The notes below the pieces were generated by a model. It saw only the letters and a list, made by a program, of their open reading frames with translations, made no database searches and was not told the origin of the DNA. Below, piece by piece: positions 1-64,000 of a DNA stretch of 64,000 nucleotides; the first letter of the stretch is position 1, and every line of letters starts with the position of its first letter. This DNA comes from Hyaloraphidium curvatum SAG 235-1 (taxonomy: Eukaryota; Fungi; Monoblepharomycota): assembly GCA_025558095.1 (NCBI GenBank), contig JAIVFI010000008.1, positions 310,001 through 374,000 on the forward strand. The letters are read 5' to 3'. A program made the position numbers and the translations under genes.

Positions 1-191
1 GCGAGAGAACGTCCCGCTTTTGCGTTTCGGGATTGCTGGGGACGTCTTGCGCGTCGCTTGCGTTGCTTGGTCGGGATTCGCCCGCGCTGACCGGTTTCTG
101 AGAGGTCCTAAAACTCATATTTCCGGGAGCCTCGCAAGCCCGCGAGCGCACCGCATCTCCCTCAGAAACACCGCAAATCACCGCACCTCTC

Positions 192-389
192 ATGTCCGCG
201 CAGCTGCCCGTGTCGCAGGACCGCGCCGACGAGAAGGACCACCCGCAGATCCGCTCCTCCGACATGCCGGACTCCTCGAAGGTCCCCCCTCCGTACGGCA
301 CCCGCTCGCACGAAGTGGAATGGTGGCGCTTGGCGTGGGTGCCAGCCGCCGCCGCGGCGTTCGCGGTGGCTTGGGCGGTGCGGAAGTGA
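192..389 (+). CDS. small hypothetical protein with C-terminal hydrophobic (tail-anchor-like) segment
   Basis: 65-aa ATG-started ORF with GC3-rich codons, ending WWRLAWVPAAAAAFAVAWAVRK; no recognised family. Confidence 0.4.
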   Translation: MSAQLPVSQDRADEKDHPQIRSSDMPDSSKVPPPYGTRSHEVEWWRLAWVPAAAAAFAVAWAVRK

Positions 390-696
390 GCGCCACGCCG
401 CTCGGACTTTCCTCGGACTCGTTCTCCGGTGCGGACGGACTCCACTCGGGCCCCTGGAGGCCTCAATGACACTTGCTCCATGCTGGGCAACCGGTCTTTC
501 TCAGTCCTATGTAGTGCAACTTAGCAGATACAAAATAGTCTCGCAACACTCGATCCGCGCAGTGCTCTTCGCCTCTCTCGTCCGTCGTCCGGTGCCCCTC
601 CACGCAGCCGCCACACCTCCCCCCACCCTCGGCCCGGGCCAGCACGGTCCCCACGTCCGCCGCCTCGCACCCCGCCAAGGACACAGTTCCGCGGTC

Positions 697-2265
697 CTAG
701 ACGGCGCACCCGACGGCCCACAACAGGGAAAGCACCACCGGGCCCCACGCAAGCCCCGGACGATCCATCCCCTTTGATCCGCCGGGCCTGCTCGTCGGAG
801 TCGGCGGGACCGCCGTCCCTGTCGCCGTCGCCGTCGCCCACGCGCACGCCGGCGCCGGCGCCGGCATCGCCGCCAACCCACCCACCTCCGCGTCCCCCAC
901 CCCGCACCCCCGCGCCTCGGCCACGTGCTCCAGCCCGTTCGCCTCGTCGATCGCCACCGCGCGGCCGCGGACAAAGGGGATGCCCAGGACGGAGAAGGCG
1001 CCCGGCTGGCCGGGGGTGAGGTAGAATTTCCAGCTCGGGGAGGCGGGGGAGGTGAGCGCCGCTCCTAGAGGCTGAGAAGCGTTGAGCGCCGCCAGGATGG
1101 GGAAGAAGTAGGCTTGCGGCGGGAGCAGGTAGGATGCGCGCTGCGGGGTGCCCGACGTCGAGCCGAGCACGAGCGTCACGTTCGGCCAGGCCGACAGTTC
1201 TGCATAGGTGAGCAGCCGCGGGTTGAAGTTTGACGCGGTGCATGTTGCGGCGGTGCAGCCCGGCAGGGCAGACGCCTGGGCGGCGAGGAGGGAGGTGAGC
1301 GCCGCGTACGCATTGGGACTCAGCTGGATGGTCTCGGTGCCTGTCGAGGGAATACAGTCAGCGCTCGCGCCGACGACGATGCTTCCCCGAGCATTCGCCC
1401 CCGAGCGTTCGCCCACCAGAGTCGATCAGAATCCCCTGCGTCCCCTCGTCGACGGCGGAAACGGGGCCTCCGCCAACCCCGATCCCGACGATGCTGGCCT
1501 CGATCGATCCCGGTTTGGCCACCGACGCGTTGGACGGCGGCGCGGTATTCATCGGCCAGGAAACGTACGCCGTCCTGTTCGCGGCGAGGTCCAGCGCACC
1601 CCACGTCACGGTACCCCCGAACTGCCCCCCGAAGCAGAGTGTAAACACCTGCGGCAGCCCGAGCGCGGCCGACAGCTGCGCAGGAAAGTTCGGGTACGGC
1701 GGCCCCGCCGCGGCCGCCGTGCCGACGGGGTTGAGCAGCGCGCTCCGCACGCCGACGATGCCGTCCACGTCCGAATTGTTGGGCAGGAACGCGGTGCGCT
1801 CGTACATGCCCGCGAACATCGCCGGGATCGAGACGTTGCCCGCCCCGGGCAGCGAGACGCTGTCGTTGAACACGGCGCCCTTCCAGCTGGCGCCGCTGAC
1901 GTAGCCGACCTGCTGCCCGCACTGCGGCGGGAAGCTCCCCGCCGTGCAGAACCCCCCGCAGAACCCCGCCGTGCAGGAAACGGGCGCCGCCGAGGCCGAC
2001 GACCAGAACGCGTCGCAGACGGCCGGGCATCCCGCGCACTGCTGGGCCCAGGGAAGCGCGAGCGGCGACAAGCCCGTGTCGAGGACGAGGCGCTGCGGCT
2101 GGCGCGAGGCGCCGAAGAGCAGCTGGATGTAGGACTTGCCGCCCTCTGCAGCGTGGTGTAGATCGGCTGCGCGGGGGGGAACGGCTGCGCGGAGGCGCCG
2201 GGCGGCGAAGCAATCGCAACGAAAGCGCCGATGACCGCGCCGCTGAGTGCCGCGGACGGTCGCAT
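697..2265 (-). CDS. secreted, probably GPI-anchored pepsin-like (A1) aspartic protease; apparent 1-nt frameshift near 2140
   Basis: Signal peptide MRPSAALSGAVIGAFVAIA; first catalytic motif LVLDTG; second motif ILIDSGT formed by splicing a GT-AG intron at 1341-1416; SVLGIPF motif; Thr/Pro-rich stalk and hydrophobic C-terminal tail. Confidence 0.85.
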
Positions 2266-2467
2266 GGTTGCCAACGACCCCAGGGGAACGATCCCCTGGC
2301 GATCCCCTGTTGGCCGGGTCGGATCCTCAAAATACAACCGCGTCCGGTGTCCATGTCGAGAGGGGCAACACTTATTGTAGTGCAGTTTACTATGCTAGAT
2401 ACAATAGTCTTGCATGCTCGATCCGCGCGGACTGCTTTTTCGTCGACTTCATTCCGGTGCCGCGCTT

Positions 2468-4216
2468 TCAAGCTGCCGGCGCTCCCTCGGCCTTGGCCAG
2501 TTCGGCAACCATATCCGCCGCCTCGTAACCCGCCTCGAGCGCGCCCTCGATGTAGCCTGGCCACCTGGTCGAAGCTTCCGTGCCGGCCCAGAACACCCGC
2601 CCGACCGGCCTCCACATGGCATCGCCGTATGCCGTCCAGACGCCCGGCCCAAAGAAGCTCGTGAACGCCCCGCCGACGAACTGGTTCGCGGGCCAGACCC
2701 CCTCGATCACGTCGACGAGGTGCTCCTTGACCCTCTCGCGGCCAAAGTACGCCGCAAGGTCGTCCTCGATCGCCAGCCGGCGGCGCTGCGGGGACAGCTC
2801 GAGGTGCTTGAGTCCGGCCTTGCCGACGATGAAGCTGGCGAGCACGCCAGGTGCGTTCGGGCGGAGAGTGTTGGTGCTGTCGGCGACGAACTCGAGCGTC
2901 GAGAGGTTGCCCATGGCGGTCCCGGAAAGGCCGTCCTCGAGCCAGAAAGGCTTGTCAAAGACTGCAAGGATCTTGACGATGGTCCCCATGGGTGCGCGCT
3001 GGGTGAGCTGCTCGCGTGCCGGGGGCACGGGCTAAAAGGCGTTGCGGTAAGCTGATGGTCTGGGCGATGCGAGTCGGGGAACCCTCACCGGATCGTAGAT
3101 GATGGTCCCGGCCACGTGCGGCGGCATGGCGACGATGATACCCTGCCTAGCGTGGAAGCGCTCCCCTCCGACAATGGTGAGCGTGACCGCGGCCCCCGGG
3201 GGCGGCGGCAACCCCTGCTTGGCGCTCGGCCTCCCTGGGCGCTTGAGCTCGTGCTGCTCGATCTTGACCACCGGGCTGTCAAGCCTCACCGTCCCGGGGG
3301 GCAGCATCTCCACCAGCTTCTGCGGGAGCTGCCCGCACCCGCCATCCAGGAGGTACGATTCGGGGTTCTCCCGCTGCGGCGCGACGCGCTGGCACCACAG
3401 CGCGTGGAGGAAGCTGGCCTGGTTGGGCTCGTACCCGCCGCTGCCCCCCATCCGGTTCATGCTCTGGATCCACCAGCTGCCCAGCGCGGAATGCACGTTG
3501 CGGCCGAGCCAGGTGGACAGGGTCTTGCTGTCGAACACGTCGGCCATGGGGTGCAGCCAGGGGGCGCGGGGGTCGAGTTCCTTGGCGAGGGCCTCGATCT
3601 CGGTCCAGGCTTCGGCGAGGTCGCGCACGCTGTGGGCGTTGATGGGCTCGCGGTGGGTGAGCGGGATGCCGGCGGCCTCGGGGGCGTCCTTGACGTTGTC
3701 GATGAGGGAGAGGGGCATCACGGTGCCGTCGGGGAGGACGACCTTCTGCTTTTCGAACAGGAAGACGTCCCTGCCAGAGTGCGGCGTGGGGAAGGTGGGG
3801 ATCCCGAGCTCCTTGGTCAGCTCTTTGAGCAGGTGGTGCGTCTCCCCCATCCACTGTCCGCCGAGGTCGAGGTAGACGGGCTCCGACGCCGTGCCGTCGG
3901 CGGAAAGCGCCACCGAGGCGCGCCTCTCCCGCTCCTCTTTCTGTGCCTTCATGTCGTACTCGAGATCGTCGGCCGTGGAGCCGGTCACGACTGCCGCCAG
4001 CTCTGCCGCCGCGGCGTTGACCCTCCGTGACGACGAGACGAGCGCGCGCTGCAGCCGGCCGCCAAGGTGGTCCTGCGCCTCCAAGACGAGCACAGAGAGG
4101 CCCGCATCGCGGACCCGCCGGGCCGCTGCGAGGCCCGAGATGCCTCCTCCGACGACGACGACGTCGACGATGGGCTCCGAGGAAGAGTTGACCGAGGAAG
4201 GCGGATCGGCGGGCAT
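2468..4216 (-). CDS. flavin-containing monoamine oxidase family protein
   Basis: Dinucleotide-binding motif DVVVVGGGISGLAAA...LEAQDHLGGR, DLGGQW, and C-terminal WAGTEASTRWPGYIEGALEAG; one intron at about 3032-3088. Confidence 0.92.
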
Positions 4217-4495
4217 CTCGGTGGAACGGGTTGCCGCGCTATCGGGACCGCACAATAAATAGGCGACTATTTGGAGTCGCGGTGGTCGATAGAGACGGTG
4301 TTGCCCTTCTAGGGACCGGATATCGGCGAGCGGAGGTTGGGACCGGCCTTGCGGTCGGCAAACACTTCTTGCCGCTTCCGAACCTCCGCAATGCCGAACC
4401 TTCAGACGAGGGATCGACCGAAGTGAAACTAGCAATCGCAACAATCATCAATATTCCCGATTGATATCATTGCATTCGTTGGCGCTGCCTCCTTT

Positions 4496-6076
4496 CTAGC
4501 TGCTCTCCATCAGGATGGTGAACTTGAATGCCAGCGGATCGAACGCCGCGTACAGGTCATCCAGCAAGTTTCGGTTGCCCGCCAGGATCGTCAGCAGCCC
4601 CTCCACCCGTTCCTGCAGCACGCCGCCGGGAAGCATCGCGGCCTTGAGCATGTCGAGCTTGGCAAACGTCCGCTCGTGCCGCCGATCGCGCGCCTTCTCC
4701 ATCCGCGCGCGGAGCTTCCGCACGCTCCGTGCCGCGCGCTCGCCGTGCGCAACGGCGGCCCGCGCGGCCGCGGCGTCGATCCCGTTGGCTCTGGCTTCCA
4801 GGCGCGCGAAAGCCGCGGCGATCTGCGCCAGCTCTTCCGACACGTCCACGGGCACATCGCCGAGGCGCTCGGCCAGCCGGCGCTTCAGCGCAGCCGTGTC
4901 CGCAAAAAAGTCCGCGGGCTCGAGCTCCAGTTCCCGTGCAAGCTGCACGGCCGACCGGTCCATGTACATGGCCGAGTTGCGCAGGACGACGATCGGGAAC
5001 GGCACCGAAAACAGGTCAAAGACGCCCTTGAGCTGACCCCAGTAAGCCAGCTCGGAACCGCCCCCCACGTAGGCGACGTTGGGCAGCAGGATCTCCTGGT
5101 ACAAGGGCCGCAGCCCGACGTTGGGCGAAAACCGCTCCGGGTGGGTCCGAGACAGCGTCCGCAGCTCGTCCCGCGAGAAGACCAGGCCGGTGCCTACAAC
5201 CTCGAAGTTGCCGTCGAAGCGCCGCTCCAGGCGGGTGCGCAGGTCGCCGTAGAGGTAGAAGAGGTTCGTCGGACGCGCGTGGATCTGCGGTCTGTAACCC
5301 AGCTTCTCCAGCCTGGCGTCCGCCGCGGTGATCGCTCGGTGTATCGCAGTGCCGTCGATCTCGCTCTCCACCACGGGGCGAAAGAAGGCCTTCAGGGCCG
5401 GCGAGTCGGCGTCGAGGGCAACCACGCCGAAGCGGCCGAAAAGCTCGTGTGCGAGCCGCCTGGTGGCTTGCGCGAGGCTGGACCCGAGCCCATACGTTGC
5501 GGTGATCCCCCGGAAGCGCGCGGGCAGGGAATCCAGGAGCTCGACGAGCGAGTCGTCGATGCGCATGCGGCCCGTTGCACCCCGCTGCTCCGGTTTCCAG
5601 CGGAAGGTCTTGCCCGCGAACGAAAAGTGGTCGATCTCGGCGAGATCATGGTCCTCGGTTGCCATGTAGAAAACCGGAACGAAGCAGCAGTCCGGGTGGG
5701 CTTCGCCGAGTTGGAAGGCGAGCTTCACGGTGCTGATGATTTTGTAGGCCCAAAAGAGAGGACCGGTCATAAGATTGAGCTGGTGGCCCGTGACAAGAGC
5801 GAAGCAGTTGGAGCGCGAAAGTCGCGCGATGTTCTCGGCAACTTCAGGGTGCACATCATCCCCGAGGTCTCCATACTGCCTCTGAAGTTCCGAAACGAGG
5901 ACGGCGCGCTGTTCCGGCGAGTAGGACGCGGCCTTGTCGCGTATTTGGTCCGCAAATGCGGGCAGGTCCGGGAAGCGCCCGTAGAACGGAGCGAGGCGCG
6001 GGCTGCGCGCGATGTAATCGATGCAGAGCGATGAGAAGGCATTCGTCGCGCCGTAATCCACGAGCTGTGTTCGCAT
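4496..6076 (-). CDS. bshC: bacillithiol biosynthesis cysteine-adding enzyme BshC
   Basis: Intronless, about 526 aa; motifs VTGHQLNLMTGPL, MATEDHDLAEI, FSPNVGLRPLYQEILLPNVAYVGGGSELAYW, coiled coil, LQER. The GHQLNLxTGP form resembles Bacteroidetes BshC. Confidence 0.93.
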   Translation of the reverse strand: MRTQLVDYGATNAFSSLCIDYIARSPRLAPFYGRFPDLPAFADQIRDKAASYSPEQRAVLVSELQRQYGDLGDDVHPEVAENIARLSRSNCFALVTGHQLNLMTGPLFWAYKIISTVKLAFQLGEAHPDCCFVPVFYMATEDHDLAEIDHFSFAGKTFRWKPEQRGATGRMRIDDSLVELLDSLPARFRGITATYGLGSSLAQATRRLAHELFGRFGVVALDADSPALKAFFRPVVESEIDGTAIHRAITAADARLEKLGYRPQIHARPTNLFYLYGDLRTRLERRFDGNFEVVGTGLVFSRDELRTLSRTHPERFSPNVGLRPLYQEILLPNVAYVGGGSELAYWGQLKGVFDLFSVPFPIVVLRNSAMYMDRSAVQLARELELEPADFFADTAALKRRLAERLGDVPVDVSEELAQIAAAFARLEARANGIDAAAARAAVAHGERAARSVRKLRARMEKARDRRHERTFAKLDMLKAAMLPGGVLQERVEGLLTILAGNRNLLDDLYAAFDPLAFKFTILMESS

Positions 6077-6223
6077 TCGACGCGTTCCCGGGCGGGTTCG
6101 GACTGGGCCGCGCCGCATGGCAGCAGGCGGCGCCGCCGCGGGGATCCGCGTCCCATCTGTATTCTCAAAGGCGGACCTGGCGTGCCGGAGCCGGCTCGCG
6201 AACGAGGCATTGCTCGGCGTCGG

Positions 6224-7858
6224 ATGGTATGGCCGCGCTGGCGGCGGAGACTCGTCCTCCTCGGCCCGTTCTTGCTCGTTGCGGCCTTGCTGAACCTCCG
6301 CGCTCCTGCGCGCACCTCTGCGCCCTCTCTCCGGATTCCATGGGGCGCGATTGGGCCGACCGAATCATACGCCGCCGTCGACACCGCGCGGAACTGGAGC
6401 TGGTCGGAATCCGACCGACCGATTGCGCTTCGGCGGCCCCGGACACGTGGCGCACTCCACGAGTTCGTCAGATGGACCGGAGACGTCGCGACGCTGCTGC
6501 CCCGAAATCCGGAGGCTTCGCCCTCGCAGCTGGACTTTCCGCTGCTCCCGCAGACGTTCGTCGTGGACCGGACGCGCTTCATTCTGGAGCTCCCGAACGC
6601 GATTCCTGGGTCGGAAGCACCTCGCCCGCGGGGTGTGGCGGTCATCTTCCAGGCCTGCCACAAGTACGCGTGCGCTCTGGACTTTTGGATACTTCCTCCG
6701 CAGCGCGAGCTGGTTGCGTTCCTCCTCACGCTGGGCTTCGCCGTGCTGTCCCCGGATTTCATCCGCTTTTCGAGAACGAATGCCGCGGGTTGCGCTTACA
6801 TGGCGCAGGAAGAGCCCCGTTGGTCGTCGAATCCGGACTACCTTTCTCTCCGAGAGTCGCTGCCGAAGGCTCTCGCTCGCTCCGGCCTTGCCGGACTGCC
6901 TCTTTTCTGGTACGCCATCTCGGGCATCGCTGGAACGGCCGCCTTGCTTTTCCGGGACATCCAATTCGCGGCGGCCGTCATTCATTCTGGAAACCTCCCT
7001 TTCTCTTTGCTCCGCGATCCCAAAGTGAGGCTTCCGCCCGTTCTACACCACATGTTCCTCCGCGACTACTACCTCCCGCGCGCTCTGGCCGAGAACTTTA
7101 CGGGCATCTATGCCGGCCGGGCGGAGCCTACCCGGGTGATTTCGGACGAACGGTGGTTCGGGCTCACCACGGGCGACGAGCTCCACCGTGCATGTCCCGA
7201 GGTGGCTTCGAGGGACGAATGGAAATCTCTGCTCGCGTGGATGTGCTCGAGGGGACGCTGCGCCCGCCACAAGAGCAGGCCGCTTAGCACGGATTCGACG
7301 CTGGCGATGGACGACTACGTCGACCCGCTGCCGAACATGGCGGGACCCGGGCCGATCGCAGGCTCTCGCTTTGACTTTGCTTCGGAAGACCGTCTCGTCG
7401 TGCACCTGCCGATCGAGAAGAAGGAGGGCTGGTTCGACAACCTGGAGGGCTGGTTCGAGCTTTTCGATCGGTCCGCCGTTCGCTACTACCGCAGGCTTGC
7501 GGTGCTCGATCTCCTGGCATTTGCCGCGACGGCGCAGGAAGGGAAAGGCGAGGGCGCCAAGGCGATCTGGGCCAGGGTCCGGGCCGCAACCGCGGCCGAC
7601 GGCGGGCCTTACGTGGAATGCGCTTCCGGCGCCGAGCTCGAATGCCGCGTGCTTCGCGCCGATCTCGATCCCCGCTTCTACGATCGTCTTGTCAACGATA
7701 CTGAGCTGGCGCAGCCGATGATTCGCAAGGCCCGGATTGCCCACAAGGTTGCGATCGGGTTCTGTATCACGTTTGCGCGGTACGTTCATCAAGGGCTGGC
7801 CGGCTACGGGGGCAAGCAGGAGATGGGAGCGTGGTTCGAGCGATGGCTTGACCCGTAG
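6224..7858 (+). CDS. type II membrane / secreted protein with possible alpha/beta-hydrolase-like fold
   Basis: Intronless, about 544 aa; basic N-terminus followed by a TM helix; GVAVIFQAC...DFW.LP...GFAVLSPD and YAISGIAG loosely fit a hydrolase core. Family not securely recognised. Confidence 0.6.
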   Translation: MVWPRWRRRLVLLGPFLLVAALLNLRAPARTSAPSLRIPWGAIGPTESYAAVDTARNWSWSESDRPIALRRPRTRGALHEFVRWTGDVATLLPRNPEASPSQLDFPLLPQTFVVDRTRFILELPNAIPGSEAPRPRGVAVIFQACHKYACALDFWILPPQRELVAFLLTLGFAVLSPDFIRFSRTNAAGCAYMAQEEPRWSSNPDYLSLRESLPKALARSGLAGLPLFWYAISGIAGTAALLFRDIQFAAAVIHSGNLPFSLLRDPKVRLPPVLHHMFLRDYYLPRALAENFTGIYAGRAEPTRVISDERWFGLTTGDELHRACPEVASRDEWKSLLAWMCSRGRCARHKSRPLSTDSTLAMDDYVDPLPNMAGPGPIAGSRFDFASEDRLVVHLPIEKKEGWFDNLEGWFELFDRSAVRYYRRLAVLDLLAFAATAQEGKGEGAKAIWARVRAATAADGGPYVECASGAELECRVLRADLDPRFYDRLVNDTELAQPMIRKARIAHKVAIGFCITFARYVHQGLAGYGGKQEMGAWFERWLDP

Positions 7859-7998
7859 ACGCTTGGACGATGGGACGTTGCTCTGTTAGAGATGAGACGG
7901 CCTGGTACTGTATCTGCAGACACCTCTGAGGGACTGGACTTCGAGGGGAGGTGATTGGTGTGGCTGAGTCCGCCCTTCCCCTGCTTCGGAGGTCGGAA

Positions 7999-8160
7999 AT
8001 GCCCGCCTGTGCGGCTCAAACGGAGCCGAACAGCTCTCGCAGGCCATGCGTCGGCATCATTTGCCACGATTCGCGGGGCGGAAGCTCGAGAATCGCCTGC
8101 CAGCTCGCGGCGTCCCTCTCGCGTCGGGACGCAGTTCGAGTTCATCTGTTTACCCGGTCG
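7999..8160 (+). pseudogene. bshA: N-terminal fragment of BshA (GlcNAc-malate synthase, GT4 glycosyltransferase)
   Basis: VGIICHDSRGGSSRIACQLAASLSRRDAVRVHLFTRS matches the BshA N-terminal pattern IGIxCYPxxGGSGxVATELGxxLAxRGHEVHFIT; similarity stops abruptly after HLFTRS. Confidence 0.75.
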
Positions 8161-10822
8161 GCGGACAGGGGCGGCTCCCCGGTGCGCGCCGCCGGCTGCA
8201 GCGACGCCCGGCGGAACGGCTCGGCGGACCCCATGCGGAGGAGGCGGAGCGGAGGAGGCGGAGGGAGGGGGAATCAGATCTGTAACGCCCGCGGATACGA
8301 AAGCTCTACCCAGATCCCAATTCAACTGTTCATGTAGTCCTCGATTACACTATTCTCTTTCCGTATCTTCACGCCTCGTCCTTAAAATCGACCTAGAGGA
8401 CCGCGTCGCGCGATATACATGGCTTCTGCCGTCGGTCTGCGTCCCCATCCTTTGGTCTATATGAATAGCCCGCCAGACAGGGCGTCGATCTGCTCCTGCT
8501 CGTGGAACTGTGCTTTTCCGTCCCTATGTCGGCCTCCTGGCCTGATCTTGATGTGATCGGGTCTTTGACGATTCCGAGGCACTCTGATGGCAGACGTCGG
8601 TTGCTCCCAAACAACCCGCTGAAGCACAAACCACCCTCACGGGACAGCGACTCTTTGCTCGTCTGCAGCGCCAAGAAACTCAAGGCGCACTTTCCGAGCC
8701 CCTGCTGGACGACCTTTCGGCTATCGATCTCTTGTCACGCTCGCTCACAACTTTGCCTACCGCCTCCCCTCCCCGACCATTGTTTGTTCACCAACTCTGC
8801 TCGCGGGAACCCTGCTCTTCGACTTTCTTCGGCTAGGTGAGTTTTGATCGACGTCGGCAAGGGACGGAAAGTGCGCCAAGGGTATCGAGGCGCTCATACG
8901 GGTTCATGGTTACCCCGGAACTGGTCACCGTGAGTGGTGACCCGCTAAGGACTTCCCGTAGAAGTCCTAGGGAGTGATTGCCGGTAGAAAGCGTCGAGGA
9001 GCTCGGCGTATGATCACTCTACGACCACAAGGTAGTCCCATCGCGCTTGCCCCTCGCCAAACCGCCCGCAAACAGCCAAACCTCCGAACCCCTCACACGC
9101 GCTGCAGAGCACGGCGCGCCACGCTGTGCATCGGTTTTCATTCAGCTGGTGCATTTCTCGGCGCCTCCGCGGGTGATGGCGCCGGGATTCGGTCGCGAGG
9201 CGGTGCCGGAGACCGTTGGGCCCTCCCGCGGTCAGGTGCGATCGTCGGCGGCCGCAGGCCTTGCCGGCGGTGCTTGACCAAGCGACGCGGCTGCGCACAC
9301 CGCGGCGGCATCGCGCAGGCTCGTGGTGCCCGTCGATTGGTTTCTGGCGCGACGGTGGTCGACCCCGGGCAGATGCCAAGTCGGGCGCTGGCCGTCGGCG
9401 CGGCTCTCCCGTCGTTTTTTGCTCGGAGATTTCTTTTTTAGAGCCGCTCAGGAAGAATGTCGGCGTGGATTTGTCTTGGGCGCCTTCTTCCTGTGCCGCC
9501 GGATGGGGTGTGCGCCCAATGCCATTTGTCGCTGCCTGCGGAGCTTTGAGCGCCGCCGGTTCGACCCCCTGCCTGTGCGGCCTCGTCGCCGCCGGCGGGG
9601 GCTGGATGGCCGCGCTTGCGTTGCTGTTCTTGGCTGCGACGAGGTACCCTGTCGAGGGGACTCCGAGCCACCCTCTCTGGCGGCGGCGAGACGCTGGGGC
9701 CCGTGTTGCACTGCTTCTGCGGGACGTTTCTTTCCTTTTGGTACAAGTCGGCGTCTCCCGGGCACGATTCTGACGCGGCGCTGCGGAGCGCGGCTCCCGC
9801 GACGGCACGCCGAGGACCTCGATCGCATCCGGCAGAGCGCCCTCTACTCCCCTTCCGGTTGGCGTATATCTGCAGCAGAGTGCCCGTGAACCGCAAATGT
9901 GAGTGTCCGCGCCGCGATGCTCTCCGTGGCGTCGGCTGACTCGCTCGTCGTCGCTAGGAACCGCATCCGCCCCTTTCGCGATTCCTCTGCGTTGCGGCCC
10001 GCTGCTCATTCCTGGACCCATTTGGATACCCGGACCGTCGTCAAACCCGCGCCACCGCTGATCGGGCACACTGCCATTTCTTCCGTCCGTGCGCGAACGG
10101 GCAAACCCCGGCTAGGGGCAGCTCAGCGGCCGCGACGGCGGTGTCATCCGGTCCCCGTCTACTCGCTTCCTCTCTCGCTATTGCTCGCCATTGTAGCGAT
10201 GGAGTAGTTGGCTGGCTTGCTTCTCGGACACGGTAGCTGGACGGGTGACGTGGCGGGCGTCGCTCTCGCGCATGTGGCGGATCTTCTTCGTTTCGAATTC
10301 TAGGACGTTTTCTTTGTTTTGAGGGAGGATCTTTTGCCTCGGAAGCGGCTTGCATGTAGCTCGGACGCGCCTGTGGCGACCTGATGCTCGTGGGACCAGG
10401 ACGCCTCTTGCAAACAAGGTCAACAAAGGACTCCCCCCGTGTCGTCTTTCACGCACCAGACCTCCGGCGCCAGCAGTCGCGTAAGTTTCCGAGCTTTTTT
10501 GTCTTGATCTGCGACTGGCGCGGCCGGGCAGCGCCGCGGAGGGGGGGGGTTTGGCCTGGGGCGACCTCCATCTCGGGCACTTCATGCCCGGCCATCCGCG
10601 CCTGCCGCCGGCGGAGACCCGGTCTGGCCCGGTTCTGCGACCTTTGGGTCGCAAGCTGCGGTTTGCGGGGGCTCCCTCGGCCGCGGCGGTCCGTGCAGCC
10701 GGCGCTCGGGCCCGGCCGGCAGAACCTTTCGCCGGACTTTGCTCACGGCCGTTCCCGCGCCAGATCTCTGCGACCTCGTGCTCTTCACCGTGTTCTGATC
10801 TCATCTTTTCCGGATTCTGACC

Positions 10823-13800
10823 ATGGCCGGGGCCGCCGAGGCCGCAGTCGACCTGCCCGACCCGGGTGCTGTTCCGCCCGAGGACATCAGCGCGGCGCTT
10901 CAGGGGGCGCCGACGTCCGTCATCTTGGGCTTTTTCGACGAGATGTACGACAAGACGTCCGAGGCCGCGGCGCTGCGGCTCGAGATCTGCGAGCTCGTCG
11001 ACCCCGAAGACGGCACGTCGCCCCGCAGGGCCGTTCCCCGGGGGAAGGCAAGCAAGATGGACATCCATGCGCGCAAGACGGCTGAGGAGGAAGTGACCGC
11101 CAAGCGAGCGTCGGCCCTCCGCGACGGCGGCAAGTGCGACTACGAGGGCCTGTTCCAGACTTACTGCCGGGTCCGCGCCGCGGTTCTGGACAAGCGGGTG
11201 GCTCAGTACATTGCCCGAGAACGGAGAACCGAACGCAGGGTGCAGATTGAACTCGCGAGGCAGCTCAAGGCCGAGGCCCGGGACGCGAGGAGATCCACCA
11301 GGGTCGAGGATGTCGCCGCGGGCAAGGTGGAGCACCCTGAGCATCACCCGCGCCGCGTTAGCTACGATGCTTCGACCGCGGCTGTGGGTCTGTGCATGGC
11401 CCTAGGCGTGTTGCTCGGCTTTGCGGCGTTCTTGGATATCACGATGCAGTCAGTTGCCGGCATCGCCAAGGGAGTGGCCAAGGGAGCCTTCGAAGGGGTC
11501 GCCGCCGCTGCCAAGGGTCTTTGGACGGCTCTCGTTACCCGGCGAGTCGCCGCCGCTTTCCTGGCCGTCGTCGCGCTTCTGGTCGCCGTCTTTCTCGTCG
11601 GACACGGGAGCCCCGACTGCCGCTCGAGCGACTTCCCCGCCTTACCTGCGCGAATCTCTGGGTCGTTGCCGAACTCGACAAGATCTGTGCACCGCCTCGG
11701 AGCTCACGTCGCCCGGCCGTCCTCACCATCCGCATCGTTGCATGGGGACGCCAGCGGGGTGCGACTCGTTCGCCGCGTCGCTCCGACCCCTGCCAGCGGC
11801 CCGGGACCCGCGCACCCGGCGCAGCCTGTCGAAGTGCAAGGGGCCGGCGCCAAAGATGTCGCGCCGTCTGCGGCGCCGTCATCACGGTCTCGCCCGGCCC
11901 AACGCCTCGGGTCTCCTCGCGCGGCGCGCGCCGCCGAGAAGTTGCTGGGGCGTCACACCGCAGCCGGTGGGTTTTGATCGCTCCGGATCGCATGGAGCTC
12001 GCAGCATTGACGCTCCCCACTCGTCCGCTGGCGCAGACGTCGTTGCCATGTGCGATGCCGAGCTCGCCAGGCGCGCGCAGGCCGAGCTTGCCCGCACCCA
12101 GCTCCGCCACGCTGTCATTGCCTTCCAGCTCAGGGACCGCATGTGCGACCGTCCTGGCAAGCTCGACTACCTGACCGGTGAGCTGCCATGTGGGCCCTTC
12201 GGTGCCATCTCTGACATGCCGCCTCTCTTTGTTCAGATTCCGAATGGGGAACGTTCGTCGGCGCCGCGCTCACCTGGCGCCTCAAGATGTCGGGCCCCTG
12301 GCGTCCGGCCTCCGCGGCGCCCTCCGCCGCCGTCGCCGATGCTACCGCACACGACCACCAGTGTGGTGTGATGGAGACGCCTCCGGCCTCGTGGACACCC
12401 CCCGTCAGGCCGGCCTCGGGCGCCGCGCTCATCCCGGCTCCGTCGTTGACCATCCACCCTCCCTCCGAGCCGGACGCCTCCGCCGCCGAACCCGCACCGC
12501 GCGCTGCCGATGCCGGGCTTGCCGCAGGGCCCGGGCCACTGGCTGCCGACGCTGTTGCGGCCAAGGTCGTCGCCGGAGCTGTCGACAATGCGCCCGCGCC
12601 CTGGACCCCAGCCTCTCGACCAGCTCCCCGACCTCCCTCCCCCACCCCCGCCGTTTCTGCGGTCGTGGCGGCAGGCCCAGAGCGCCGCGACGGAGACGAC
12701 GACCCCCCGACGCCCCTCACCCGGCCGTCGTCGTCTGCTTGGCGAGAGGGCGGAAGCCCCGCAGTCGCGTCGGAGGCGGCGCCGCCCAGCGGACCTCCTC
12801 TTCATGACGCGGGCGCGCGCTCTCTGCCTGTTGCGGGTGGCGCCGACGACGAGCCCGCTCCCCGGGTCCCTTGGAATGGACCGCTCTCGCGGTTCACCTT
12901 GGCCGGCCCGTGGACCGCCGCCGAGGCGGGCGAGGTCGACGAGCCGGAGGTGCTCTTCATTCTGCACCTCCCGTCCGACGTTGTGGCTGGGCACAACGCC
13001 TCGCGCGGGGTTGAGATCTCGATGCGCGCCTCGGATACGGTGTCTGATCTCCAGGTTCGTCGCGATCCATTCCTGTCGAGGCGCAAGCAGTTGACGCCCT
13101 TCCTACGCCCATTCCCGATCGCCACAGGTCCTCGTCGCAGACCGCATCGGCTGCCGTGTCTCTGCCGTCGACCTCTTTTCCGACCACCATCGGCGCAGGC
13201 GACTTTGCCCCGCAGCGTCGCTGGGCCAGTGCGGGATCCAGGCCGGCAGCTCCGTCTTTGCCCGCCGGCTTCGCAAGTTCACCCTATTCGTCTCCTCCTT
13301 CCCCATCACCCTCAGCGACGGCCTGCACTCGCTGAACAAGACCCTGACGGTCCGCGTGGGCTCCGACTTGCGGATCTCGGCGCTCAAGGTGGGCCAAATT
13401 CTCACCATGGCACCCGGCTGTCTTGCTGACCTCCCAATCCGCGCGCAGAAATCCGTCGCAGCCCGCCTCGGCGTCCCCAAGACGTCCTTCTACCTACGCA
13501 CACGGAGCGGCCTCGTCCTGGAGAAGGGCGGGCAGGTCGGGGACGAGCAGGTCGGGGACCTGCTCTGGAACGAGGCCACTCTCTTGGCCACCGTCCGCCT
13601 ACCCGGCGGGGCCAAGAACGCGACTTCGAGCGGAGGAAGGCGGGGGAGGGGAGGCAGGGGCGGTGGTCGGGGTGGGAGGGGCGGCCAGGTGCCCAAGACG
13701 CCCAAGCGGGTTCGGTCGGAGGACGAGGACGAGGGCGACGACAAGGAGAGCGACCCGGATCCGGAGGTGACGACTGGCGGCAGGGGGGTGGGCACGGAAC

Positions 13801-16800
13801 GGACCTCGCGCAGGGCGGGGTTGCGGAACGCCAATGCTGGTGCCGCGCCCGGCCCCTCGGTCTCGCCCGCGCACTCCACCCCGGCCGCGGCTCCGTCTCC
13901 CTCCGAGCCCGCTTCCGGCGCAGCGGCACCCACAGCTGCAGCACCACCTCCCTCGGCCCCCGCCGCCGGCAAGCCCCCCCCGCGCGGCCCTCGCGTCGAG
14001 CTGCCGGCCATGGACACCCACGAGGGCACGACGGCGCGGGCAGGCGGCAAGGGCGGCAAGAAGAAGGCCGGCGGCGGCCTCACCGGCACGCTGACGGAAG
14101 GCGAGGTGCAGACCATCGGCGGCAAGCACAGCGGCGGCAAGACCGCGACCAACAAGGAGATCTGGCCCGTGGCGATGAAGCTGCACGGCGGCGCATCGTA
14201 CCGCCTGCAGATCGACGACCACCTCGCCCGGCGGCGCATTCCCTTCAACCGGATCTGTTTCTACGTCGACGCGTCAGTGATCCTGCATTCCATCCTCGGC
14301 TCGGATTACGAGGCCAAGGCGCGGCAGGCCCTGGCGCCGCTCCTCTTTGGGCGTGCGGACTCAATGACCCTGCCGCCGGCTGACGAAACCCTCCCCTGGG
14401 TGGAGGACAGCCTGGGGGAGCTCGCGCGCGCGTTCGTGGACAAGCTTAAGCGGCTGCTCAGGGCGACGCCGGCATCGCGCGCCCGCGGCGACACCGTTGT
14501 GGTCTACTTCGAGACCGGGGCGCCAAAGCCGTCCGCGCAGGGAACACAGGCCCGCGCGGGCAAGCACCCGATCGCGTTGCCCGGGGCAGCGGACGCGGAG
14601 CCGTGGCAGCTGGTGCCGGAGGTGTTCGACGGCCAGCAGCAGCAGCAGCAGCAGCAGCAAGGAGGCGCGTTCTACGCCCTGCGGAAGCAGGTGCACGAGG
14701 CCGAGAAGCGCGGGACGGCCAACTCGGAGAGCTTCAACGGCGCCCTCAAGGGCTTCCTCAAGGTCGCGGGCAAGCCGGGCGCCGACGGCGTGCGCAAGGC
14801 CTTCGACCGGCCGGATGATCGTACAGGTGCCAATCGTGGGTCTCGCCGTGGACCACCCCCCGAAAACGGCTCCCGCTCACCGCCTCCATCTCATTCCATC
14901 CAGGTCTAGCAACGGCTCGCGCCGGCCACGTTGCAAGCTCCGCTCGCCTCGGGCCGGGCCTCATGCTCGTCCTCTCGCGCCTCGTCCGCGACCGCCTCCA
15001 GGCTGCACACGCCATGTTCGGCGCGACGGATGTTCAGCTCGTGGTGGCCGAGGCCGACGGCCATTTTGTCCGCGACGCGGAGCTGCGGTTGGATGCCCAC
15101 GGCCAGCAGGAGCTGCGGCTGGTCGTCACGAGCGACCGCGACCCCTTGTACATGGCCGTCCGCGAGGGCGCCATACACGGGATCGCCGATCTGTTCACCG
15201 ACGTCAAGGGGGCGACGCCGAGCCTGTTCCTGAAGCAGGATATCCTGGCGCACCTGGACGTGACCGCGGAGGAGCTCAAGGCATCGGTGCTCGTGGCGGG
15301 AAGCCACAACACGACGAGCCACTTCATCGTGGGTGTCGTTGATTCGGAGCTTTTGCGATCAGGCTGAAGGGAACGGCGGCTCACTGTCCCTCCCCGCAGG
15401 GCGCCAAGCGGTTCCGGGACGTGCTGCGGGCGAACAAGGCGATCATTGACGCCGCGTGGCTCCAGGCGCGGGAAGCTGTTCCGGGGTCCAGCTGGATCCG
15501 CACGTGCCTGGACATGGTCGTGCAGAACAACCTCGTCACCCCCAAACCCCGCGATCTCATCGCGGCCGACAAGGAAGAGCTGGTCCGCATCTACCACGAG
15601 ACCGAGGGCAAGCGGGCGGACGGGACGCCGCAGCGCCGTCTCCGGCTTCCGCTCGACGTCGCGCCGTCGGCGCAGGCCATGTTTCCTCTCCTCGTGCCCC
15701 TGGCCGAGGTCTTTGCCATGGAACCACTCGCAGCGGACCACCGGAAGGCCTTGGAGGCCCGGCGGAACGAGCTACGGAACGATCTCCGGAAGTTTGACGA
15801 GCGCTACGAGCCAGGGGAGAAGCTCATAAAGGCGGACGCCAAGACGCGCGAGAACATGCAGAAGGAGCTCATCGACGTGCTCGAGAGGCTCGGGGAGCAG
15901 CCCGTTCCGGGCAGCATCGCCGGGACCCCGTCTCCGAGGCCCCGACGGCGACATCAGTACGTGAGCCTCAAGGTGGGGAGCGAACGGCGGCGCTTGATGA
16001 CCTCGAGCTCACGCACAACCGTCGCCAGGCCGCGCTCGCGCAGCCTTTGCCGGCCGATGCCGCGCCCGGTCCTTCCTCCCCGGCACCGGTGGACCCGCAG
16101 CAGCCGGCCGACCCTTCGGCCGGCGCATCGGCATCGGCCAGCGCGGGCCCGACTTCGGGATCGTCGTCGGGACCGGCGTCCAGTCAGGCCATGACTCCGG
16201 AGCGAGACGCCGCGGTCAAGGTCGCCATTAAGATGGGCGAGGGCATCCAGGCCGCGTTCGAGCGGCGGGCCAAGAACGAGGAAGAAAGGCGCGAGGTCGT
16301 CGGCAAGCATGCCTGGAACGCGGCCAAGGAGGAGCCCGACGGGGACGGCTACATCTTCCTTGTCGGCGGCACCGCGATCCGTTCGACCGCCACGCCGGGC
16401 GCCGCTAGGGACGCGGTGCGCGCGGCAGTCGCGGCGGAAGCCGCCTCCGGGTCTGCTGGCGGGAACTTGGGCGGAAATGCGGCGGCTGCTGCGGACGCAG
16501 GGGCCCCCAGAGGCACCGCAGCGGGAGCTGCCGCGCCGGTGCCCATGGAGGTCGACCCTCCCGCGACATCACCCTCCCCTGAACCGCCTCGGGACGCCGC
16601 GATGGAGGACGCCTTCGCCGCCGGCGCCGGAACTGCAGTGGGTGACGTGCCGATGGACGAGTCGGCGGCGGGTCCGGATCCGGACGACGACGACGACGAA
16701 GCCCCGGAGGACGACGAGACCAGGCGGAGGACGAGGCAGGCCAAGGGCAAGGGGAGGGCCGAACCGATGAACGACCCGCTGCCCACGACTGCGGATCCCC

Positions 16801-19800
16801 GGACCGCGACCACGGAGGCGTTAGGTGCAGGGGAACCCGAGGGCGATCGAGAGGGAGCACCGGAGCAGGGTCGTGGGGCCGAACGGCCGCGCCTGTTGGT
16901 CAGGCTGCGCAAAGTGGACGCCGAAGGCTTGCGCTGGGAGCACGTTCGCGGCGATCACGCGCCGGCGTCGGGCAACTTGCGGGGCGCAGGTCGCCAGGAT
17001 TCGGCTCCCGCGCCCGCGCCCAAGAAGCAGAAGCGCGGCCGCGGGAAGGCCGACGAGGGCTTCAAGCTGGATCCGAAGGACGCCAAGGCGGACGAGGCGG
17101 AGGAGGAGGAGGCCCAAGGCGCGCGCAAGGGCGGTGGTGCTGTCACGATCCCCGGCCCCGTCCTCGACCACCTGGTGCAGCCCTGGTCCGGGCCCGTGAA
17201 GGACTTCATCTGGGCGCAGGTGCGGCAGGGTAAGGGCAGGCCGTCGGACGCGGACATCGAGGACTTTATGCGGAAGCAGCTCGGTCTGATCGGCACGGAG
17301 AAGCAGGCCGAGGTCGAGCTCGCGGAGAGGCGCAAGTTCGGCGACTTCATGGCGCTGGCGTTCCGCACGCAGCAGAGGCTGCTCATGGCCGGGAACGCCG
17401 CTTTTCGGATCGTCTTGGACACGTATCTGCACTTGGACGAGGAGCAGCGGGCTGCGTGGTTCCCGGGAGTGCCTCCTTCTCTCAACTGCTCCGATCCGGA
17501 AGCCCTAATTGATAATACGTACGCGGCGGTCGCCACCGCGCTGAGGCTCGAGGGCGGCGGAGATCCAGCTCGATTGGGTTCGGGGATCCCCGAGATCCGC
17601 GCCTTCCTTAGGGAGCTGGGCAAGGAGCTGACGTGGATCGGCCTGCAACCGGACGAGGACCCAGTGCGGATCCGCAGCGGCTTTGAGGAGTGGCTGAAGC
17701 AGAAGAAGGCGGCAGCGAAGGTTGCCTACGCGAAGGACTTGGCGAAGAGCGGCAAGCCACCGCGCGCGCGCAACCCCCATCTGGAGCGGGCGGCGGAGAT
17801 GGAGGTCGGAACTCTGTGCCGCATTTTCCCGGACCTCGCGCGCGAGTACCTGGACCAGCCCATTTCGCCGGACCGGGAGGACGGAAGGAAGCGGCTGTTC
17901 CTGCAACGCAACATCCTCCGGCTGGCGCCGCTCAAATCCTGGAGTCCGCGCGGAGCGGATGGCCAGGACCGTGCGGACGAGATCCTCGGGCTGCCTGCCG
18001 AGCTGGCATTTGCGACGGACGAGGATGCGGGACCCGACCGCACCGAGATCCCGGCGCCGCAGCCCGTGGACCCCGACCTTCGGCACGAGTATCGGCAGGC
18101 GATGCGGGAAACCAGCATCGCAATGGGCAGCGATCGCCTCCTCATCGCGATGCAAGAGGCCGCCGGCAGGCAGCTGCGCGGCCTTGCCTTTGTTGATTTC
18201 GTGGAAACCAGGTTCCGCGTGCTCGCCCGAGAGCCTGGGCTGGCCTTCCACCGCGGCGGCGCCCTGGACGATCCCACCCGCCGCTTCGTGTACGGGGACC
18301 TGTCGGCGCCGGACTTTGACCCCTCGCTTCCCGTCACGCTGCTCTTTGGGAACTGCCCCAAGCTCGACGTGCTCCTCGGTTCCCGCCGCCACTTCCTCAA
18401 CCCGACCAACAAGCTCCTGTTCAACGTTCTCAACGTCGTCGCCCTGCACCGGCTGCAGAACGCCCTCGAGCGTGCCAAGGTGGGCTCCCCGTCGCTCGGA
18501 AGCACGCACACCCTCACCCGTGCTGACACATCGACGCAGCGCGGCGATCCCGGTCGGTACCCCGCCGAGGTCCTGGAGAAGGACATCAAGGCCATCAAGG
18601 CTGACATCAACATGATCAAGGAGACCGAACCCCTCAAGGACCCCGACGATGCTCACTGGGAAGCGGCGACCGCCGCGCGCTGCCGCGTTCTGGGCAACAT
18701 TGTGTTCGCGGACGTCAACAGGATGTGCCCGATGCTGTTTGTGGGTGGCGACAATTGCCGTAGCATTCCAAGCGCTCGACTGACGCCTTCGCGCAGAACG
18801 ACGGCGACGAGTGCTGCTGCTGCGATCTCCCCCTAATGCTCCGCGTCGGTCGGGACAAGGCCCCCGAGCTCACCAAGGACGAGGCTCGCCGCGCGATGGC
18901 GCTCCACCGCCGAATGCAGCTCGAGTTCCTGCGACACGAGCTCCGAGCCTTCCACCCTGCGTTGGTCGTGGGCCTCGGCGTCAACATGCGCAAGGTGCTC
19001 GACGCCGCCTCTGGCGACCGCGACGTCCCGACCACCCCGCTCCCCTTCTCCACGGGCGGCGTCGCCAGCCTGCGGCTGCAGCCCGTCACCAACGACGACC
19101 TCCTTCCCCCGACGGACTTCGAGGTCGCCATGGCCCCGCACCCGATATCGGGGGTCAAGCTCCCGTCGCACCTCGCGGATTCCATCACCGCCATCAACCT
19201 CATCCCGGACCCCTCCCTCGTGCCGGGCGACGCCGCCGTCGTCGGTCCTTCCTGGCGCGCCGTGGCAAACATCGACGAGGGTGCGCGCCTGGCGATCGAG
19301 CGCCTGCTCCCGAGGGTCTACCGCAACTTCCCGGACACGGACGCCTCCGGGACCCCTCTCATGGTCTCGCTCGCCGCCGCATCGCTGGCGATCTCGGACT
19401 CGTTCATCGAGCACGACACCATGCACCACTCCTACAAGCTTTTCCCCGGGGTTTTCGCGCAGATCCATTCCTCCCGTCTCGTCTCCACCCTCACGCGCCT
19501 CGCCCGCGACGGTCTCCGCCGCCTGGTATACAACAAGGCGCACGCCTACCTCTCCAAGGCGTTCGCGCCCGGGGTCCCGCGCGGGCTCATCAACGCCCTG
19601 GCGTACCGCCTCCGCTGCGTCCTCGTTCCGCCGAAGCGCGGCGGCGCGCGCGCGATCGCGGCCGAGGAAGAGGGAGACGAGGAAGCAGAGGAGATTGTGT
19701 TCGCCGGGGTGCGCCAGGCCGCGGGCGACGACGACGCGGACACTGCCGGGGCCGTGACCGACGAGACGCCCGCCGAGACCGTGCTTGACATCTACGCCCG

Positions 19801-22399
19801 CGCCACCATCCTGGTCGGCGAGGTGGAGGGCGACGTTGCCGGTCTTCGAGAGCGCTTCACCGCGGACCTGTCGGCAGAGAAGCGCGGGCCGATCGAGGCC
19901 GCCTTCGACCTGTTCCTGAACCTGCTCACGGTTGCGGACGGAGGTGTCCGCTCGGCCAAGCACAAGGACGACGTGCGCACCGAGGTCGGCTTGGGCACGA
20001 CCGAGCTTTCCAAGCTGACTCTGGTGGAGCAGCTGGTGATGGTCCGCCGCGGGGTCGTGGCGGGCGAGCTGCGCCAGAACGTTGTGCCACGGCTCCATGC
20101 CGGAGACCGCTTCCAGCCCGTGGACAACACGGCGTTCGGGCGCTGGATCTCTGCCTACATTGGACATTTGCATCGGCTGAAGGAGGGCGGCACCGACAAG
20201 GACGGGAGGCCCGTTCCCTTTGCCCTTGCCGACGTCGTTCGGGGCTGGGATGTGCCGCGCATCAAGGCCGTCCAGGATGCCCTCGACAAGCAGAACCAGG
20301 CCACAAAGATTGACACCGGCACTGCGCCCGGCCTCCCCGCGCTCATGAACAAGATGATCCCCGGCCTGGCCCGCGTCGTACGCGGTCCGGCGATGGACCG
20401 GGGGGACGCGCACGTGGACAGGTTCGAACCCTACAAGTCTAGCCACTTCCAGTCCAACGGCATAGAAACGCGGATACTCGTGACCAACCAGCGCCATCCG
20501 CACCGCTACAACCAACTCGGCGGCGTGCGGACCAAGACTGCGGTGGGTCATTTGGCGCAGCGGCAGCTGACTGCGAGCAGATGCTGACCACCGCTCGATC
20601 GTGGCAGGCGGGGGACCCGATCCTCGGCGACAACCCGCGGTGGCCCGTCGACTGCAGGGGCTGCAAGAAGGGCAAGTGCGATCGGCTGTACCCCGGCTGC
20701 TCGTAGGTGTCCCGCACGATCACCGACGCCGATATACCTGATCCCGAGTTGCTGACGCCCGCGATCAGCGACTGTGCCGCGGCCAACCGCGCGTGCGTGT
20801 ACGATCTGCCGACCTGCAAGCCCTGCGAGGCGGCAGAGCGGGATTGCGACGGATGCATGCCGACCTGCGGGTGCGTCTCCAGCTTTGACGTGCATGCCGG
20901 CGCCAGAGTCTCACACCATCCGGTGCCGCGCAGCCACTGCTCCGCGAGCTCGACGTCGTGCACGTGGTCCGTCGCGCAGCCAGAGCGATACGCGCAGGTG
21001 ACCAGCAACGCGTTCCGCCGCACCCTGCCCGAACTTGCCGGGCATCGGCACATCAAGGCCGCGACCACGGCAACGGTGCCGGCGGCGGACAACGAGGCCG
21101 CGAGCGCGACCGCCGGCATCCCTCCTGCTCCTCCACCCACTCCTCCCTCTCCTCCCGCCCCGCCCGGGCCGCCGGCCTGCGGCTCGACCCCGATCTCCAG
21201 CCGCTGCTCCTCGTCGTGCTGCCATGTTCGCGCCGGAGCCGCCGGCACGCATGACCACGCGCGAATCGTGGTACTGGAAGGACAGCTGTGCTGTCGCCCT
21301 CCATCGGGCCCCGGCGGCCGCCGGTGTCAGAAGCTGCAGACGGACGGCAAGGACGTGCCGTACTTCTTCAGGCACTCGACGACCGTCGAGGCTGCGGACA
21401 GCCTCGCCCTCGAGTCGATCCTGGTCGCGGTCGACCCCGGCACCGGCGGCCACACGATCAGCGTCACCGTTCACTTCCGCGGCGAGGGCGGCCAGCTGGA
21501 GCAGCTGACGGTGCACCGCAAGTTCGAGCCTCTCTCGTCCGCCGGATACCGTGCACGCGACGAGGAGGCGAGGTCGGCGGCCTGGTGGGAGGCCCATGGG
21601 GCGATGTCGCAGGGGTTGCGCGGGATCTCGAGGTCGCCGTACCCCATGGACGGCGTCATGGCCGGTGCGCGAGCTGTCGTCCGCGTTTCCGAGCGCCGCA
21701 GTGCTGACCTCTTTCCCGTGCCCAGGTGCCGCCTTCCTCCGCAATGCCGGCCCCCTCCTCGACCACGCGCAGAGCCGCAAAGCCCAGCTGGCCAAGGCCT
21801 ACCGGTTCCGCGCCTTCCAGGCCCGCAGCAACGCCATCGTCAACTGGATCACGGAGGCCTGCGAGGCCCTGTGGCGGCGCAAGACGTATGTCGAGACCTA
21901 CAACGCCGCCGTCCGGCAGGCCCAGGGCGCGCACGGTGGCCGCAAGCCGACCGCGGAGGAGCTCAGGATCACGGAGCGCGCGGCGCGCGAGGCCGCGGAG
22001 CAGGCCGTCGACCGCATCGCCGCCGTGCCCAACCCCATTGTTCTCTGCGGCGCTGGCCAGGGCTCGTCGTCGAAGATGCCGTACCGCGGCGGCATCGCCG
22101 AGCTGCTCTCGCGCCACTTCCTCGTGGTGATGCTCGGCGAGCACAACACGTCGCAGCGGTGTCCCACGTGCCTCTCGGAACTCAAGGCGTACCCGCTGCG
22201 CAAGGGCGACGTCGAGCACAAGGTCTGCCCGTCCTGTGCCGGCCGCTCGGACAAGCACGGCTTCAAGGACAAGCTCGAAGTCAACAAGAATCGGTCGGCG
22301 ACGTTGTGCCTCATTCGAGTGTTCCTGCACATCATTGCCACCGGCCAGCGGCCTGCCGCCTTCACCCACCCCGCTGCTTTGCGCGGAACTGCCGGATAA
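10823..22399 (+). CDS. giant multidomain Fanzor1-like protein (about 3,575 aa): TM region - 2x ubiquitin-like - FEN1/XPG-like nuclease - UDG-like - 2x Zn2Cys6 - RuvC/zinc finger
   Basis: Thirteen GT-AG introns join consecutive ORFs in frame: 11967-12036, 12178-12236, 13055-13127, 13389-13448, 14827-14903, 15329-15399, 15961-16028, 18480-18539, 18741-18796, 20543-20607, 20703-20768, 20871-20933, 21665-21725. The spliced length is 10,728 nt. RuvC-I VAVDPG (21433), RuvC-II GEHNTSQRCPTC (22139), KVCPSC zinc finger, and the C-terminal RPAAF typical of Fanzor1. Confidence 0.82.
14635..14660 (+). repeat. (CAG)n microsatellite encoding poly-Gln within the giant Fanzor gene
   Basis: Run of CAG codons giving QQQQQQQQQ. 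Confidence 0.85.
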
Positions 22400-22530
22400 A
22401 CCGACCCGGCGCGAACCTGAATGGGTGAGTGTAGGATTTCTCTCGGGCAGGGCTTTCTCGGGCCCTGAGCATTCACGGAGGAGTTGACCAACCTCTCTCC
22501 CCTTTTCAAAAGTCTGCGGATAGTGGCGGG
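22400..22530 (+). ncRNA. candidate Fanzor omegaRNA (scaffold plus flank-derived guide)
   Basis: Directly follows the Fanzor stop; nested stems GTGAGTGT(22425-32)/GCATTCAC(22469-76) and CAGGGCTT(22448-55)/GGGCCCTG(22460-67). Position matches known Fanzor/TnpB omegaRNAs; boundaries inferred. Confidence 0.5.
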
Positions 22531-23256
22531 GACTCGGATGTTGTGACCGCTGTATCTCGACATCATGCCTTTCTGGCGAGGGATGTCTTTTGCCTGGATT
22601 CCTGCCCGACGGTCTTGCGCAACTTTGTTCCTGTCGAACGCTTTGCTCGTCGACGCCGATCCACCAATGCGGGCTGCAAAGTTGTCGGCCATGTTTCCAA
22701 TTTCAGGCCCGTCAAAAATCCGCTGATGGTCGCCGAGGTTTTCCAGATTCTCCGCCTGCAGTCGACCTCCGTCACGCTGAAGCTCATCGGAGATGGCCCG
22801 TTGAAGGGCGAACTGACTATGCGTCTGCAGGAACGCTGTTTGTCGGATGGCGTGCTCAGTGTCGACAGTGTGTCGGGAAGCGTGCACAGTGTCGGCTTCA
22901 CCCCGGACGTGGCGGCGGCTCTTCATGAGTGCGACGTCCTCTTTGTTTCCAGCCAAATGGAGGCATTCAGTCTAGCTGCATTGGAAGCCATGGCAGCCGG
23001 AGTGGCGGTAGTAGCTCCCAGGGTCGGCGGCATTCCGGAGCTCTTGACCGACAACGAAACGGGAGTTCTTTACGAGCCTGGGGACGTCGCGGGAGCCGCG
23101 GCAGCCTTGAAGGCGGTCCTGGGTGACGACGCCTTCCGAAGAAGGCTCACGGAGCGGGCATTTGAGGTGGCAAAAGGGTACGACGTGAATGCTGGCGTCG
23201 CTGCCTACGAGCGGCTCTATCTCCGCCTGCTCAGCAGAGGTCGAACAACGATTTGA
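22531..23256 (+). pseudogene. bshA: C-terminal portion of BshA (GT4 glycosyltransferase)
   Basis: SDVVTAVS, NFV, the BshA signature GHVSNFRPVKN, LIGDGP, and SQMEAFSLAALEAMAAGVAVVAPRVGGIPE. No start codon or N-terminal domain; the HVHYAIPH region was not found. Confidence 0.88.
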
Positions 23257-23467
23257 CACCGGGTACACGCGCAGCTATGTATCTTTCGCCAAAGTCAAAT
23301 CCCACCGAGATGTGGGTCATCGTCCGTCCTCTCCGTCCGATGCGTCGGATCGTGGAACTGCGTCTCGGAGACGAAGCCGCCCGCGATGGTTCGCGCCTTT
23401 CCATCAGGCGTTGCAGAACACACAGTCCGGCTCGAGTTCACGCAGCCGGTCATTGCACCACAGCCAG
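23231..23467 (-). pseudogene. bshB1: decayed, internally deleted second copy of the bshB1 3' half
   Basis: Clear nucleotide similarity to 27475-27950 (e.g. TCAGCAGAGGTCGA...GATTTGACACCGGGTA, GAGATGTGGGTC, GTCCGTCCTCTCCGTCCG, GGCGTTGCAGA, CAGTCCGGCT) with two large deletions and small indels. Confidence 0.88.
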
Positions 23468-23643
23468 GTGAAGCTTGGGCGCGATGTGGCTTTCGCATTT
23501 TTGCACGAGATCCGGCTACGCCCGAGAATTAGGCTTTGGCTTTGACTCGTGACCGTATCCCTCCCCGGTCCAGACCGCGCAACTTGACTCATGCCGCAAC
23601 CCCCCCTCCTTCAGTAAACTCAACGCCGACTCCTTCGACCGAA

Positions 23644-26600
23644 ATGAACCTCATGAAAGCGTCGGCGGTCGCCGTCGGACTGGCTGTGATTTTGGCCGCG
23701 TTGGCGGGACCGGCCAACTCGGACGGCACATACAGTTGCTACGATTCCGCAGGCTGCTCGTCCAATGCCTGCATTGACGGAGGAAAGCAATGCCACAACG
23801 ATTTCGATTGCCAGGGAACGTGCGGGAGCTGCAAACAATGCTGGGCATGGGGCTGTGGTTTTCTCGGAATATACTGGGCAAGCTTCCCTCCAGTGGCGCC
23901 ATCGCATGCCGCTGATCATTACAATGCTTCCCCATCATAGGACTGCGGAAAGAATTGCGCTAAATGCGGTGGCTCTTGCAGCTCGACTTCCAACTACTGT
24001 AGCAGCAGGTCAGGCTGCTACACAACCTGCCAGTGCTCGTCTTCCTCGTGCGGCTCGAACCAGTACCTTTCTGGCTGCGGAGGCTCCAGCTCCGGCACTT
24101 GCACAACATGCGGATCATGTCCTCCTGGACAGGAGCGCCAGGGATGCTACGGCCTGAACTCCGGAAGCTGCAACAGCTGTCCGTCGATCCCGTCTGGCGC
24201 CTGGTTCACTGGCTCAGGATGCAGCTACGAGGCCTGTCCCTCCGGAGAGAGCAACTGCGGGTCGCCTACAAGAGACGGCAAAGCTTGCGCAAATCTCCAG
24301 ACAAACCAATGGCATTGCGGCGCGTGCAACCGGGCGTGCCCTTCGGGACAGATTGTGAGTTTTGGTCCATCCTGCGCATGAACGAACCTGCTGACAAACG
24401 TTTGCCCTCCAGTGCACACAAGGCAGCTGTGCGTGTCCGTCAGGAACCTCCATGTGTGGTTCCACCTGCCTGGACCTTCAATCGGACAAGAAAAACTGCG
24501 GCACGTGCGGAACTCCGTGCTCGGCCGGCAAGATTGTAAGCTCCAGCTCCCGTACCCTCGCACGATCGCGCTAATGTTCCGTCTTCGCAGTGCTCGTCGG
24601 GGACGTGTGTATGCGAAAGCGGCCTCACGGACTGCTCTGGGAACTGCGTGGACTTGAAGGCTTCGTTTTCGCACTGTGGCGGATGTGGCACTGCGTGCCC
24701 TGTTAACCAAACGGTACTTTAAAGCCGCCGAACACCTGGAATGGTTAGATAACGCCTCGTCCTCAACAGTGTCTCGGCGGATCATGCGGGTGCCCAAACT
24801 CGCAAACGTACTGCGGTGACAACTGTTTCGACACCTTGACCGAAACCAAGCACTGTGGAGCATGCTCCAAGGCATGCCCAGCGACTCAAATTTGTTCATC
24901 CGGAACCTGTGTGTGTCCAATTGGGTTGGCATATTGCGCCGACAGCGGCCTGTGCTCCGATCACAAGACGGACACCGGGAACTGCGGTGCATGCTCCAAG
25001 CGGTGTGGACGCGGACAAACGGTGCGACATGTTCTCGATGCTCTCTTTGCTGCCCTGCTAATGAGACTGCAGTGCGAAAATGCGACTTGCATCTGCCCGA
25101 GCGGGCTTTCCTACTGCGCTTCCGTCGACTCGTGCATCGATCTGCAATCTGACACACAGAACTGCGGTTCCTGCGGGAGCGTCTGTCCCGCCGAAGCCAC
25201 GCGCTGCTCCGCTGGCCAATGCCGGCTTGCAACATTCTCTGCTGAGCCTGCAGGTGCTCCGATGGTCTCTGACAACACCACTGCGCTCGGTCTCATGCAG
25301 GGCTCCAACTTCGGTATCTCCACGGCCCGAGGCGGCCTCGCCTGCACGCCCAAGTGCGCCATCAATGCCGCCGCCAAAAGTGAATACGTCGTTGGCAGAG
25401 TGTCGAACCTGACGGCCGTCTACACCTTGCGCCGGGGCACGGTCTGTCTTCTCGTCCAGGAAGCTCCAGGTTTGCCAGCTGCCTTGATCGAAGCAGGTTG
25501 CCCCAGGAGCGCATCCGCCGGCAAGCGCCAAGATGGCAATCTGCTGCCATTCTGGCACGTCTACAATTCCTCGGGATCCATCAGGCTGCTCAATGCAAAC
25601 ATGGACGACGAGACGGGGTGCATCTTGGTGCCGTCCTCAGGCAATGTCGGCCTAGGCGCATGCGCAAACGAGACTGCGACAACGTGGAACTTCAGTCTGA
25701 CTCTCGAAAGTGGAACGAGCACGGTTCCGATCGGCGTCATTGTGGGCGCGGCAGTTGGCGGTGCCGTTGCCGTGGCCGGTGCAGCAGGCGCCGTCTACTA
25801 CGGAGTCCGCCGAAACAGGGCCAAGAAGGATGCATCAACCGGATCTGAGGACCGGAACTCGGACTGCAGCCGAGACGACATGATCGGAGAAAGTTCCGTG
25901 AAAAAGGCGCCGCACACGCTTCCTGTTCCCACAGTGTTTGCCGCAGTTCCTGAAACGGTGCCTGGCCCGAATTCGGCGACGCCGAATAATCCAGATTACG
26001 AAGTGGTCCCGGCGTTCCCGGCAGGCAGCGTGTTGTACAGAACATGGGGGGGCGATTCAGAAGGCTCCATTCTATCCGTTCCGGTCAAGCACTACTCAAC
26101 GGTCGACTACGCGTACGCGGCGACGGCACCCGATGAGCTCGCCCTGAAGCCCGGAGGTGAAGGCGGCATAGCGATTGTTCGTCGCACTTTCACCTTATGG
26201 CATTTCTCAGATCGAATCTACGTCGATAAAGCTTTCAGTGACGGCTGGGCTTTGGGAAGCCTTGCCGATGGAAAGCAGGGTCTGTTTCCAGGCGACTTCC
26301 TGGTCTTTGCGCAGGCACCTTCACAGCCACAAGTTCCTCCACGAATGACCTGCTCAATGCCCAAGAGCGAGCCAGCGACGTTGTACGAACAGAAACCAGC
26401 ACCGTCGAAGACCATGAGCGGATCCTCATCTTCAACAGCTATCGAATCCAAGATGTCCAAGATTGCGGCAAACGATTTCGGCCCCTTCGCCTCCAAATTG
26501 CTCGTCGACTCATCGGAGATCATTATTGACCGCAACCAACGGCTTGGCGAAGGAGGTTTCGGCGTCGTGTACGCCGGTATCCTGCGAGGTTCCAACGCAG

Positions 26601-27410
26601 TTGCGGTCAAAACGATCAAGGGAGACTTGGACGAGAAGACAATGCTGGCATTCATTAAAGAGGTCGTCAACTGGGAGGGTTTGGTTCAGCGCAATGGTGA
26701 GCCGCGCTGATCTGCAGAGTGAAGCCCACGACCCACTCTTCCCAACTCAGTGCTGCCGCTCATGGCTTTCTGTATCTCGCCCCCAATGATGATTACCGAC
26801 CTGGTGGAGGAAGGAAACATGCGCAAGTACCTCGCCGGGCACAACTGGGACCAGGCTATGGGTCTCAGGTTCCTGATCGAAGTCACGGCCGGCATGTCGT
26901 ATCTCCACGGCAGCGGCATTCTGCACGGCGACCTCAAGTCGCTCAACGTTCTCATCGATGGATCACGGGCCGTCATCACCGATTTTGGCCTTTCACAGCT
27001 CAGATCCCAGGTCAGCAAGTCGACAAGCAAGGTCGGAAACGGGCTCCAAGGGACCCCGGGCTTCGTGGCGCCGGAGATCCTCGCGGGCGGCAGGCTGCAG
27101 GCTCCGGCAGATGTGTACGCGTTCGCCATGACGGCCTACGAAGTCTTGTCGCGCGGCAGCTACCCGTTTGAGGACTTGACGAACGTCGCAACAGTAGGCT
27201 CCGGCACGGCATACGGCGTATCGGTCCTGACGCATGAACGAACAGATCGTCTACAAGGTCGCAGTCGAGCAAGCCCGCCCGGCGCGACCTGATGGCGTGG
27301 CCGACCCGGTGTGGACGTTAGTGGAGAGATGCTGGGCGCACGACCCAGCAGCCAGACCCACGTTTGTGGAAGCACACGATCAGCTTGTTAAGATTATCGC
27401 GCAGCTCTAG
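23644..27410 (+). CDS. receptor-like TKL protein kinase: signal peptide, Cys-rich STIG1-like repeats, TM helix, SH3 domain, kinase
   Basis: Multi-exon; repeated DxxNCGxCxxxC units; TM IGVIVGAAVGGAVAVAGAAGAVYYGV followed by RRNR; SH3 YAATAPDELALKPGD...DGWALG...GLFP; kinase motifs LGEGGFGVVY, VAVK, HGDLKSLN, DFG, GTPGFVAPE, CW...RP. Confidence 0.9.
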
Positions 27411-27474
27411 GTTGGCTTGCTGTATAGATCGTCGCGCTGCTTTACCTCCACTAGATTATGTTGGCGCATCCTGC

Positions 27475-28206
27475 TCAGCAGAGGTCGAGCAATGATTTGA
27501 CACCGGGTATACGCGCAGCTATATACCCCTCTCCAAAATCAAAGCCCGCCTGATGGCCAAACTCACGGGCGCGAGCTTCGACGAACCTGATGAACGCGGG
27601 GGTCGAGATGTGGGTCTGCGGTCCGTCCTCTCCGTCCGGTGCGTCGGGATCATGGAACTGCGTGCGGTAGGCGCGAATGGCATCCAACTTCCGGTCCCAG
27701 AACTCGCTGATGTCCACGACAAACGTCGGTATGAGCAGCCGGTCCTGGATGTAGCTGTAAACGTTCTTTGGTCGCCATGGGGCCTGTGCTTCGCCATCGG
27801 GGCCCAATGTCGCCACCTTGACCAATCCGCTGAGAAAAACGGACTCGGAGACGAGCTGCGCCGCCCGCGAGTGGTCCGGATGCCTTTCCACCGGGGCGTT
27901 GCAGAGGATGCAGTCCGGCTGGAACTCCCGCAAAGCTTGCACAGCCGCCAGCTGCGATGCCTCGTCGTTCCGGAAGAAGCCGTCGCGCAGACCCAAGTTC
28001 CGCCGCACGCTGAGCCCCAGGATTCGGGACGCGTCCTCCGCTTCCCGGGCTCGCGTCTCGGCTGTGCCCCGCGTGCCCAGCTCGCCGCGCGTGAGGTCGA
28101 CGACGCCGACCCTCCGACCCCGCGCAATCTCGCTCAGGATCGTCCCTCCGCAATTGAGCTCCGCATCATCGGGATGCGCTGCAATGACGAGCAGGTCCAG
28201 CTTCAT
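27475..28206 (-). CDS. bshB1: bacillithiol biosynthesis deacetylase BshB1 (PIG-L/LmbE family)
   Basis: Intronless, 243 aa; MKLDLLVIAAHPDDAEL, VDLTRGELGTRG, RHPDH, LSGL, YIQD, QF, THISTP, EG. Resembles Bacteroidetes BshB1. Confidence 0.93.
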   Translation of the reverse strand: MKLDLLVIAAHPDDAELNCGGTILSEIARGRRVGVVDLTRGELGTRGTAETRAREAEDASRILGLSVRRNLGLRDGFFRNDEASQLAAVQALREFQPDCILCNAPVERHPDHSRAAQLVSESVFLSGLVKVATLGPDGEAQAPWRPKNVYSYIQDRLLIPTFVVDISEFWDRKLDAIRAYRTQFHDPDAPDGEDGPQTHISTPAFIRFVEARAREFGHQAGFDFGEGYIAARIPGVKSLLDLC

Positions 28207-28443
28207 TTGTCTCGTGATTGACAGGGGGACGTTGGTCCCCGTTCGCTAAGGCCTCTCCGGGAGTCACTCGTGGCGATTGCCCTGGGGAATCCCCAAAGGC
28301 AGCGCCAGCAGACATCAAGAGTGGAGCTCCTTGTGCCCGCTCGGGAAAATCCGAAGTCCGAAGACCCAAAACTTGATGACGATCACTCTGAAAAGCTACA
28401 CATGTCTATCTCCCGAGTCCCAGCTTCGCAATCAGCCCTTGTC

Positions 28444-30094
28444 TTAGATTTTGGCCTTGATCGGGGGCACTTCCTTCCTTGCCTCGACCGCCACGTAGTC
28501 CCGCCGCTTCTCGCCGATGAACAACTGGCGCGGTCTCCAGATCTGGGCGCCCTCAACGTCCATGCCCTCCGACCAGTGCGCGAGCCAGCCAACGGTGCGG
28601 GGCATGGCGAAGAGGACTGCAACGAGCGAATTGTCAGTTTGCCATCATCGCTTTACACGGGTCGAGACCCACCAGGGAAGAAGTCGGTCGGGAAGCCCAT
28701 CGCGCGGTAAATGAGGCCGCTGAAAAAGTCCACGTTCGGGTACAGCTTGCGCGAAACAAAGTACTCGTCCTTCAGGGCGGCCTCCGACAGCGCGATGGCG
28801 ACGTCGATCAGAGGTTCGCGGCCGACAATGTCAAAGACCTCGTAGGCGGTGCGCTGAACGAGCTTCGCGCGGGGATCGAAGTTCTTGTATATGCGATGTC
28901 CGAATCCCATGAGCTTCTTCTTCTTCTGCTTCACGCCCTCGATAAACTCGGGCACGTTCTTGACATTGCCGATCGACTCGAGCATCCTGACCACGGCCTC
29001 GTTCGCGCCGCCATGGAGGGGACCGTAGAGCGCGGCGGTAGCTCCGGCAACGGCGGAGTATGGATCAACGAGCGAGCTGCCGACGTGGCGGATTGCAGCG
29101 GTGGAGCAGTTCATCTCGTGGTCGGCGTGAAGGATAAAGAGGACATCTGCAGCACGTCGTCAATTTCTGACCTTGAACCGAGACGGGCCACTTCGTAAAG
29201 CACGAAGCCCGCAGCAAAACCCACCAAGAGCGCGAGCCAGACCCGGGTGGACCGGCTTGGGGCTTCCACTGTTGTGCCACCACATGTGCAGGAAGTTTTC
29301 CGCGAGGGAAAGCTCCGGTATAGGCTCATTGATGGGCTTGCCTGCCCGGTGCCGCAAAATGGCGGCGCCGATGGTCATCACCTGGCCAACAATCTTCATC
29401 ATGGTCTGGCTGCGGAATTCTGAAGGGAAGCGGAACAGGTCCTGGCCCCGGAAAGCAGGGTTTGCCTGGGGGTTGAAGGCTCCCAGGGATCCCACGGTGC
29501 TCAAGAAGATCGACATGGGGTGTGAATCGTAGTTGAAGGCCTGGATCACCTTGACCGCTCCCTGGGCCGCGGAGGCATCGTCAACACCTGAACCAGCTAC
29601 AGACAGGACGCAGGCACCCACGGTGGGGAGGTAGCTGCCCTCCATCACAGCGCGATTGAACTCCAAGAACTGCTTCCGCGTAGGGAGTTCGCCGAAGAGG
29701 ACCAGGTAGGCGCACTCCACAAAGTTGGACCTTTCCGCCAGCTGCTCGATGGGGTAGCCCCGGTACTCGAGGATTCCATTGTCGCCGTCGACCATGGAGA
29801 TCTTGGAACGCGCGACGGCCGTGTTCAAGTAGGCCGGGTCGAAGACGCGGACCGGCAGCTTGGGACCCTGAACGGCGCCATGCTCGTCCACGGGCACTTC
29901 GACCTGCTTGCCGGTCCTGTTGTCGATGATCGTGATCGTGTTCTTCCTGGGAAGAGATCATTCGTGGGGAGCAATGAGCGGAGTGGCGGCAAGTCGGGTA
30001 GCCCGGGTGTAAATCGTGCCGACAGCACGCGGAGGCTCGTCAGCCTTGGCATCCGGGACCAATCGGTTCGGGAGACGGACCTTTGCGCGCTCAT
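28444..30094 (-). CDS. citrate synthase, peroxisomal/glyoxysomal type
   Basis: [64 protein letters not shown]; spliced C-terminus ends -AKI (PTS1-like). Confidence 0.93.
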
Positions 30095-30652
30095 CGTTGC
30101 TTCAACCGGTGCCGAGGGCGATTCACAACCCAAGAGCTGGGGTTTGCCGGGTCCGGAGATTGCTGCGCGCGGCAAGGGTGTGATCAACGCGTCATGCCCC
30201 AACATCTGGTCGGAGGCACCCGGGAGCAGCCCGAAACTACGCGTGACGTGCAAAATGCACGTATCTTGTAGCTATGGGTTTGTAGAGCAATTCAAAAGCG
30301 GCAAGCACCGCGATTCGGACGACCAGCTTCCGATCGAGTCCGTGCGACGGGCGGAGTGTGACGAGGCTCACAAGAACTTGCTCGTCTTTGTTTGTTCAAA
30401 TCCAATAAACGGAATTGCAACTCCTGTATTGCATGCCTGATATCACGGTCGCTCATCGTGGTGCTCCGCCGCTCGCACGGGTGCGATCAAATGATCGCAC
30501 ATCGATTTGCCCCGCCCTGATCGCCGACCATCGCGGTGTCACCCACAACGACCGCCCCGTCTTCCAGCGCGGATTCGCGGCACGTGAAGCACCCGTTCCG
30601 GCTCCGAGACTTCCATCACAGCGAAAGCTTTCCGGCCTCTCGGATCGCCAGA

Positions 30653-32343
30653 ATGCTGCGCGCCGTGACCGCGATGGCGCGCCCCGCCCCGCGGGTCCCG
30701 TCTGCCCGCCTCTTCAGCGCCAGCGCCGTGGCCCAGAAGAAGATTCTCGCTGTCCTCTACAGCGCCGGCAAGGCTTCGGAGGAGAAGCGTAAGTTGCTCG
30801 TCTAAGGGCGACGTGTCGCGCGCACCCGGTCCATGTCACCCACACTGCCTCCCTGCTCAGGGCTGCTCGGGTGCCGCGAGAACGCGCTCGGCCTTCGCCC
30901 GTGGCTCGAGTCGCTTGGGCACGAGTTTGTAGTCACCGATGACAAGGACCGTCCGGACTCGGAGTTTGACAAGCACCTCGTCGACGCCGAGATTGTGATC
31001 ACCACTCCTTTCCACCCCGGGTGAGCGGAATTCCTTGGCAGTTCGATTCAAATCAATGACTGACGTTGCCCTGGTCAGATACATCACGAAGGAGCGCCTT
31101 GCCAAGGCCAAGAACCTCAAGGTCTCGATCACCGCCGGCGGTGCGTTTCAAGACACACCAGTCCGCTTTTCCTGCTGATCCGTTTGTTTTCCAGTCGGAT
31201 CCGACCACGTCGACATTCCCGCGGCCTGCGAGCACAAGCTCGCCGTCTACGAAGTCACTGGTATGTGATTGTGGCAGGTTCTCTTCGGCTCACCCTCACT
31301 CGGTGTCACCAGGCTCGAACGTGACCTCCGTTGCCGAGCACGTCGTGATGCAGATCCTTGCCCTGGTCCGCAACTTCATCCCTGCCCACGAGCAGATCAA
31401 GGCGGGGGAGTGGGCGGTGGCCGACATTGCCCGCAACGCGTATGATCTCGAGGGCAAGGTGATCGGCACGCTCGGGGCCGGACGGATCGGCTACCGCGTG
31501 CTCCAGCGGCTTGTGCCCTTCGAGCCTAAGGAGCTGCTCTACGCGGACTACCAGCCGCTTAGCAAGGGTGGGATCTGTCGTTGGTGGCCGCCGGTGTCGT
31601 TGCTGATCACGGGACCAAACCAGACCTCGAGGACGCTGTCGGTGCGCGCCGTGTTTCCGTCGAGGAGCTCTTCAAGCAGTGCGACATCATCACGATCAAC
31701 ACCCCGCTCACCGAGGAGACCCGCGGGATGGTCAACAAGAAGTTGCTGAGCCTCACGAAGCCGGGCGTCTACATCGTCAACACGGCGCGCGGGGCCATCA
31801 TCAACCGCGACGATCTGGTGGACGCTGTGAAGAGTGGCCACGTTGCCGGCTACGCTGGTGATGTCTGGTTCCCGCAGCCCGCGCCGAGGGTGGGTCTTGA
31901 TGACGGGGCGTCGGCACACGGCGGTCGCTGATCACATCGCTGTCGCTGGTCGTGCTGCTTCGTTTCAACGTGTTGGGCACTCAAACGTCCTACTCTTGAC
32001 TGTCTGCATTGGTTTCTGCTTCTCGTGGACCGCTGGCGTTATTTTAGGATCACCCCTGGCGAACGATGCCTCGTAACGCAATGACGCCTCACTACTCGGG
32101 AACCACGCTTGATGCCCAAGCTCGTTACGCCAACGGCGTCAAGCTGATCCTTGAGAACTACTTTGCCGGCAAGCCGCAGCAGGCAAAAGGTGCGGTGAAG
32201 CCTTTTGTGACAGGGTGACGTGAGGTGTTCACAACCCGTAAACTCGGACAGACATCATCGCTGAGGGCGGCGCCATCGTCAGCAAGGCCTACGACCGCGC
32301 CGGCAAGGTGGAGACCAAGGCGCACGTGGAGAAGGAGACGTGA
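30653..32343 (+). CDS. FDH1: NAD-dependent formate dehydrogenase with N-terminal mitochondrial-type presequence
   Basis: [77 protein letters not shown]; many short introns. Confidence 0.95.
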
Positions 32344-32590
32344 GCATCTGCGTGATCGGCCAGCCCCAGCCCTTCTAATCGCTTGTCGTTCCCAGCTACA
32401 ACTGAAGCTGCAGTCCTGTTCTCCATAGAAAACTATCCTGATGGCTCGAAAAGCTGTGGTGTGGGCACGGGTGCCCCTGGAGCGTTTGTCCAGCTGCGAC
32501 GTCGGCCCCGAAAGACCCCTTCAAATCTCGCCACGGCCACGCGCCATCGGCGACCGCTCCTGCCGGCAGTCATCCCGGAGCTCTCTCAGC

Positions 32591-33682
32591 ATGATGTCCA
32601 CGAGCCTTTCCGAGGCCGGCGCGATGCCTCCGAGCCTCGCCGGACCGCGCAAGGCTTCGCGGGGGCTCGGACACCGCAGGGTCAACTCGCTCTCCCCGAA
32701 GGACGAGGCGACGGCGCTCCTCACCTTCAGCGACCTGGACCTGTCCGCCAGCCTGCTTCCCGGCGACGTTTGCTTCGAAGGAGAGCTCGTTTCGCCCGCC
32801 CTGCCGCCCCTCCCCGCCGAGCCGGACCCCGTCCCTCGCACATCGCCCGCGCCCTCCGCCTCCGATCGGCGCCAGGAGCCGACCGAGAAAGTGACATCGG
32901 AGAGCGAACTCATGCTCGAGTCGGCCGTGGAGCTGCTGGAACAGACCAAGACCGTGCTCGCGAACAAGGCACTCAGGGTCCATGCGCGCTCGGCCTCGCC
33001 GGCTCTAGTGCAGAGGAAGGACCCTGCGGCGGGCTCCGGAGTGGACTGGTCCGAGCTCGAGACGGCTCGAAATGAGCGGGCGGTTGCCCAGTCGCTCGCC
33101 TCTCTCCTGCCGGGAACGTGGCAGTCGGAGTGCAGCCTCCCTCTGTCGCCGGCGGAGCCCTCCCCGCTGGTCACCGAAGTGGGACACTGGGACTTGGAGG
33201 AGTTCAAAGCCCCGTTGATGCGAGGTCCCACCTCCCTTCTCTCCCCGAGGTGGGCCACGAAGGCCGCTACCGATCCCGCGAGCGACAAGAGCTTCGCTGA
33301 GAACGAAGTGAAGGCAGAAGGCAATGGCGAGACTACTTCGAGACCTTCCGAGCCGGAGCACGTTTCTCTTGCGGGGGTCTTTGAGCAGGAGACAAAAAAG
33401 CGAGCCGAAGGAGGCCGGACCACCGAGGACACTGAGCAGACGGAGAAAGAGCGTGGCGAGGCAGCCGCGAAGCCAGCCACGCCTGCGAGAGCGAAGCGCA
33501 GCATACCCGCCCCGTCGCCCATCGTGCCGATACGGACCATCGTGGCCCGATCGATACAGGCGAGCATGCAGAGCCTGCAGAGCGTGCCCTCGAGCCCCGT
33601 TGGCGGAAAAATGGAGACGAGCCTCCCCGGATACGCCAGAGCCACAAAAGCCAGCAAGAGCCACACCCGTAAGGCTCCCTGA
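32591..33682 (+). CDS. hypothetical Ser/Pro/Glu-rich disordered protein
   Basis: Long ORF with coding-like codon use, C-terminal LPGYARATKAS motif; start uncertain. Confidence 0.6.
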   Translation: MMSTSLSEAGAMPPSLAGPRKASRGLGHRRVNSLSPKDEATALLTFSDLDLSASLLPGDVCFEGELVSPALPPLPAEPDPVPRTSPAPSASDRRQEPTEKVTSESELMLESAVELLEQTKTVLANKALRVHARSASPALVQRKDPAAGSGVDWSELETARNERAVAQSLASLLPGTWQSECSLPLSPAEPSPLVTEVGHWDLEEFKAPLMRGPTSLLSPRWATKAATDPASDKSFAENEVKAEGNGETTSRPSEPEHVSLAGVFEQETKKRAEGGRTTEDTEQTEKERGEAAAKPATPARAKRSIPAPSPIVPIRTIVARSIQASMQSLQSVPSSPVGGKMETSLPGYARATKASKSHTRKAP

Positions 33683-33727
33683 GCTGTGCCTGATGTATCG
33701 ATCTCGACCAATACAAGATGATTTGGA

Positions 33728-34741
33728 TCAAGCATATCCAAAATCGGCCTCGGAACACAGCTCCAAGGGGTCCGCGACCCCGTAGCTCATCATCTCCGCG
33801 AAGCAGGCCTTGCAGTAGACAAACTTCGAGCTGCCCGAAAACTCGGAGCAGTCGTTGCAGACGAAACCGGAGCATATCGGATTCCGGCACCAGGAACCGA
33901 AGGTAAGGGTCGAAGCAAAAACTCCCCGCGATGCGTTTCCGGGTTTCACCATGTCGCCATGCGCTCCGCAAGGCGAGCATCGGGTCCGGCAGTCGGTGCA
34001 TCGGATCAGGCACCTCATGCGATCTCCGGCAAACGATTCCTCGGCACACACGGTCTCGACCAACCCGCAAACGGGGCAAGCATTCTCGCGCGGGTTCGGA
34101 GACTCGTACGAGAGGGACATCCAGCAGCCCGCCCTTCTGCACGTGGCGTAACGTAACACCTCCAGCAAGCGCTCCGCCTGCGTATTGGTGCGAGTGACTC
34201 GATCCAGTACGTTGGATGTCACGGGCAGTTGTGCTCCAAATCCGTCACGATACGATGTCCCGGCAAGGTACAAGGCTTCAAGCGACTCTTTCTGAAGGCA
34301 ATCAAGGACAAAGGAAGCGACCTCGCCCTCGTCCTGAAACACGACCGAGCTGCATCCCCTCAGGCTCAGGATTCGCAGCGTCGAGCAATGCCCGACCAGA
34401 GTCCGCAACGCGGGAAGCGTTATCGACGAGCAATAATCCAGCGCCAGGGTGCCCAGTGACCCGAGGAAACCCGTAGGTAGCTGCGATAGCAGCATCAACG
34501 TGGAGTCATTCACACGATCCAGCTTCAATGGTGCGCGTCTCCGACTCAAGCAAGACCCATGGATCTCGTGGAAATCGAGCTTGGTCCCGATCGCAGTCCA
34601 CAATGTCGCGTCTCCGAGCACCGAGTCCCGCGCCCAGCGCGACGCCGATGCGAAAGTCAACAAGGATGGTAGGCCATCCGGCCCCCCAAGAACATAAACG
34701 AGGATCGCAGACACCAGTTCTGGCACCAGTGAATCAAGCAT
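33728..34741 (-). CDS. F-box/LRR-like protein with Cys-rich C-terminus
   Basis: N-terminal F-box-like LDSLVPELVSAILVYV...SRWARD...LW; LRR units LGTLALDYCSSIT and LRILSLRGC; several CxxC pairs. Confidence 0.7.
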   Translation of the reverse strand: MLDSLVPELVSAILVYVLGGPDGLPSLLTFASASRWARDSVLGDATLWTAIGTKLDFHEIHGSCLSRRRAPLKLDRVNDSTLMLLSQLPTGFLGSLGTLALDYCSSITLPALRTLVGHCSTLRILSLRGCSSVVFQDEGEVASFVLDCLQKESLEALYLAGTSYRDGFGAQLPVTSNVLDRVTRTNTQAERLLEVLRYATCRRAGCWMSLSYESPNPRENACPVCGLVETVCAEESFAGDRMRCLIRCTDCRTRCSPCGAHGDMVKPGNASRGVFASTLTFGSWCRNPICSGFVCNDCSEFSGSSKFVYCKACFAEMMSYGVADPLELCSEADFGYA

Positions 34742-35689
34742 CGTCGCGTTCGGCCCGTATAAGGAGTTGCTCGTCGCCCCCACCCGCCTTCGGGCGACCC
34801 GGTGGCGCGTTCGCGCTTCATCGGTACACGACGCGTTGGGTAGTGTCCTCACAAGCCGAGCGGCCTAAGGGCGTCACGACGACACGTGTGTTTTAAATGT
34901 CACCTTAGATCACCCAGGTCACCCCGCGCCCCAAGAATCAGCTCCTCATCGGAGTTGGGGCGTAGGGGGATTTCTAAGTGTACGGTGGGATTGCTAGCTC
35001 CTCATTACACCCCGCGCGCGCGCCTAACCCGCCTATCAAAAATAATTTTTCTATTTCTGAGACCAATTCTGTTTTCCGAGCTTCCTAAAAGCACCGACGC
35101 CACGACCGCGGCCGTCCTCCGGGCGGCGCATCAGTATGATGCGCCCGTCCTGGAGGTGGCGTTAACGTGGGTCAATGAGGCAAGTCGGCCGTCTATGAGC
35201 TCGAAGAAAGAGAGCTCGTCGAGCCTCTTGCTGGGTGCCACGGGTCCTCAGACCCTCTGTTCACATGGTTGCATGGGGCCGGTGGCAATAGCAGGAAGCA
35301 CATTCATCGTCCTGCGCTTTTCGGCGCTGAGGGAGGCCGGATGAAAGTGTTGGGCGCGGATGAGGTCCCCATTCAATTCGTCCGGCCGTGGGCTGCTCGC
35401 TATGGCCCAACGAGGTTCAGGCCATCTAGAGGAGTATGGATGGACGCTTTAGGAGCTCACGATGTATCCCTCTTCTTATTCGATGTGAAGTTGTGGGACT
35501 GGAACGGTCTCTGATGCCACTCACCTTGCCGATGCCCCATCAATACCCTGCCATCAATGTCCTCCTTGTAGCGAGCTGAAGAATCTAGCACGACGCCGGC
35601 ATACAGGGACTTGTGTACTGGCAGCGCGCTGGGCGGGGTCTGGAAGGTTTCAGAACCACGACACAGATTTGCGGATTGGTCTCGCAACC

Positions 35690-38600
35690 ATGCCGAAGCT
35701 TCTGGAGTTCCAGAAGGGCATGATTCGGGAGCTTCTGGACGCTGTTCCCGATGGCCATGCGGAGGACGACCCGGACGTGTACGACCAGGCGCTGGCGCGC
35801 GCCATGGACGGGCCACAGATGAATCAGGACGGAGAGGCCAAAGGCGACGGCCTCCTCGTCACCGGAAAAGGCCTCGGACTGCAGCGTGTGCTGCTGACGT
35901 TCATTCGGATCTACATGGATCCCCGCTTCCTCGTGCTGCTGATCAACACGCCGGAAAGGGAGGCGGACAGCCTGCGGGAGGCACTCCTGCAGCGGGAAGA
36001 CCTTGTCGCGGAGGCCCAGCGCGGTGAGGAGGAAGGGGACGGACTTGCCATCTCGGTCAAGGAGCTGAAAGTTATCAACAACGAGACGCTGTCCTCGGCG
36101 CGCCGGGATCTCTACCAGCGCGGGGGCGTCCTTGCCATTACCTCGAGGATCCTCATAACGGACATGCTGAACGATCAGATCCCTCTCGAGCTCGTTTCCG
36201 GTATCCTCGTGAACCACGCCCACCGCGTGCACGAAACGTCGACCGAAGCCTTCATTCTCAGGCTTTTCCGGCAGAAGAACAAGGTCGGATTCATAAAGGC
36301 CTTTTCGGACTGCCCGGAGGATTTCGTTCGAGGCATGTGGAAGCTAGAAAAGTCCATGAAGGCCCTGTATTTGCGCCGCGTCTTCCTGCATCCGAGGTTC
36401 GAAGTTCGCATCATGGAGGAACTGGAAAGCAAGGGCGAACCCAAGGTTTACGATATCCGGGTGCCGCTCACGGACACCGTGAAGCAGATCCAGGCGGCCC
36501 TCATCGAATGCGTGGACGCTTGCCTCAAGGAACTTGCCCGGAACAACAGCTGGGTGCGTCAGCGGTCAATTTAATCTTTCCTTTCGGTTTCTCTTATTGT
36601 CACGACGCAGCTCGACGCCGAAGAAATGACGGTCGACAACTTTCTCTTCCGGTCTTTCGACAAGGCGATCAAGCTCCAGCTCGAACCTTTCTGGCACAAG
36701 TTGAGCTCAAAGACGAAGCAGCTCGTCGAAGACGTGAAGACCCTGCGCCGCTTGCTCGATTTCTTGCTGGACTACGACTGCGTTTCGTTCAACCGCCTCC
36801 TGGAGGTCATTCTTACTTCGCAGGCGGTCGCGGCACCTAATCGGGGTGGCGCACCGGAGCCACAGTCGCCGTGGCTGCTGTTGGACGCGGCAAACACCAT
36901 TTTCGCGCTTGCAAAGAAGCGCGTTTACGTGCGTCGCGACCCGAACGACGAGGATGAGGACGAACATGAGCTGGAGATGATGCAAGTTCGGCGGACCTGG
37001 GTTCCCCACGCGGACATGCTTCTGCCGCCTCATGTGGATCCCGTGCTCGAAGTGCAGCCCAAGTGGCAGGCTCTCGCCTCGCTTTTGAAGGACATTGAGA
37101 AGGAGCGCCGGAAGATGGTCGCCAAGGGCTCAAGTCCCGGGCCCGTGCTGATCATGTGCGAAGGGGACAGGACGATGCGCCAGCTGAGGGAATATCTGAG
37201 TGGACCGACTGCGCCAAAGATCGGTACCACGTCTCGCGAGGCATCTCCAGCGGACTCGCACGACAGCGATGAGGCCGTGGAAGTTCTTGGCAGCAGCGAT
37301 GACTCGAGCGAGCATTCGGACAGCGTGGATGAACCCATCAATTTGGACAGCGACGAGGAAGAGCGGCCGAAAAAGAAGCGAAGCAAGCCCAGGCGCAACG
37401 CACGAAAGAGCAAGGCGAAGCGGGGCAAAGATGGGGAAAAAGGCGAAAGGACTCGAACGAAGCTCAAGATCGATGCGGAGGAGGACCGGGCCGGGAAAGC
37501 GATGCTGGGACGGATGCTCGGAAACTACTTTAGCTGGAAAGGGAGCGTGACAACCGTGAGCAGGAACTTGTTTGCGGGCAGCACTGGCACTGCCCAGAAT
37601 TCGGCTGCCGCCGCCGGCGGGGGAAACCCGGCGCCAAATGGAGTTGGGGGAGTTGGGGGAGGACGAGGTGGTGATTCGGGACCGAGCAGAGGAGGCCGGC
37701 CCCCGCCGAACAAGCGGCGCAGAGTCCGCGGAGCTTCAAAGGCCGCTGCCAACACGCACATACCCGTCAGCAACCCAGTTTCTGCGATCGGTGGCGCGAA
37801 CCGTGCGGGCCGGCCCAACGCTTTGCCGTTGACTTTTGAAGAAGAGGCTGCCGAGGTGGCTCGATTGTGAGTGGGTTCGATCGCTGTTCTGGTCGTTCTC
37901 ACCTGCCGTTTTGGTAGCCTCGACGCGCAGAACGGAATACCCGGCGAGAACGGCGAGGGCGAGAATGATCGAGCCGACAGAGATGCGGCGCAGGACGTGG
38001 CCGACCTGCTCGATGCAATGAAGGGGAACGAAGCCGCCCCGCTCGTGGTGGCCGAGAACGACATTGGCGTCCTGTCGACGTCCGCTATGGTCGTCATTCG
38101 CCCCTACGGTTCCAGCAGCGCAAGTGCCATTTCCTCCGCGGAAACAGCCGGGGACGAGGACTCGCGAATCTTGGAGGACTTGAAGCCGCAGTGGATCGTG
38201 CTGTACGATCCCGACCTCGCCTTCGTTAGGCGCATCGAACTGTATAAGGCTGCGAACGAGGAAGTCAAGGACCTGAAGGTTTATTTCATGGTCTACGAGG
38301 ACTCTGTCGAGGAGCAGAGGTATCTGAGCATGGTGCGGCGCGAGAAGGACTCTTTCGAGAAGCTCATCCGAGAGAAGAGCAACATGGCGATCCCGATCGA
38401 CCAGGACGGGAGGGTCGTCGCCGAGCAGGCCGAGTTCCTGCGGGACCTTTCTACCCGCGTCGCCGGTGGCGGTCGCACCAGCCTGCATGCGAACCGGCCG
38501 CCGCTCATCATCGTGGACGTGCGCGAGCTGCGATCGTCTCTCCCGGCCATGCTGCACGCCAAAGGCATCGAGCTCGTCGTCAAAACGCTGGAAGTGGGCG

Positions 38601-39234
38601 ACTACGTGCTCAGCACTTCGATCTGCGTGGAGCGCAAGAGCGTTTCGGATCTCGTGCAGAGCTTCCGTTCGGGTCGGCTGTACACTCAGGTGGAGGCCAT
38701 GAGCACGCATTATCGGATGCCGGTACTGCTGATCGAGTTCGACATGAACAAGGCCTTCTCGCTGCAGGTACGTTGCGCTTGGAACCGGTTAGTCGATAGG
38801 AGTTGATCCGTGCGCCGATTCAGACCGTCAACGAAGTTAGGACCGAGATCAACTTCAACGACATCCAGTCCAAGCTTGTGCTCTTGCTGCTCGCCTTCCC
38901 CACGCTTCGGATCCTGTGGTCATCGTCCCCGCATGCAACCGCCGACATGTTTGAGGACCTCAAGCGGCAGCAGGAGGAGCCGGATCCCGACAAGGCGCAG
39001 GCGATCGGCGTGGAAAATCTGGACAGCGCCCAGTCGATGTACGCACCGACACCGCAGGAACTCCTCCGATCCCTGCCCGGCATCAATCAGAGGAACGCGA
39101 GGCACGTCATGAACCACGTGGAGAGCATCTACGAGCTGAGCAAGCTGACGCAGGATGAGCTGGCTCCTTTAGTCGGACCGGAGAATGCTAGGCTGCTGCA
39201 CGTGTTTCTCCACACCAATGTTCAGAAAGCGTGA
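35690..39234 (+). CDS. ERCC4: DNA repair endonuclease XPF (Rad1/Rad16/ERCC4)
   Basis: Helicase-like N-terminus (GKGLGL, TSRILITDML, GFIKAFSD), ERCC4 nuclease motif GDYVLS...ERKSVSDL, C-terminal HhH LRSLPGI; three introns. Confidence 0.95.
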
Positions 39235-39280
39235 ATTGCATACGGCTACAAATTTGATCGCCGAATTGTCTATCGCGTAT

Positions 39281-42052
<2,772 letters not shown>

Positions 42053-42811
42053 GAAAATGCCGGCTCACAGAGCCTCAATCCCAGGCCGTGTTCCCCTGTC
42101 CGGCAGGCGGAGCCGCTACCGGCCGTTCGAAGCTTGGCGGTCCCGACGGCCGCCGACGTCCACAGGAGCCCAAACACTCCGATGCGAGTGCAGAAGTCTC
42201 CTAAACGCTCAGCACATCGATGGCCGCGCGTCCGCTCCCGATGCCGGCCTGCTGTGCGTGCGGGTCGTTCTGTTTACGATCGAGCGTCGACCACTCGACA
42301 GGGGTCTCGGCCGTCTCCAGCGTCCGTCCAGCGGCCGCGCAGGGCGAGTTTGCTTCCCTCCGAATGCTCCCGCAATATCTCCGGGTGGCCGCGGCCTAAA
42401 CCGTGGGCGCGGGAACTTCCGAATTGGGCAGCTGTTCCGGCCGTGTTGGGGGTTCCTCCGCGACCCACGTTCACATCCATCGGCCAGCGGACCCTTCCCA
42501 CTTCAGACACCGATCGCGAGGACGACTTCAATCGAAGTATGCAGTGCTATTCTATGCGGATCGATCGGCGAGCTGAAGGTCCGCACACAACGGCAAAGGA
42601 AGAGAACAAGTCTGTTGGCCGATCGGAAAGCCACGTTCCGTTCTGTGCTCGAAGTCATTGCCTGTCCCTTCAGCATTTACAGTTCATCCTAAAGTGGGCT
42701 CGAAGCGGGTTAGATCCTGGATCTATGTTGTCGTGCGCGACGGGAGGGTGGCCACCAGTCTCGGCAAGTCCGTCTTCCCGCGTACCTCCTCCCTGCCCAG
42801 CTCGCACCACC

Positions 42812-44515
42812 ATGAGCGTCCCGCGCGTGACGTTCTCCTACTCGGACCGCATCTCGTTCCGCGAGGACCTCGGCGGCCGCCTCGGAGACCCGGAACTGCG
42901 CGACGGCGACGCCGAGCTCCGCGACTCTTCGCTGGTCCTGGCCGAATGGATATCCCGCGCCCGCCGGATCATGTTCTTCTCCGGGGCCGGGCTATCGACG
43001 GCCTGCGGGATCCCGGACTTCCGCGGGCCGGACGGCGTGTGGACCGTGCGGGCGAAGGACGCCGCGAAGCGCAAGGGGGCCAAGGGCAAGAAGGGCGGGC
43101 CAAGTGCCCCGGAACCGGCGCCGAAGAGGCAGAAAACGGACCAAGGGGCACGCGATGCAGCGACGGACGGGATGCCCGAGACGCTGCCTCTGCCGTTCGT
43201 GCGGCCGTCCTTCACGCACCAGTTCATCGCCTACTTCGTGGACCACGAGGTCGCCGGCTCCCGGAAGGAGATCCACGTCACGTCGCAGAACGTGGACGGC
43301 ATCCATTTCCGCTCGGGCGTGCCGCGCGACCGCCTCTCGGAGCTGCACGGGAGCGTGTTTGTCGAGTACTGCCCCAAGTGCAAGCGCGAGTACAACCGCG
43401 ATTTTGAGCTCGAGACGGTCGGGAGGTCCACCACGGGCCGCAGCTGCGAGCAGGAAGGGTGCCGGGGCCGGCTGCGGGACAGCGTGCTCGACTGGGAGCA
43501 GACGCTGCCGGACGAGGAGGTGAACAAGAGCATCGACTTTGCCCGGGAGGCGGACCTGGTCGTGTGCCTCGGGACGAGCCTGCGGATCGTGCCTGCGGCG
43601 GACATTCCGTTCTCCATGAAGATGGTGGCGAAGCCCAAGAAGCGCTCGCAGGGCTTCGGCGGCGAGGCTGCGCTCAACGGAGACGCTGAACCCGAGGCCA
43701 AGGCCGATCCTGACCTCGAGCACAATGGCGAACGGGAAGCAGATACAGATGCAGACGCTGCGAAGGACGCTCCGGATGCATTGAAGGACGACGGATCGGA
43801 GGGACGCGAGGATGGCGTCGCAAAGCTGGAGACCGGCGTGAAGGCCGAGGAGGTCGCCGGGGAAACCGCCGGAGCAGGCGCCGACGCCACCGACGCTGAG
43901 CTCCCGATGGGCAAGGTCGCCATCATCAACCTCCAGGAGACGCCCAAGGACAAGTTTGCTGACCTGCGCATCTTTGGCGAGTGCGACCGCGTCTTCCGGA
44001 TCGTTGCCGACGCGCTCTCTGTGCGCGTGCCCGACTACGTCCGCCGCGACGCGTGGGCGGTCGAGGTCTCGTGGAGGGCGGTGCGGAGGAAGGACGGGGC
44101 GTTCGACCACCTCGTTGATTTCGGGCTCGCAAGCGGGCACGGGAAGCACGTCCCGGCGCCGTCGATCGATGCGGTCGAGGTCACCTTGACGGTCGCCGGC
44201 GGAGAGGGCGAAGAGAAGGGCGGGCGGACGGCGTCCGTCAGGGCTGGAGGCGCGCCATTTACGGGCACCGTCTTCCTGAAGCAGCTCCCGGACGCCGAGC
44301 TGCCCTCGATCGCGTTCGCGGCCCGGCTCGTCGACGGTGCCGCGGATCCTGGCCGCAACAGGTGGCGGCTGGGGATCGACGGCACCAGAATGCGGGTCGA
44401 AAACGGGGTGGATGTCGTGCTGAAGGACGTGAAGACGTCGGCTGCGGAGGGCTCGGCGGAGAGGCACTGGGCCGCGACGGTCGAGGCGGTGACGCAGATC
44501 AGGTCCTTCTACTGA
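42812..44515 (+). CDS. class IV sirtuin (SIRT6/SIRT7/SRT1-like NAD-dependent deacylase)
   Basis: GAGLSTACGIPDFRGPDGVWT, SQNVDGIH, ELHG, two Cys pairs, LRDSVLDWE, LGTSLRI, INLQ. Confidence 0.92.
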   Translation: MSVPRVTFSYSDRISFREDLGGRLGDPELRDGDAELRDSSLVLAEWISRARRIMFFSGAGLSTACGIPDFRGPDGVWTVRAKDAAKRKGAKGKKGGPSAPEPAPKRQKTDQGARDAATDGMPETLPLPFVRPSFTHQFIAYFVDHEVAGSRKEIHVTSQNVDGIHFRSGVPRDRLSELHGSVFVEYCPKCKREYNRDFELETVGRSTTGRSCEQEGCRGRLRDSVLDWEQTLPDEEVNKSIDFAREADLVVCLGTSLRIVPAADIPFSMKMVAKPKKRSQGFGGEAALNGDAEPEAKADPDLEHNGEREADTDADAAKDAPDALKDDGSEGREDGVAKLETGVKAEEVAGETAGAGADATDAELPMGKVAIINLQETPKDKFADLRIFGECDRVFRIVADALSVRVPDYVRRDAWAVEVSWRAVRRKDGAFDHLVDFGLASGHGKHVPAPSIDAVEVTLTVAGGEGEEKGGRTASVRAGGAPFTGTVFLKQLPDAELPSIAFAARLVDGAADPGRNRWRLGIDGTRMRVENGVDVVLKDVKTSAAEGSAERHWAATVEAVTQIRSFY

Positions 44516-44520
44516 AGAAA

Positions 44521-45388
44521 TCACGACCCGCCCGCCTTCTTCCTGAACCTGGCGACGAATTTCGGATCCCACAGCGCCGACGCCACGCCCAGGTCCTTGC
44601 AGCACCGCACCAGCGCCGCGTACTCGAGCGCCGCGTTGACCGCCGGGTCGTTGGCCGGGTTCGCCGGGAACGTGCCCCCCGGCGGCGAATAGTCCCCCCT
44701 GGCCTCCGAGACGAACTGGTTGCGCGCCATGAGCGCGTACGGCCGCGAAATGGTCCGGCCCGAGAGGGTCAGCGGGCCGCGGGGGACGAGGTGCCAGCCC
44801 GCGAAGCCAAAGGCGTCGTCCAGAATGTCCTGGTACCTGGACCGCTTCAGGTAAACCCATCCCGTCTCTGCGACGAACGCAAGGAGTATCAGGAGATCCG
44901 TCGCAAGTGATGTCAGGACGCCGGAACCCACCGGGTCGCACCTCCAGGTCCTCCTCGCCGATCTCGACGGCCAGCTTCGCCGCCACGTCCTCCGGGAACG
45001 GCCCCGCCGACACGGTCGCGTACAGCGCCTTCCAGTCCTCCGAGACCTGCATCGATTCGTCCGCGAACGGGCTGCGCATGCCCTCTGTCGGCCGGTTCAT
45101 GAGGTGCGCCAGCGCGAGGCCGCGGTACGCCGAGCGGTCGCGGGCAAACACGCCGGGCGGCAGATCGCGGGGGGCGTCCTGCGGCGCGGGCTTCTTTACG
45201 GGGGCCGGAGGCGCCGGCGCGGGTGTTTTTGGGGGCGAACGCGCGTCCGACGGCCGCGGCGGCCTCGGCGGCGCGGGCCACGAGCCGCCCACGGCGCGGG
45301 CGCGGCGGCGCGCTGAGACGAGGCAGACGCTGCAGAGCGGCGCAGGACGCGCGTCGGCGGCGCGCACAACGCCGCACACGCGCTGCAT
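44521..45388 (-). CDS. hypothetical protein
   Basis: Two coding-like ORF segments joinable by an intron at about 44868-44941; N-terminal Cys cluster LCSVC and a Pro-rich linker. Confidence 0.5.
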
Positions 45389-45981
45389 CGCGATGCGGGA
45401 CGTGGGGTGCCGACTTGGAATCGGGCTCTACACAACCTTCACACGATCGGTTCCACACAAGGCCGAGCACAGAGATACGAAGGTAGGTTGCTCTTTGGTG
45501 CACTGCAGGATGCTCCAAGCAGCGCATTACACGTGTATCGGGTGTAACGCCGCTTGCCATCGCGCTCCTTCTGTGCCTTGCGGTGCCCCTGCTCGCGAGC
45601 CGAGAAAGGACACCGATCGGGACTTCCGTGGCGACACAGCGCATCTCATGCCCAAGGTGGAACAAACGTGACAGGTTGCTGCCTTTAGAGGGCGATCCGA
45701 GACGGTGCAGGCGCAACTCTGGGCTTCCGACTCCGACCCGCCCGATCGGCCCCGTTGAAGGACGAAACCTGGATTGCGGGACCCAATTTCCCACAGAGGC
45801 AGTAAAGTGCCTCTCTTTGCGTCTTTTCCGGTGCACATCAGGCTCTCGCCAGCTGTTCCAGCTTACGCGAGTTCGCTGTTTGGGGCGGCCGTCCGTCTGT
45901 TTGCCAGCAACACGTCCCCCACCTGTCAAACCGGCCCCGCGCCTTCAGGGCGGCCGATGCGCATCGCGCCGCCGGCGCCCC

Positions 45982-48213
45982 ATGCCCGCGTCTGAGGCGC
46001 CCGCGTCCGCCGGGAGCGCATCGCCGGCCGGGCCGCCCGGGTTCGGCAGGACGGCCGCGCTGCTCTGCGGGCTGCACTCGCTGCAGGAGCGCACGCTGCA
46101 CGCCGTCGACGCGGCGCTCGGCACGTCGCCGCCCGTCGGCCGCACGGCACATCGGCCGGGAGCGGCGCACCGGGGGAGGCTGCCCGCCGAGGATCGGGCG
46201 TCCGCCGGCCACCGCTCGCCGCCCGGCCCCGCGTGGCGCTCGCCGCCGTCGCCCGACTCGCCGATCGGCCGTTCGGCGGTCGCTGAGATGGACGCCGCCG
46301 CCAGGAAATTCATCGAGGCCACGCGGCCGGCGGGCCTGTCGCGCACCGTGCCGTCGGACCCGGACTTCCGCACGCGCGACCGCCCCAGCCCGCGGACGCC
46401 CCCGCGCCGCGACGGGGAGGGCTCGCCCGCTTGGCTCGAGTCGGTGTCGCCGCTGCTGACCTCCGAGGTCGAGAAGCTGGAGCGCAGCTACCAGCAGAAG
46501 AGGTCGGCGCGGAGCACGCCCGCCTCGCGCCGATCGGACCGTGCGCGCGAGCCCGAGCCGAGGCCGACCCTCTTCGGCCTCGATGAGCTCGATCTTGAGC
46601 GCGTGCTCGATGCCGAGGAGGAGGACAACCTGGGCCTGACCTCGGAGCCCGTCGCCCGGCGGTTGTTTGGGCGGCTTCCCGAGCGCACCATGCCGCCGGC
46701 CGCCGCCGGCCCCGGTTCCAGGACTTCTGCCAGGGGCCCGCTCCAGCGAGCGGAGCTCTCCGGCCTGGATGTCACGGACATGTTCCGCGACGCCCTGCCT
46801 CGCGGAAGCACGCACTCGGCGTCGCGGCAGCGGAGCTCGCTCGCCGATCGCTTCAGCGTCCGCCGCCAATCCATACCCGCATCCCCTGAACCCCCTGCCA
46901 ACCCGCTCGAAAAGGAGCCCTCGGCCCCGACCGCCGACGAGCTCTTTGGCGGCGACGCCCCCGCCCCCTCCTTCCGCGGCGCCCCGCGCTCCGAGCCCGG
47001 CGCCAAGCTGGCCGAGCGCGAGATCGCCGCCGGGCTGTCCAAGCTGGACGACCTGGAGGCCAAGTTCCGCGAGCAGACCGCGCGGATCGGCACGCGGTCC
47101 GCCCCAACGACCCCAGCCAAGCCTGCACCGCGCGCGCCAGCGACGCCGGCGAGAGCCGCTCCTCCCGCTGTGCCCGCGCCCGCACCGCGCTCTGCACCCC
47201 CGCCGCAGCGCACGCGTATGAGCGGCTTTTCGCTGCCCTCGGTCGCATCGAAGGAGGAGATCGAGGACGCCATCCAGCGGCTGGAGGAGCTCGAGGTCGT
47301 GATCAAAGGCCGCTCCTCCGCCACGCGCAGGCCCGAGCGCGGCGATCGCAGCCTGCTTTCCGAGGTCGAGACGGCGACCAAGCGGCTTGACGAGCTCGAG
47401 CAGGTGTTTTGGAACGAGGTCGTCGGCGGCGAGTTTGCCCTGCCCGGCGCGCGCGAAGCCGAGGCGCCGAGGACCCCGCGTTCTTCGCTGGGGGCGGGAG
47501 GGCGGGCGCCGCGGACGCCCGAGATCGTGGTGGACGATGCGGACGCGGGCAACGACAGCGGCTTCGTGGGGGGCGCGACGCCGTCGCCGAGCCGCTTCGG
47601 GAGCGCTGCGCCCAGCCCGAGGCGCACGCTGCTCCCCGAGCGCGGCGCACCCGGATCGCCCGCCGGGCTGGGCCTCCTCCCCAAGCCGCGCCCCGGCGCG
47701 CCTCCTGCCCCCGCGCGCGACACCGCCTCCCCGAGCTACCCGGGATCCTCCAACGAGGCCCTGGCCGGCTCCGCCGCCTCCGTCTCTGTCGCGGTATCCC
47801 CCTCGGAGCAGGACCCGCTGTCGTCCATCGTCGAGACCGCCCGGGCCCTGAACCCCCTCGTGGCCTCCTCGACCCAGCTCGCCTACTCTGCCGCCTCCTC
47901 CCCTGCGGCCCGCACCGCGGACGACGGCACCTCCGAGGTGCTCCTCGCCCTCGCCAAGGTCGGCGAATCGGTGCAGGTCGGCCTGGCCGCGATCCAGCGG
48001 TACGCGCGCGCCGAGGCGTCCCTCAAGGCCGGGAACGCCCCGGCGACGGCGCGCAGCACCCCTTCGGCAACGCCTCCGCGTTCCTTTGCCGACTACGAGG
48101 TTCCCTCCCCGCGGCCGTCGGCGGGGAGCACCAGGGACGTGTTCAGGTTCAGGCACCACCACGACGGCGTGCCGTGCTACGGCGGCCGGTCGTGCGAGTG
48201 GAACAGGGAGTGA
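45982..48213 (+). CDS. hypothetical Pro/Ser/Arg-rich protein with short repeated coiled-coil motifs
   Basis: Intronless, about 743 aa; recurring KLDDLE / RLEELE / RLDELE helices. Confidence 0.7.
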   Translation: MPASEAPASAGSASPAGPPGFGRTAALLCGLHSLQERTLHAVDAALGTSPPVGRTAHRPGAAHRGRLPAEDRASAGHRSPPGPAWRSPPSPDSPIGRSAVAEMDAAARKFIEATRPAGLSRTVPSDPDFRTRDRPSPRTPPRRDGEGSPAWLESVSPLLTSEVEKLERSYQQKRSARSTPASRRSDRAREPEPRPTLFGLDELDLERVLDAEEEDNLGLTSEPVARRLFGRLPERTMPPAAAGPGSRTSARGPLQRAELSGLDVTDMFRDALPRGSTHSASRQRSSLADRFSVRRQSIPASPEPPANPLEKEPSAPTADELFGGDAPAPSFRGAPRSEPGAKLAEREIAAGLSKLDDLEAKFREQTARIGTRSAPTTPAKPAPRAPATPARAAPPAVPAPAPRSAPPPQRTRMSGFSLPSVASKEEIEDAIQRLEELEVVIKGRSSATRRPERGDRSLLSEVETATKRLDELEQVFWNEVVGGEFALPGAREAEAPRTPRSSLGAGGRAPRTPEIVVDDADAGNDSGFVGGATPSPSRFGSAAPSPRRTLLPERGAPGSPAGLGLLPKPRPGAPPAPARDTASPSYPGSSNEALAGSAASVSVAVSPSEQDPLSSIVETARALNPLVASSTQLAYSAASSPAARTADDGTSEVLLALAKVGESVQVGLAAIQRYARAEASLKAGNAPATARSTPSATPPRSFADYEVPSPRPSAGSTRDVFRFRHHHDGVPCYGGRSCEWNRE

Positions 48214-48665
48214 TCCGCGGGGGCCGCTCTTGGGAAGCATCTTGGCGCCCGAAGCACGAGTGTACGAAACAAATCCTATACCGTCGATAGTAGTGATCAG
48301 TGTAAAGACTCTTTTGGATCTATTTAATTGATGCTGTTCCGATGCGAACTACTTGGGGTTGGACTGGATGGTCTGGAGCGCCACGTCAGCGGGAAGCCAT
48401 CACAATTCCACACATGCTCGCCGGCCGGCTCGCCCTCACCACCTCGCTCAAGCTCGCAACCCCCTTCGCACGTGAGGGCCAATCGCGCGGCCAATGCAGG
48501 CGCCCTGCCTGACGCGTGCGCCCTTCACGCCGCGGCTCCTTCCTGTCCGATGTCATTTCTCTCCCGCACCCTCACCGGTCCGAACCCACTCCTTGACGCC
48601 GTATCACCCTCGGCACATTCGTATCGGGACGACGCCGCGCCCCTCAAGTCACCGCAACCCGCAAG

Positions 48666-49517
48666 ATGGCCGCCGGCGGCGAGACCATCCTCACGCTCAT
48701 CAAGGCGGACCACCGCGGGTTCCTCCGGCTGGCGCAGCAGCTCGAGAACGACGTGGTGGACAAGGACCTCCGCCAGCGCATCCTGAACACGTTCATTAGG
48801 GAGGTTGCGGTGCACTCGACCTTGGAAGAGTGAGGATCGTCGGCACCGGTTGCGTCCGAGTTGCTGACTGACGAGTCCGACAAGGGCGTGCGTCTACCCG
48901 ATGATCACAACGAAGATGGGCCAGGAGGTCTCGAACCAGATGCGTGCCGAGCACCAGGTTCGTTGCGGCACCCTCTGGCTTTGCGCTCGGAGACCTGACA
49001 CCCGATCGTCCCTCGCCGAGCAGCCTGTCAAGGACAAGCTCTACGAGGTCGATCAGATCGGCTATGTAACCGACCCCAAGATCGCTCCGCTGATCAAGGA
49101 CGTCGTGGACCACCTCAAGACGCACATCAAGCACGGTACGATCGCGGAGCCTGGCCGTACCTTCGAACCGCTCTGATCGCCCCGACAGAGGAAGAGCAGG
49201 AGATCCCGCGCCTCGAGAGCTTGCTGTCCGCGAGTGAGATGCAGACCCTCGTCAACACCTGGCACACCGTGCGTTTCTTGGCTCTCGAGCGTGGCTTCAT
49301 CGGCTGACCGTCCCCACGTTGACAGATGCGCCCCACGATCCCCACCCGTCCCCACCCGTCCGCCCCCGCCAGCGCTCCCGGCAACATCATGGCCTCGGCC
49401 GTCGCCACGCCGTTGGACAAGATGAAGTACGTGTCGCCTCCAGGGCACCTCAGTTGCCCGATCTGATCGTCGTGCAGGGACCTGGTGAGGTCGTACATTG
49501 ACGTCGACAAGTCTTGA
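48666..49517 (+). CDS. hemerythrin/HHE cation-binding domain protein
   Basis: IKADH, HSTLEE..VYP, EHQ, HIKHEEEQE, PTRPHPSAP; multi-exon. Confidence 0.85.
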
Positions 49518-49645
49518 GCCGTCACTGGAGCAAGGAGGAACTCTGAATCGAGCATCTTGATGTCGCATTTCTGACTTTGCAACACGATCGTTGTTTGCGC
49601 GGTGATCGTTGCGTGTCCCCTCCGTGTCCCAATCTCCGTTCATTC

Positions 49646-50455
49646 ATGGGCTCCTCCTCGAGCAAACAGCCGGCCAATGGCGCGGCAGCGGGGCCGAAGC
49701 AGGCCCCGCCAAAGATCACGGCCAAAGACCGTGCCATTTTGGACCTGAAGGTGCAGCGGGACAAGCTGCGCCAGTATCAGAAGCAGCTCGAGGCCGTGCA
49801 GGCCCGCGAGACGGAGCTGGCCAAGGAGTTCCTCGCGAAGGGGGACAAACGGAGGGCACTGCTCGCGCTGAAGAAGAAGAAGTACCAGGATACGCTGCTG
49901 GAGAAGACGGACAATCAGATGCTGGTCTTGGAACAGCTGGTGGGGGATGTCGCGGCGCGGAGCGTGCGATGCGCCCTGACGGCGCGTCCTTTCGTGCTGG
50001 ATCGCTGCAGACCAGTTCCATCGAATTTGCGCTCGTGGAAAAGCAGGTCGTCGAGGGCCTGAAGACAGGTTCCGCGGTGCTGAAGGAGCTCAACAACGAG
50101 ATGAAGATCGAGGACGTGGAGCGTCTCATGGACGACACCGCGGACGCCATTGCGTACCAGCAGGAGGTTTCCGATCTCCTGAGCTCCAAAATTACGGCCG
50201 AAGACGAGGAGGAGATCGAACGGGAACTGGACATGCTCGTCGCAGAAGAGGAGCGGGAGGCCGCGTCCGGTCAGCTGGACAAGCTGCCCGAGGTTCCTAC
50301 CGCGCCTTTGCCAGACGTGGGAGACAAAGGCAAGCGATGTCTTGCCCAAACGAGGGAGTTTGATTCTAACAGACTCTCCACCCCACGTCACAGTTCCAAC
50401 TCCGGCCAAGGCAAAGGAGAAGAGCCGCAAGAAAGAAGATCTTGTGGCAGCATAA
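49646..50455 (+). CDS. VPS20: ESCRT-III subunit Vps20/CHMP6 (Snf7 family)
   Basis: Myristoylation start MGSSSS; ITAKDRAILDLKVQRDKL, ALLALKKKKYQ, IEFALVEKQVVEGL, VERLMDDT. Confidence 0.93.
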
Positions 50456-50581
50456 CACTCGTCAGCCACGAGATGATGACCCGAAGCCATCGTGCAACCC
50501 ATGGAAGCTCTTGGACTTCTTGGCATCGGTCCCCGCAGCTCTGAAGGACGCCAGCGCCCTTCGCAGCGCCCACCGCCCGTG

Positions 50582-51153
50582 TCACTCTTTCGATAAGTGG
50601 GCGATTCGGGTGGCTGATGCTTCCCAAGAGTTTCGCCCGTCGAACGGGTGGATTATCATTTTCGAGATGGAATTGCCCTCAATGCACCTTGCGTTGACAT
50701 CCCATCCGTCTTGGAGCACGTCAGAGGCGGCAACGGAAAGTGTGTTGAAGGGAACTCACCGGGATTGGACCGTGGAACGTAGAAGGGGGCTATTCCGCAC
50801 CTTCAGAGCCAATGTATGAGCGTCGCGGGGCCATGAAGGCCCAAATCCACACTACCTCGAGCAGAAGTAGTGTTTGGCGGTGCCAGTACCGAAGGTATAG
50901 AGGGATAAGTCACTCTCGTCAGCCAATAATCGGAATCGCGACTGGGGGACGATAAGATGAAGGAAGCCCTTCTTCGTGCAGATCCTTGAGCGGTGGTCAT
51001 AAGGCACAGGCACAAGCAGGGTTCAGGCAAGGTCCTCTCTCACGTGCAGTTGCAATCCTCGACATCGATTTCGGAAGACGGTGTGTAACACTCAAAACGA
51101 ACGCGTCCGCAATGGCATCCGCCAGAGTGCTTTACAAGGTTCTCGCTCTCCAT
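50582..51153 (-). CDS. GFA/CENP-V family protein
   Basis: HSGGCHCGRVRF, CNC.IC.KKGFLHLIVP, YTFGTGTAKHYFC, GWDVNARC, FDGRNSWE. Confidence 0.88.
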
Positions 51154-51402
51154 CGGGAGCCAGGCAGCCACGGTTCTATCGATTGCGTGCCTCCGGGTTG
51201 TGTTGTCAATATCGGAGCTTCGGGCCGGCCGAAGTCCTCGACGGCAACGAGCGTCCCGTATCAATGCGTGCTGTTGACTTGATTGGAGTGCCGACGACCG
51301 CCACATCACTCGCACGGGGACCCCATGGCGACAGCTCTGGGGACCTTGAAATCAATCTTCGAAACTTGAGCCGAGATCTTGCGATCCGGACCTTGCATGA
51401 AC

Positions 51403-53233
51403 ATGAAGGAAACGGGGCTTCGGCACCTTCCGAACCCGTATGTCCACCTGGATGATACGCCCCTCCCTGCGGAGTGGGAGGGCCGCCTTCGGGCCCAACT
51501 AGATCAGGAGGCGCGCACTCTGCTGGACAATGTTCAGCACGGACTGCTCCGGGGCGGCGGCGTGGTGAGTTGACGCGCTGACTGTCACGGAGTTCCGGGG
51601 GTTGAAGTGCCTCCCGCTCCGAACTGCCCAGGACATCTACACCGGTTACGCGTGAGTTTTGATGGGCTTGGGCAGCCGATGATGAAGAATCACACCGCCA
51701 TGCGTACAGTGGCGTTGCGTTCTTCTTCAAGCGTCTCGCTGAGTTCGACCCAAGCGTTACGTATCCCATTGAAGTGGAAGGCCATGGGCGGAAGGAAGAG
51801 ACGGCATTGGTACGTATGGCACGAGCGTGTCTTCTTACTCGCCTCACTCATCTCTCGACAGCAAATTGCCAAGCGCTACTCCGACACTGCCATGAACCTT
51901 CTTCAGATCGCGACCCCGGGCAACGATGTAGCGTTTCTGACCGCGCCGTCCGTTGGCGCCGTTTGTGTGTCGGCAGCGATCGACGTCAAGATGGGGAAGA
52001 TGCGCCAAGCCGAGGACAAGGCCCAGAAGGTCCTGGCGACCACGTCGCGGAGCGTTGAGCAGACCGAGACTCCCAGCGAGCTACTGTGCGTAGCGGGTCA
52101 CGAAGGCTTTCCACCGTGCAAAGCTGATTCGATTCGCAGCTACGGGCGAGCTGGCTTGCTTTATTCTTACCGGTTCCTGGGCATCAAGTGCAAGATTGCC
52201 GTGCCCGAAGAAAGCGTTCGACTCGCGTTTTGTGGGTTGTTCCGCCTGACCAAATGCAACGATCATGGCTCATTCGCGACCAGATACAACCATCCAGGAC
52301 GGCATCCGCACCGCAAGAGACTCTTCCTTCCGCACCCTGGCCATGCGGCTCGGCATCGAGTCTCTCCCGCCGCTCATGTGGAGGTTCTTCGGCAAGACGT
52401 ACCTGGGGGCCGCACACGGAGTGGCCGGGATCATCACTGAGCTCATGCACTATCCACTGCTTCTGGATACGCCAATGTCGCGGTACCTTGGCACCGAGGC
52501 CCAGGAGGCGGACCTCACCGTCAAGGACCTGCTCTTCGAGACCATACAGTGGCTTGTCGGTCTATTGCACCCCAATCTGCCTTCTTCGCTCGATAGCATG
52601 AAGGACTCTCTGGTCCAGTGGTGTCACGGAGCGCCTGGCGCGGCGATCATGCTTTGCAAAGCGCTCGACGTCTACGGTCCAGAGAACGGGATTGAGGAGG
52701 CCGCAATCAAAAGCGCGGACGTGGTATGGGATCAAGGATTGCTGAAGAAAGGCGTTGGTGGGTATCGATCGAGAACTCAGAGGCGACATCCGCTTACTGA
52801 CGGATCAGGACTGTGCCATGGCATTGCGGGAAACGCCTACGCGTTCTTGCACCTCTTCAAGGCAACGGGAGATAGCAAGTACTTTGCCCGTGCCGTGCGC
52901 TTTGCTCTGTTTGGGCTAGATTGGCAGGTAAGGACGAGCTGCCGGAGGCGCACTCGATCGCTTGCTGACTCGAGGTCAAGGAACGCACCGAGCGAGGCGA
53001 GTTCCGTCACCCGGACCACATTTGGTCCCTCTTCGAAGGTAGCGCTGGATACGCCAACCTTGCTGGTCGATATTTTGCGGGTCAAGGGAAACCGCGAGGT
53101 CGCCGTTGGGTTCCCCTGTCAGGCTGATCTCCCGGACTCTCAAACATCTTCGGTTCGTTTGTTGGCCGAATCCTATAAGCCTGATCAATTCCTGACGATT
53201 GCTTCCCGCCGTAGTCTTCTGATTCCCCTCTAG
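51403..53233 (+). CDS. LanC-like protein (LanCL/GCR2 family); apparent +1 frameshift near 53059, end uncertain
   Basis: IYTG, YGRAG, YLGAAHG, QWCHGAPG, GLCHGIAGNAY, WSLFEG motifs; multi-exon. Confidence 0.9.
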
Positions 53234-53376
53234 CTCCTGGGCTGTAGGCTTATACCTCTAGTTTGATCTGTCTTCACGGAGTGCTACGGTCCGCACGAAC
53301 TGGAACCGCGGGATAGGCTCGGCCTCTCTTTACTTAACTGAATCCGTGTCATGGCACGGTGGATTAAGCCTGACGT

Positions 53377-54010
53377 GCCCTTCTAGCTGTCGGCAGCCTT
53401 GCCGTACGGACGAGCGAGGGATCCGTGTCCCACCGGGCTGCTCGAGGGATTCGAGGGACCGGGCCGGACTCTTTAGCTTCTGATTACTCGCATCCGCTTG
53501 ATCGCGGATGCCGAACGTCCGTGTGCGGGGCAGGCGAGGGCCTGGAAGTTAGTGCTGCGGCGCCGAACTTTGCGCGGCGGCGCGAGTCTCAGGTTTTCCT
53601 TCAAGACCACACTCGAACAGGTCCGTGCCCTCCACGCGCCTGCCTGCCGCCGGCGGTCCGTTCTGACGCTCGCTCCTCCTCAGGATCATGTTTGTAGTCG
53701 GTCTCTAGTCTTTTGCTTCCACAAAAGACACTCCTTTTATCGTCGATGATGAGCCGAGATGCTCCCGGCCGAGAGTGAGGTTGTCGGGCGGCTGCACTTC
53801 GGCTGGACCCCGGTCCTCGGCCGTCCTGCGCCCCCGAGCGAAGACCGACTCGCCGCCTCATTCCGGCGGCGAGGACGCCGGGAAGCATGGTCTGACACGA
53901 TGGGAGAAAAGCAGCAACAACACCCAATCAAAACAACAAACGGTAAACAAACGAAGCGCTCCGGCGCGCCGCGGGCTCGATGGGCAAGCTCTCCGGTATG
54001 TTTCGAATGC
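53377..54010 (+). repeat. 634-bp direct repeat, copy 1 (U3 gene with flanks)
   Basis: Identical by eye to 57066-57699 (offset 3,689). Confidence 0.95.
53603..53901 (+). ncRNA. U3: U3 snoRNA, copy 1, with spliceosomal intron 53621-53683
   Basis: Splicing gives AAGACCACACTCGAACAG|GATCATG (GAC/A' box and box A); box C' GATGATGA at 53745; box B GAGAGTGA; box D TCTGA at 53891; terminal stem ATCGT/ACGAT. The intron has a GTCCGT donor, CTGAC branch and CAG acceptor. Confidence 0.85.
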
Positions 54011-54100
54011 ACTTCTTTCGCGTAGGCAATAGTGAGCAGACTCTCCATCGCGGATTCGCGGTTGAGACATTTCAGACCGTCCGAATCGCTGCGCTTCGGC

Positions 54101-56039
54101 ATGGACGAAGGGAACTTCCAGGCCGCGGCCGAGCTCATCCGGAACGAGACGTACATTCAACAAGCTCGGCAGTCGCGGAAGGGGCGGGAACAGCTCGTCC
54201 GACAGCTGGTTCGCGTCTCCCTCGGAATCTCGCCCAAACGTTCATTCTCGTCCCTCTTTCTTTACATTCATCTGCAAGCTCCACCATCGGACTCTGCCGG
54301 AGAAAGGATGGAGCGATGCGGTCATCGAAGCCGTTCTTGCGGAGATCTCGGCCATGGATTCAAACAACTTTGAAGGTGCTCCTCCTCCCTGCTGCTCTTG
54401 GCACCCGAGGACTAATGAGGCTTTGGCAGGGAATGTCGGATTGGGAGAAAGAGAAGCACGCGTGTTCAGCTCTCTTGTGGCTCAGCGTCACTACAGGTGA
54501 ATCGTGTGCTGGGGACGCCGCGCTTCAGCAGTTGAACCTCCCTTCACGATCCTTGCGAAGATTTGGACACGGAATCGGACGTTCTGGAGACATCGCTGAA
54601 GTGTAAGTCCTGTCTTTTGCGCCCTGTCCTCGTTAGAACGCGCTGAGGGCCGTTTGCACAGTCAGCCAAAGGCGGCCGGATCCTCTCTGATTCAGAAACT
54701 GACAAACTACCTTGTTACGGACGCTCTGCGAATAGCTGGTAGGTCGAGCAGGTGCGCTTTTGACATCTTCATTGATCGCTAGCTGCCAGGTGCGTCGAAA
54801 CCTTCGACGGCGGCCTGCATCGTTTTCCCAATGGCAACGGGGATGACGCTGGCGCTCGCTCTTCGCGCCATCAAGAACAAGCGGGGCCCAAAGGCCAAGT
54901 ACGTTGTCATGCCCCGTATCGACCAGAAGTCTTGCATGAAGGCGATCTTGACTGCCGGTTTGTTGCATTTCCTCCGCAAACTAGCTAGTTTTGCTGACCA
55001 TTTTCAAGGCCTCGAGCCCATCTTTGTCGAGAATGTGATTCAAGGTGACGAAGTTCGCACCGACTTGCAAGCTGTTGAGGCCGCGATAAGGGATAATCCG
55101 GATTCCGTCGTGTGCGTTTACAGCACGACGAGCTGCTTTGCTCCTCGGGTTCCCGACGCGTAAGCATTAACCTTCCATACCGCTGCGAGCTCTAATCCTT
55201 TTTTAAGACTGCCGGAAATCGCAGTCATCTGCGCCAAGTACGGGGTTGGGCACTTGATCAACAACGCCTATGGTGTGCAGTCGAGCAAGTGCATGCACCT
55301 CGTGTCGGAAGCGTGCCGGATCGGGAAAGTGGACCTTTGGGTCCAATCGACGGACAAGAACTTCATGGTCCCGATCGGGGGCGCAGTCGTTAGCGGACCG
55401 GACAAGGCGCTCGTGGAAAGCATGGGTAAACTCTATCCTGGTCAGTGCGTTCTTTTCGACCGCTGAAACATAGCTTGATGAAGCGTTCATGAGCAGGTCG
55501 AGCTTCAATGTCGCCGATCCTGGATTTGTTCATCACGCTTCTGTCGATGGGTTCGGCAACTTGGAAAGAAGTCTTGAAGCAGCGGAAAGAGTCTTACACC
55601 TACCTTCACGGACGTTTGAACGAACTTGCTGTCGCGCACGGCGCGAAGCTTCTCGACGTTCGCAAGAACGACATTTCGCTGGCGCTGTCTCTTTCTCCGT
55701 TCGATTCGACAGATGAACCAAAGAAGATCAGCTTCCTCGGATCTATGCTTTTCTCCCGCTTTGTTTCCGGGACTCGGTAAGTGGCAGAGGTCCTCGTCGC
55801 TTCATTCAGCTGGTTTTGATCTCGCTTTCAGCGTGGTGCCCAGATTATCAACAGCGACGCCCATATCCGGATTGCCGGCGGTCGAAGGATGGATGTCTCA
55901 TTGTCGCAACTATCCCGTGGCTTACCTTACTGCTGCTGCCGCAGTTGGCTTGCGGAAAGAGGAGGTTGACGACTTTATTGCACGACTGGACAAGGTGCTC
56001 GCGGAGTTTCGACGGAGTCGGGAACGGGGAGAAACGTAG
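54101..56039 (+). CDS. SEPSECS: O-phosphoseryl-tRNA(Sec) selenium transferase
   Basis: [83 protein letters not shown]. Confidence 0.95.
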
Positions 56040-56089
56040 AGCCTGCCCTGGAGCCACCTGTATTCCAGCAGGTATATTCTGTTGCTCCA

Positions 56090-56876
56090 CTACTTCTTCT
56101 TGCCCTCCTTCTTTTGAATGGTCTCGTCGCCAACGAAGACGCCCTTTTGGTTGCTGTGGACAATACGGAGAGGAGAATGGGCGTACCATTAGTCTTGAGG
56201 ACCAAACAGATCACGCAGCAGACACATACTAAGGCTCCGGTGGCCGCCATGCCCGAATTTGAGAGGCGAATTTCGTGACAAGGGGCCAATCGATCCCCGA
56301 CAGCTTTATCCGTTGCGGGTTCTGAACCGCCACGGTGACGCCGTCCGGCACGGGCACCAGGATCTGGTGCGAATAGCCCAGCTTCAAATCCAGCTTATTG
56401 TCCACAAGAGTCGCGCGGTAACCGACGCCGACGAGGCGCACGATCAAGCTGACGCCGTCCGAAACGCCCTCGACCATGTTGGTCACCAGCGCGTTGGTCG
56501 TGCCCCACATCTGGCGCTGTTTCTTCTCCTTTGGATCCTCGCACATCACTTTTAGGCGCCGCATGTCCGACTCCTGTACGGGAGTCTCGTCGAACGAGAT
56601 GAACGGAAAGATGGGCATCTTCAGCGTGCCCTTGGGGCCCGTCACGACCACATGGCGCCGCGAATTCGTCGCGGGCGCGATGTCCAAGTCCTCAACCTTG
56701 ACGGTCACCTCCTTCGGAAGCGTGATGAGGCGCTTGCCGACGTAGGACTGCGATGGGCGCGTCGCGTGGAAGGCGCGCGCCGTCGGGGCGGTAGGCACCG
56801 CAACGGATTGCGGAGCCGCCCATCGCAATTGTCCGAGGGAGCAGGCCGACGGCCTGGCCAGCAATCTGCTCGCCAT
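56090..56876 (-). CDS. MRPL6: mitochondrial ribosomal protein uL6m
   Basis: Presequence, SYVGK, GPKGTL, LVGVGYRA, LGYSH, RPPEPY|NQKGVF (intron within the Tyr codon). Confidence 0.95.
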
Positions 56877-57065
56877 GGGACCGAGGACGCAATCGGGGTC
56901 AGTGTGTTTGTGGAGGCAGGCACGGACCGCCTGGGCCGGCAGGTCGCCTCACTACCCCCTTCTCACTTCGAGACCTGGATGAGGTCTGCATGTGCCTTGA
57001 TTCGGGGTACAGAGATGGATGTGCATCAGAACTAACAATTCACTTACGACGGATGATCTGGACGA

Positions 57066-57699
57066 GCCCTTCTAGCTGTCGGCAGCCTTGCCGTACGGAC
57101 GAGCGAGGGATCCGTGTCCCACCGGGCTGCTCGAGGGATTCGAGGGACCGGGCCGGACTCTTTAGCTTCTGATTACTCGCATCCGCTTGATCGCGGATGC
57201 CGAACGTCCGTGTGCGGGGCAGGCGAGGGCCTGGAAGTTAGTGCTGCGGCGCCGAACTTTGCGCGGCGGCGCGAGTCTCAGGTTTTCCTTCAAGACCACA
57301 CTCGAACAGGTCCGTGCCCTCCACGCGCCTGCCTGCCGCCGGCGGTCCGTTCTGACGCTCGCTCCTCCTCAGGATCATGTTTGTAGTCGGTCTCTAGTCT
57401 TTTGCTTCCACAAAAGACACTCCTTTTATCGTCGATGATGAGCCGAGATGCTCCCGGCCGAGAGTGAGGTTGTCGGGCGGCTGCACTTCGGCTGGACCCC
57501 GGTCCTCGGCCGTCCTGCGCCCCCGAGCGAAGACCGACTCGCCGCCTCATTCCGGCGGCGAGGACGCCGGGAAGCATGGTCTGACACGATGGGAGAAAAG
57601 CAGCAACAACACCCAATCAAAACAACAAACGGTAAACAAACGAAGCGCTCCGGCGCGCCGCGGGCTCGATGGGCAAGCTCTCCGGTATGTTTCGAATGC
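57066..57699 (+). repeat. 634-bp direct repeat, copy 2 (U3 gene with flanks)
   Basis: Identical by eye to 53377-54010. Confidence 0.95.
57292..57590 (+). ncRNA. U3: U3 snoRNA, copy 2, with intron 57310-57372
   Basis: Same sequence as copy 1. Confidence 0.85.
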
Positions 57700-57993
57700 T
57701 TTGTACACTTCTTCCGCGTAGGCGCGTCGGTATGGAACTCTCCGGAGCGGTATCGAATAGATCCATCCCTCGCCTCCTCCTTCGACCCCGTTTCGTCCAC
57801 CAAATGTCCCGACAAAGGCCATCAGCAAGTCCAATCAAGTCGTCCTGAATGGCTGCCGCGCGCATGAAGCCGCCAGTCGAGGAGATCTATGGCGGTGGCG
57901 CCGCCAGGTCCCCTGCCGGGTGGGAGAAGTCCCCCAGCTTCCACCGGCGCCGACCTGAGCCGAATCCTCGTACCGCAGCTCTTCCCAGAATGC

Positions 57994-59021
57994 TCAGCCG
58001 GCCATCAAATCCGCGCCCTTGTCCGTGACCGCCTTGGCAAACAGCTCCCTGGGCACGACCCCGTTGTCGTTGCCCGGCGTGAGAATCACCCCGTTGGCGG
58101 ACCTGTAGAACCGCAGGCCGGCCTGCATCGCCCGCGCGGCGTCGATGTGGATGAAGAGGTTGCAGGATCCGCGCATGCCGCTGGGAAAAGCGTTGCTGTT
58201 GGTCCGGGGGTGCCGGGAAGGAGAAAAACGGGATGGGCCCACCTGATGACCCCGTCCTCGCCGAGCATGCCGGAAGCGCAGTGGATGTGGTTGCGCGACA
58301 TTCGGGAAAGGCCGGATTTGGCTGGAGGGAAATGAATGCGGCGTGCGGGCGTTGGCAAGGGCGCCGGACCGGCCAGGGAGGGCAAAGACCCACAAATGCT
58401 CGACCAGTGCTTCTGGTACGTGCCGTGGATGACCACGGGAATCTCGGCGGGGTCCGTAATTTCCTTGAGGTCGAGATCTTCCACCTATACTCGTGGGGGA
58501 GTACGTCGGTAAATAGGAGGGTGGGAAAGGGGCAGAAAAGGCACACCTCCAACGAATGTCCCTGGTTCGCCCTGATCAGGTAGACGAGAACCTCTTCCTC
58601 GTCTTTCGCAGCTGCAGGTCCGGGTGCCGGTGGCGCAGCGTCCGCGCCTACGGTGTCGGACCCCCGGCTGCTCTCCGTAATGAGCGTGAACCGCTTCTTT
58701 TCGTTGTCCCTGACGACCAGCTGGATGTCCCTGAGCTTGTAGCCCTTGAACAACTTGTGTGCCAGCTGCCCGGAACCGCCAGAGTCCGCCTGTCAACCCG
58801 GTGGAACAGCACCGAAGACTCGTTCGACGAACCAGGTCGTCCACTTTCACGTATCCGTCCTTGCGCATCGGAATGCCCTCCTTCTGGGCCCCGTGGCGCA
58901 GCACGTAGGACAGGGACTTTGACAGCTTGACGTTGTGGGAAGACGGGGGGTGCGAGGCGCCTCCCCCGGAACGCGGCGTCCTGGGGGCGTTTGGCCGCCC
59001 GGCGGCCGGCGAGGAGGCCAT
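57994..59021 (-). CDS. TPT1: tRNA 2'-phosphotransferase
   Basis: LSKSLSYVLRHGA, NEKKRF, IRANQGHS, HGT, GLSRMSRNHIH, SGMR, SANGVILTPGN. Confidence 0.94.
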
Positions 59022-59371
59022 CGCGCGTGTGTGGCCGACCACGAGGGCCGAGAGCGGCACGAGGAGGCCGGAGCGACGCGTCCTTGCGATTCGCGCGAGC
59101 TGATTTCCGGAGCGTGATCGAGCGCGACGCGGGGCCCCGCGTGCCCTTCCACTCCAGGGTCTTCTCGACGACCGCGACAACTCCGCGCAGGTGAGGCATT
59201 CTCCCGTGCCGCGCGGCAGGCGCGATCAGCAGTGCCGCGCGCACCCGCTGCGCGTGCCGCGGAGGCCGCCGCGCCCCCCCGCCCGCCGCGCGGCATCGCT
59301 GCCCCGCACCCGCTGACCCGCCCCCCGCAGCGCCCGCCGCCCGCCCTCTTTGCATTCAACAATCCGCAGCA

Positions 59372-60290
59372 ATGGCCGACTGGTTCTCGTCGTCGTCCGT
59401 CAACATCCGCGTGCGTGGCCCGCCGCACCCCGCTCGGGGTCCGCCGCTCACCGCTCCCATCCGCCCCCCATCCGCCATCACTCCCTCGGCCGGCCATTCA
59501 TTCATTGCATCCCGCCAGCCCGGCGTTGATGTCTGCCCCGACCCGCGCTACAAGCCGTGCACCGCCCCCGCGCCCGCGCCCTCGGCCCCCGAGCCGACCC
59601 CCGCCCCGGCCGGGCCGTCGCAGCCCGCGCCCGCCGTCGTGCCGCCCGCCCAGGCAAACAACCAGCAGCCCGCCGTGCAGCCCACCGGCCCCGCCACCGC
59701 CCAGGAGCAGCAGCCCTCGGTGCAGCCCACCGCGCCCATCCAGCAGGAGCCCGCAACCGTGCCCCCCGGGCCCGCCAAGCCCCCGGGGCCCGGGCCGGCC
59801 GTGCTGCCCGCCATCGGCGCCGGTAGGCCGGGACAGAACAAGCCCTCGGTAGACCCTGCGGGCCCCGGCCTGGCGACCAAGGACCACACCGTCGCCGTGA
59901 GTTTGCCTGCTCTGCCGCAAATGCGCGAAAGCTGACCCGCCGTTGTGTTGGATCGCAGCCCGGCGACACCTTCTACATCCTGGCCGGCAGGTACGCCACC
60001 TCGGTCGAGGACATCCAGGCCGCCAACCCCGGCGTCAACCCGGAGGCGCTCCAGGTCGGCCAGGTCATCAAGATCGGCAAGAAGGTCACCCCCGTGAGTT
60101 CCCGGCGCCCATCTCTCCCACCGTGGAAGTCGCCTGACACTCCTCGGTCCAGTACACCATCCAGGGCGGCGACACCTACTACGGCCTCGTCCAGTCCGGC
60201 AAGGCCACCTCGGTCGAGGCCCTGCAGGCCTGGAACGAGGGCGTCAACCCCGAGGCCCTCCAGGTCGGCCAGAGCATCAACCTCGCCTAG
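59372..60290 (+). CDS. LysM-domain protein (Pro/Gln-rich linker, two C-terminal LysM domains)
   Basis: HTVAPGDTFY..A.RY.TSVEDIQAANPGVNPEALQVGQVI and YTIQGGDTYY...LQAWNEGVNPEALQVGQSI; start uncertain. Confidence 0.85.
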
Positions 60291-60702
60291 GCCTAGGCGG
60301 GCTTCTCTATCGGCCGTGTACGCCAGCCCATGCGTGCGCGTGGCCTGAATTTATACGATCACCTATGCTCCTTGTCTCTTTCGTCCGCATTCGTCCGTTG
60401 GGAAGCATGTTTTGAGGTCGGAGGGCGCTGCCAGTTTTGATGTGTCAGAGATCTGTTGGGCGCACGCGGGGGGCGCGACCCTTACTCTGCGAACTTTCGG
60501 ATCCCCACACAAATGCGCGTCGCAGGCGGCCCCGCGGCCGCTGGATAGGCTGCCGTTGTTCCGTACGCTGCAGCCGGCGTGCTTCGCGGCCCGCGAGGCG
60601 CCGACCCGCGCGCCCACGCGCCGAACCGCCCGCGACCTTCCCGCGCCGCGCGCGGCTCCCCCGAGCCCGCCCGCGCCCGTGCCGCGCCCTAAGCCCGCGA
60701 AA

Positions 60703-62045
60703 ATGATGGCGGCCGCCCCCGACCCGTCCGCCGCGGCCGACCCGGCCTGTGGGAGCGCCCCCGCGCAGTGCCCGATCTCGGCCTCACCGCGCGCCGGATC
60801 TCCTACCAGACGACCACGACCTCGAGTGGTTCCACTGCAACGCGTGCCGAAACGATCACAGGAGCGGCCGCGCGTTCTTCCTGGCCAGCTGCGGCGGGTA
60901 TCGCCGGCGATCGCCGCCGGGCAACAGCGGGCTGACTTGCGCGCCGCAGGCCACGTGTACTGCAAAGCATGCCTCGAGAAAAAGGCCGGCGGGGCCGCGG
61001 CGAACCCCGCCACGCCGCAGTACTGCTTCCAGTGCAAGGACCAGGTGTCGATCGTCGCCCTTGACGAGACCGTGGGTCCCCGCCGTCGTTGCCCGATCGG
61101 CGGACGGCTTACCGCGCCGCAGCTCGAGCCGGACCTGCAGCAGTTCTTCTCCAGCAGCCTGCAGCAGCTCGAGAGCGCGCTGCAGGTGCTCAGGTTCCAG
61201 AACTCGAACGCCGTGCAGATGATCAAGTACCTCAAGGAGCGGGTCAGCAAGTGTCACGGCTCGACGCAGAAGATGGCGGCCGAGCTGCAGCAGCTGCCGC
61301 AGCTCCATCAGTGGGTTGGATTGCGGACGTCGCAGGCCTTTGTTTGACAACTTCCCCGTCTTACAGGCAGATCGCGAAGCTGCAGCAGGAGAACCAGCTG
61401 CTGCAGCAGGAGAACCACAAACTGCGGAGCTTTATCGGCCAAGGACGCCAGCGGTACGCCTCTTCGGTATATGGCGAGACAGAGAGCCCGGATTTCACAC
61501 AATCGAGCAGCGACGGCGTCTCCCCCGCCTCGGACCACATGCGTCAACCGACCGGCCCGCAACCCCAGCGGCCGCCGCAGCCCTCCCGCCTCAGCCTCCC
61601 TCCCGGCACCCCCAGCTCCACCGCCTCGGGCGACATGGGCTGGCGCCGCTCCCCCGGCCGCCCGTCGCCCTCCATGGGCGGCTTCCCCTCCCCACACAGC
61701 TACTCCGCCGCCCCCGCGCCCTCCGCCGGCCCCCGCTCCTTCCCCTCGCAGACCCCCCGCATGCCCGCGCCCCCCCGCGGCAGCGCCCGCCCACCCGGCT
61801 CCGCGATGCCGTCGCTGGGCGACCCGCACGCGCGGGCCTGGCCGGGGGCCACCCCGCAGCGCGGCTTCGCGACGCCGCAGCTCGGCCCGGGGGGGCAGTT
61901 CGCGCCCTATGCTTACGGGTCGCAGGGGCCGGGGGGATACAGCGCGACGCCGAGGAGGGGAGGCGGAGGGAGGGGCGGCGGGCCGGTGAGGAGCACGCCG
62001 AGGATGGCCGGGGGGAGCGCGATGCCGTCGTTTGGCGGGCGCTGA
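60703..62045 (+). CDS. RNF212/Zip3-like meiotic RING protein
   Basis: WFHCNAC...FFLASCGHVYCKAC...CFQC RING, followed by a coiled coil (LRFQ) and a disordered tail. Confidence 0.75.
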
Positions 62046-62391
62046 GGAAGACCGGGCGCGCATTTGCGCGCGGGCGGAGGAAGAGTTCGAAACCCGAGAT
62101 TCCCTTTGTATGTTCGAGGAGAGAGTTGCGATTCCCGTGTGCGCCACTGTTGCTCTGCGTTGTCCAAGTCCGATCCAGGTTGAGGTGGTCCCCGAGGGCG
62201 GCTGCCGACGCGGGCGAGGGGCCTCGCGTGCCAATCATGCCTCTACCGACCAAGCTCTCAGGTAGCCGCAAAAGTAGCCAGGAACCCTCCTTCAGACCGT
62301 GTCGAGGTCGTCCTAGAGTGCGGGCTCCATGTTGGCCACCTGGCAGACAGGTCCACGACACCGCCCGCGAAAGCAGCCAGCGCCCTCCCTT

Positions 62392-62736
62392 TCAAATCTG
62401 GTCCTTCATCTGGTACGAATTTTCCTCGAGGATGGACTCGAGCCGCGCCTGGATCTCCTCCAGGAACTCGGGCGCGATGACCACCTGCCGCTCCCCGAAA
62501 TCCGCGATGACAAACGTCGCCTCGCCGCGCTGCTTGCGCTGGTCGTTCATGTCCAGGATGATCTGCTTGATTGTCGGTTCGCTGGGTCCGTGGCATCAGG
62601 GGAGAAGAGGGAGAGGAACCCGGCGCGTTGAGCGGGGAAGGAGCGGGCGGGTAGGCGTCAGGAGGGGAATCGGAGCAGGCGGGAGGCAGAAGCATCATTA
62701 CCACTCAATCAGAACGCTCTTGAATGCCCTGACCAT
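62392..62736 (-). CDS. TFB5: TFIIH subunit Tfb5/TTDA
   Basis: MVRAFKSVLIE...PTIKQIIL...FVIADF...LESILEENSY; one intron. Confidence 0.85.
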
Positions 62737-62930
62737 CTCGACCAGGCTTGAAACTTGCTGCCAGGAACGCGTTTGGGCGCGCTTTTTCGCGCGTCGACCC
62801 CCGGCCGCGAAACCCCCGGTCAAGGCCCATCACTCGTTCCGCGGCCGCCTTTCCGTGCCTCCGCCGCACGGATCGCGCAGCACCGCACCGCACCTCCGCG
62901 ATCCCGCCGCCCCTTCGCGGGATCCGCACG

Positions 62931-64000
62931 ATGCGCCGCCTCTCCACGCTCCTCCTCCTCGTCGCCCTCTCCCTCCTCCTCACCCGCCCCGACGAGCCCT
63001 CCTTCCGCCGCTTCCTCGTCTCGGAAGCCAATAAACGCGACAGCCAGTTCCTCCGCTCGCTGGCCTACTCGCCCCGCCTGGACCTGCGGCAGCGCGATTT
63101 CGTGCTGGCGCGGTACGCCTCCCTGCCGGGAATCGGGGGGGCCGAGTTCGTGGGCGCGTGGGGGACGTGGTGGCCCGTGCCGAGGGCGGGGAAGGGGAAG
63201 GGGTGGACGGCGTGGGTGCCGGCGTGTTCGGGGGGGTGCGGGCCGGGGGTCTGCGTGGGCGCCGAGTCGTGCCTTTGCCTGCCGGGCCATACGGGGCGGG
63301 GGTGCTCGGCGACGGTGCCGCAGTTCAGGTCGCTGGGACCGAGATTGCCTAAGGAGCGCATGGCTTCCGTCAGGGGGTTCTTAGAAGCGGCAGGGAAGTG
63401 GGGCGCGCCGGAATGGGCGCTGGATGCCGCGGAGGGGGCCGCCGAGGCCGTTTCGGACGCGCTGGACCAGGCGACGGTCATGGAGGCCATCATGGTGCTC
63501 ATGGTGGGCATGTACGTCGCCGGCACCGTGTTTGCTTCGCCCTTCCCGGCCATGCGGGCGCGGTTCGACGCCTTCGCCTCGAGCTCCCCCGCCCGCTTCA
63601 ACCCCGCCGGATTGCTCCTCGCCAACTTCAACAGCAACTCGCTCGCGGACCTGCTGCTGAACCTGGGCTTCTTTGTGCACTTTGCGCCGGCGGCGTACGC
63701 CCGCCTCGGGGAGCGGCGCTTCCTGTACCTGGTCGGGGCGTGCTGCCTCGCCGCGCAGGGCGCCTCGCTGCTCTGGCGCAACATCTCTGGCAACTCGCGG
63801 CGGTCGGCCGCGGGCGCGAGCGGCTGGGTGGTCGGCCTCGAGTCGTACGTGCTCGCCGCCGTGGCGGGGTCGTCGGCCTACGCGCAGGGGCCGCTGTTTG
63901 TGGTTCGCGAGAGCGTGCTGAGGCACCTCATGCTGGACCTGATCGTCAACGGACGGCGTTCGGACTGGGCGGCCGCGGTCGGGGGGTTCGTCGGGGGCGT
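62931..64000 (+). CDS. rhomboid-like intramembrane protease, 3' end outside the window
   Basis: Open frame to the window end; multiple TM helices, LLLNL, LGERRFL, GASG motif. Confidence 0.7.
   Translation, partial: MRRLSTLLLLVALSLLLTRPDEPSFRRFLVSEANKRDSQFLRSLAYSPRLDLRQRDFVLARYASLPGIGGAEFVGAWGTWWPVPRAGKGKGWTAWVPACSGGCGPGVCVGAESCLCLPGHTGRGCSATVPQFRSLGPRLPKERMASVRGFLEAAGKWGAPEWALDAAEGAAEAVSDALDQATVMEAIMVLMVGMYVAGTVFASPFPAMRARFDAFASSSPARFNPAGLLLANFNSNSLADLLLNLGFFVHFAPAAYARLGERRFLYLVGACCLAAQGASLLWRNISGNSRRSAAGASGWVVGLESYVLAAVAGSSAYAQGPLFVVRESVLRHLMLDLIVNGRRSDWAAAVGGFVGG

Follow-up and report, generated by a model that had tools for sequence, protein, structure and literature searches.

Bacillithiol is regarded as a bacterial thiol, with some archaeal reports. 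In the bacterial route, BshA couples UDP-GlcNAc and L-malate, BshB1 carries out a deacetylation, and BshC is needed for the addition of cysteine. We found no report in the literature of bsh genes in a eukaryote. The closest described relatives of the locus presented here are the BshB1 and BshC proteins of the Hymenobacteraceae (Hymenobacter, Rufibacter, Pontibacter, and an uncultured sister clade with the metagenome-assembled genome (MAG) GCA_031425525.1), which share with the fungal proteins their length, domains, and equivalog-level scores. The fungal BshC and BshB1 are 52–56% and 65–69% identical to proteins of this clade, respectively, with end branches about five times the median, and the three bsh genes are scattered in the bacteria but neighbours in the fungus. 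Both fungal bshA fragments are instead closest (44–57% identity) to a divergent BshA subfamily of uncultured bacteria (P0121, P0130, P0134, and relatives). Members of this subfamily are encoded beside PIG-L deacetylases and once beside a methyltransferase-BshC fusion; the fungal copy differs in lacking about 100 codons, in its very long branch, and in its Hymenobacteraceae-type neighbours. The pathway of Bacillus subtilis (BshA, BshB1/BshB2, and BshC; structures 4WBD and 6P2T, with 2IXD from B. cereus) comprises the same three enzyme families and is more distant.

The window analyzed here is a stretch of 64,000 nucleotides from Hyaloraphidium curvatum SAG 235-1. Within it, the three bsh genes neighbour one another with fungal genes among them. 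We favor, with a probability of roughly 0.6, the reading that this locus is a horizontally acquired bacillithiol cluster that has since been inactivated by a transposon.

Two intact genes, bshC and bshB1

Two of the genes are complete and are interleaved with an intron-containing gene, as a preliminary description of the window had stated:

4496..6118, minus strand: bshC, an intact intronless open reading frame of 540 amino acids
23940..27410, plus strand: protein-kinase gene with introns, between bshA and bshB1, from its first RNA-supported exon to its stop codon
27475..28206, minus strand: bshB1, an intact intronless open reading frame of 243 amino acids

The bshC product scores 374.5 bits on TIGR03998 across model positions 2–525 of 529 (NCBIfam equivalog cut-off, 265.8 bits), which is 93% of the score of the closest bacterial genome (374 vs 403 bits). 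It contains both Pfam BshC domains, the Rossmann-like N-terminal domain (PF10079, E = 6e-100) and the C-terminal coiled-coil domain (PF24850, E = 2e-24), and matches the structure of B. subtilis BshC (4WBD) with E = 1e-35 and 126 bits. The reading frame is 100% identical to the annotated protein P0001, which starts at the Met at 6076 and has 526 residues. Of the columns that never vary among 117 bacterial BshC sequences, the fungal protein keeps 57 of 59; of those with a conservation of 95% or more, it keeps 85 of 92. It is thus a member of the BshC family, and its sequence predicts a cysteine-adding activity.

The bshB1 product scores 276.5 bits on TIGR04001 (NCBIfam equivalog cut-off, 182.5 bits), compared with 50.7 for BshB2, 34.7 for MshB, and 32.5 for Mca, and equals the closest bacterial genome in model score (276 vs 275 bits, 100%). 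All but one of 42 invariant columns are kept. The AHPDD (His11, Asp13, and Asp14) and HPDH (His109–His112) motifs align with His12, Asp14, Asp15, and His110–His113 of 2IXD. The His-Asp-His site formed by His11, Asp14, and His112 aligns with 2IXD His12, Asp15, and His113, which we take to be the zinc-site residues of the BC1534 structure. This gene and the kinase gene converge, their stop codons separated by 64 nt. An abundant, unspliced RNA contig covers bshB1 (27246–28349 and beyond), although it is strandless and could represent antisense read-through from the kinase gene.

An interrupted bshA among fungal genes

The third gene is present as two fragments separated by a 14.3 kb repeat block, most of which is one 13.4 kb element:

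7999..8175, plus strand: bshA 5′ stub, with a possible ATG at 7999 and BshA homology (codons ∼3–43) at 8050–8175
8176..9066, no strand assigned: mosaic of short dispersed repeats, directly after the stub
9067..22501, plus strand: repeat element of 13.4 kb and high GC content, inserted in bshA
21551..22399, plus strand: Fanzor/TnpB-like open reading frame at the element's right end
22424..22511, plus strand: intron of 88 nt across the insertion junction, GT..AG, reading GTGAGT...AG
22507..23256, plus strand: bshA 3′ remnant, codons ∼143–379 plus stop

The stub, which is divergent from bshC and 1.9 kb away from it, matches positions 3–43 of a profile built from 98 BshA proteins (E = 7e-11) and is 40–59% identical over 36–42 residues to eight BshA proteins by tblastn; its sole NCBIfam match is TIGR03999 (23.8 bits, model positions 3–38). 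The 3′ remnant matches profile positions 150–379 at 22531–23241 on the plus strand and scores 144.5 bits on TIGR03999 (model positions 144–374), with the next family at 85 bits; neither fragment reaches the equivalog cut-off of 273.7 bits. The remnant is 44% identical to full-length BshA, retains 39 of the 43 columns with a conservation of 95% or more, and forms an open frame that lacks its own start codon and runs through 249 codons without a stop or frameshift. Profile positions 44–149 have no match anywhere in the window, and a search of the whole genome with BshA residues 1–160 found the stub alone, so that about 100 codons are missing genome-wide. BshA is hence the best-matching family for the remnant, and a full-length, two-domain GT-B form of BshA is absent. 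The disruption of this bshA copy, recorded in the preliminary description, is borne out.

The mosaic shows BshA similarity in no frame, and copies of it with 73–100% identity lie on eight contigs (C11, C2, C36, C8, C32, C17, C19, and C23). The 13.4 kb element has a GC content of 0.67–0.71, against ∼0.60 in the flank, and matches positions 133551–147040 (minus strand) of contig C31 with 94.9% identity across 13.5 kb; partial copies are found on C17 and C15, and the right end is common to all. Neither a terminal inverted repeat nor a target duplication was observed. The terminal reading frame has a weak match to the Cas12f1-like TNB zinc ribbon (E = 0.004–0.007; 17.6 bits vs the Pfam cut-off of 26.3), and the Atlas clusters nearest to it consist of Cas12f1-like TNB proteins from Mucoromycota and giant viruses (score 0.95, with 175 features in common). 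A RuvC domain is not among its matches, and the frame is a putative Fanzor/TnpB protein. The element resembles the Fanzor/TnpB transposons of eukaryotes in its terminal frame, with a putative zinc ribbon and with fungal and giant-virus proteins as nearest clusters, and in being multicopy, with a sharply defined 3′ end that the copies share and without a target duplication. It differs from them in its very large size and in its other reading frames, none of which matched a Pfam family.

Transcript data provide independent support for the insertion at its right junction. A single RNA contig (X1 record 1) runs from the transposon end through the 88-nt intron, which joins the last exon of the element to the bshA remnant (22423>22512), and on through the remnant, which is thus transcribed, into spliced exons of the kinase gene. 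No RNA contig enters the remnant from the middle part of bshA, and the sole RNA loose ends at the remnant trace to a 45-bp homologue of the transposon end on contig C1. In the assembled genome, codons ∼44–142 of bshA have given way to the putatively Fanzor-bearing transposon together with ∼0.9 kb of other repeats, and the 3′ remnant persists only as the spliced tail of a transposon-derived transcript.

The same RNA contig contains seven GT..AG introns of 51–88 nt from 22424 to 27193; a second contig, which forms a bridge to the bshB1 region, contains an eighth at 27194–27245. Six of the GT..AG introns seen in the RNA contigs, of 51–58 nt, belong to the kinase gene, the reading frames of which match the Pfam families Stig1, SH3, and Pkinase; its translation shows kinase motifs and ends at a stop codon at 27408–27410. 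The bsh genes are found midway along a contig of 855 kb, among U3 snoRNA, citrate synthase, and kinase genes, with two U3 snoRNA genes within the window (53670–53900 and 57359–57589). These snoRNA genes and the spliced neighbours agree with the earlier view that the genome carrying the bsh genes is eukaryotic, and the host is indeed a fungus.

Could the bsh genes nevertheless reflect bacterial contamination or a chimeric assembly? They are intronless, and their GC and GC3 equal those of their closest bacterial relatives. Their GC content (59–66%) is also similar to that of their surroundings, as first described (53–61% in the intervening kinase exons), but this likeness is hardly informative, as the bacterial relatives closest to them have an equal GC content (64–66%). 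Contamination is hardly credible given the position of the genes in the contig, the RNA contigs that connect the bshA remnant to spliced exons and onward to the bshB1 region, and the presence within bshA of a fungal transposon that also occurs elsewhere in the genome. Moreover, BshC and BshB1 are only 56% and 69% identical, respectively, to any known bacterial homologue, and parts of the region also occur in a low-depth, DNA-like data set of a second study.

Bacterial relatives of the three genes

In phylogenetic trees, the fungal BshC and BshB1 nest in an uncultured, Hymenobacteraceae-like clade of Bacteroidota (SH-aLRT 100 and 95, respectively). Their nearest relatives (P0007 and P0243) share one MAG, and the closest homologues sit in bacterial genomic surroundings. 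These placements support an origin of both genes from one Hymenobacteraceae-like lineage. At the identities given above, both proteins match the consensus in 32–44% of variable columns; the retention of nearly all invariant columns despite this divergence points to a long history of purifying selection, one that would have lasted through ∼30–45% divergence from the sources.

The bshA gene has a different affinity. In a carefully built tree, BshA divides into two subfamilies with support of 100/100, and the remnant falls in the divergent one, although it is half a gene with a branch as long as 1.25 changes per site. An AU test disfavours its placement with Bacteroidota (delta lnL 34.9, p = 0.039), a marginal result for a group that was named after the tree had been seen. 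Scored on the C-terminal half, the remnant reaches 144 bits, compared with 292 for the BshA of the MAG and 174–200 for the divergent subfamily. Each of the 15 genomes of the MAG's family (15/15) encodes one canonical BshA of 561–570 bits, whereas P0121, P0130, P0138, and P0192 of the divergent subfamily score 280–316 bits, just over the TIGR03999 cut-off. The PIG-L deacetylases and the BshC fusion adjacent to its bacterial genes indicate that this subfamily is a true component of bsh clusters. A donor for bshA distinct from that of bshB1 and bshC is therefore likely, though not certain. The transfer from a Bacteroidetes-like donor that the preliminary description had proposed accordingly stands for bshC and bshB1, and bshA probably came from elsewhere.

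Absent components and the fate of the cluster

An intact bshA elsewhere in the genome had been predicted from the retention of the other two genes. A search of the 31.9 Mb assembly, a single-haplotype representation, with TIGR03999 and with BshA residues 1–160 did not find one; the other TIGR03999 matches are generic GT4 C-terminal domains of at most 64 bits, against the cut-off of 273.7. With no second bshA, the fungus would therefore make no GlcNAc-malate by the BshA route. In six-frame searches of the genome with exons taken singly, which short split genes could escape, the best score for a YpdA/Bdr homologue was 62.6 bits on TIGR04018 (cut-off 339.9), and BrxA/B, YtxJ/BrxC, and DinB_2-type S-transferases (TIGR04191, TIGR04019, and PF12867) had no match. 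In these absences and in its broken bshA, the fungus differs from B. subtilis. Both genes for glutathione synthesis, encoding glutamate-cysteine ligase and glutathione synthetase, are present. The sequenced genome thus does not hold a complete bacillithiol system (an intact bshA with bshB and bshC), its sequence gives no sign of present bacillithiol use, and the suggestion that bacillithiol serves this fungus as a non-glutathione thiol found no support.

It is doubtful that the pathway is still active, with bacillithiol made beside glutathione by means of an intact bshA in a second haplotype or other strains, or of another fungal GT4 enzyme that makes GlcNAc-malate. Such activity would suit the conserved catalytic positions of the intact BshB1 and BshC, the abundant RNA over the bshB1 region, the barely decayed bshA remnant, and the other GT4 genes of the genome; it is opposed by the lack of any other bshA-like sequence in 31.9 Mb, N-terminal 160 residues included, of RNA joining the bshA middle to the remnant, and of reductase, bacilliredoxin, and S-transferase homologues.

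In the favored reading of a cluster acquired and then inactivated, an ancestor of H. curvatum would have taken up three bacillithiol biosynthesis genes from bacteria, which came to sit within ∼10 kb of nuclear DNA among ordinary fungal genes and may once have run the bacillithiol route. A complete pathway would then have reached a fungal nucleus, its genes, probably of two donors, ending up clustered. The intact bshB1 and bshC are most likely leftovers of a pathway under loss, caught midway: a single transposon insertion would have removed the first step and left the other two genes pristine. Since these genes show no decay and the remnant hardly any, either the loss is recent or the two genes have been retained for a reason. 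The locus could in this way serve as a datable natural experiment on the gain and loss of transferred pathways, and it makes the question of whether any eukaryote produces bacillithiol amenable to a simple chemical test. That the fungus built a working pathway from two unrelated bacteria and that other strains, a second haplotype, or sister species still make bacillithiol is a long shot; if true, it would represent the first eukaryotic use of bacillithiol and a metabolic cluster built by transfer and then lost.

A reason for retention might be a bshA-independent role of bshB1 and bshC, such as the processing of GlcNAc-malate or conjugates of bacillithiol acquired from bacteria, or action on some other amino-sugar, with the loss of bshA tolerated. 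We know of no such role for BshC, neither a transporter nor a user enzyme was found, and conservation along the entire branch cannot reveal selection that postdates the disruption. We consider this role unlikely, although it is not without support: both genes are strongly conserved even though more than one repeat family interrupts bshA, which suggests elapsed time, and contig C43 encodes another deacetylase, LmbE-like and akin to BshB1 (115.7 bits, below the cut-off).

Intact bshC and bshB1 and their bacterial relatives

Two of the bacillithiol biosynthesis genes in the window, bshC and bshB1, are intact as first described, and both exceed their NCBIfam equivalog cut-offs. The third, bshA, is present as two pieces with a repeated element between them.

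4496-6118, (-) strand: bshC; 374.5 bits with the NCBIfam BshC equivalog (cut-off 265.8), both Pfam BshC domains
8050-8175, (+) strand: 5' stub of bshA, codons ~3-43
9067-22501: high-GC element of 13.4 kb with copies elsewhere in the genome
22507-23253, (+) strand: 3' remnant of bshA, codons ~143-379
27475-28206, (-) strand: bshB1; 276.5 bits with the BshB1 model (cut-off 182.5)

The bshC reading frame is identical to the annotated protein P0001. That of bshB1 scores far higher with the BshB1 model than with BshB2, MshB or Mca, and the AHPDD and HPDH motifs of its product could both be aligned to zinc-site residues of B. cereus BC1534 (PDB 2IXD). The source annotation at this locus is entitled 'putative deacetylase LmbE-like domain-containing protein [Hyaloraphidium curvatum]'. 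The 3' intron of the annotated BshB1 (P0241), which gives the protein a different 15-residue tail, was rejected; the single RNA contig at this end is unspliced, and the uninterrupted frame could be aligned to bacterial BshB1 structures up to residue ~231, within the region where the P0241 tail diverges.

In comparisons with ~118 bacterial homologues each, nearly all invariant columns are retained (57 of 59 in BshC, 41 of 42 in BshB1), while at the variable columns of the same sets the consensus is matched in just 32-44%. Retention of the former during divergence of the latter points to purifying selection, and means, as read from these alignments, that both genes were under such selection for most of their time in the fungus. 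The N-terminal extensions (≤14 residues in both proteins) give no hint of organelle targeting.

The closest BshC homologues (52-56% identity) are encoded in bacterial contexts, alongside T9SS-tail proteins, DUF4295 and ribosomal proteins. In trees built by a quick method, with partial taxon labels derived from source names, the fungal BshC groups with uncultured bacteria in a clade of 12 members (SH-aLRT 100), itself nested among Adhaeribacter, Pontibacter, Rufibacter and Hymenobacter, and the fungal BshB1, at 65-69% identity, branches as sister of these same uncultured bacteria (support 95). The closest BshC (P0007) and BshB1 (P0243) both come from one metagenome-assembled genome (MAG), GCA_031425525.1. 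A Hymenobacteraceae-like donor of both genes is well supported by these comparisons. Base composition was uninformative as a test of foreign origin for the bsh genes, given the high GC content of donor and host alike.

The interrupted bshA gene

Eight full-length BshA proteins were used as queries, together with a profile of 98 such sequences, and matched the window at two places only; BshA is the top NCBIfam family for both pieces. BshA positions ~44-142 were not found in the window by tblastn or the 98-sequence profile at E values up to 50, in agreement with the disruption already reported. The remnant itself contains no stops in 249 codons and keeps 39 of 43 highly conserved columns. The preliminary description had predicted an intact bshA elsewhere; the genome holds no second copy, as the stub was the sole genomic match to BshA residues 1-160 and the remaining matches to the NCBIfam BshA model (TIGR03999) reach at most 64 bits and are confined to the generic C-terminal domain of GT4 enzymes. 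A second haplotype or another strain may still carry an intact allele.

Short dispersed repeats form a mosaic after the stub (8176-9066). Its first 99 nt (8176-8274) are 100% identical, in opposite orientation, to C8:205611-205709, a stretch 112 kb upstream on the same contig. The element then extends to within 5 nt of the first aligned codon of the remnant. At least two near-full copies exist, the second (C31:133551-147040) at 94.9% identity; partial copies at C17:483899-486506 and C15:287490-287949 have the exact right end in common, and all copies stop abruptly at one common 3' boundary (...GTTGACCAACCTCTCTCCC). A search of both ends revealed neither terminal inverted repeats nor a target duplication, and Pfam searches of 20 long reading frames of the element gave no match except a weak zinc ribbon. 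The last reading frame (21551-22399) carries a weak Cas12f1-like TNB zinc ribbon, and the Atlas clusters closest to it consist of TNB-domain proteins from giant viruses and from Mucoromycota; on these grounds its product is a putative Fanzor/TnpB-like protein.

Transcription and splicing across the locus

RNA and DNA evidence was taken from two public data sets for the same organism, as contigs only, covering 22350-28349. The first (X1) is RNA-derived; the second (X2), from another study, consists of short, unspliced, low-depth contigs that behave like DNA. A 4,344-nt X1 contig covers 22371-22423 and resumes at 22512 to cross the entire bshA remnant, skipping an 88-nt intron (GTGAGT...AG). This intron begins 25 nt past the Fanzor-like stop codon and ends in flanking host DNA. 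With the acceptor in the host flank, outgoing transcripts of the element are spliced into any downstream sequence, here the bshA remnant. The junction between transposon and bshA is thus real in an independent data set, and the remnant is now the spliced tail of a transposon-derived transcript, situated beyond the Fanzor-like stop codon and with no start codon in the spliced frame. Loose contig ends at 22435 and 22479, considered as a second bshA allele, were traced to contig C1, where a 45-bp segment is homologous to the transposon end.

We also considered whether the 14 kb gap might be a giant intron, the removal of which would rescue bshA. This was rejected because ~100 codons are absent everywhere searched, and because the RNA contig passes from the end of the transposon into the remnant in a register that differs from that of the Fanzor-like reading frame, and the spliced frame lacks a start codon.

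The same contig goes on through a series of exons, and the GT..AG introns between them measure 51-58 nt.

Joints in the 4,344-nt contig: 24354>24413, 24535>24591, 24712>24769, 25020>25072, 26154>26209, 26695>26750

An extra joint between the bshA remnant and the next gene (23876>23940; 63 nt skipped, GG..TA ends) may stem from polymorphism or misassembly, or may mark a non-canonical intron. A bridging contig contains an intron at 27194-27245, and a 1,535-nt contig runs without joints from 27246 to past 28349, with the entire bshB1 reading frame inside. The spliced gene between bshA and bshB1 encodes a protein kinase (stop codon 27408-27410), in keeping with the earlier observation that the bsh genes are interleaved with intron-containing genes. 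The kinase gene converges on bshB1, the two stop codons being 64 nt apart (27408-27477), so that the 3' ends or UTRs of the two genes must overlap, which accounts for the merging of their RNA contigs. The bshB1 region is transcribed; the contigs carry no strand, and the sense direction is the simplest reading.

Because these contigs physically link bsh genes to spliced fungal exons, contamination or chimeric assembly is a very unlikely source of the genes. The window (C8:310001-374000) occupies the central part of its 855 kb contig, one of 55 in a genome of 31.9 Mb. It has a GC range of 55-76% and contains two U3 snoRNA genes (53670-53900 and 57359-57589), which mark it as eukaryotic. The two U3 genes, with equal Rfam scores on the same strand and 3.7 kb apart, look like a recent tandem duplication.

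Origin of bshA and history of the cluster

The bshA remnant is 34% identical to the BshA of the MAG vs 44% to a set of metagenomic BshA proteins. A first BshA tree, made by the quick method, was discarded as suboptimal, a constrained tree being better by 32.6 log-likelihood units. The careful tree that replaced it (48 rows) separates, at 100/100, a canonical clade of Bacteroidota (including the family of the MAG), Acidobacteriota, Bacillota and Gemmatimonadota from a divergent subfamily, and places the fungal fragment in the latter. Constraining the fragment to Bacteroidota, a group named after the tree had been seen, costs 34.9 log-likelihood units (AU p = 0.039); the test does not reject a basal position relative to the whole canonical clade (p = 0.37). 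With the BshA model the fragment scores 144 bits, the C-terminal half of the MAG protein 292 and the divergent-subfamily halves 174-200, and a single canonical BshA (561-570 bits) occurs in 15 of 15 sampled genomes of the MAG's family. The stub is 57% identical over 37 residues to the divergent-subfamily proteins P0121 and P0130. Members of this subfamily exceed the BshA cut-off and neighbor PIG-L deacetylases, with a methyltransferase-BshC fusion also on one contig; the subfamily is genuine. A second donor, for bshA, is probable, judging from half a gene on a long branch and a test group chosen post hoc. The Bacteroidetes-like donor originally proposed for the cluster thus holds for bshC and bshB1, given the trees and the common MAG, and probably fails for bshA.

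Six-frame genome searches found no YpdA/Bdr (best 62.6 bits vs 339.9) and no BrxA/B, YtxJ or DinB_2 domain. Both steps of glutathione synthesis are represented, by multi-exon genes for the eukaryotic glutamate-cysteine ligase and glutathione synthetase. Full-text literature searches returned no paper describing bsh genes in any eukaryote.

In the history we propose, the fungus would have acquired the complete set of three bsh genes, which would have become neighbors. Prior to the insertions, bshC and bshA would have been divergent and 1.9 kb apart, and bshB1 ~4 kb past bshA with one fungal gene between. After long conservation, the transposon would have destroyed the committing enzyme. The lack of decay in bshB1, bshC and the bshA remnant suggests that this loss was recent on this time scale; alternatively, bshB1 and bshC, both free of any decay, may be retained for another use.

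Two further genes are of related interest. One is an LmbE-type deacetylase (G000:C43:55846-56409; L011:1177-2307), in a reading frame of 376 aa that includes an N-terminal extension of ~108 residues. Among NCBIfam families it scores best with BshB1 (115.7 bits, below the cut-off), and it is by sequence a second bacterial-type deacetylase of the fungus. The other, an FAD amine-oxidoreductase gene (3032-4219, (-) strand), has the orientation of bshC and follows it downstream after ~280 bp; its reading frame stops within the Amino_oxidase domain, so that the gene probably extends beyond an intron. Its closest Atlas clusters are nearly all bacterial (Actinomycetota, Pseudomonadota), and it may be a further transferred gene adjoining the bsh cluster.

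Follow-up and report, generated by a model that had tools for sequence, protein, structure and literature searches.

A Fanzor1 protein with a fused FEN1/XPG-type nuclease, encoded by the single gene of a multi-copy element in Hyaloraphidium curvatum

The gene and its transcript

The window analyzed was a 64,000-nt stretch from the freshwater fungus Hyaloraphidium curvatum (contig JAIVFI010000008.1, positions 310,001 to 374,000), and all features are given in window coordinates on the forward strand, unless otherwise stated. A coding gene of 14 exons and 13 introns occupies 10823–22399. The introns, all GT-AG and 56–77 nt in size, lie at 11967–12036, 12178–12236, 13055–13127, 13389–13448, 14827–14903, 15329–15399, 15973–16028, 18480–18539, 18741–18796, 20543–20607, 20703–20768, 20871–20933 and 21665–21725 (introns 1 to 13, respectively). 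Without splicing, ten would bring in a frame change or a stop codon; introns 4, 8 and 12 are in frame and stop-free. Splicing yields a 10,740-nt frame in which the sole stop codon is the terminal one. The first-pass annotation, made from the letters alone, had estimated about 3,575 amino acids; the giant size stands and the computed value is 3,579.

RNA contigs from one public run were compared over 15800–21799, a range that covers introns 7–13, with introns 1–6 lying outside it. Introns 7, 8, 11, 12 and 13 were exactly skipped, connecting exons 7–8, 8–9 and 11–14. At intron 10 the junction was displaced 4 nt upstream and was assigned to a near-identical copy on contig C31, whose assembled RNA is spliced at a cryptic AG, with a frameshift ahead of RuvC; exons 10 and 11 are joined via this variant only. 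Intron 9 was absent from the junctions listed. Coverage of all 13 junctions by RNA, proposed in the first-pass annotation as a check, was thus obtained in part, and no single read or contig covers the full transcript. In the deposited models of two strongly divergent paralogs (34% identical to each other), the breaks match the positions of introns 3–13 (P0098, 11/11) and 5–13 (P0001, 9/9). Support for introns 1 and 2 consists of sequence signals and conservation in the C31 copy. The earlier joining of many open reading frames into one through 13 introns was borne out by the lack of internal stops, the five exact RNA joints and the paralog models, which confirm the gene model as one spliced 14-exon frame.

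Modules of the predicted protein

The N-terminal region (aa 1–666, 10823–12949) comprises two hydrophobic stretches (around aa 184–208 and 235–264) and a Pro/Ala-rich linker, and gave no family match. It is followed by two tandem ubiquitin-like domains (aa 667–842, 12950–13610), assigned by alignment and by a match of paralog P0098 to ISG15 (E=0.013), the second of which terminates in RLPGG.

A FEN1/Exo1/XPG-type 5′ nuclease core was placed at 14259–15411 using a family profile, motifs and structure comparison. The profile matched human Exo1 (E=1e-5) and FEN-1 (E=2e-5), and a leave-out profile recovered the three fungal proteins. Acidic residues are present in VDAS, FETG, EAD and SDRD. Of the seven positions with conserved acidic residues in FEN1-type enzymes, six are acidic in all three paralogs, and the H3TH aspartate is replaced by His (GSHN). 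Structure models were of low confidence (pLDDT 50 and 38); the top seven structural matches of the 5′ nuclease model were all 5′ nucleases (Z 6.0–7.0), consistent with a PIN-like fold, and the Fanzor model was uninformative. Foldseek on these models returned nothing at E≤0.001.

Downstream lie a helical region (17151–18329), conserved in the three paralogs and without a family match, and a uracil-DNA-glycosylase-superfamily-like domain (18342–19153) with NCPK, a Cys cluster and an HP motif. The latter was assigned by a language-model match in the ESM Atlas (first match PF03167, score 0.90; best named matches concordant 10/10), and Pfam and PDB sequence searches gave no match. Two Zn2Cys6 clusters (20650–20967), split by introns 11 and 12, are inserted between WED and RuvC-I. 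Two stretches per paralog scored above the PF00172 cut-off with the six cysteines present, and the profile matched HAP1, LAC9 and PPR1; in the first cluster of the window copy the second spacer has 4 residues instead of 6. Note that Pfam and NCBIfam searches on single exons found the zinc finger only, and that XPG, UDG and Fanzor all escaped PDB sequence searches, whether a single protein or three paralogs served as the query; the XPG and Fanzor matches to PDB proteins required deeper family profiles.

The Fanzor1 RuvC with its zinc finger (21424–22399) was assigned by family profile and motifs. The profile aligned to PpFz1 (E=1e-11), GtFz1 (E=7e-4) and TnpB (E=0.017), in agreement with the RuvC called at first pass from VAVDPG (21424), LGEHNTSQRCPTC (22133), CPSC and RPAAF (22223 and 22349). 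Both the DPG signature and the rearranged RuvC-II Glu, by which Fanzor1 is defined (PMC10711439, PMC13565253), are present, with the Glu six residues before the finger. The arrangement D-x(125-275)-TS-xx-C4 is also found (D at aa 3279, TSQRC at about aa 3497, then CPTC and CPSC). The canonical RuvC-III Asp of the RD motif is Asn in this subfamily, as in 6 of 63 surveyed matches. Because the D-E-N triad is active in GtFz1 (PMC11423790), membership in Fanzor1 stands, and loss of nuclease activity through the D to N change was rejected on this precedent. A putative REC/WED region (19200–20542) was delimited by alignment and family profile; it contains SNG at 20447–20464 (SNG/TNG in the paralogs), aligned by the profile, with a weak score, to the TDG of PpFz1 and resembling the TDG-like WED motif described in PMC10711439.

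The combination of ubiquitin-like, FEN1/XPG-like, UDG-like, Zn2Cys6 and Fanzor modules named at first pass is supported by alignment, profile, ESM Atlas and PF00172 evidence. RNA guidance and all enzyme activities of the fusion protein are what we infer from these modules. Values of dN/dS relative to the intact C31 copy were 0.28 overall, 0.08 for the XPG domain and 0.11 for RuvC, showing that the reading frame is under purifying selection.

The element, its insertions and its right end

The gene is the only one of a dispersed, multi-copy mobile element of 13.4 kb (9067–22501), bounded by similarity to the C31 copy. That copy is intact, 94.8% identical over 13.5 kb, and has its own stop-free 10.7-kb frame; the 5′ non-coding part (9067–10822) differs from it by 5.6% substitutions and many indels. 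No terminal inverted repeats were seen by inspection. The search for further copies in this genome, advised at first pass, found the C31 copy and also truncated ones, which have lost their 5′ ends, keep their 3′ ends intact and retain introns; one is 99.4% identical to C31. The element family is expressed, under selection and recently mobile.

The window copy interrupts a host bshA-like glycosyltransferase gene, with a 5′ piece at 7999–8160 (profile positions 3–38) and a 3′ piece at 22513–23256 (positions 144–374). The right flank, 22513–22529, is the probable right target-site duplication and, by analogy with other copies, the presumed guide sequence. A probable decayed left duplication (8158–8174, 14/17 identical) is the only such match in the window and rejoins both pieces in frame; its chance probability is about 0.7% with the start fixed at AG and 6% with a free start. 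Extra sequence (8175–9066, no strand assigned) separates it from the shared left end and includes pieces repeated elsewhere in the genome (8153–8274 and 8283–9034). Across eight insertions, duplications are 10–17 bp, often with C/T filler, and the target ends in (A)G overlapping the terminal AG of the element; in seven, the first 20 nt past the left duplication are 75–100% pyrimidine. Full-length copies are also flanked by duplications. By eye, host targets of new copies did not resemble the flanks of other copies, which gives no support to the idea that guides direct where new copies insert.

Family searches found no transposase in the element, with neither a DDE family match nor an HUH domain or helicase; a very divergent transposase may sit in the 390-aa conserved helical region without an assigned family. 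Elsewhere in the genome there are three Helitron_like_N matches and many reverse-transcriptase sequences, which could act in trans.

A conserved hairpin (22391–22410; 5-bp stem, 10-nt A-rich loop) lies over the stop codon. In the alignment 95% of cells are paired, with double changes at two pairs, making it a candidate first stem of a guide RNA scaffold; whole-region folding z-scores for the window copy were unremarkable. Downstream of the stop codon, a terminal spliceosomal intron is predicted at 22425–22512 (donor GTGAGT at 22425, branch-like TTGAC at 22484, C/T tract, AG at 22511–22512), with its 3′ AG where element and target meet; it lies across the region presumed to give rise to the guide RNA. 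The terminal donor motif had 11 genome matches, all at Fanzor-element ends, and the control had 0. Strict donors ≤90 nt from the stop occurred at four of six foreign loci versus about 0.35 expected, and three further loci have near-consensus donors and an intron closing at CAG.

Sequence comparison places the XPG-Fanzor core in unrelated eukaryotes, as uninterrupted single ORFs in four (P0008, P0017, P0033, P0043) and in adjacent frames in two loci (L050, L051). The intron-free relatives are about 1,200–1,650 aa, and several foreign relatives keep the H3TH Asp. XPG plus Fanzor is the family core, with UBL, UDG and Zn2Cys6 observed in no members other than this subfamily and its two close paralogs. 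A second family in the H. curvatum genome has XPG-like motifs by eye and the same insertion signature. Word-based homolog searches returned two paralogs, none and one relative, length limits making the blanks uninformative, and a metagenome scan found nothing. The first-pass annotation knew of no description of this architecture. Likewise, the literature searched, with subscription journals and Repbase beyond its scope, yielded no paper that describes it. “Fendons” (PMC11071296) were considered as a description of the fusion and rejected; they receive a one-sentence mention, and the single entry located in the supplement is pox G5-like and stand-alone. The recurrence of XPG-Fanzor across unrelated hosts, and the predicted donor after the stop codon with AG at the element end, are new here.

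Interpretation and known systems

With somewhat better than even confidence, we read the locus as a copy-and-paste DNA transposon with one gene, whose protein joins Fanzor1 to an N-terminal FEN1/Exo1-type 5′ nuclease, together the family core, and to accessory modules of the subfamily. The element may represent a new mode by which DNA copies itself. More tentatively, and with less than even confidence, it would belong to a class of eukaryotic DNA transposon not described before: the fused FEN1/XPG nuclease and Fanzor would stand in for the transposase and power copying from one end on a DNA template, and spliceosomal splicing across the border between element and flank would produce the guide RNA or turn it off. 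In the mechanism proposed for the main reading, a staggered break would be opened at the target, with RuvC making it or helping to make it under the guidance of RNA from the right end and flank. The bottom-strand 3′ end would pair with the right end of the element through the AG, and synthesis on a DNA template would proceed leftwards, an early stop giving truncated copies and untemplated purines added to that strand giving the filler. The XPG domain would trim 5′ flaps as the strand invades and is joined, and the duplication would come from fill-in. RuvC would probably also cut the empty allele, favouring homing. The terminal intron would decide whether a transcript becomes mRNA or guide RNA: splicing could fuse the hairpin exon directly to the flank (a spliced guide) or remove part of the scaffold (an IStron-like switch), options that we consider about equally probable. 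A DNA template is argued because the strongly divergent paralogs share intron positions. Counterpoints to the main reading include the His at the H3TH position, the low confidence of the structure models and the frameshifted RNA of the C31 copy.

LINEs typically leave variable duplications, 5′ truncation and untemplated nucleotides, and reverse-transcriptase sequences abound in this genome. Target-primed retrotransposition in trans by a LINE reverse transcriptase is nonetheless very improbable: introns are kept in every copy, including truncated ones and strongly divergent paralogs, there is no poly(A) or repeat tail, and no reverse transcriptase was found in the element. Insertion by repair typically leaves filler, captures extra 5′ sequence and gives duplications of variable length, all of which are seen here. 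Host double-strand-break repair (synthesis-dependent annealing and end joining) might capture the element at breaks, some made by Fanzor, with the XPG domain an accessory and no dedicated transposition chemistry. We consider this improbable, since the eight insertions share one polarity, one right end and the (A)G target rule, which points to element-encoded specificity, and the XPG domain is the most conserved part. Mobilisation of a non-autonomous passenger by a Helitron-type (HUH) transposase, the fusion protein assisting by cutting or restorative homing, is unlikely, yet it has a precedent in CRe-1/2/3, which have an intron-containing Fanzor1, 5′ truncation with intact 3′ ends, 7–19-bp duplications and extra 5′ sequence (PMC3627910), and it could draw on the Helitron_like_N matches. 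Against it, the terminal motif is confined to Fanzor-element ends, Helitron2-type terminal repeats were not apparent by eye, full-length copies carry duplications whereas full-length CRe insertions do not, and the fused XPG domain recurs in unrelated hosts.

The remaining readings concern the gene itself. That its modules are separate genes or transcripts, fused by an intron-calling artefact, would agree with the lack of a spanning read, the lack of RNA for introns 1–6 and 9, and a fall in RNA depth at 19600–19799. We give this little credence, given the stop-free frame in two copies, the spliced joints described above, two independent deposited models that are single proteins, and the same core in foreign intron-free ORFs. 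A natural RNA-guided genome editor or regulator, as suggested at first pass, would be a domesticated host effector; expression, purifying selection and the DNA-repair-like and transcription-factor-like modules are in its favour. It is not the best reading and is highly unlikely: the gene is the sole gene of a dispersed element whose copies have target-site duplications and 5′ truncations, the window copy interrupts a host gene, and no fixed orthologous locus was seen.

On the copy-and-paste reading, two questions become testable, namely the source of the long variable target duplications noted at several Fanzor1 elements since 2013, and whether a TnpB-family nuclease takes part in moving its own element or only guards it. 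If true, a conserved spliceosomal intron where scaffold and guide meet would give eukaryotes their own version of the IStron conflict and a new way of making guide RNA. Relatives without introns would be natural fusions of an RNA-guided nuclease and a flap nuclease, of interest for templated editing. A 2026 review (PMC13565253) assigns all Fanzor-bearing eukaryotic transposons to Helitron, Crypton, IS607-like or DDE types, and the present family fits none of these as tested; for DDE transposons (Mariner, IS4, Sola, MuDR), inverted ends were lacking by inspection, duplications are 10–17 bp and no DDE match was found.

With Fanzor1 proteins (SpuFz1, GtFz1, PpFz1; Bao and Jurka, PMC3627910; Saito, PMC10432273; Xu, PMC11423790) the window protein shares the DPG RuvC-I, the rearranged Glu before a C4 finger, the TDG-like WED motif, a C-terminal position adjoining the right end of the element and, with GtFz1, the D-E-N triad; PpFz1 is the best structural relative. 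It differs in size (3,579 aa versus 633 aa for SPu-1-1p), in the fused XPG nuclease, UDG-like domain and UBL pair, and in the Zn2Cys6 pair between WED and RuvC-I, and its element differs in having no inverted repeats and a predicted intron over the right end. Like FEN1, Exo1 and XPG, it has acidic active-site motifs and an H3TH-like region, here embedded in a transposon protein and with Asp changed to His. Chlamydomonas CRe-1/2/3, assigned to Helitron2, and Mucor MCi-2 (PMC3627910) have a similar signature: copies cut short at the 5′ end but intact at the 3′ end, long duplications of variable length (7–19 bp; 11–12 bp), extra 5′ junction sequence and no inverted repeats, with an intron-containing Fanzor1 in CRe. 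The present family instead shows no Helitron-type ends by eye, inserts at (A)G in place of TTTT, adds C/T filler, has duplications even at full length and carries the fused XPG. As in IStrons (group I intron with IS605/IS607 TnpB; PMC10690162), the predicted intron lies across the guide-RNA region at the right end of a TnpB-family element, which could set splicing and guide formation in competition. Unlike the group I intron that spans an IStron, it has spliceosomal signals only, is just 50–110 nt (the last 88 nt here), covers the right end and belongs to a eukaryotic element in which no TnpA was found. Although neither the HUH Rep nor the terminal direct repeats of Replitrons were found in the window element, it resembles Replitron-1 of Chlamydomonas (PMC10288648) in its proposed copy-and-paste movement, an orientation-specific RG target and variable duplications.

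Gene structure and transcripts

The gene was rebuilt from splice signals at 10823-22399 (+). The first-pass annotation had proposed 13 short GT-AG introns, one uninterrupted frame and about 3,575 amino acids; the rebuilt gene, with 13 introns of 56-77 nt and a 10,740-nt frame encoding 3,579 amino acids before a single terminal stop, agrees closely. Ten of the 13 introns have to be spliced out to maintain the frame or to avoid a stop codon; the other three, introns 4, 8 and 12, are in frame. Single exons or deposited paralog proteins served as queries for database searches and folds, and the joined translation was used only for the frame check and for alignment to loci and proteins. The last exon finds its best match in a Hyaloraphidium curvatum protein of 2,449 aa; a second paralog has 2,987 aa. 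These paralogs (34% identical to each other) are both deposited as single proteins and are collinear with the model from the ubiquitin-like region through the end of RuvC; their exon breaks coincide with model introns 3-13 in one and 5-13 in the other. The fusion is very probably one protein, and we consider an artefact highly improbable.

One public run, whose spliced joints identify it as RNA, covers 30/30 bins of window 15800-21799. Within this stretch, which excludes introns 1-6, introns 7, 8, 11, 12 and 13 are skipped exactly and intron 9 is absent among the listed joints. The intron 8 joint derives from the window copy, with 0 differences over 505 nt where the near-identical copy on contig C31 differs at 14, and at 40/40 of the base differences listed the RNA agrees with C31. 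Because the RNA carries both, both copies are transcribed. At intron 10 (window equivalent 20543-20607), the RNA contig derives from C31, where a 3-nt deletion has produced an AG that serves as acceptor 4 nt upstream of the model's junction; the window copy, whose own junction here is predicted, has no such AG. The C31 form shifts the frame ahead of the zinc clusters (Zn2Cys6) and RuvC, and the best-covered transcript form of the C31 copy may lack the nuclease.

Domains, selection and relatives

The C-terminal domain had been read as a Fanzor1/TnpB-type RuvC, an assignment borne out by a 31-sequence profile that matches PpFz1 (E=1e-11), GtFz1 and TnpB. The residues of its catalytic triad are D-E-N. 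GtFz1 is cleavage-active with N at the third position, and SpuFz1 becomes more active with this substitution (PMC11423790). For the FEN1/Exo1/XPG-type 5' nuclease (XPG) domain, a profile constructed from eight members of the family hits human Exo1 (E=1e-5) and FEN-1 (E=2e-5), and a profile built without the fungal proteins recovers them at E=4e-8, 1e-5 and 0.01 in a three-sequence search. The best seven structural matches to a weak structure model are all 5' nucleases. Note that the H3TH aspartate is replaced by His in this gene. Values of dN/dS against the C31 copy are 0.28 for the whole gene, 0.08 for the 5' nuclease and 0.11 for RuvC.

Two Zn2Cys6 stretches score above the Pfam cut-off in both paralogs. 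The UDG-like domain has a language-model match only, with HP and NCP motifs kept in three paralogs. The tandem ubiquitin-like region of a paralog matches ISG15 (E=0.013). The second ubiquitin-like domain ends in RLPGG (window 13596-13610), and the paralogs have RLRGG and RLLGG; this end is a possible host deubiquitinase site, at which cleavage would separate the hydrophobic N-terminus from the nuclease part.

Among the long matches in other eukaryotic samples, four are ORFs of 1,069-1,648 aa without interruption (one truncated by its contig start), with N-terminal XPG motifs and a C-terminal Fanzor. At two further foreign loci the XPG frame precedes the Fanzor frame by ~50 nt, with an intron-like gap between. 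No UDG, UBL or Zn2Cys6 module was seen in the foreign relatives examined. The XPG-Fanzor core fusion forms a family.

Copies, insertion sites and the right end

The gene lies in an element at window 9067-22501 that is almost certainly mobile. The C31 copy is 94.8% identical and retains all 13 intron boundaries; joined at the model's junctions, it gives an open frame of 3,581 aa. Full-length but divergent copies sit on C14 and at another site on C8, and C17, C15 and C5 carry 5'-truncated ones. The right end is intact in each of these. The C5 copy (L017, G000:C5 around 741726-742233) contains an exact 255-bp tandem duplication in the RuvC region. A second, distant XPG-Fanzor-like family (~8.9 kb) on C2, C11, C13 and C30, with a mini-copy on C6 consisting of the right end only (~180 bp), has the same terminal motif, duplications and C/T-rich filler at the left junction; its C2 copy (L025, G000:C2:944751-953690) has XPG-like motifs by eye.

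Exact target duplications of 10-17 bp were found at eight insertions. The base ahead of the duplication proper is G in 8/8, the target is purine-AG in 5/5 of the window element's clade, and the element terminus is pyrimidine-AG in 7/8. The first 20 nt past the left duplication are 75-100% pyrimidine in 7/8 insertions, the tract exceeding 150 nt in C31.

The window copy interrupts a bshA-like gene, which has pieces at 7999-8160 and 22513-23256 (+) and lacks profile positions 39-143. Sequence at 8158 matches the 17 nt following the AG at 22511 at 14/17 positions. This match brings the two pieces together in frame and probably represents a target duplication that has decayed (0.7% by chance with a fixed start). 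Bacillithiol genes bshC (4496-6118, -) and bshB1 (27475-28206, -) both score above NCBIfam cut-offs; together with bshA, they look in this fungal genome like a bacterial cluster gained by horizontal transfer. A short internal duplication relates 23226-23363 (bshA 3' region) to 27470-27663 (bshB1 region). Window 8283-9034 is a separate repeat a little to the left of the element and present on at least four other contigs, and the 122 bp at 8153-8274 share 99% identity with the opposite strand of G000:C8:205611-205733. Ordinary host genes encode an ERCC4-domain nuclease (37871-38806), Sir2 (41723-44515), Snf7 (49609-50544) and a LanC-like protein (52265-53233).

At the right end, a hairpin over the stop codon (5-bp stem, 10-nt A-rich loop) is conserved in four subfamilies and at one foreign locus and shows covariation, with few independent changes. 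A predicted donor lies 3' of it, and a branch-like sequence and pyrimidine tract precede the AG at the element-target junction. CTGAATG-N-GTGAGT has 11 genome matches, all at ends of these elements, and 0 in the reversed control. A strict donor ≤90 nt after the stop occurs at 4/6 foreign loci tested, versus ~0.35 expected, and three further loci have a terminal 50-60-nt intron-like stretch closing at CAG; L052, a foreign locus, has neither terminal donor nor intron-like stretch. At foreign loci L049, L050 and L051 the stretch ends in identical TTTACAG, then TA. The predicted terminal intron is probably spliced.

Transposition and comparison with known systems

Polarity, duplications, filler, AG overlap and intron retention were observed directly. 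For the mechanism as a whole, we marginally favor DNA-templated synthesis that would be primed by the target's bottom strand at the right end, in which the XPG domain would remove flaps, RuvC would make the breaks, and empty alleles would be cut under guide direction, as happens in other OMEGA systems (PMC13565253). Inspection of the element showed no inverted repeats, and DDE, HUH, recombinase and RT domains were looked for in it and not found. A Helitron acting in trans is an unlikely source of these insertions and host repair alone a still less likely one; a LINE acting in trans, like domestication of the gene, would be very surprising.

In the literature searched, outside Repbase and closed journals, neither an XPG-Fanzor fusion nor a spliceosomal intron at the right end of a Fanzor was found described. 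That the element represents a new transposon class is a tentative proposal, which we hold to be somewhat doubtful. Earlier work had described Fanzor1, Fanzors with introns and, for some Fanzor elements, long duplications (PMC3627910, PMC10530073).

Follow-up and report, generated by a model that had tools for sequence, protein, structure and literature searches.

A UDG-like domain and a Fanzor-like C-terminus sharing a spliced frame in a multi-copy element of Hyaloraphidium curvatum

We analyzed a 64,000-nucleotide stretch of DNA (the window; G000:C8:310001-374000), whose protein labels at NCBI name Hyaloraphidium curvatum, and our modelling indicates that it very probably encodes a domain with the fold of the superfamily of uracil-DNA-glycosylases (UDG). 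The domain stands in the same spliced frame as a Fanzor-like C-terminus, which bears out the original prediction that it lies within a Fanzor fusion, and it is under purifying selection. At a little under an even chance, it is an active glycosylase that would act on a mismatched or modified pyrimidine in Fanzor-bound DNA during copy-in of the element that carries it.

Spliced frame, element and copies

The element and its reading frame comprise the following features:

9067..22501, + strand: multi-copy element of 13.4 kb, with a 94.85% identical copy on contig C31 whose flanks differ
10823..22399, + strand: single spliced frame of 3,582 aa with 13 introns, supported by RNA contigs and by NCBI models of diverged copies
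14112..15723, + strand: FEN1/XPG-like region (YVD, E-A-D, SDRD, GSHN..FIGA), conserved in 4 copies
18132..19321, + strand: modelled UDG-like domain, aa 2285-2642 over three exons
20650..20945, + strand: Cys-rich cluster, Zn2Cys6-like (only the C14 copy gave Pfam Zn_clus, at E 0.49)
21247..22399, + strand: Fanzor-like RuvC/zinc-finger C-terminus with DPG (Asp 21433), E-x6-CxxC, C4 finger and NKNRS
22380..22501, + strand: conserved 3' end of the element, candidate guide-RNA scaffold, with a splice donor at 22425
G000:C5:738836-743640; C17:483899-486506; C15:287489-287949: 5'-truncated copies of the element

Exact joints in the RNA contigs were found for 11 of the 13 introns; one further joint (20543-20607) is approximate and one intron (18741-18796) is supported indirectly. 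None of the RNA contigs covers the entire gene, and the run X1 was counted as RNA solely since its contigs skip GT..AG introns, none of the sequencing runs listed as containing the sequence being registered as RNA. The indirectly supported intron has no joint listed in the RNA contigs; there the depth drops from 156 to 5 in the bin, an RNA contig begins exactly at 18797, and an intron matching in position is present in all 5 copies. The NCBI model P0001 has identical letters to the spliced frame over the 360 residues compared. The NCBI models of diverged copies are single proteins (P0004 with 2,449 aa and P0005 with 2,987 aa), in which the nuclease-like region is followed by the UDG-like domain and then by the Fanzor-like end. 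The models P0001 and P0002 end at a retained intron (20703-20768) that the RNA contigs splice across; its retention brings in an in-frame stop, so that a product without the Fanzor part could be made.

Seven related loci were found, of which four are long (the window, C31, C14 and a second C8 locus, the last two with left ends that are not fixed) and three are 5'-truncated, and the UDG-like domain is present in 5 of the 7. The truncated copies retain their introns and have intact, fixed 3' ends with pyrimidine/C-rich tails, and no target duplication was seen at them. Neither a terminal inverted repeat nor a target duplication was seen at the element junctions inspected, and no transposase, recombinase or polymerase was recognised in the element. 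The 5' truncation, together with the kept introns and the fixed 3' ends, suggests a DNA-based copy-in from the 3' end. The C5 copy carries a frameshift in the middle exon of the UDG-like domain and a duplicated stretch of the Fanzor region (G000:C5:742608-743517 and near 739680).

The 3' end of the element is conserved and structured across copies. An intron (22425-22512; RNA contig depth 933) is spliced there. Its donor is in the conserved 3' end and is kept in other copies, the end of the element holds its branch point and its pyrimidine tract, and its acceptor is 11 nt into the flank; this splicing may free or remove the candidate guide-RNA scaffold. An isolated 45-nt piece (L191, G000:C1:1157782-1157826) is 96% identical to the middle of the scaffold. 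Directly 3' of the element there is a group 1 glycosyltransferase frame (22435-23256, Pfam E 5e-28), into which the spliced 3' UTR of the element extends. A short repeat pair (23226-23363 and 27470-27663, 86-90%) lies outside the element, at the end of a frame (27475-28245, - strand) that we take to be deacetylase-like.

Anatomy and fold of the UDG-like domain

Within the domain these features were located:

18339-18416, + strand: LLFGNCP...HFLNPTNKLL, in ORF 15798-18836
18348..18410, + strand: motif 1, G/A/C-N-C-P-K, with Val at the specificity position, the stacking Phe and N-x-T-N
18477..18695, + strand: helical hairpin insertion of 53 residues, containing a 60-nt intron and absent in the bacterial rows
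18480..18539, + strand: intron of 60 nt, in frame, with a GT..AG joint in RNA contigs
18699..18731, + strand: motif 3, IVFADVNRMCP
18699-18716, + strand: IVFADV, in ORF 15798-18836
18741..18796, + strand: intron of 56 nt, frame-changing (depth drop, contig start, NCBI model)
18812..18823, + strand: Cys cluster with invariant CCC, in the extended loop after motif 3 (quoted as CCCC, ORF 18764-20587)
18938..18979, + strand: ELRAFHPALVVGLG, helix-strand, Gly invariant in 48/48 rows, in ORF 18764-20587
19133..19144, + strand: motif 2, APHP, with a His (19139-19141) invariant in 5/5 copies
ending at 19144, + strand: AMAPHP, in ORF 18764-20587

The window does contain, on its + strand and in the order claimed, all the UDG-type peptides quoted in the original prediction, and this is not due to chance, the same blocks being kept in 5/5 genomic copies that are 45-92% identical. 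The span first proposed (18330..19150) contains the motifs; the modelled unit is wider (18132-19321). Similarly, the CCCC insert exists as a Cys cluster of which only CCC is invariant, one copy reading CCCDDCC. The 53-residue helical insertion (18477-18695) had not been mentioned there.

Motif 1 aligns with GEAPG, GLAPG, GSMP and GQAPG, with its Pro invariant in 48/48 rows, and the stacking Phe is found in 4/5 copies, with Leu in one. Motif 3 has an invariant Asp (18711-18713) at the position of the uracil-reading Asn and an invariant Cys at that of the KCRP Cys. Across the five copies 89/289 domain residues are invariant, in the blocks YGDLS, NCPK, N.TN, GN.VF.D, CP, CCC, QLE.LR, GLG.N, TGG, APHP and PSHL. 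The domain has a dN/dS (window vs C31) of 0.27 and its second core half one of 0.18, as compared to 0.57-0.68 for the linkers; motif 1 has too few changes for such a judgement. The domain is conserved as much as the nuclease-like region (28-36 invariant residues per 100 aa, three lineages).

Direct sequence searches with the domain were blank. Pfam gave no match, PF03167 not being reached above the cut-off, PDB sequence searches gave none either, and hmmsearch with UDG profiles against whole proteins gave nothing significant. A profile search of 1.84 billion protein representatives returned 3 matches, all from the own organism, and word-index protein searches returned only that organism's proteins. 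No outside relative was found in viral contigs, nor in metagenome contigs, where the one match lies in a bacterial two-component locus and was put down to chance. The collections searched are poor in intron-rich fungal genes, so these blanks do not show absence. In HH comparisons the domain reached 0.2% against the host MUG and at best E 0.009 (probability <=4.5%) against UDG family profiles, the reversed controls giving E of at least 0.11 and block shuffles scoring similarly. The ordered-motif score was equalled by 1/100 block shuffles for family 4, 1/100 for the GQAPG group and 3/100 for MUG, and was not significant for 5/8 profiles (6, 12, 15, 70 and 97 of 100 shuffles, the 70 belonging to the family 1 UNG profile). 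The domain ranks first of 39 protein windows for 4/8 profiles and tied first for a fifth, by small margins. In the ESM Atlas, the query P0001 1060-1340, which has no added UDG rows, gave 19/30 matches to PF03167 with a score of 0.92; 4-10% of shuffled proteins score as high, and the counts of shared features, at 163-171, are borderline. The unspliced exon pair gave no usable Atlas match.

Prediction by AlphaFold from element rows alone failed (pLDDT 41.5), and a fold search with the failed model was uninformative. Out of 94 trial settings an alignment (A6; 3 element copies and 45 bacterial UDGs, 48 rows) was chosen for its placing of all seven motif blocks; 7 MUG rows were omitted because with them (alignment A5) motif 2 slid downstream to a later LxPxP stretch. 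The model from A6 reached pLDDT 75.6 and pTM 0.80 (five models, 69-76) and has the alpha/beta UDG fold with motifs 1, 3 and 2 in order, a result that is partly circular because of the bacterial UDG rows in the alignment. Of the 358 residues, 184 have no bacterial cover; many of the latter likewise climbed to 80-93, and residues 1-30 and the hairpin at 83-93 are examples of parts that became confident; this gain may be partly due to the full-length element rows. The Cys-cluster loop is poorly modelled (pLDDT <50 at residues 182-189 and 192-197), as would be expected of a metal loop modelled without its metal.

In a Foldseek search with this model, all 47 matches listed are UDG, UdgX or TDG proteins, with a best E of 0.0016 and no PDB match at E<=0.001. 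Structural matches with Z>=8 comprise 8 chains, namely seven UDG-superfamily enzymes and a UDG-fused phage polymerase: UdgX (10.8), UDGb (10.8), UDGa (10.1), the UDG-fused phiLo polymerase (9.0), SMUG2, SMUG1 (9.1-9.3), TDG and MUG. The best of them (Z 10.8) has an rmsd of 3.7 over 184 aligned residues, and the best unrelated row has Z 7.5. At the head of the viral matches to the model stand proteins that are unnamed or of polymerase size, together with UDG-like entries. An unrelated fold, which would have told against the original prediction, was not obtained.

Another explanation is that this is some other alpha/beta domain that was threaded into the UDG fold by the added alignment rows. The blank searches, the failed unbiased model and the weak statistics speak for it, yet the Atlas features indicate UDG without any added rows, the seven motif blocks are colinear, and regions without UDG rows are also confident; we regard this option as quite improbable. 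The UDG-like fold proposed originally is supported, with the qualification that the sole confident model had bacterial UDG rows in its alignment.

Pocket and possible activity

Compared with the pocket of Tth UDGa (residues from PMC5387724), E41-G42 corresponds to Asn-Cys, E47 to Val, F54 to Phe (Leu in one copy), N80 to Asp and H155 to His. No water-positioning residue was recognised: the UNG-Asp/MUG-Asn site has Cys, and Asn, Ile or Arg stands where family 4 has N89. The wedge Leu after motif 2 is absent, H+4 being Gly or Cys.

For the favoured reading, that of an active glycosylase, a possible course of events can be proposed, in which we infer every chemical step; what was observed is the anatomy, the expression as spliced RNA, the selection and the truncation pattern. 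The base would be flipped into a pocket that, according to the model, retains the leaving-group His and the stacking Phe. The Asp in place of the uracil-reading Asn and the Val at the specificity position may shift the enzyme away from plain A:U uracil and towards a base derived from cytosine (U:G, T:G or 5mC). Host repair would then incise the abasic site, and the upstream FEN1/XPG-like domain could trim the resulting nick or flap as copy-in of the element proceeds from the fixed 3' end. The additional cysteines are likely ligands of a metal that keeps the motif-3 loop in place.

Catalysis is favoured by the invariance of His, Asp and N-C-P-K in 5/5 copies, by the purifying dN/dS and by family 4, where, as a passage in PMC5387724 has it, the motif-2 His carries most of the catalysis without a motif-1 Asp/Asn. 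A cytosine-type substrate is favoured by the several C5-methyltransferase loci of the host and by human UNG, in which Asn->Asp at the uracil-reading position conferred cytosine activity and strongly lowers uracil excision (in an excerpt of PMC4333384). In the same excerpt MUG-K68D did not gain cytosine activity, and Asp occurs as well in the MUG of the host and in family 6, so that the motif-3 Asp is a lead only. The favoured reading is weakened by the lack of a recognised water-positioning residue, by Phe->Leu in one copy, by the lack of CpG depletion in the element (o/e 1.13) and by an excess of CpG transitions that is no more than modest.

In the host genome ten C5-methyltransferase matches were found at about six loci, which from their motifs are presumably DNMT1/DIM-2-, DNMT5- and DNMT2-like. 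Two related atypical C5-methyltransferase-like genes with a TTPPCQ motif (L194 and L197, G000:C12) lie 25 kb apart. No TET/JBP gene was found in the host, so that a role on oxidised 5mC is unsupported. Between copies, C->T changes per site are 0.039-0.071 at CpG vs 0.019-0.048 at CA/CC, with CT equally high, and neither RIP-like nor strong CpG decay was seen.

One possible alternative is that the domain has the UDG fold and is non-catalytic, serving as a base-flipping or lesion-sensing clamp that holds or tracks DNA during copying; a processivity role has been proposed for poxvirus D4. Such a clamp would fit with motifs 1 and 3, in neither of which a residue that positions water was recognised, with the missing wedge Leu, with the Phe->Leu change and with the large inserted helices, which suit a scaffold. 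It is harder to reconcile with a His, an Asp and an N-C-P-K that are invariant across copies only ~45% identical, and family 4/5 enzymes are active despite a non-polar motif 1. Moreover, the fused UDG domain of the phage polymerase is active and acts ahead of synthesis, as stated in part of PMC13697223. We consider the clamp doubtful, though it deserves to be kept in mind.

The phage precedent would also suit an active uracil glycosylase whose only task is to rid single-stranded DNA, exposed in copying, of deaminated cytosine, as would the GC content of the element (66-70%). However, in UNG the exchange of the uracil-reading Asn for Asp strongly reduces the excision of uracil (same excerpt of PMC4333384), no polymerase was found in the element, and the host has MUG-type and UNG-type genes of its own, which would make plain repair by the element redundant. 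This option appears very improbable.

A further option is a suicide enzyme like UdgX, in which the motif-1 Cys or the CCC loop would bond the abasic sugar after excision; such a bond is improbable, and equally improbable is that the resulting protein-DNA link marks or primes the insertion site. An invariant Cys does lie where the Asp/Asn of UNG/MUG direct attack on C1', and CCC stands in the extended motif-3 loop where UdgX, a joint top structural match, has H109. Yet this loop is of low confidence in the model, and at least five conserved Cys are more simply explained as a metal site.

Partner domains and comparison with known systems

FEN1/XPG nucleases have seven acidic metal ligands and an H3TH motif. 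In the FEN1/XPG-like region, which has a dN/dS of 0.09, the D, E-A-D and D-x-D elements are present; the FDG site is Glu and the GxDY site is His. Its comparison with the host XPG-I profile covers 81 columns with a pairwise E of 0.023 and an HH probability of 2%. These sequence features weakly support a FEN1/XPG identity for 14112-15723.

In the Fanzor-like C-terminus the D-E-N triad is accompanied by DPG, E-x6-CxxC, the C4 finger and NKNRS in all copies. The Fanzor pattern, as given in portions of PMC3627910 and PMC10711439, is D-x(125,275)-TS-xx-C4 finger-x(5,50)-RD with a Glu six before the finger; here we find DPG, a spacing of 217, E-x6-C and the C4 finger, with KN for RD in all copies. 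Profile matches are weak (PF07282 E 0.0077, below the cut-off), and no solved Fanzor matched the C-terminus by sequence. That the Asn marks a dead site was considered and rejected, since a D-E-N triad is active in GtFz1 according to a part of PMC11423790. The Fanzor-like part is predicted to be RNA-guided.

Between the UDG-like domain and the Cys cluster lies a conserved helical region (19321-20540), which may be the Fanzor REC/WED part. Further upstream there are two tandem repeats (12800-13620, aa 660-845) that end in RLPGG, RLRGG or RLLGG in three lineages and have no Pfam match; we take them to be ubiquitin-like in look, and they could be a cleavage site that processes a polyprotein. A second, remoter Fanzor-like family (L032-L035, on G000 C11, C2, C30 and C13) is ~43% identical over the C-terminal 135 aa and has a KNVS third site and an extra intron.

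Taken together, the Fanzor-like part, a UDG-fold glycosylase of a new type and the flap nuclease might form a natural RNA-guided machine for base excision or demethylation, a reading that we hold to be rather unlikely. It would remove 5-methylcytosine or another pyrimidine at a programmed site, and the repair intermediate could serve the copy-in of the 13-kb transposase-free element or an escape from host methylation.

In the literature searched no paper on Fanzor with Hyaloraphidium was found, and among the matches listed for Fanzor with glycosylase the titles are of editing reviews and engineering, with no natural fusion. The words 'glycosylase' and 'XPG' are absent from the main texts of PMC3627910, PMC10711439 and PMC10530073, and 'XPG' and 'fused' from that of PMC10432273; the supplements of these papers may list the element. 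The UDG-Fanzor architecture was not found in the literature searched, and it is seen in one species so far.

Judged by its sequence, the domain would fit no UDG family compared, as it has the defining motif 1 of none. UDGa (family 4) and UDGb (family 5) from Thermus, Thermotoga and Sulfolobus are like the predicted fold (Z 10.1-10.8) and share with the element domain the xCP after motif 3, E-l-x-x-x-x-P-x-x-x-v-x-L-G, the F-x-x-G hairpin and the HP of motif 2. Their motif 1 is GEAPG or GLAPG, whereas the element domain has xNCPK, Asp for Asn80 and a lost N89 site, has no N-terminal CxxC of the 4Fe-4S site, and carries the inserted 53-aa hairpin and Cys loop. Thus of the family 4 signature the motif-2 His (5/5 copies) and the stacking Phe (4/5) are present, and GE(A/G)PG with Glu47, Asn80 and Asn89 is not; the GLAP(A/G) and motif-3 loop Asn of family 5 and the GQDPY and HPSPLS of family 1 UNG are likewise absent. 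With MUG/TDG (family 2) and family 6 HDG the domain shares H/Y-F-x-x-P-x-N after motif 1, and the motif-3 Asp is as in family 6 and the host MUG. The GINP of MUG/TDG is lacking, Cys replacing its catalytic Asn, and motif 2 differs in having His. Family 6 HDG has GS(L/M/F)P as motif 1 and STSP as motif 2, neither of which was found. The motif 1 of family 3 SMUG1 is GMNPG, from which that of the element differs by inspection (the alignment had no SMUG rows). UdgX of Mycobacterium smegmatis, a joint best structural match, also has an extended loop after motif 3; this loop is KRRIH in UdgX and CCC here, and the motif-1 Glu of UdgX corresponds to Asn. The cross-linking His, which lies in that loop of UdgX (from a section of PMC10776899), is thus not found.

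The phiLo and YerA41 UDG-fused A-family polymerases (described in part of PMC13697223) similarly have a UDG domain within a DNA-processing protein of very large size that belongs to a mobile genome; there the partner is a polymerase, whereas here the partners are Fanzor-like and FEN1/XPG-like domains in a eukaryotic element. With the Fanzor1 GtFz1 (as excerpted from PMC11423790) the C-terminus has in common DPG, E-x6-CxxC, the C4 finger and Asn as the third catalytic residue, and in both systems the gene has introns and lies at the 3' end of its element. Known Fanzors are stand-alone proteins of ~600 aa, whereas the Fanzor-like part here closes a 3,582-aa frame. The natural fusion, if true, offers a testable route for the spread of a large eukaryotic element without a recognised transposase. 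The Asn-Cys motif 1 would represent a chemistry absent from the UDG families compared, and the domain is a possible source of a glycosylase with new specificity, its Asp change being the one linked to cytosine activity in human UNG. In glycosylase base editors a guided nuclease has been joined to a UNG variant by engineering; if the natural fusion is true, evolution has reached the base-editor design as well.
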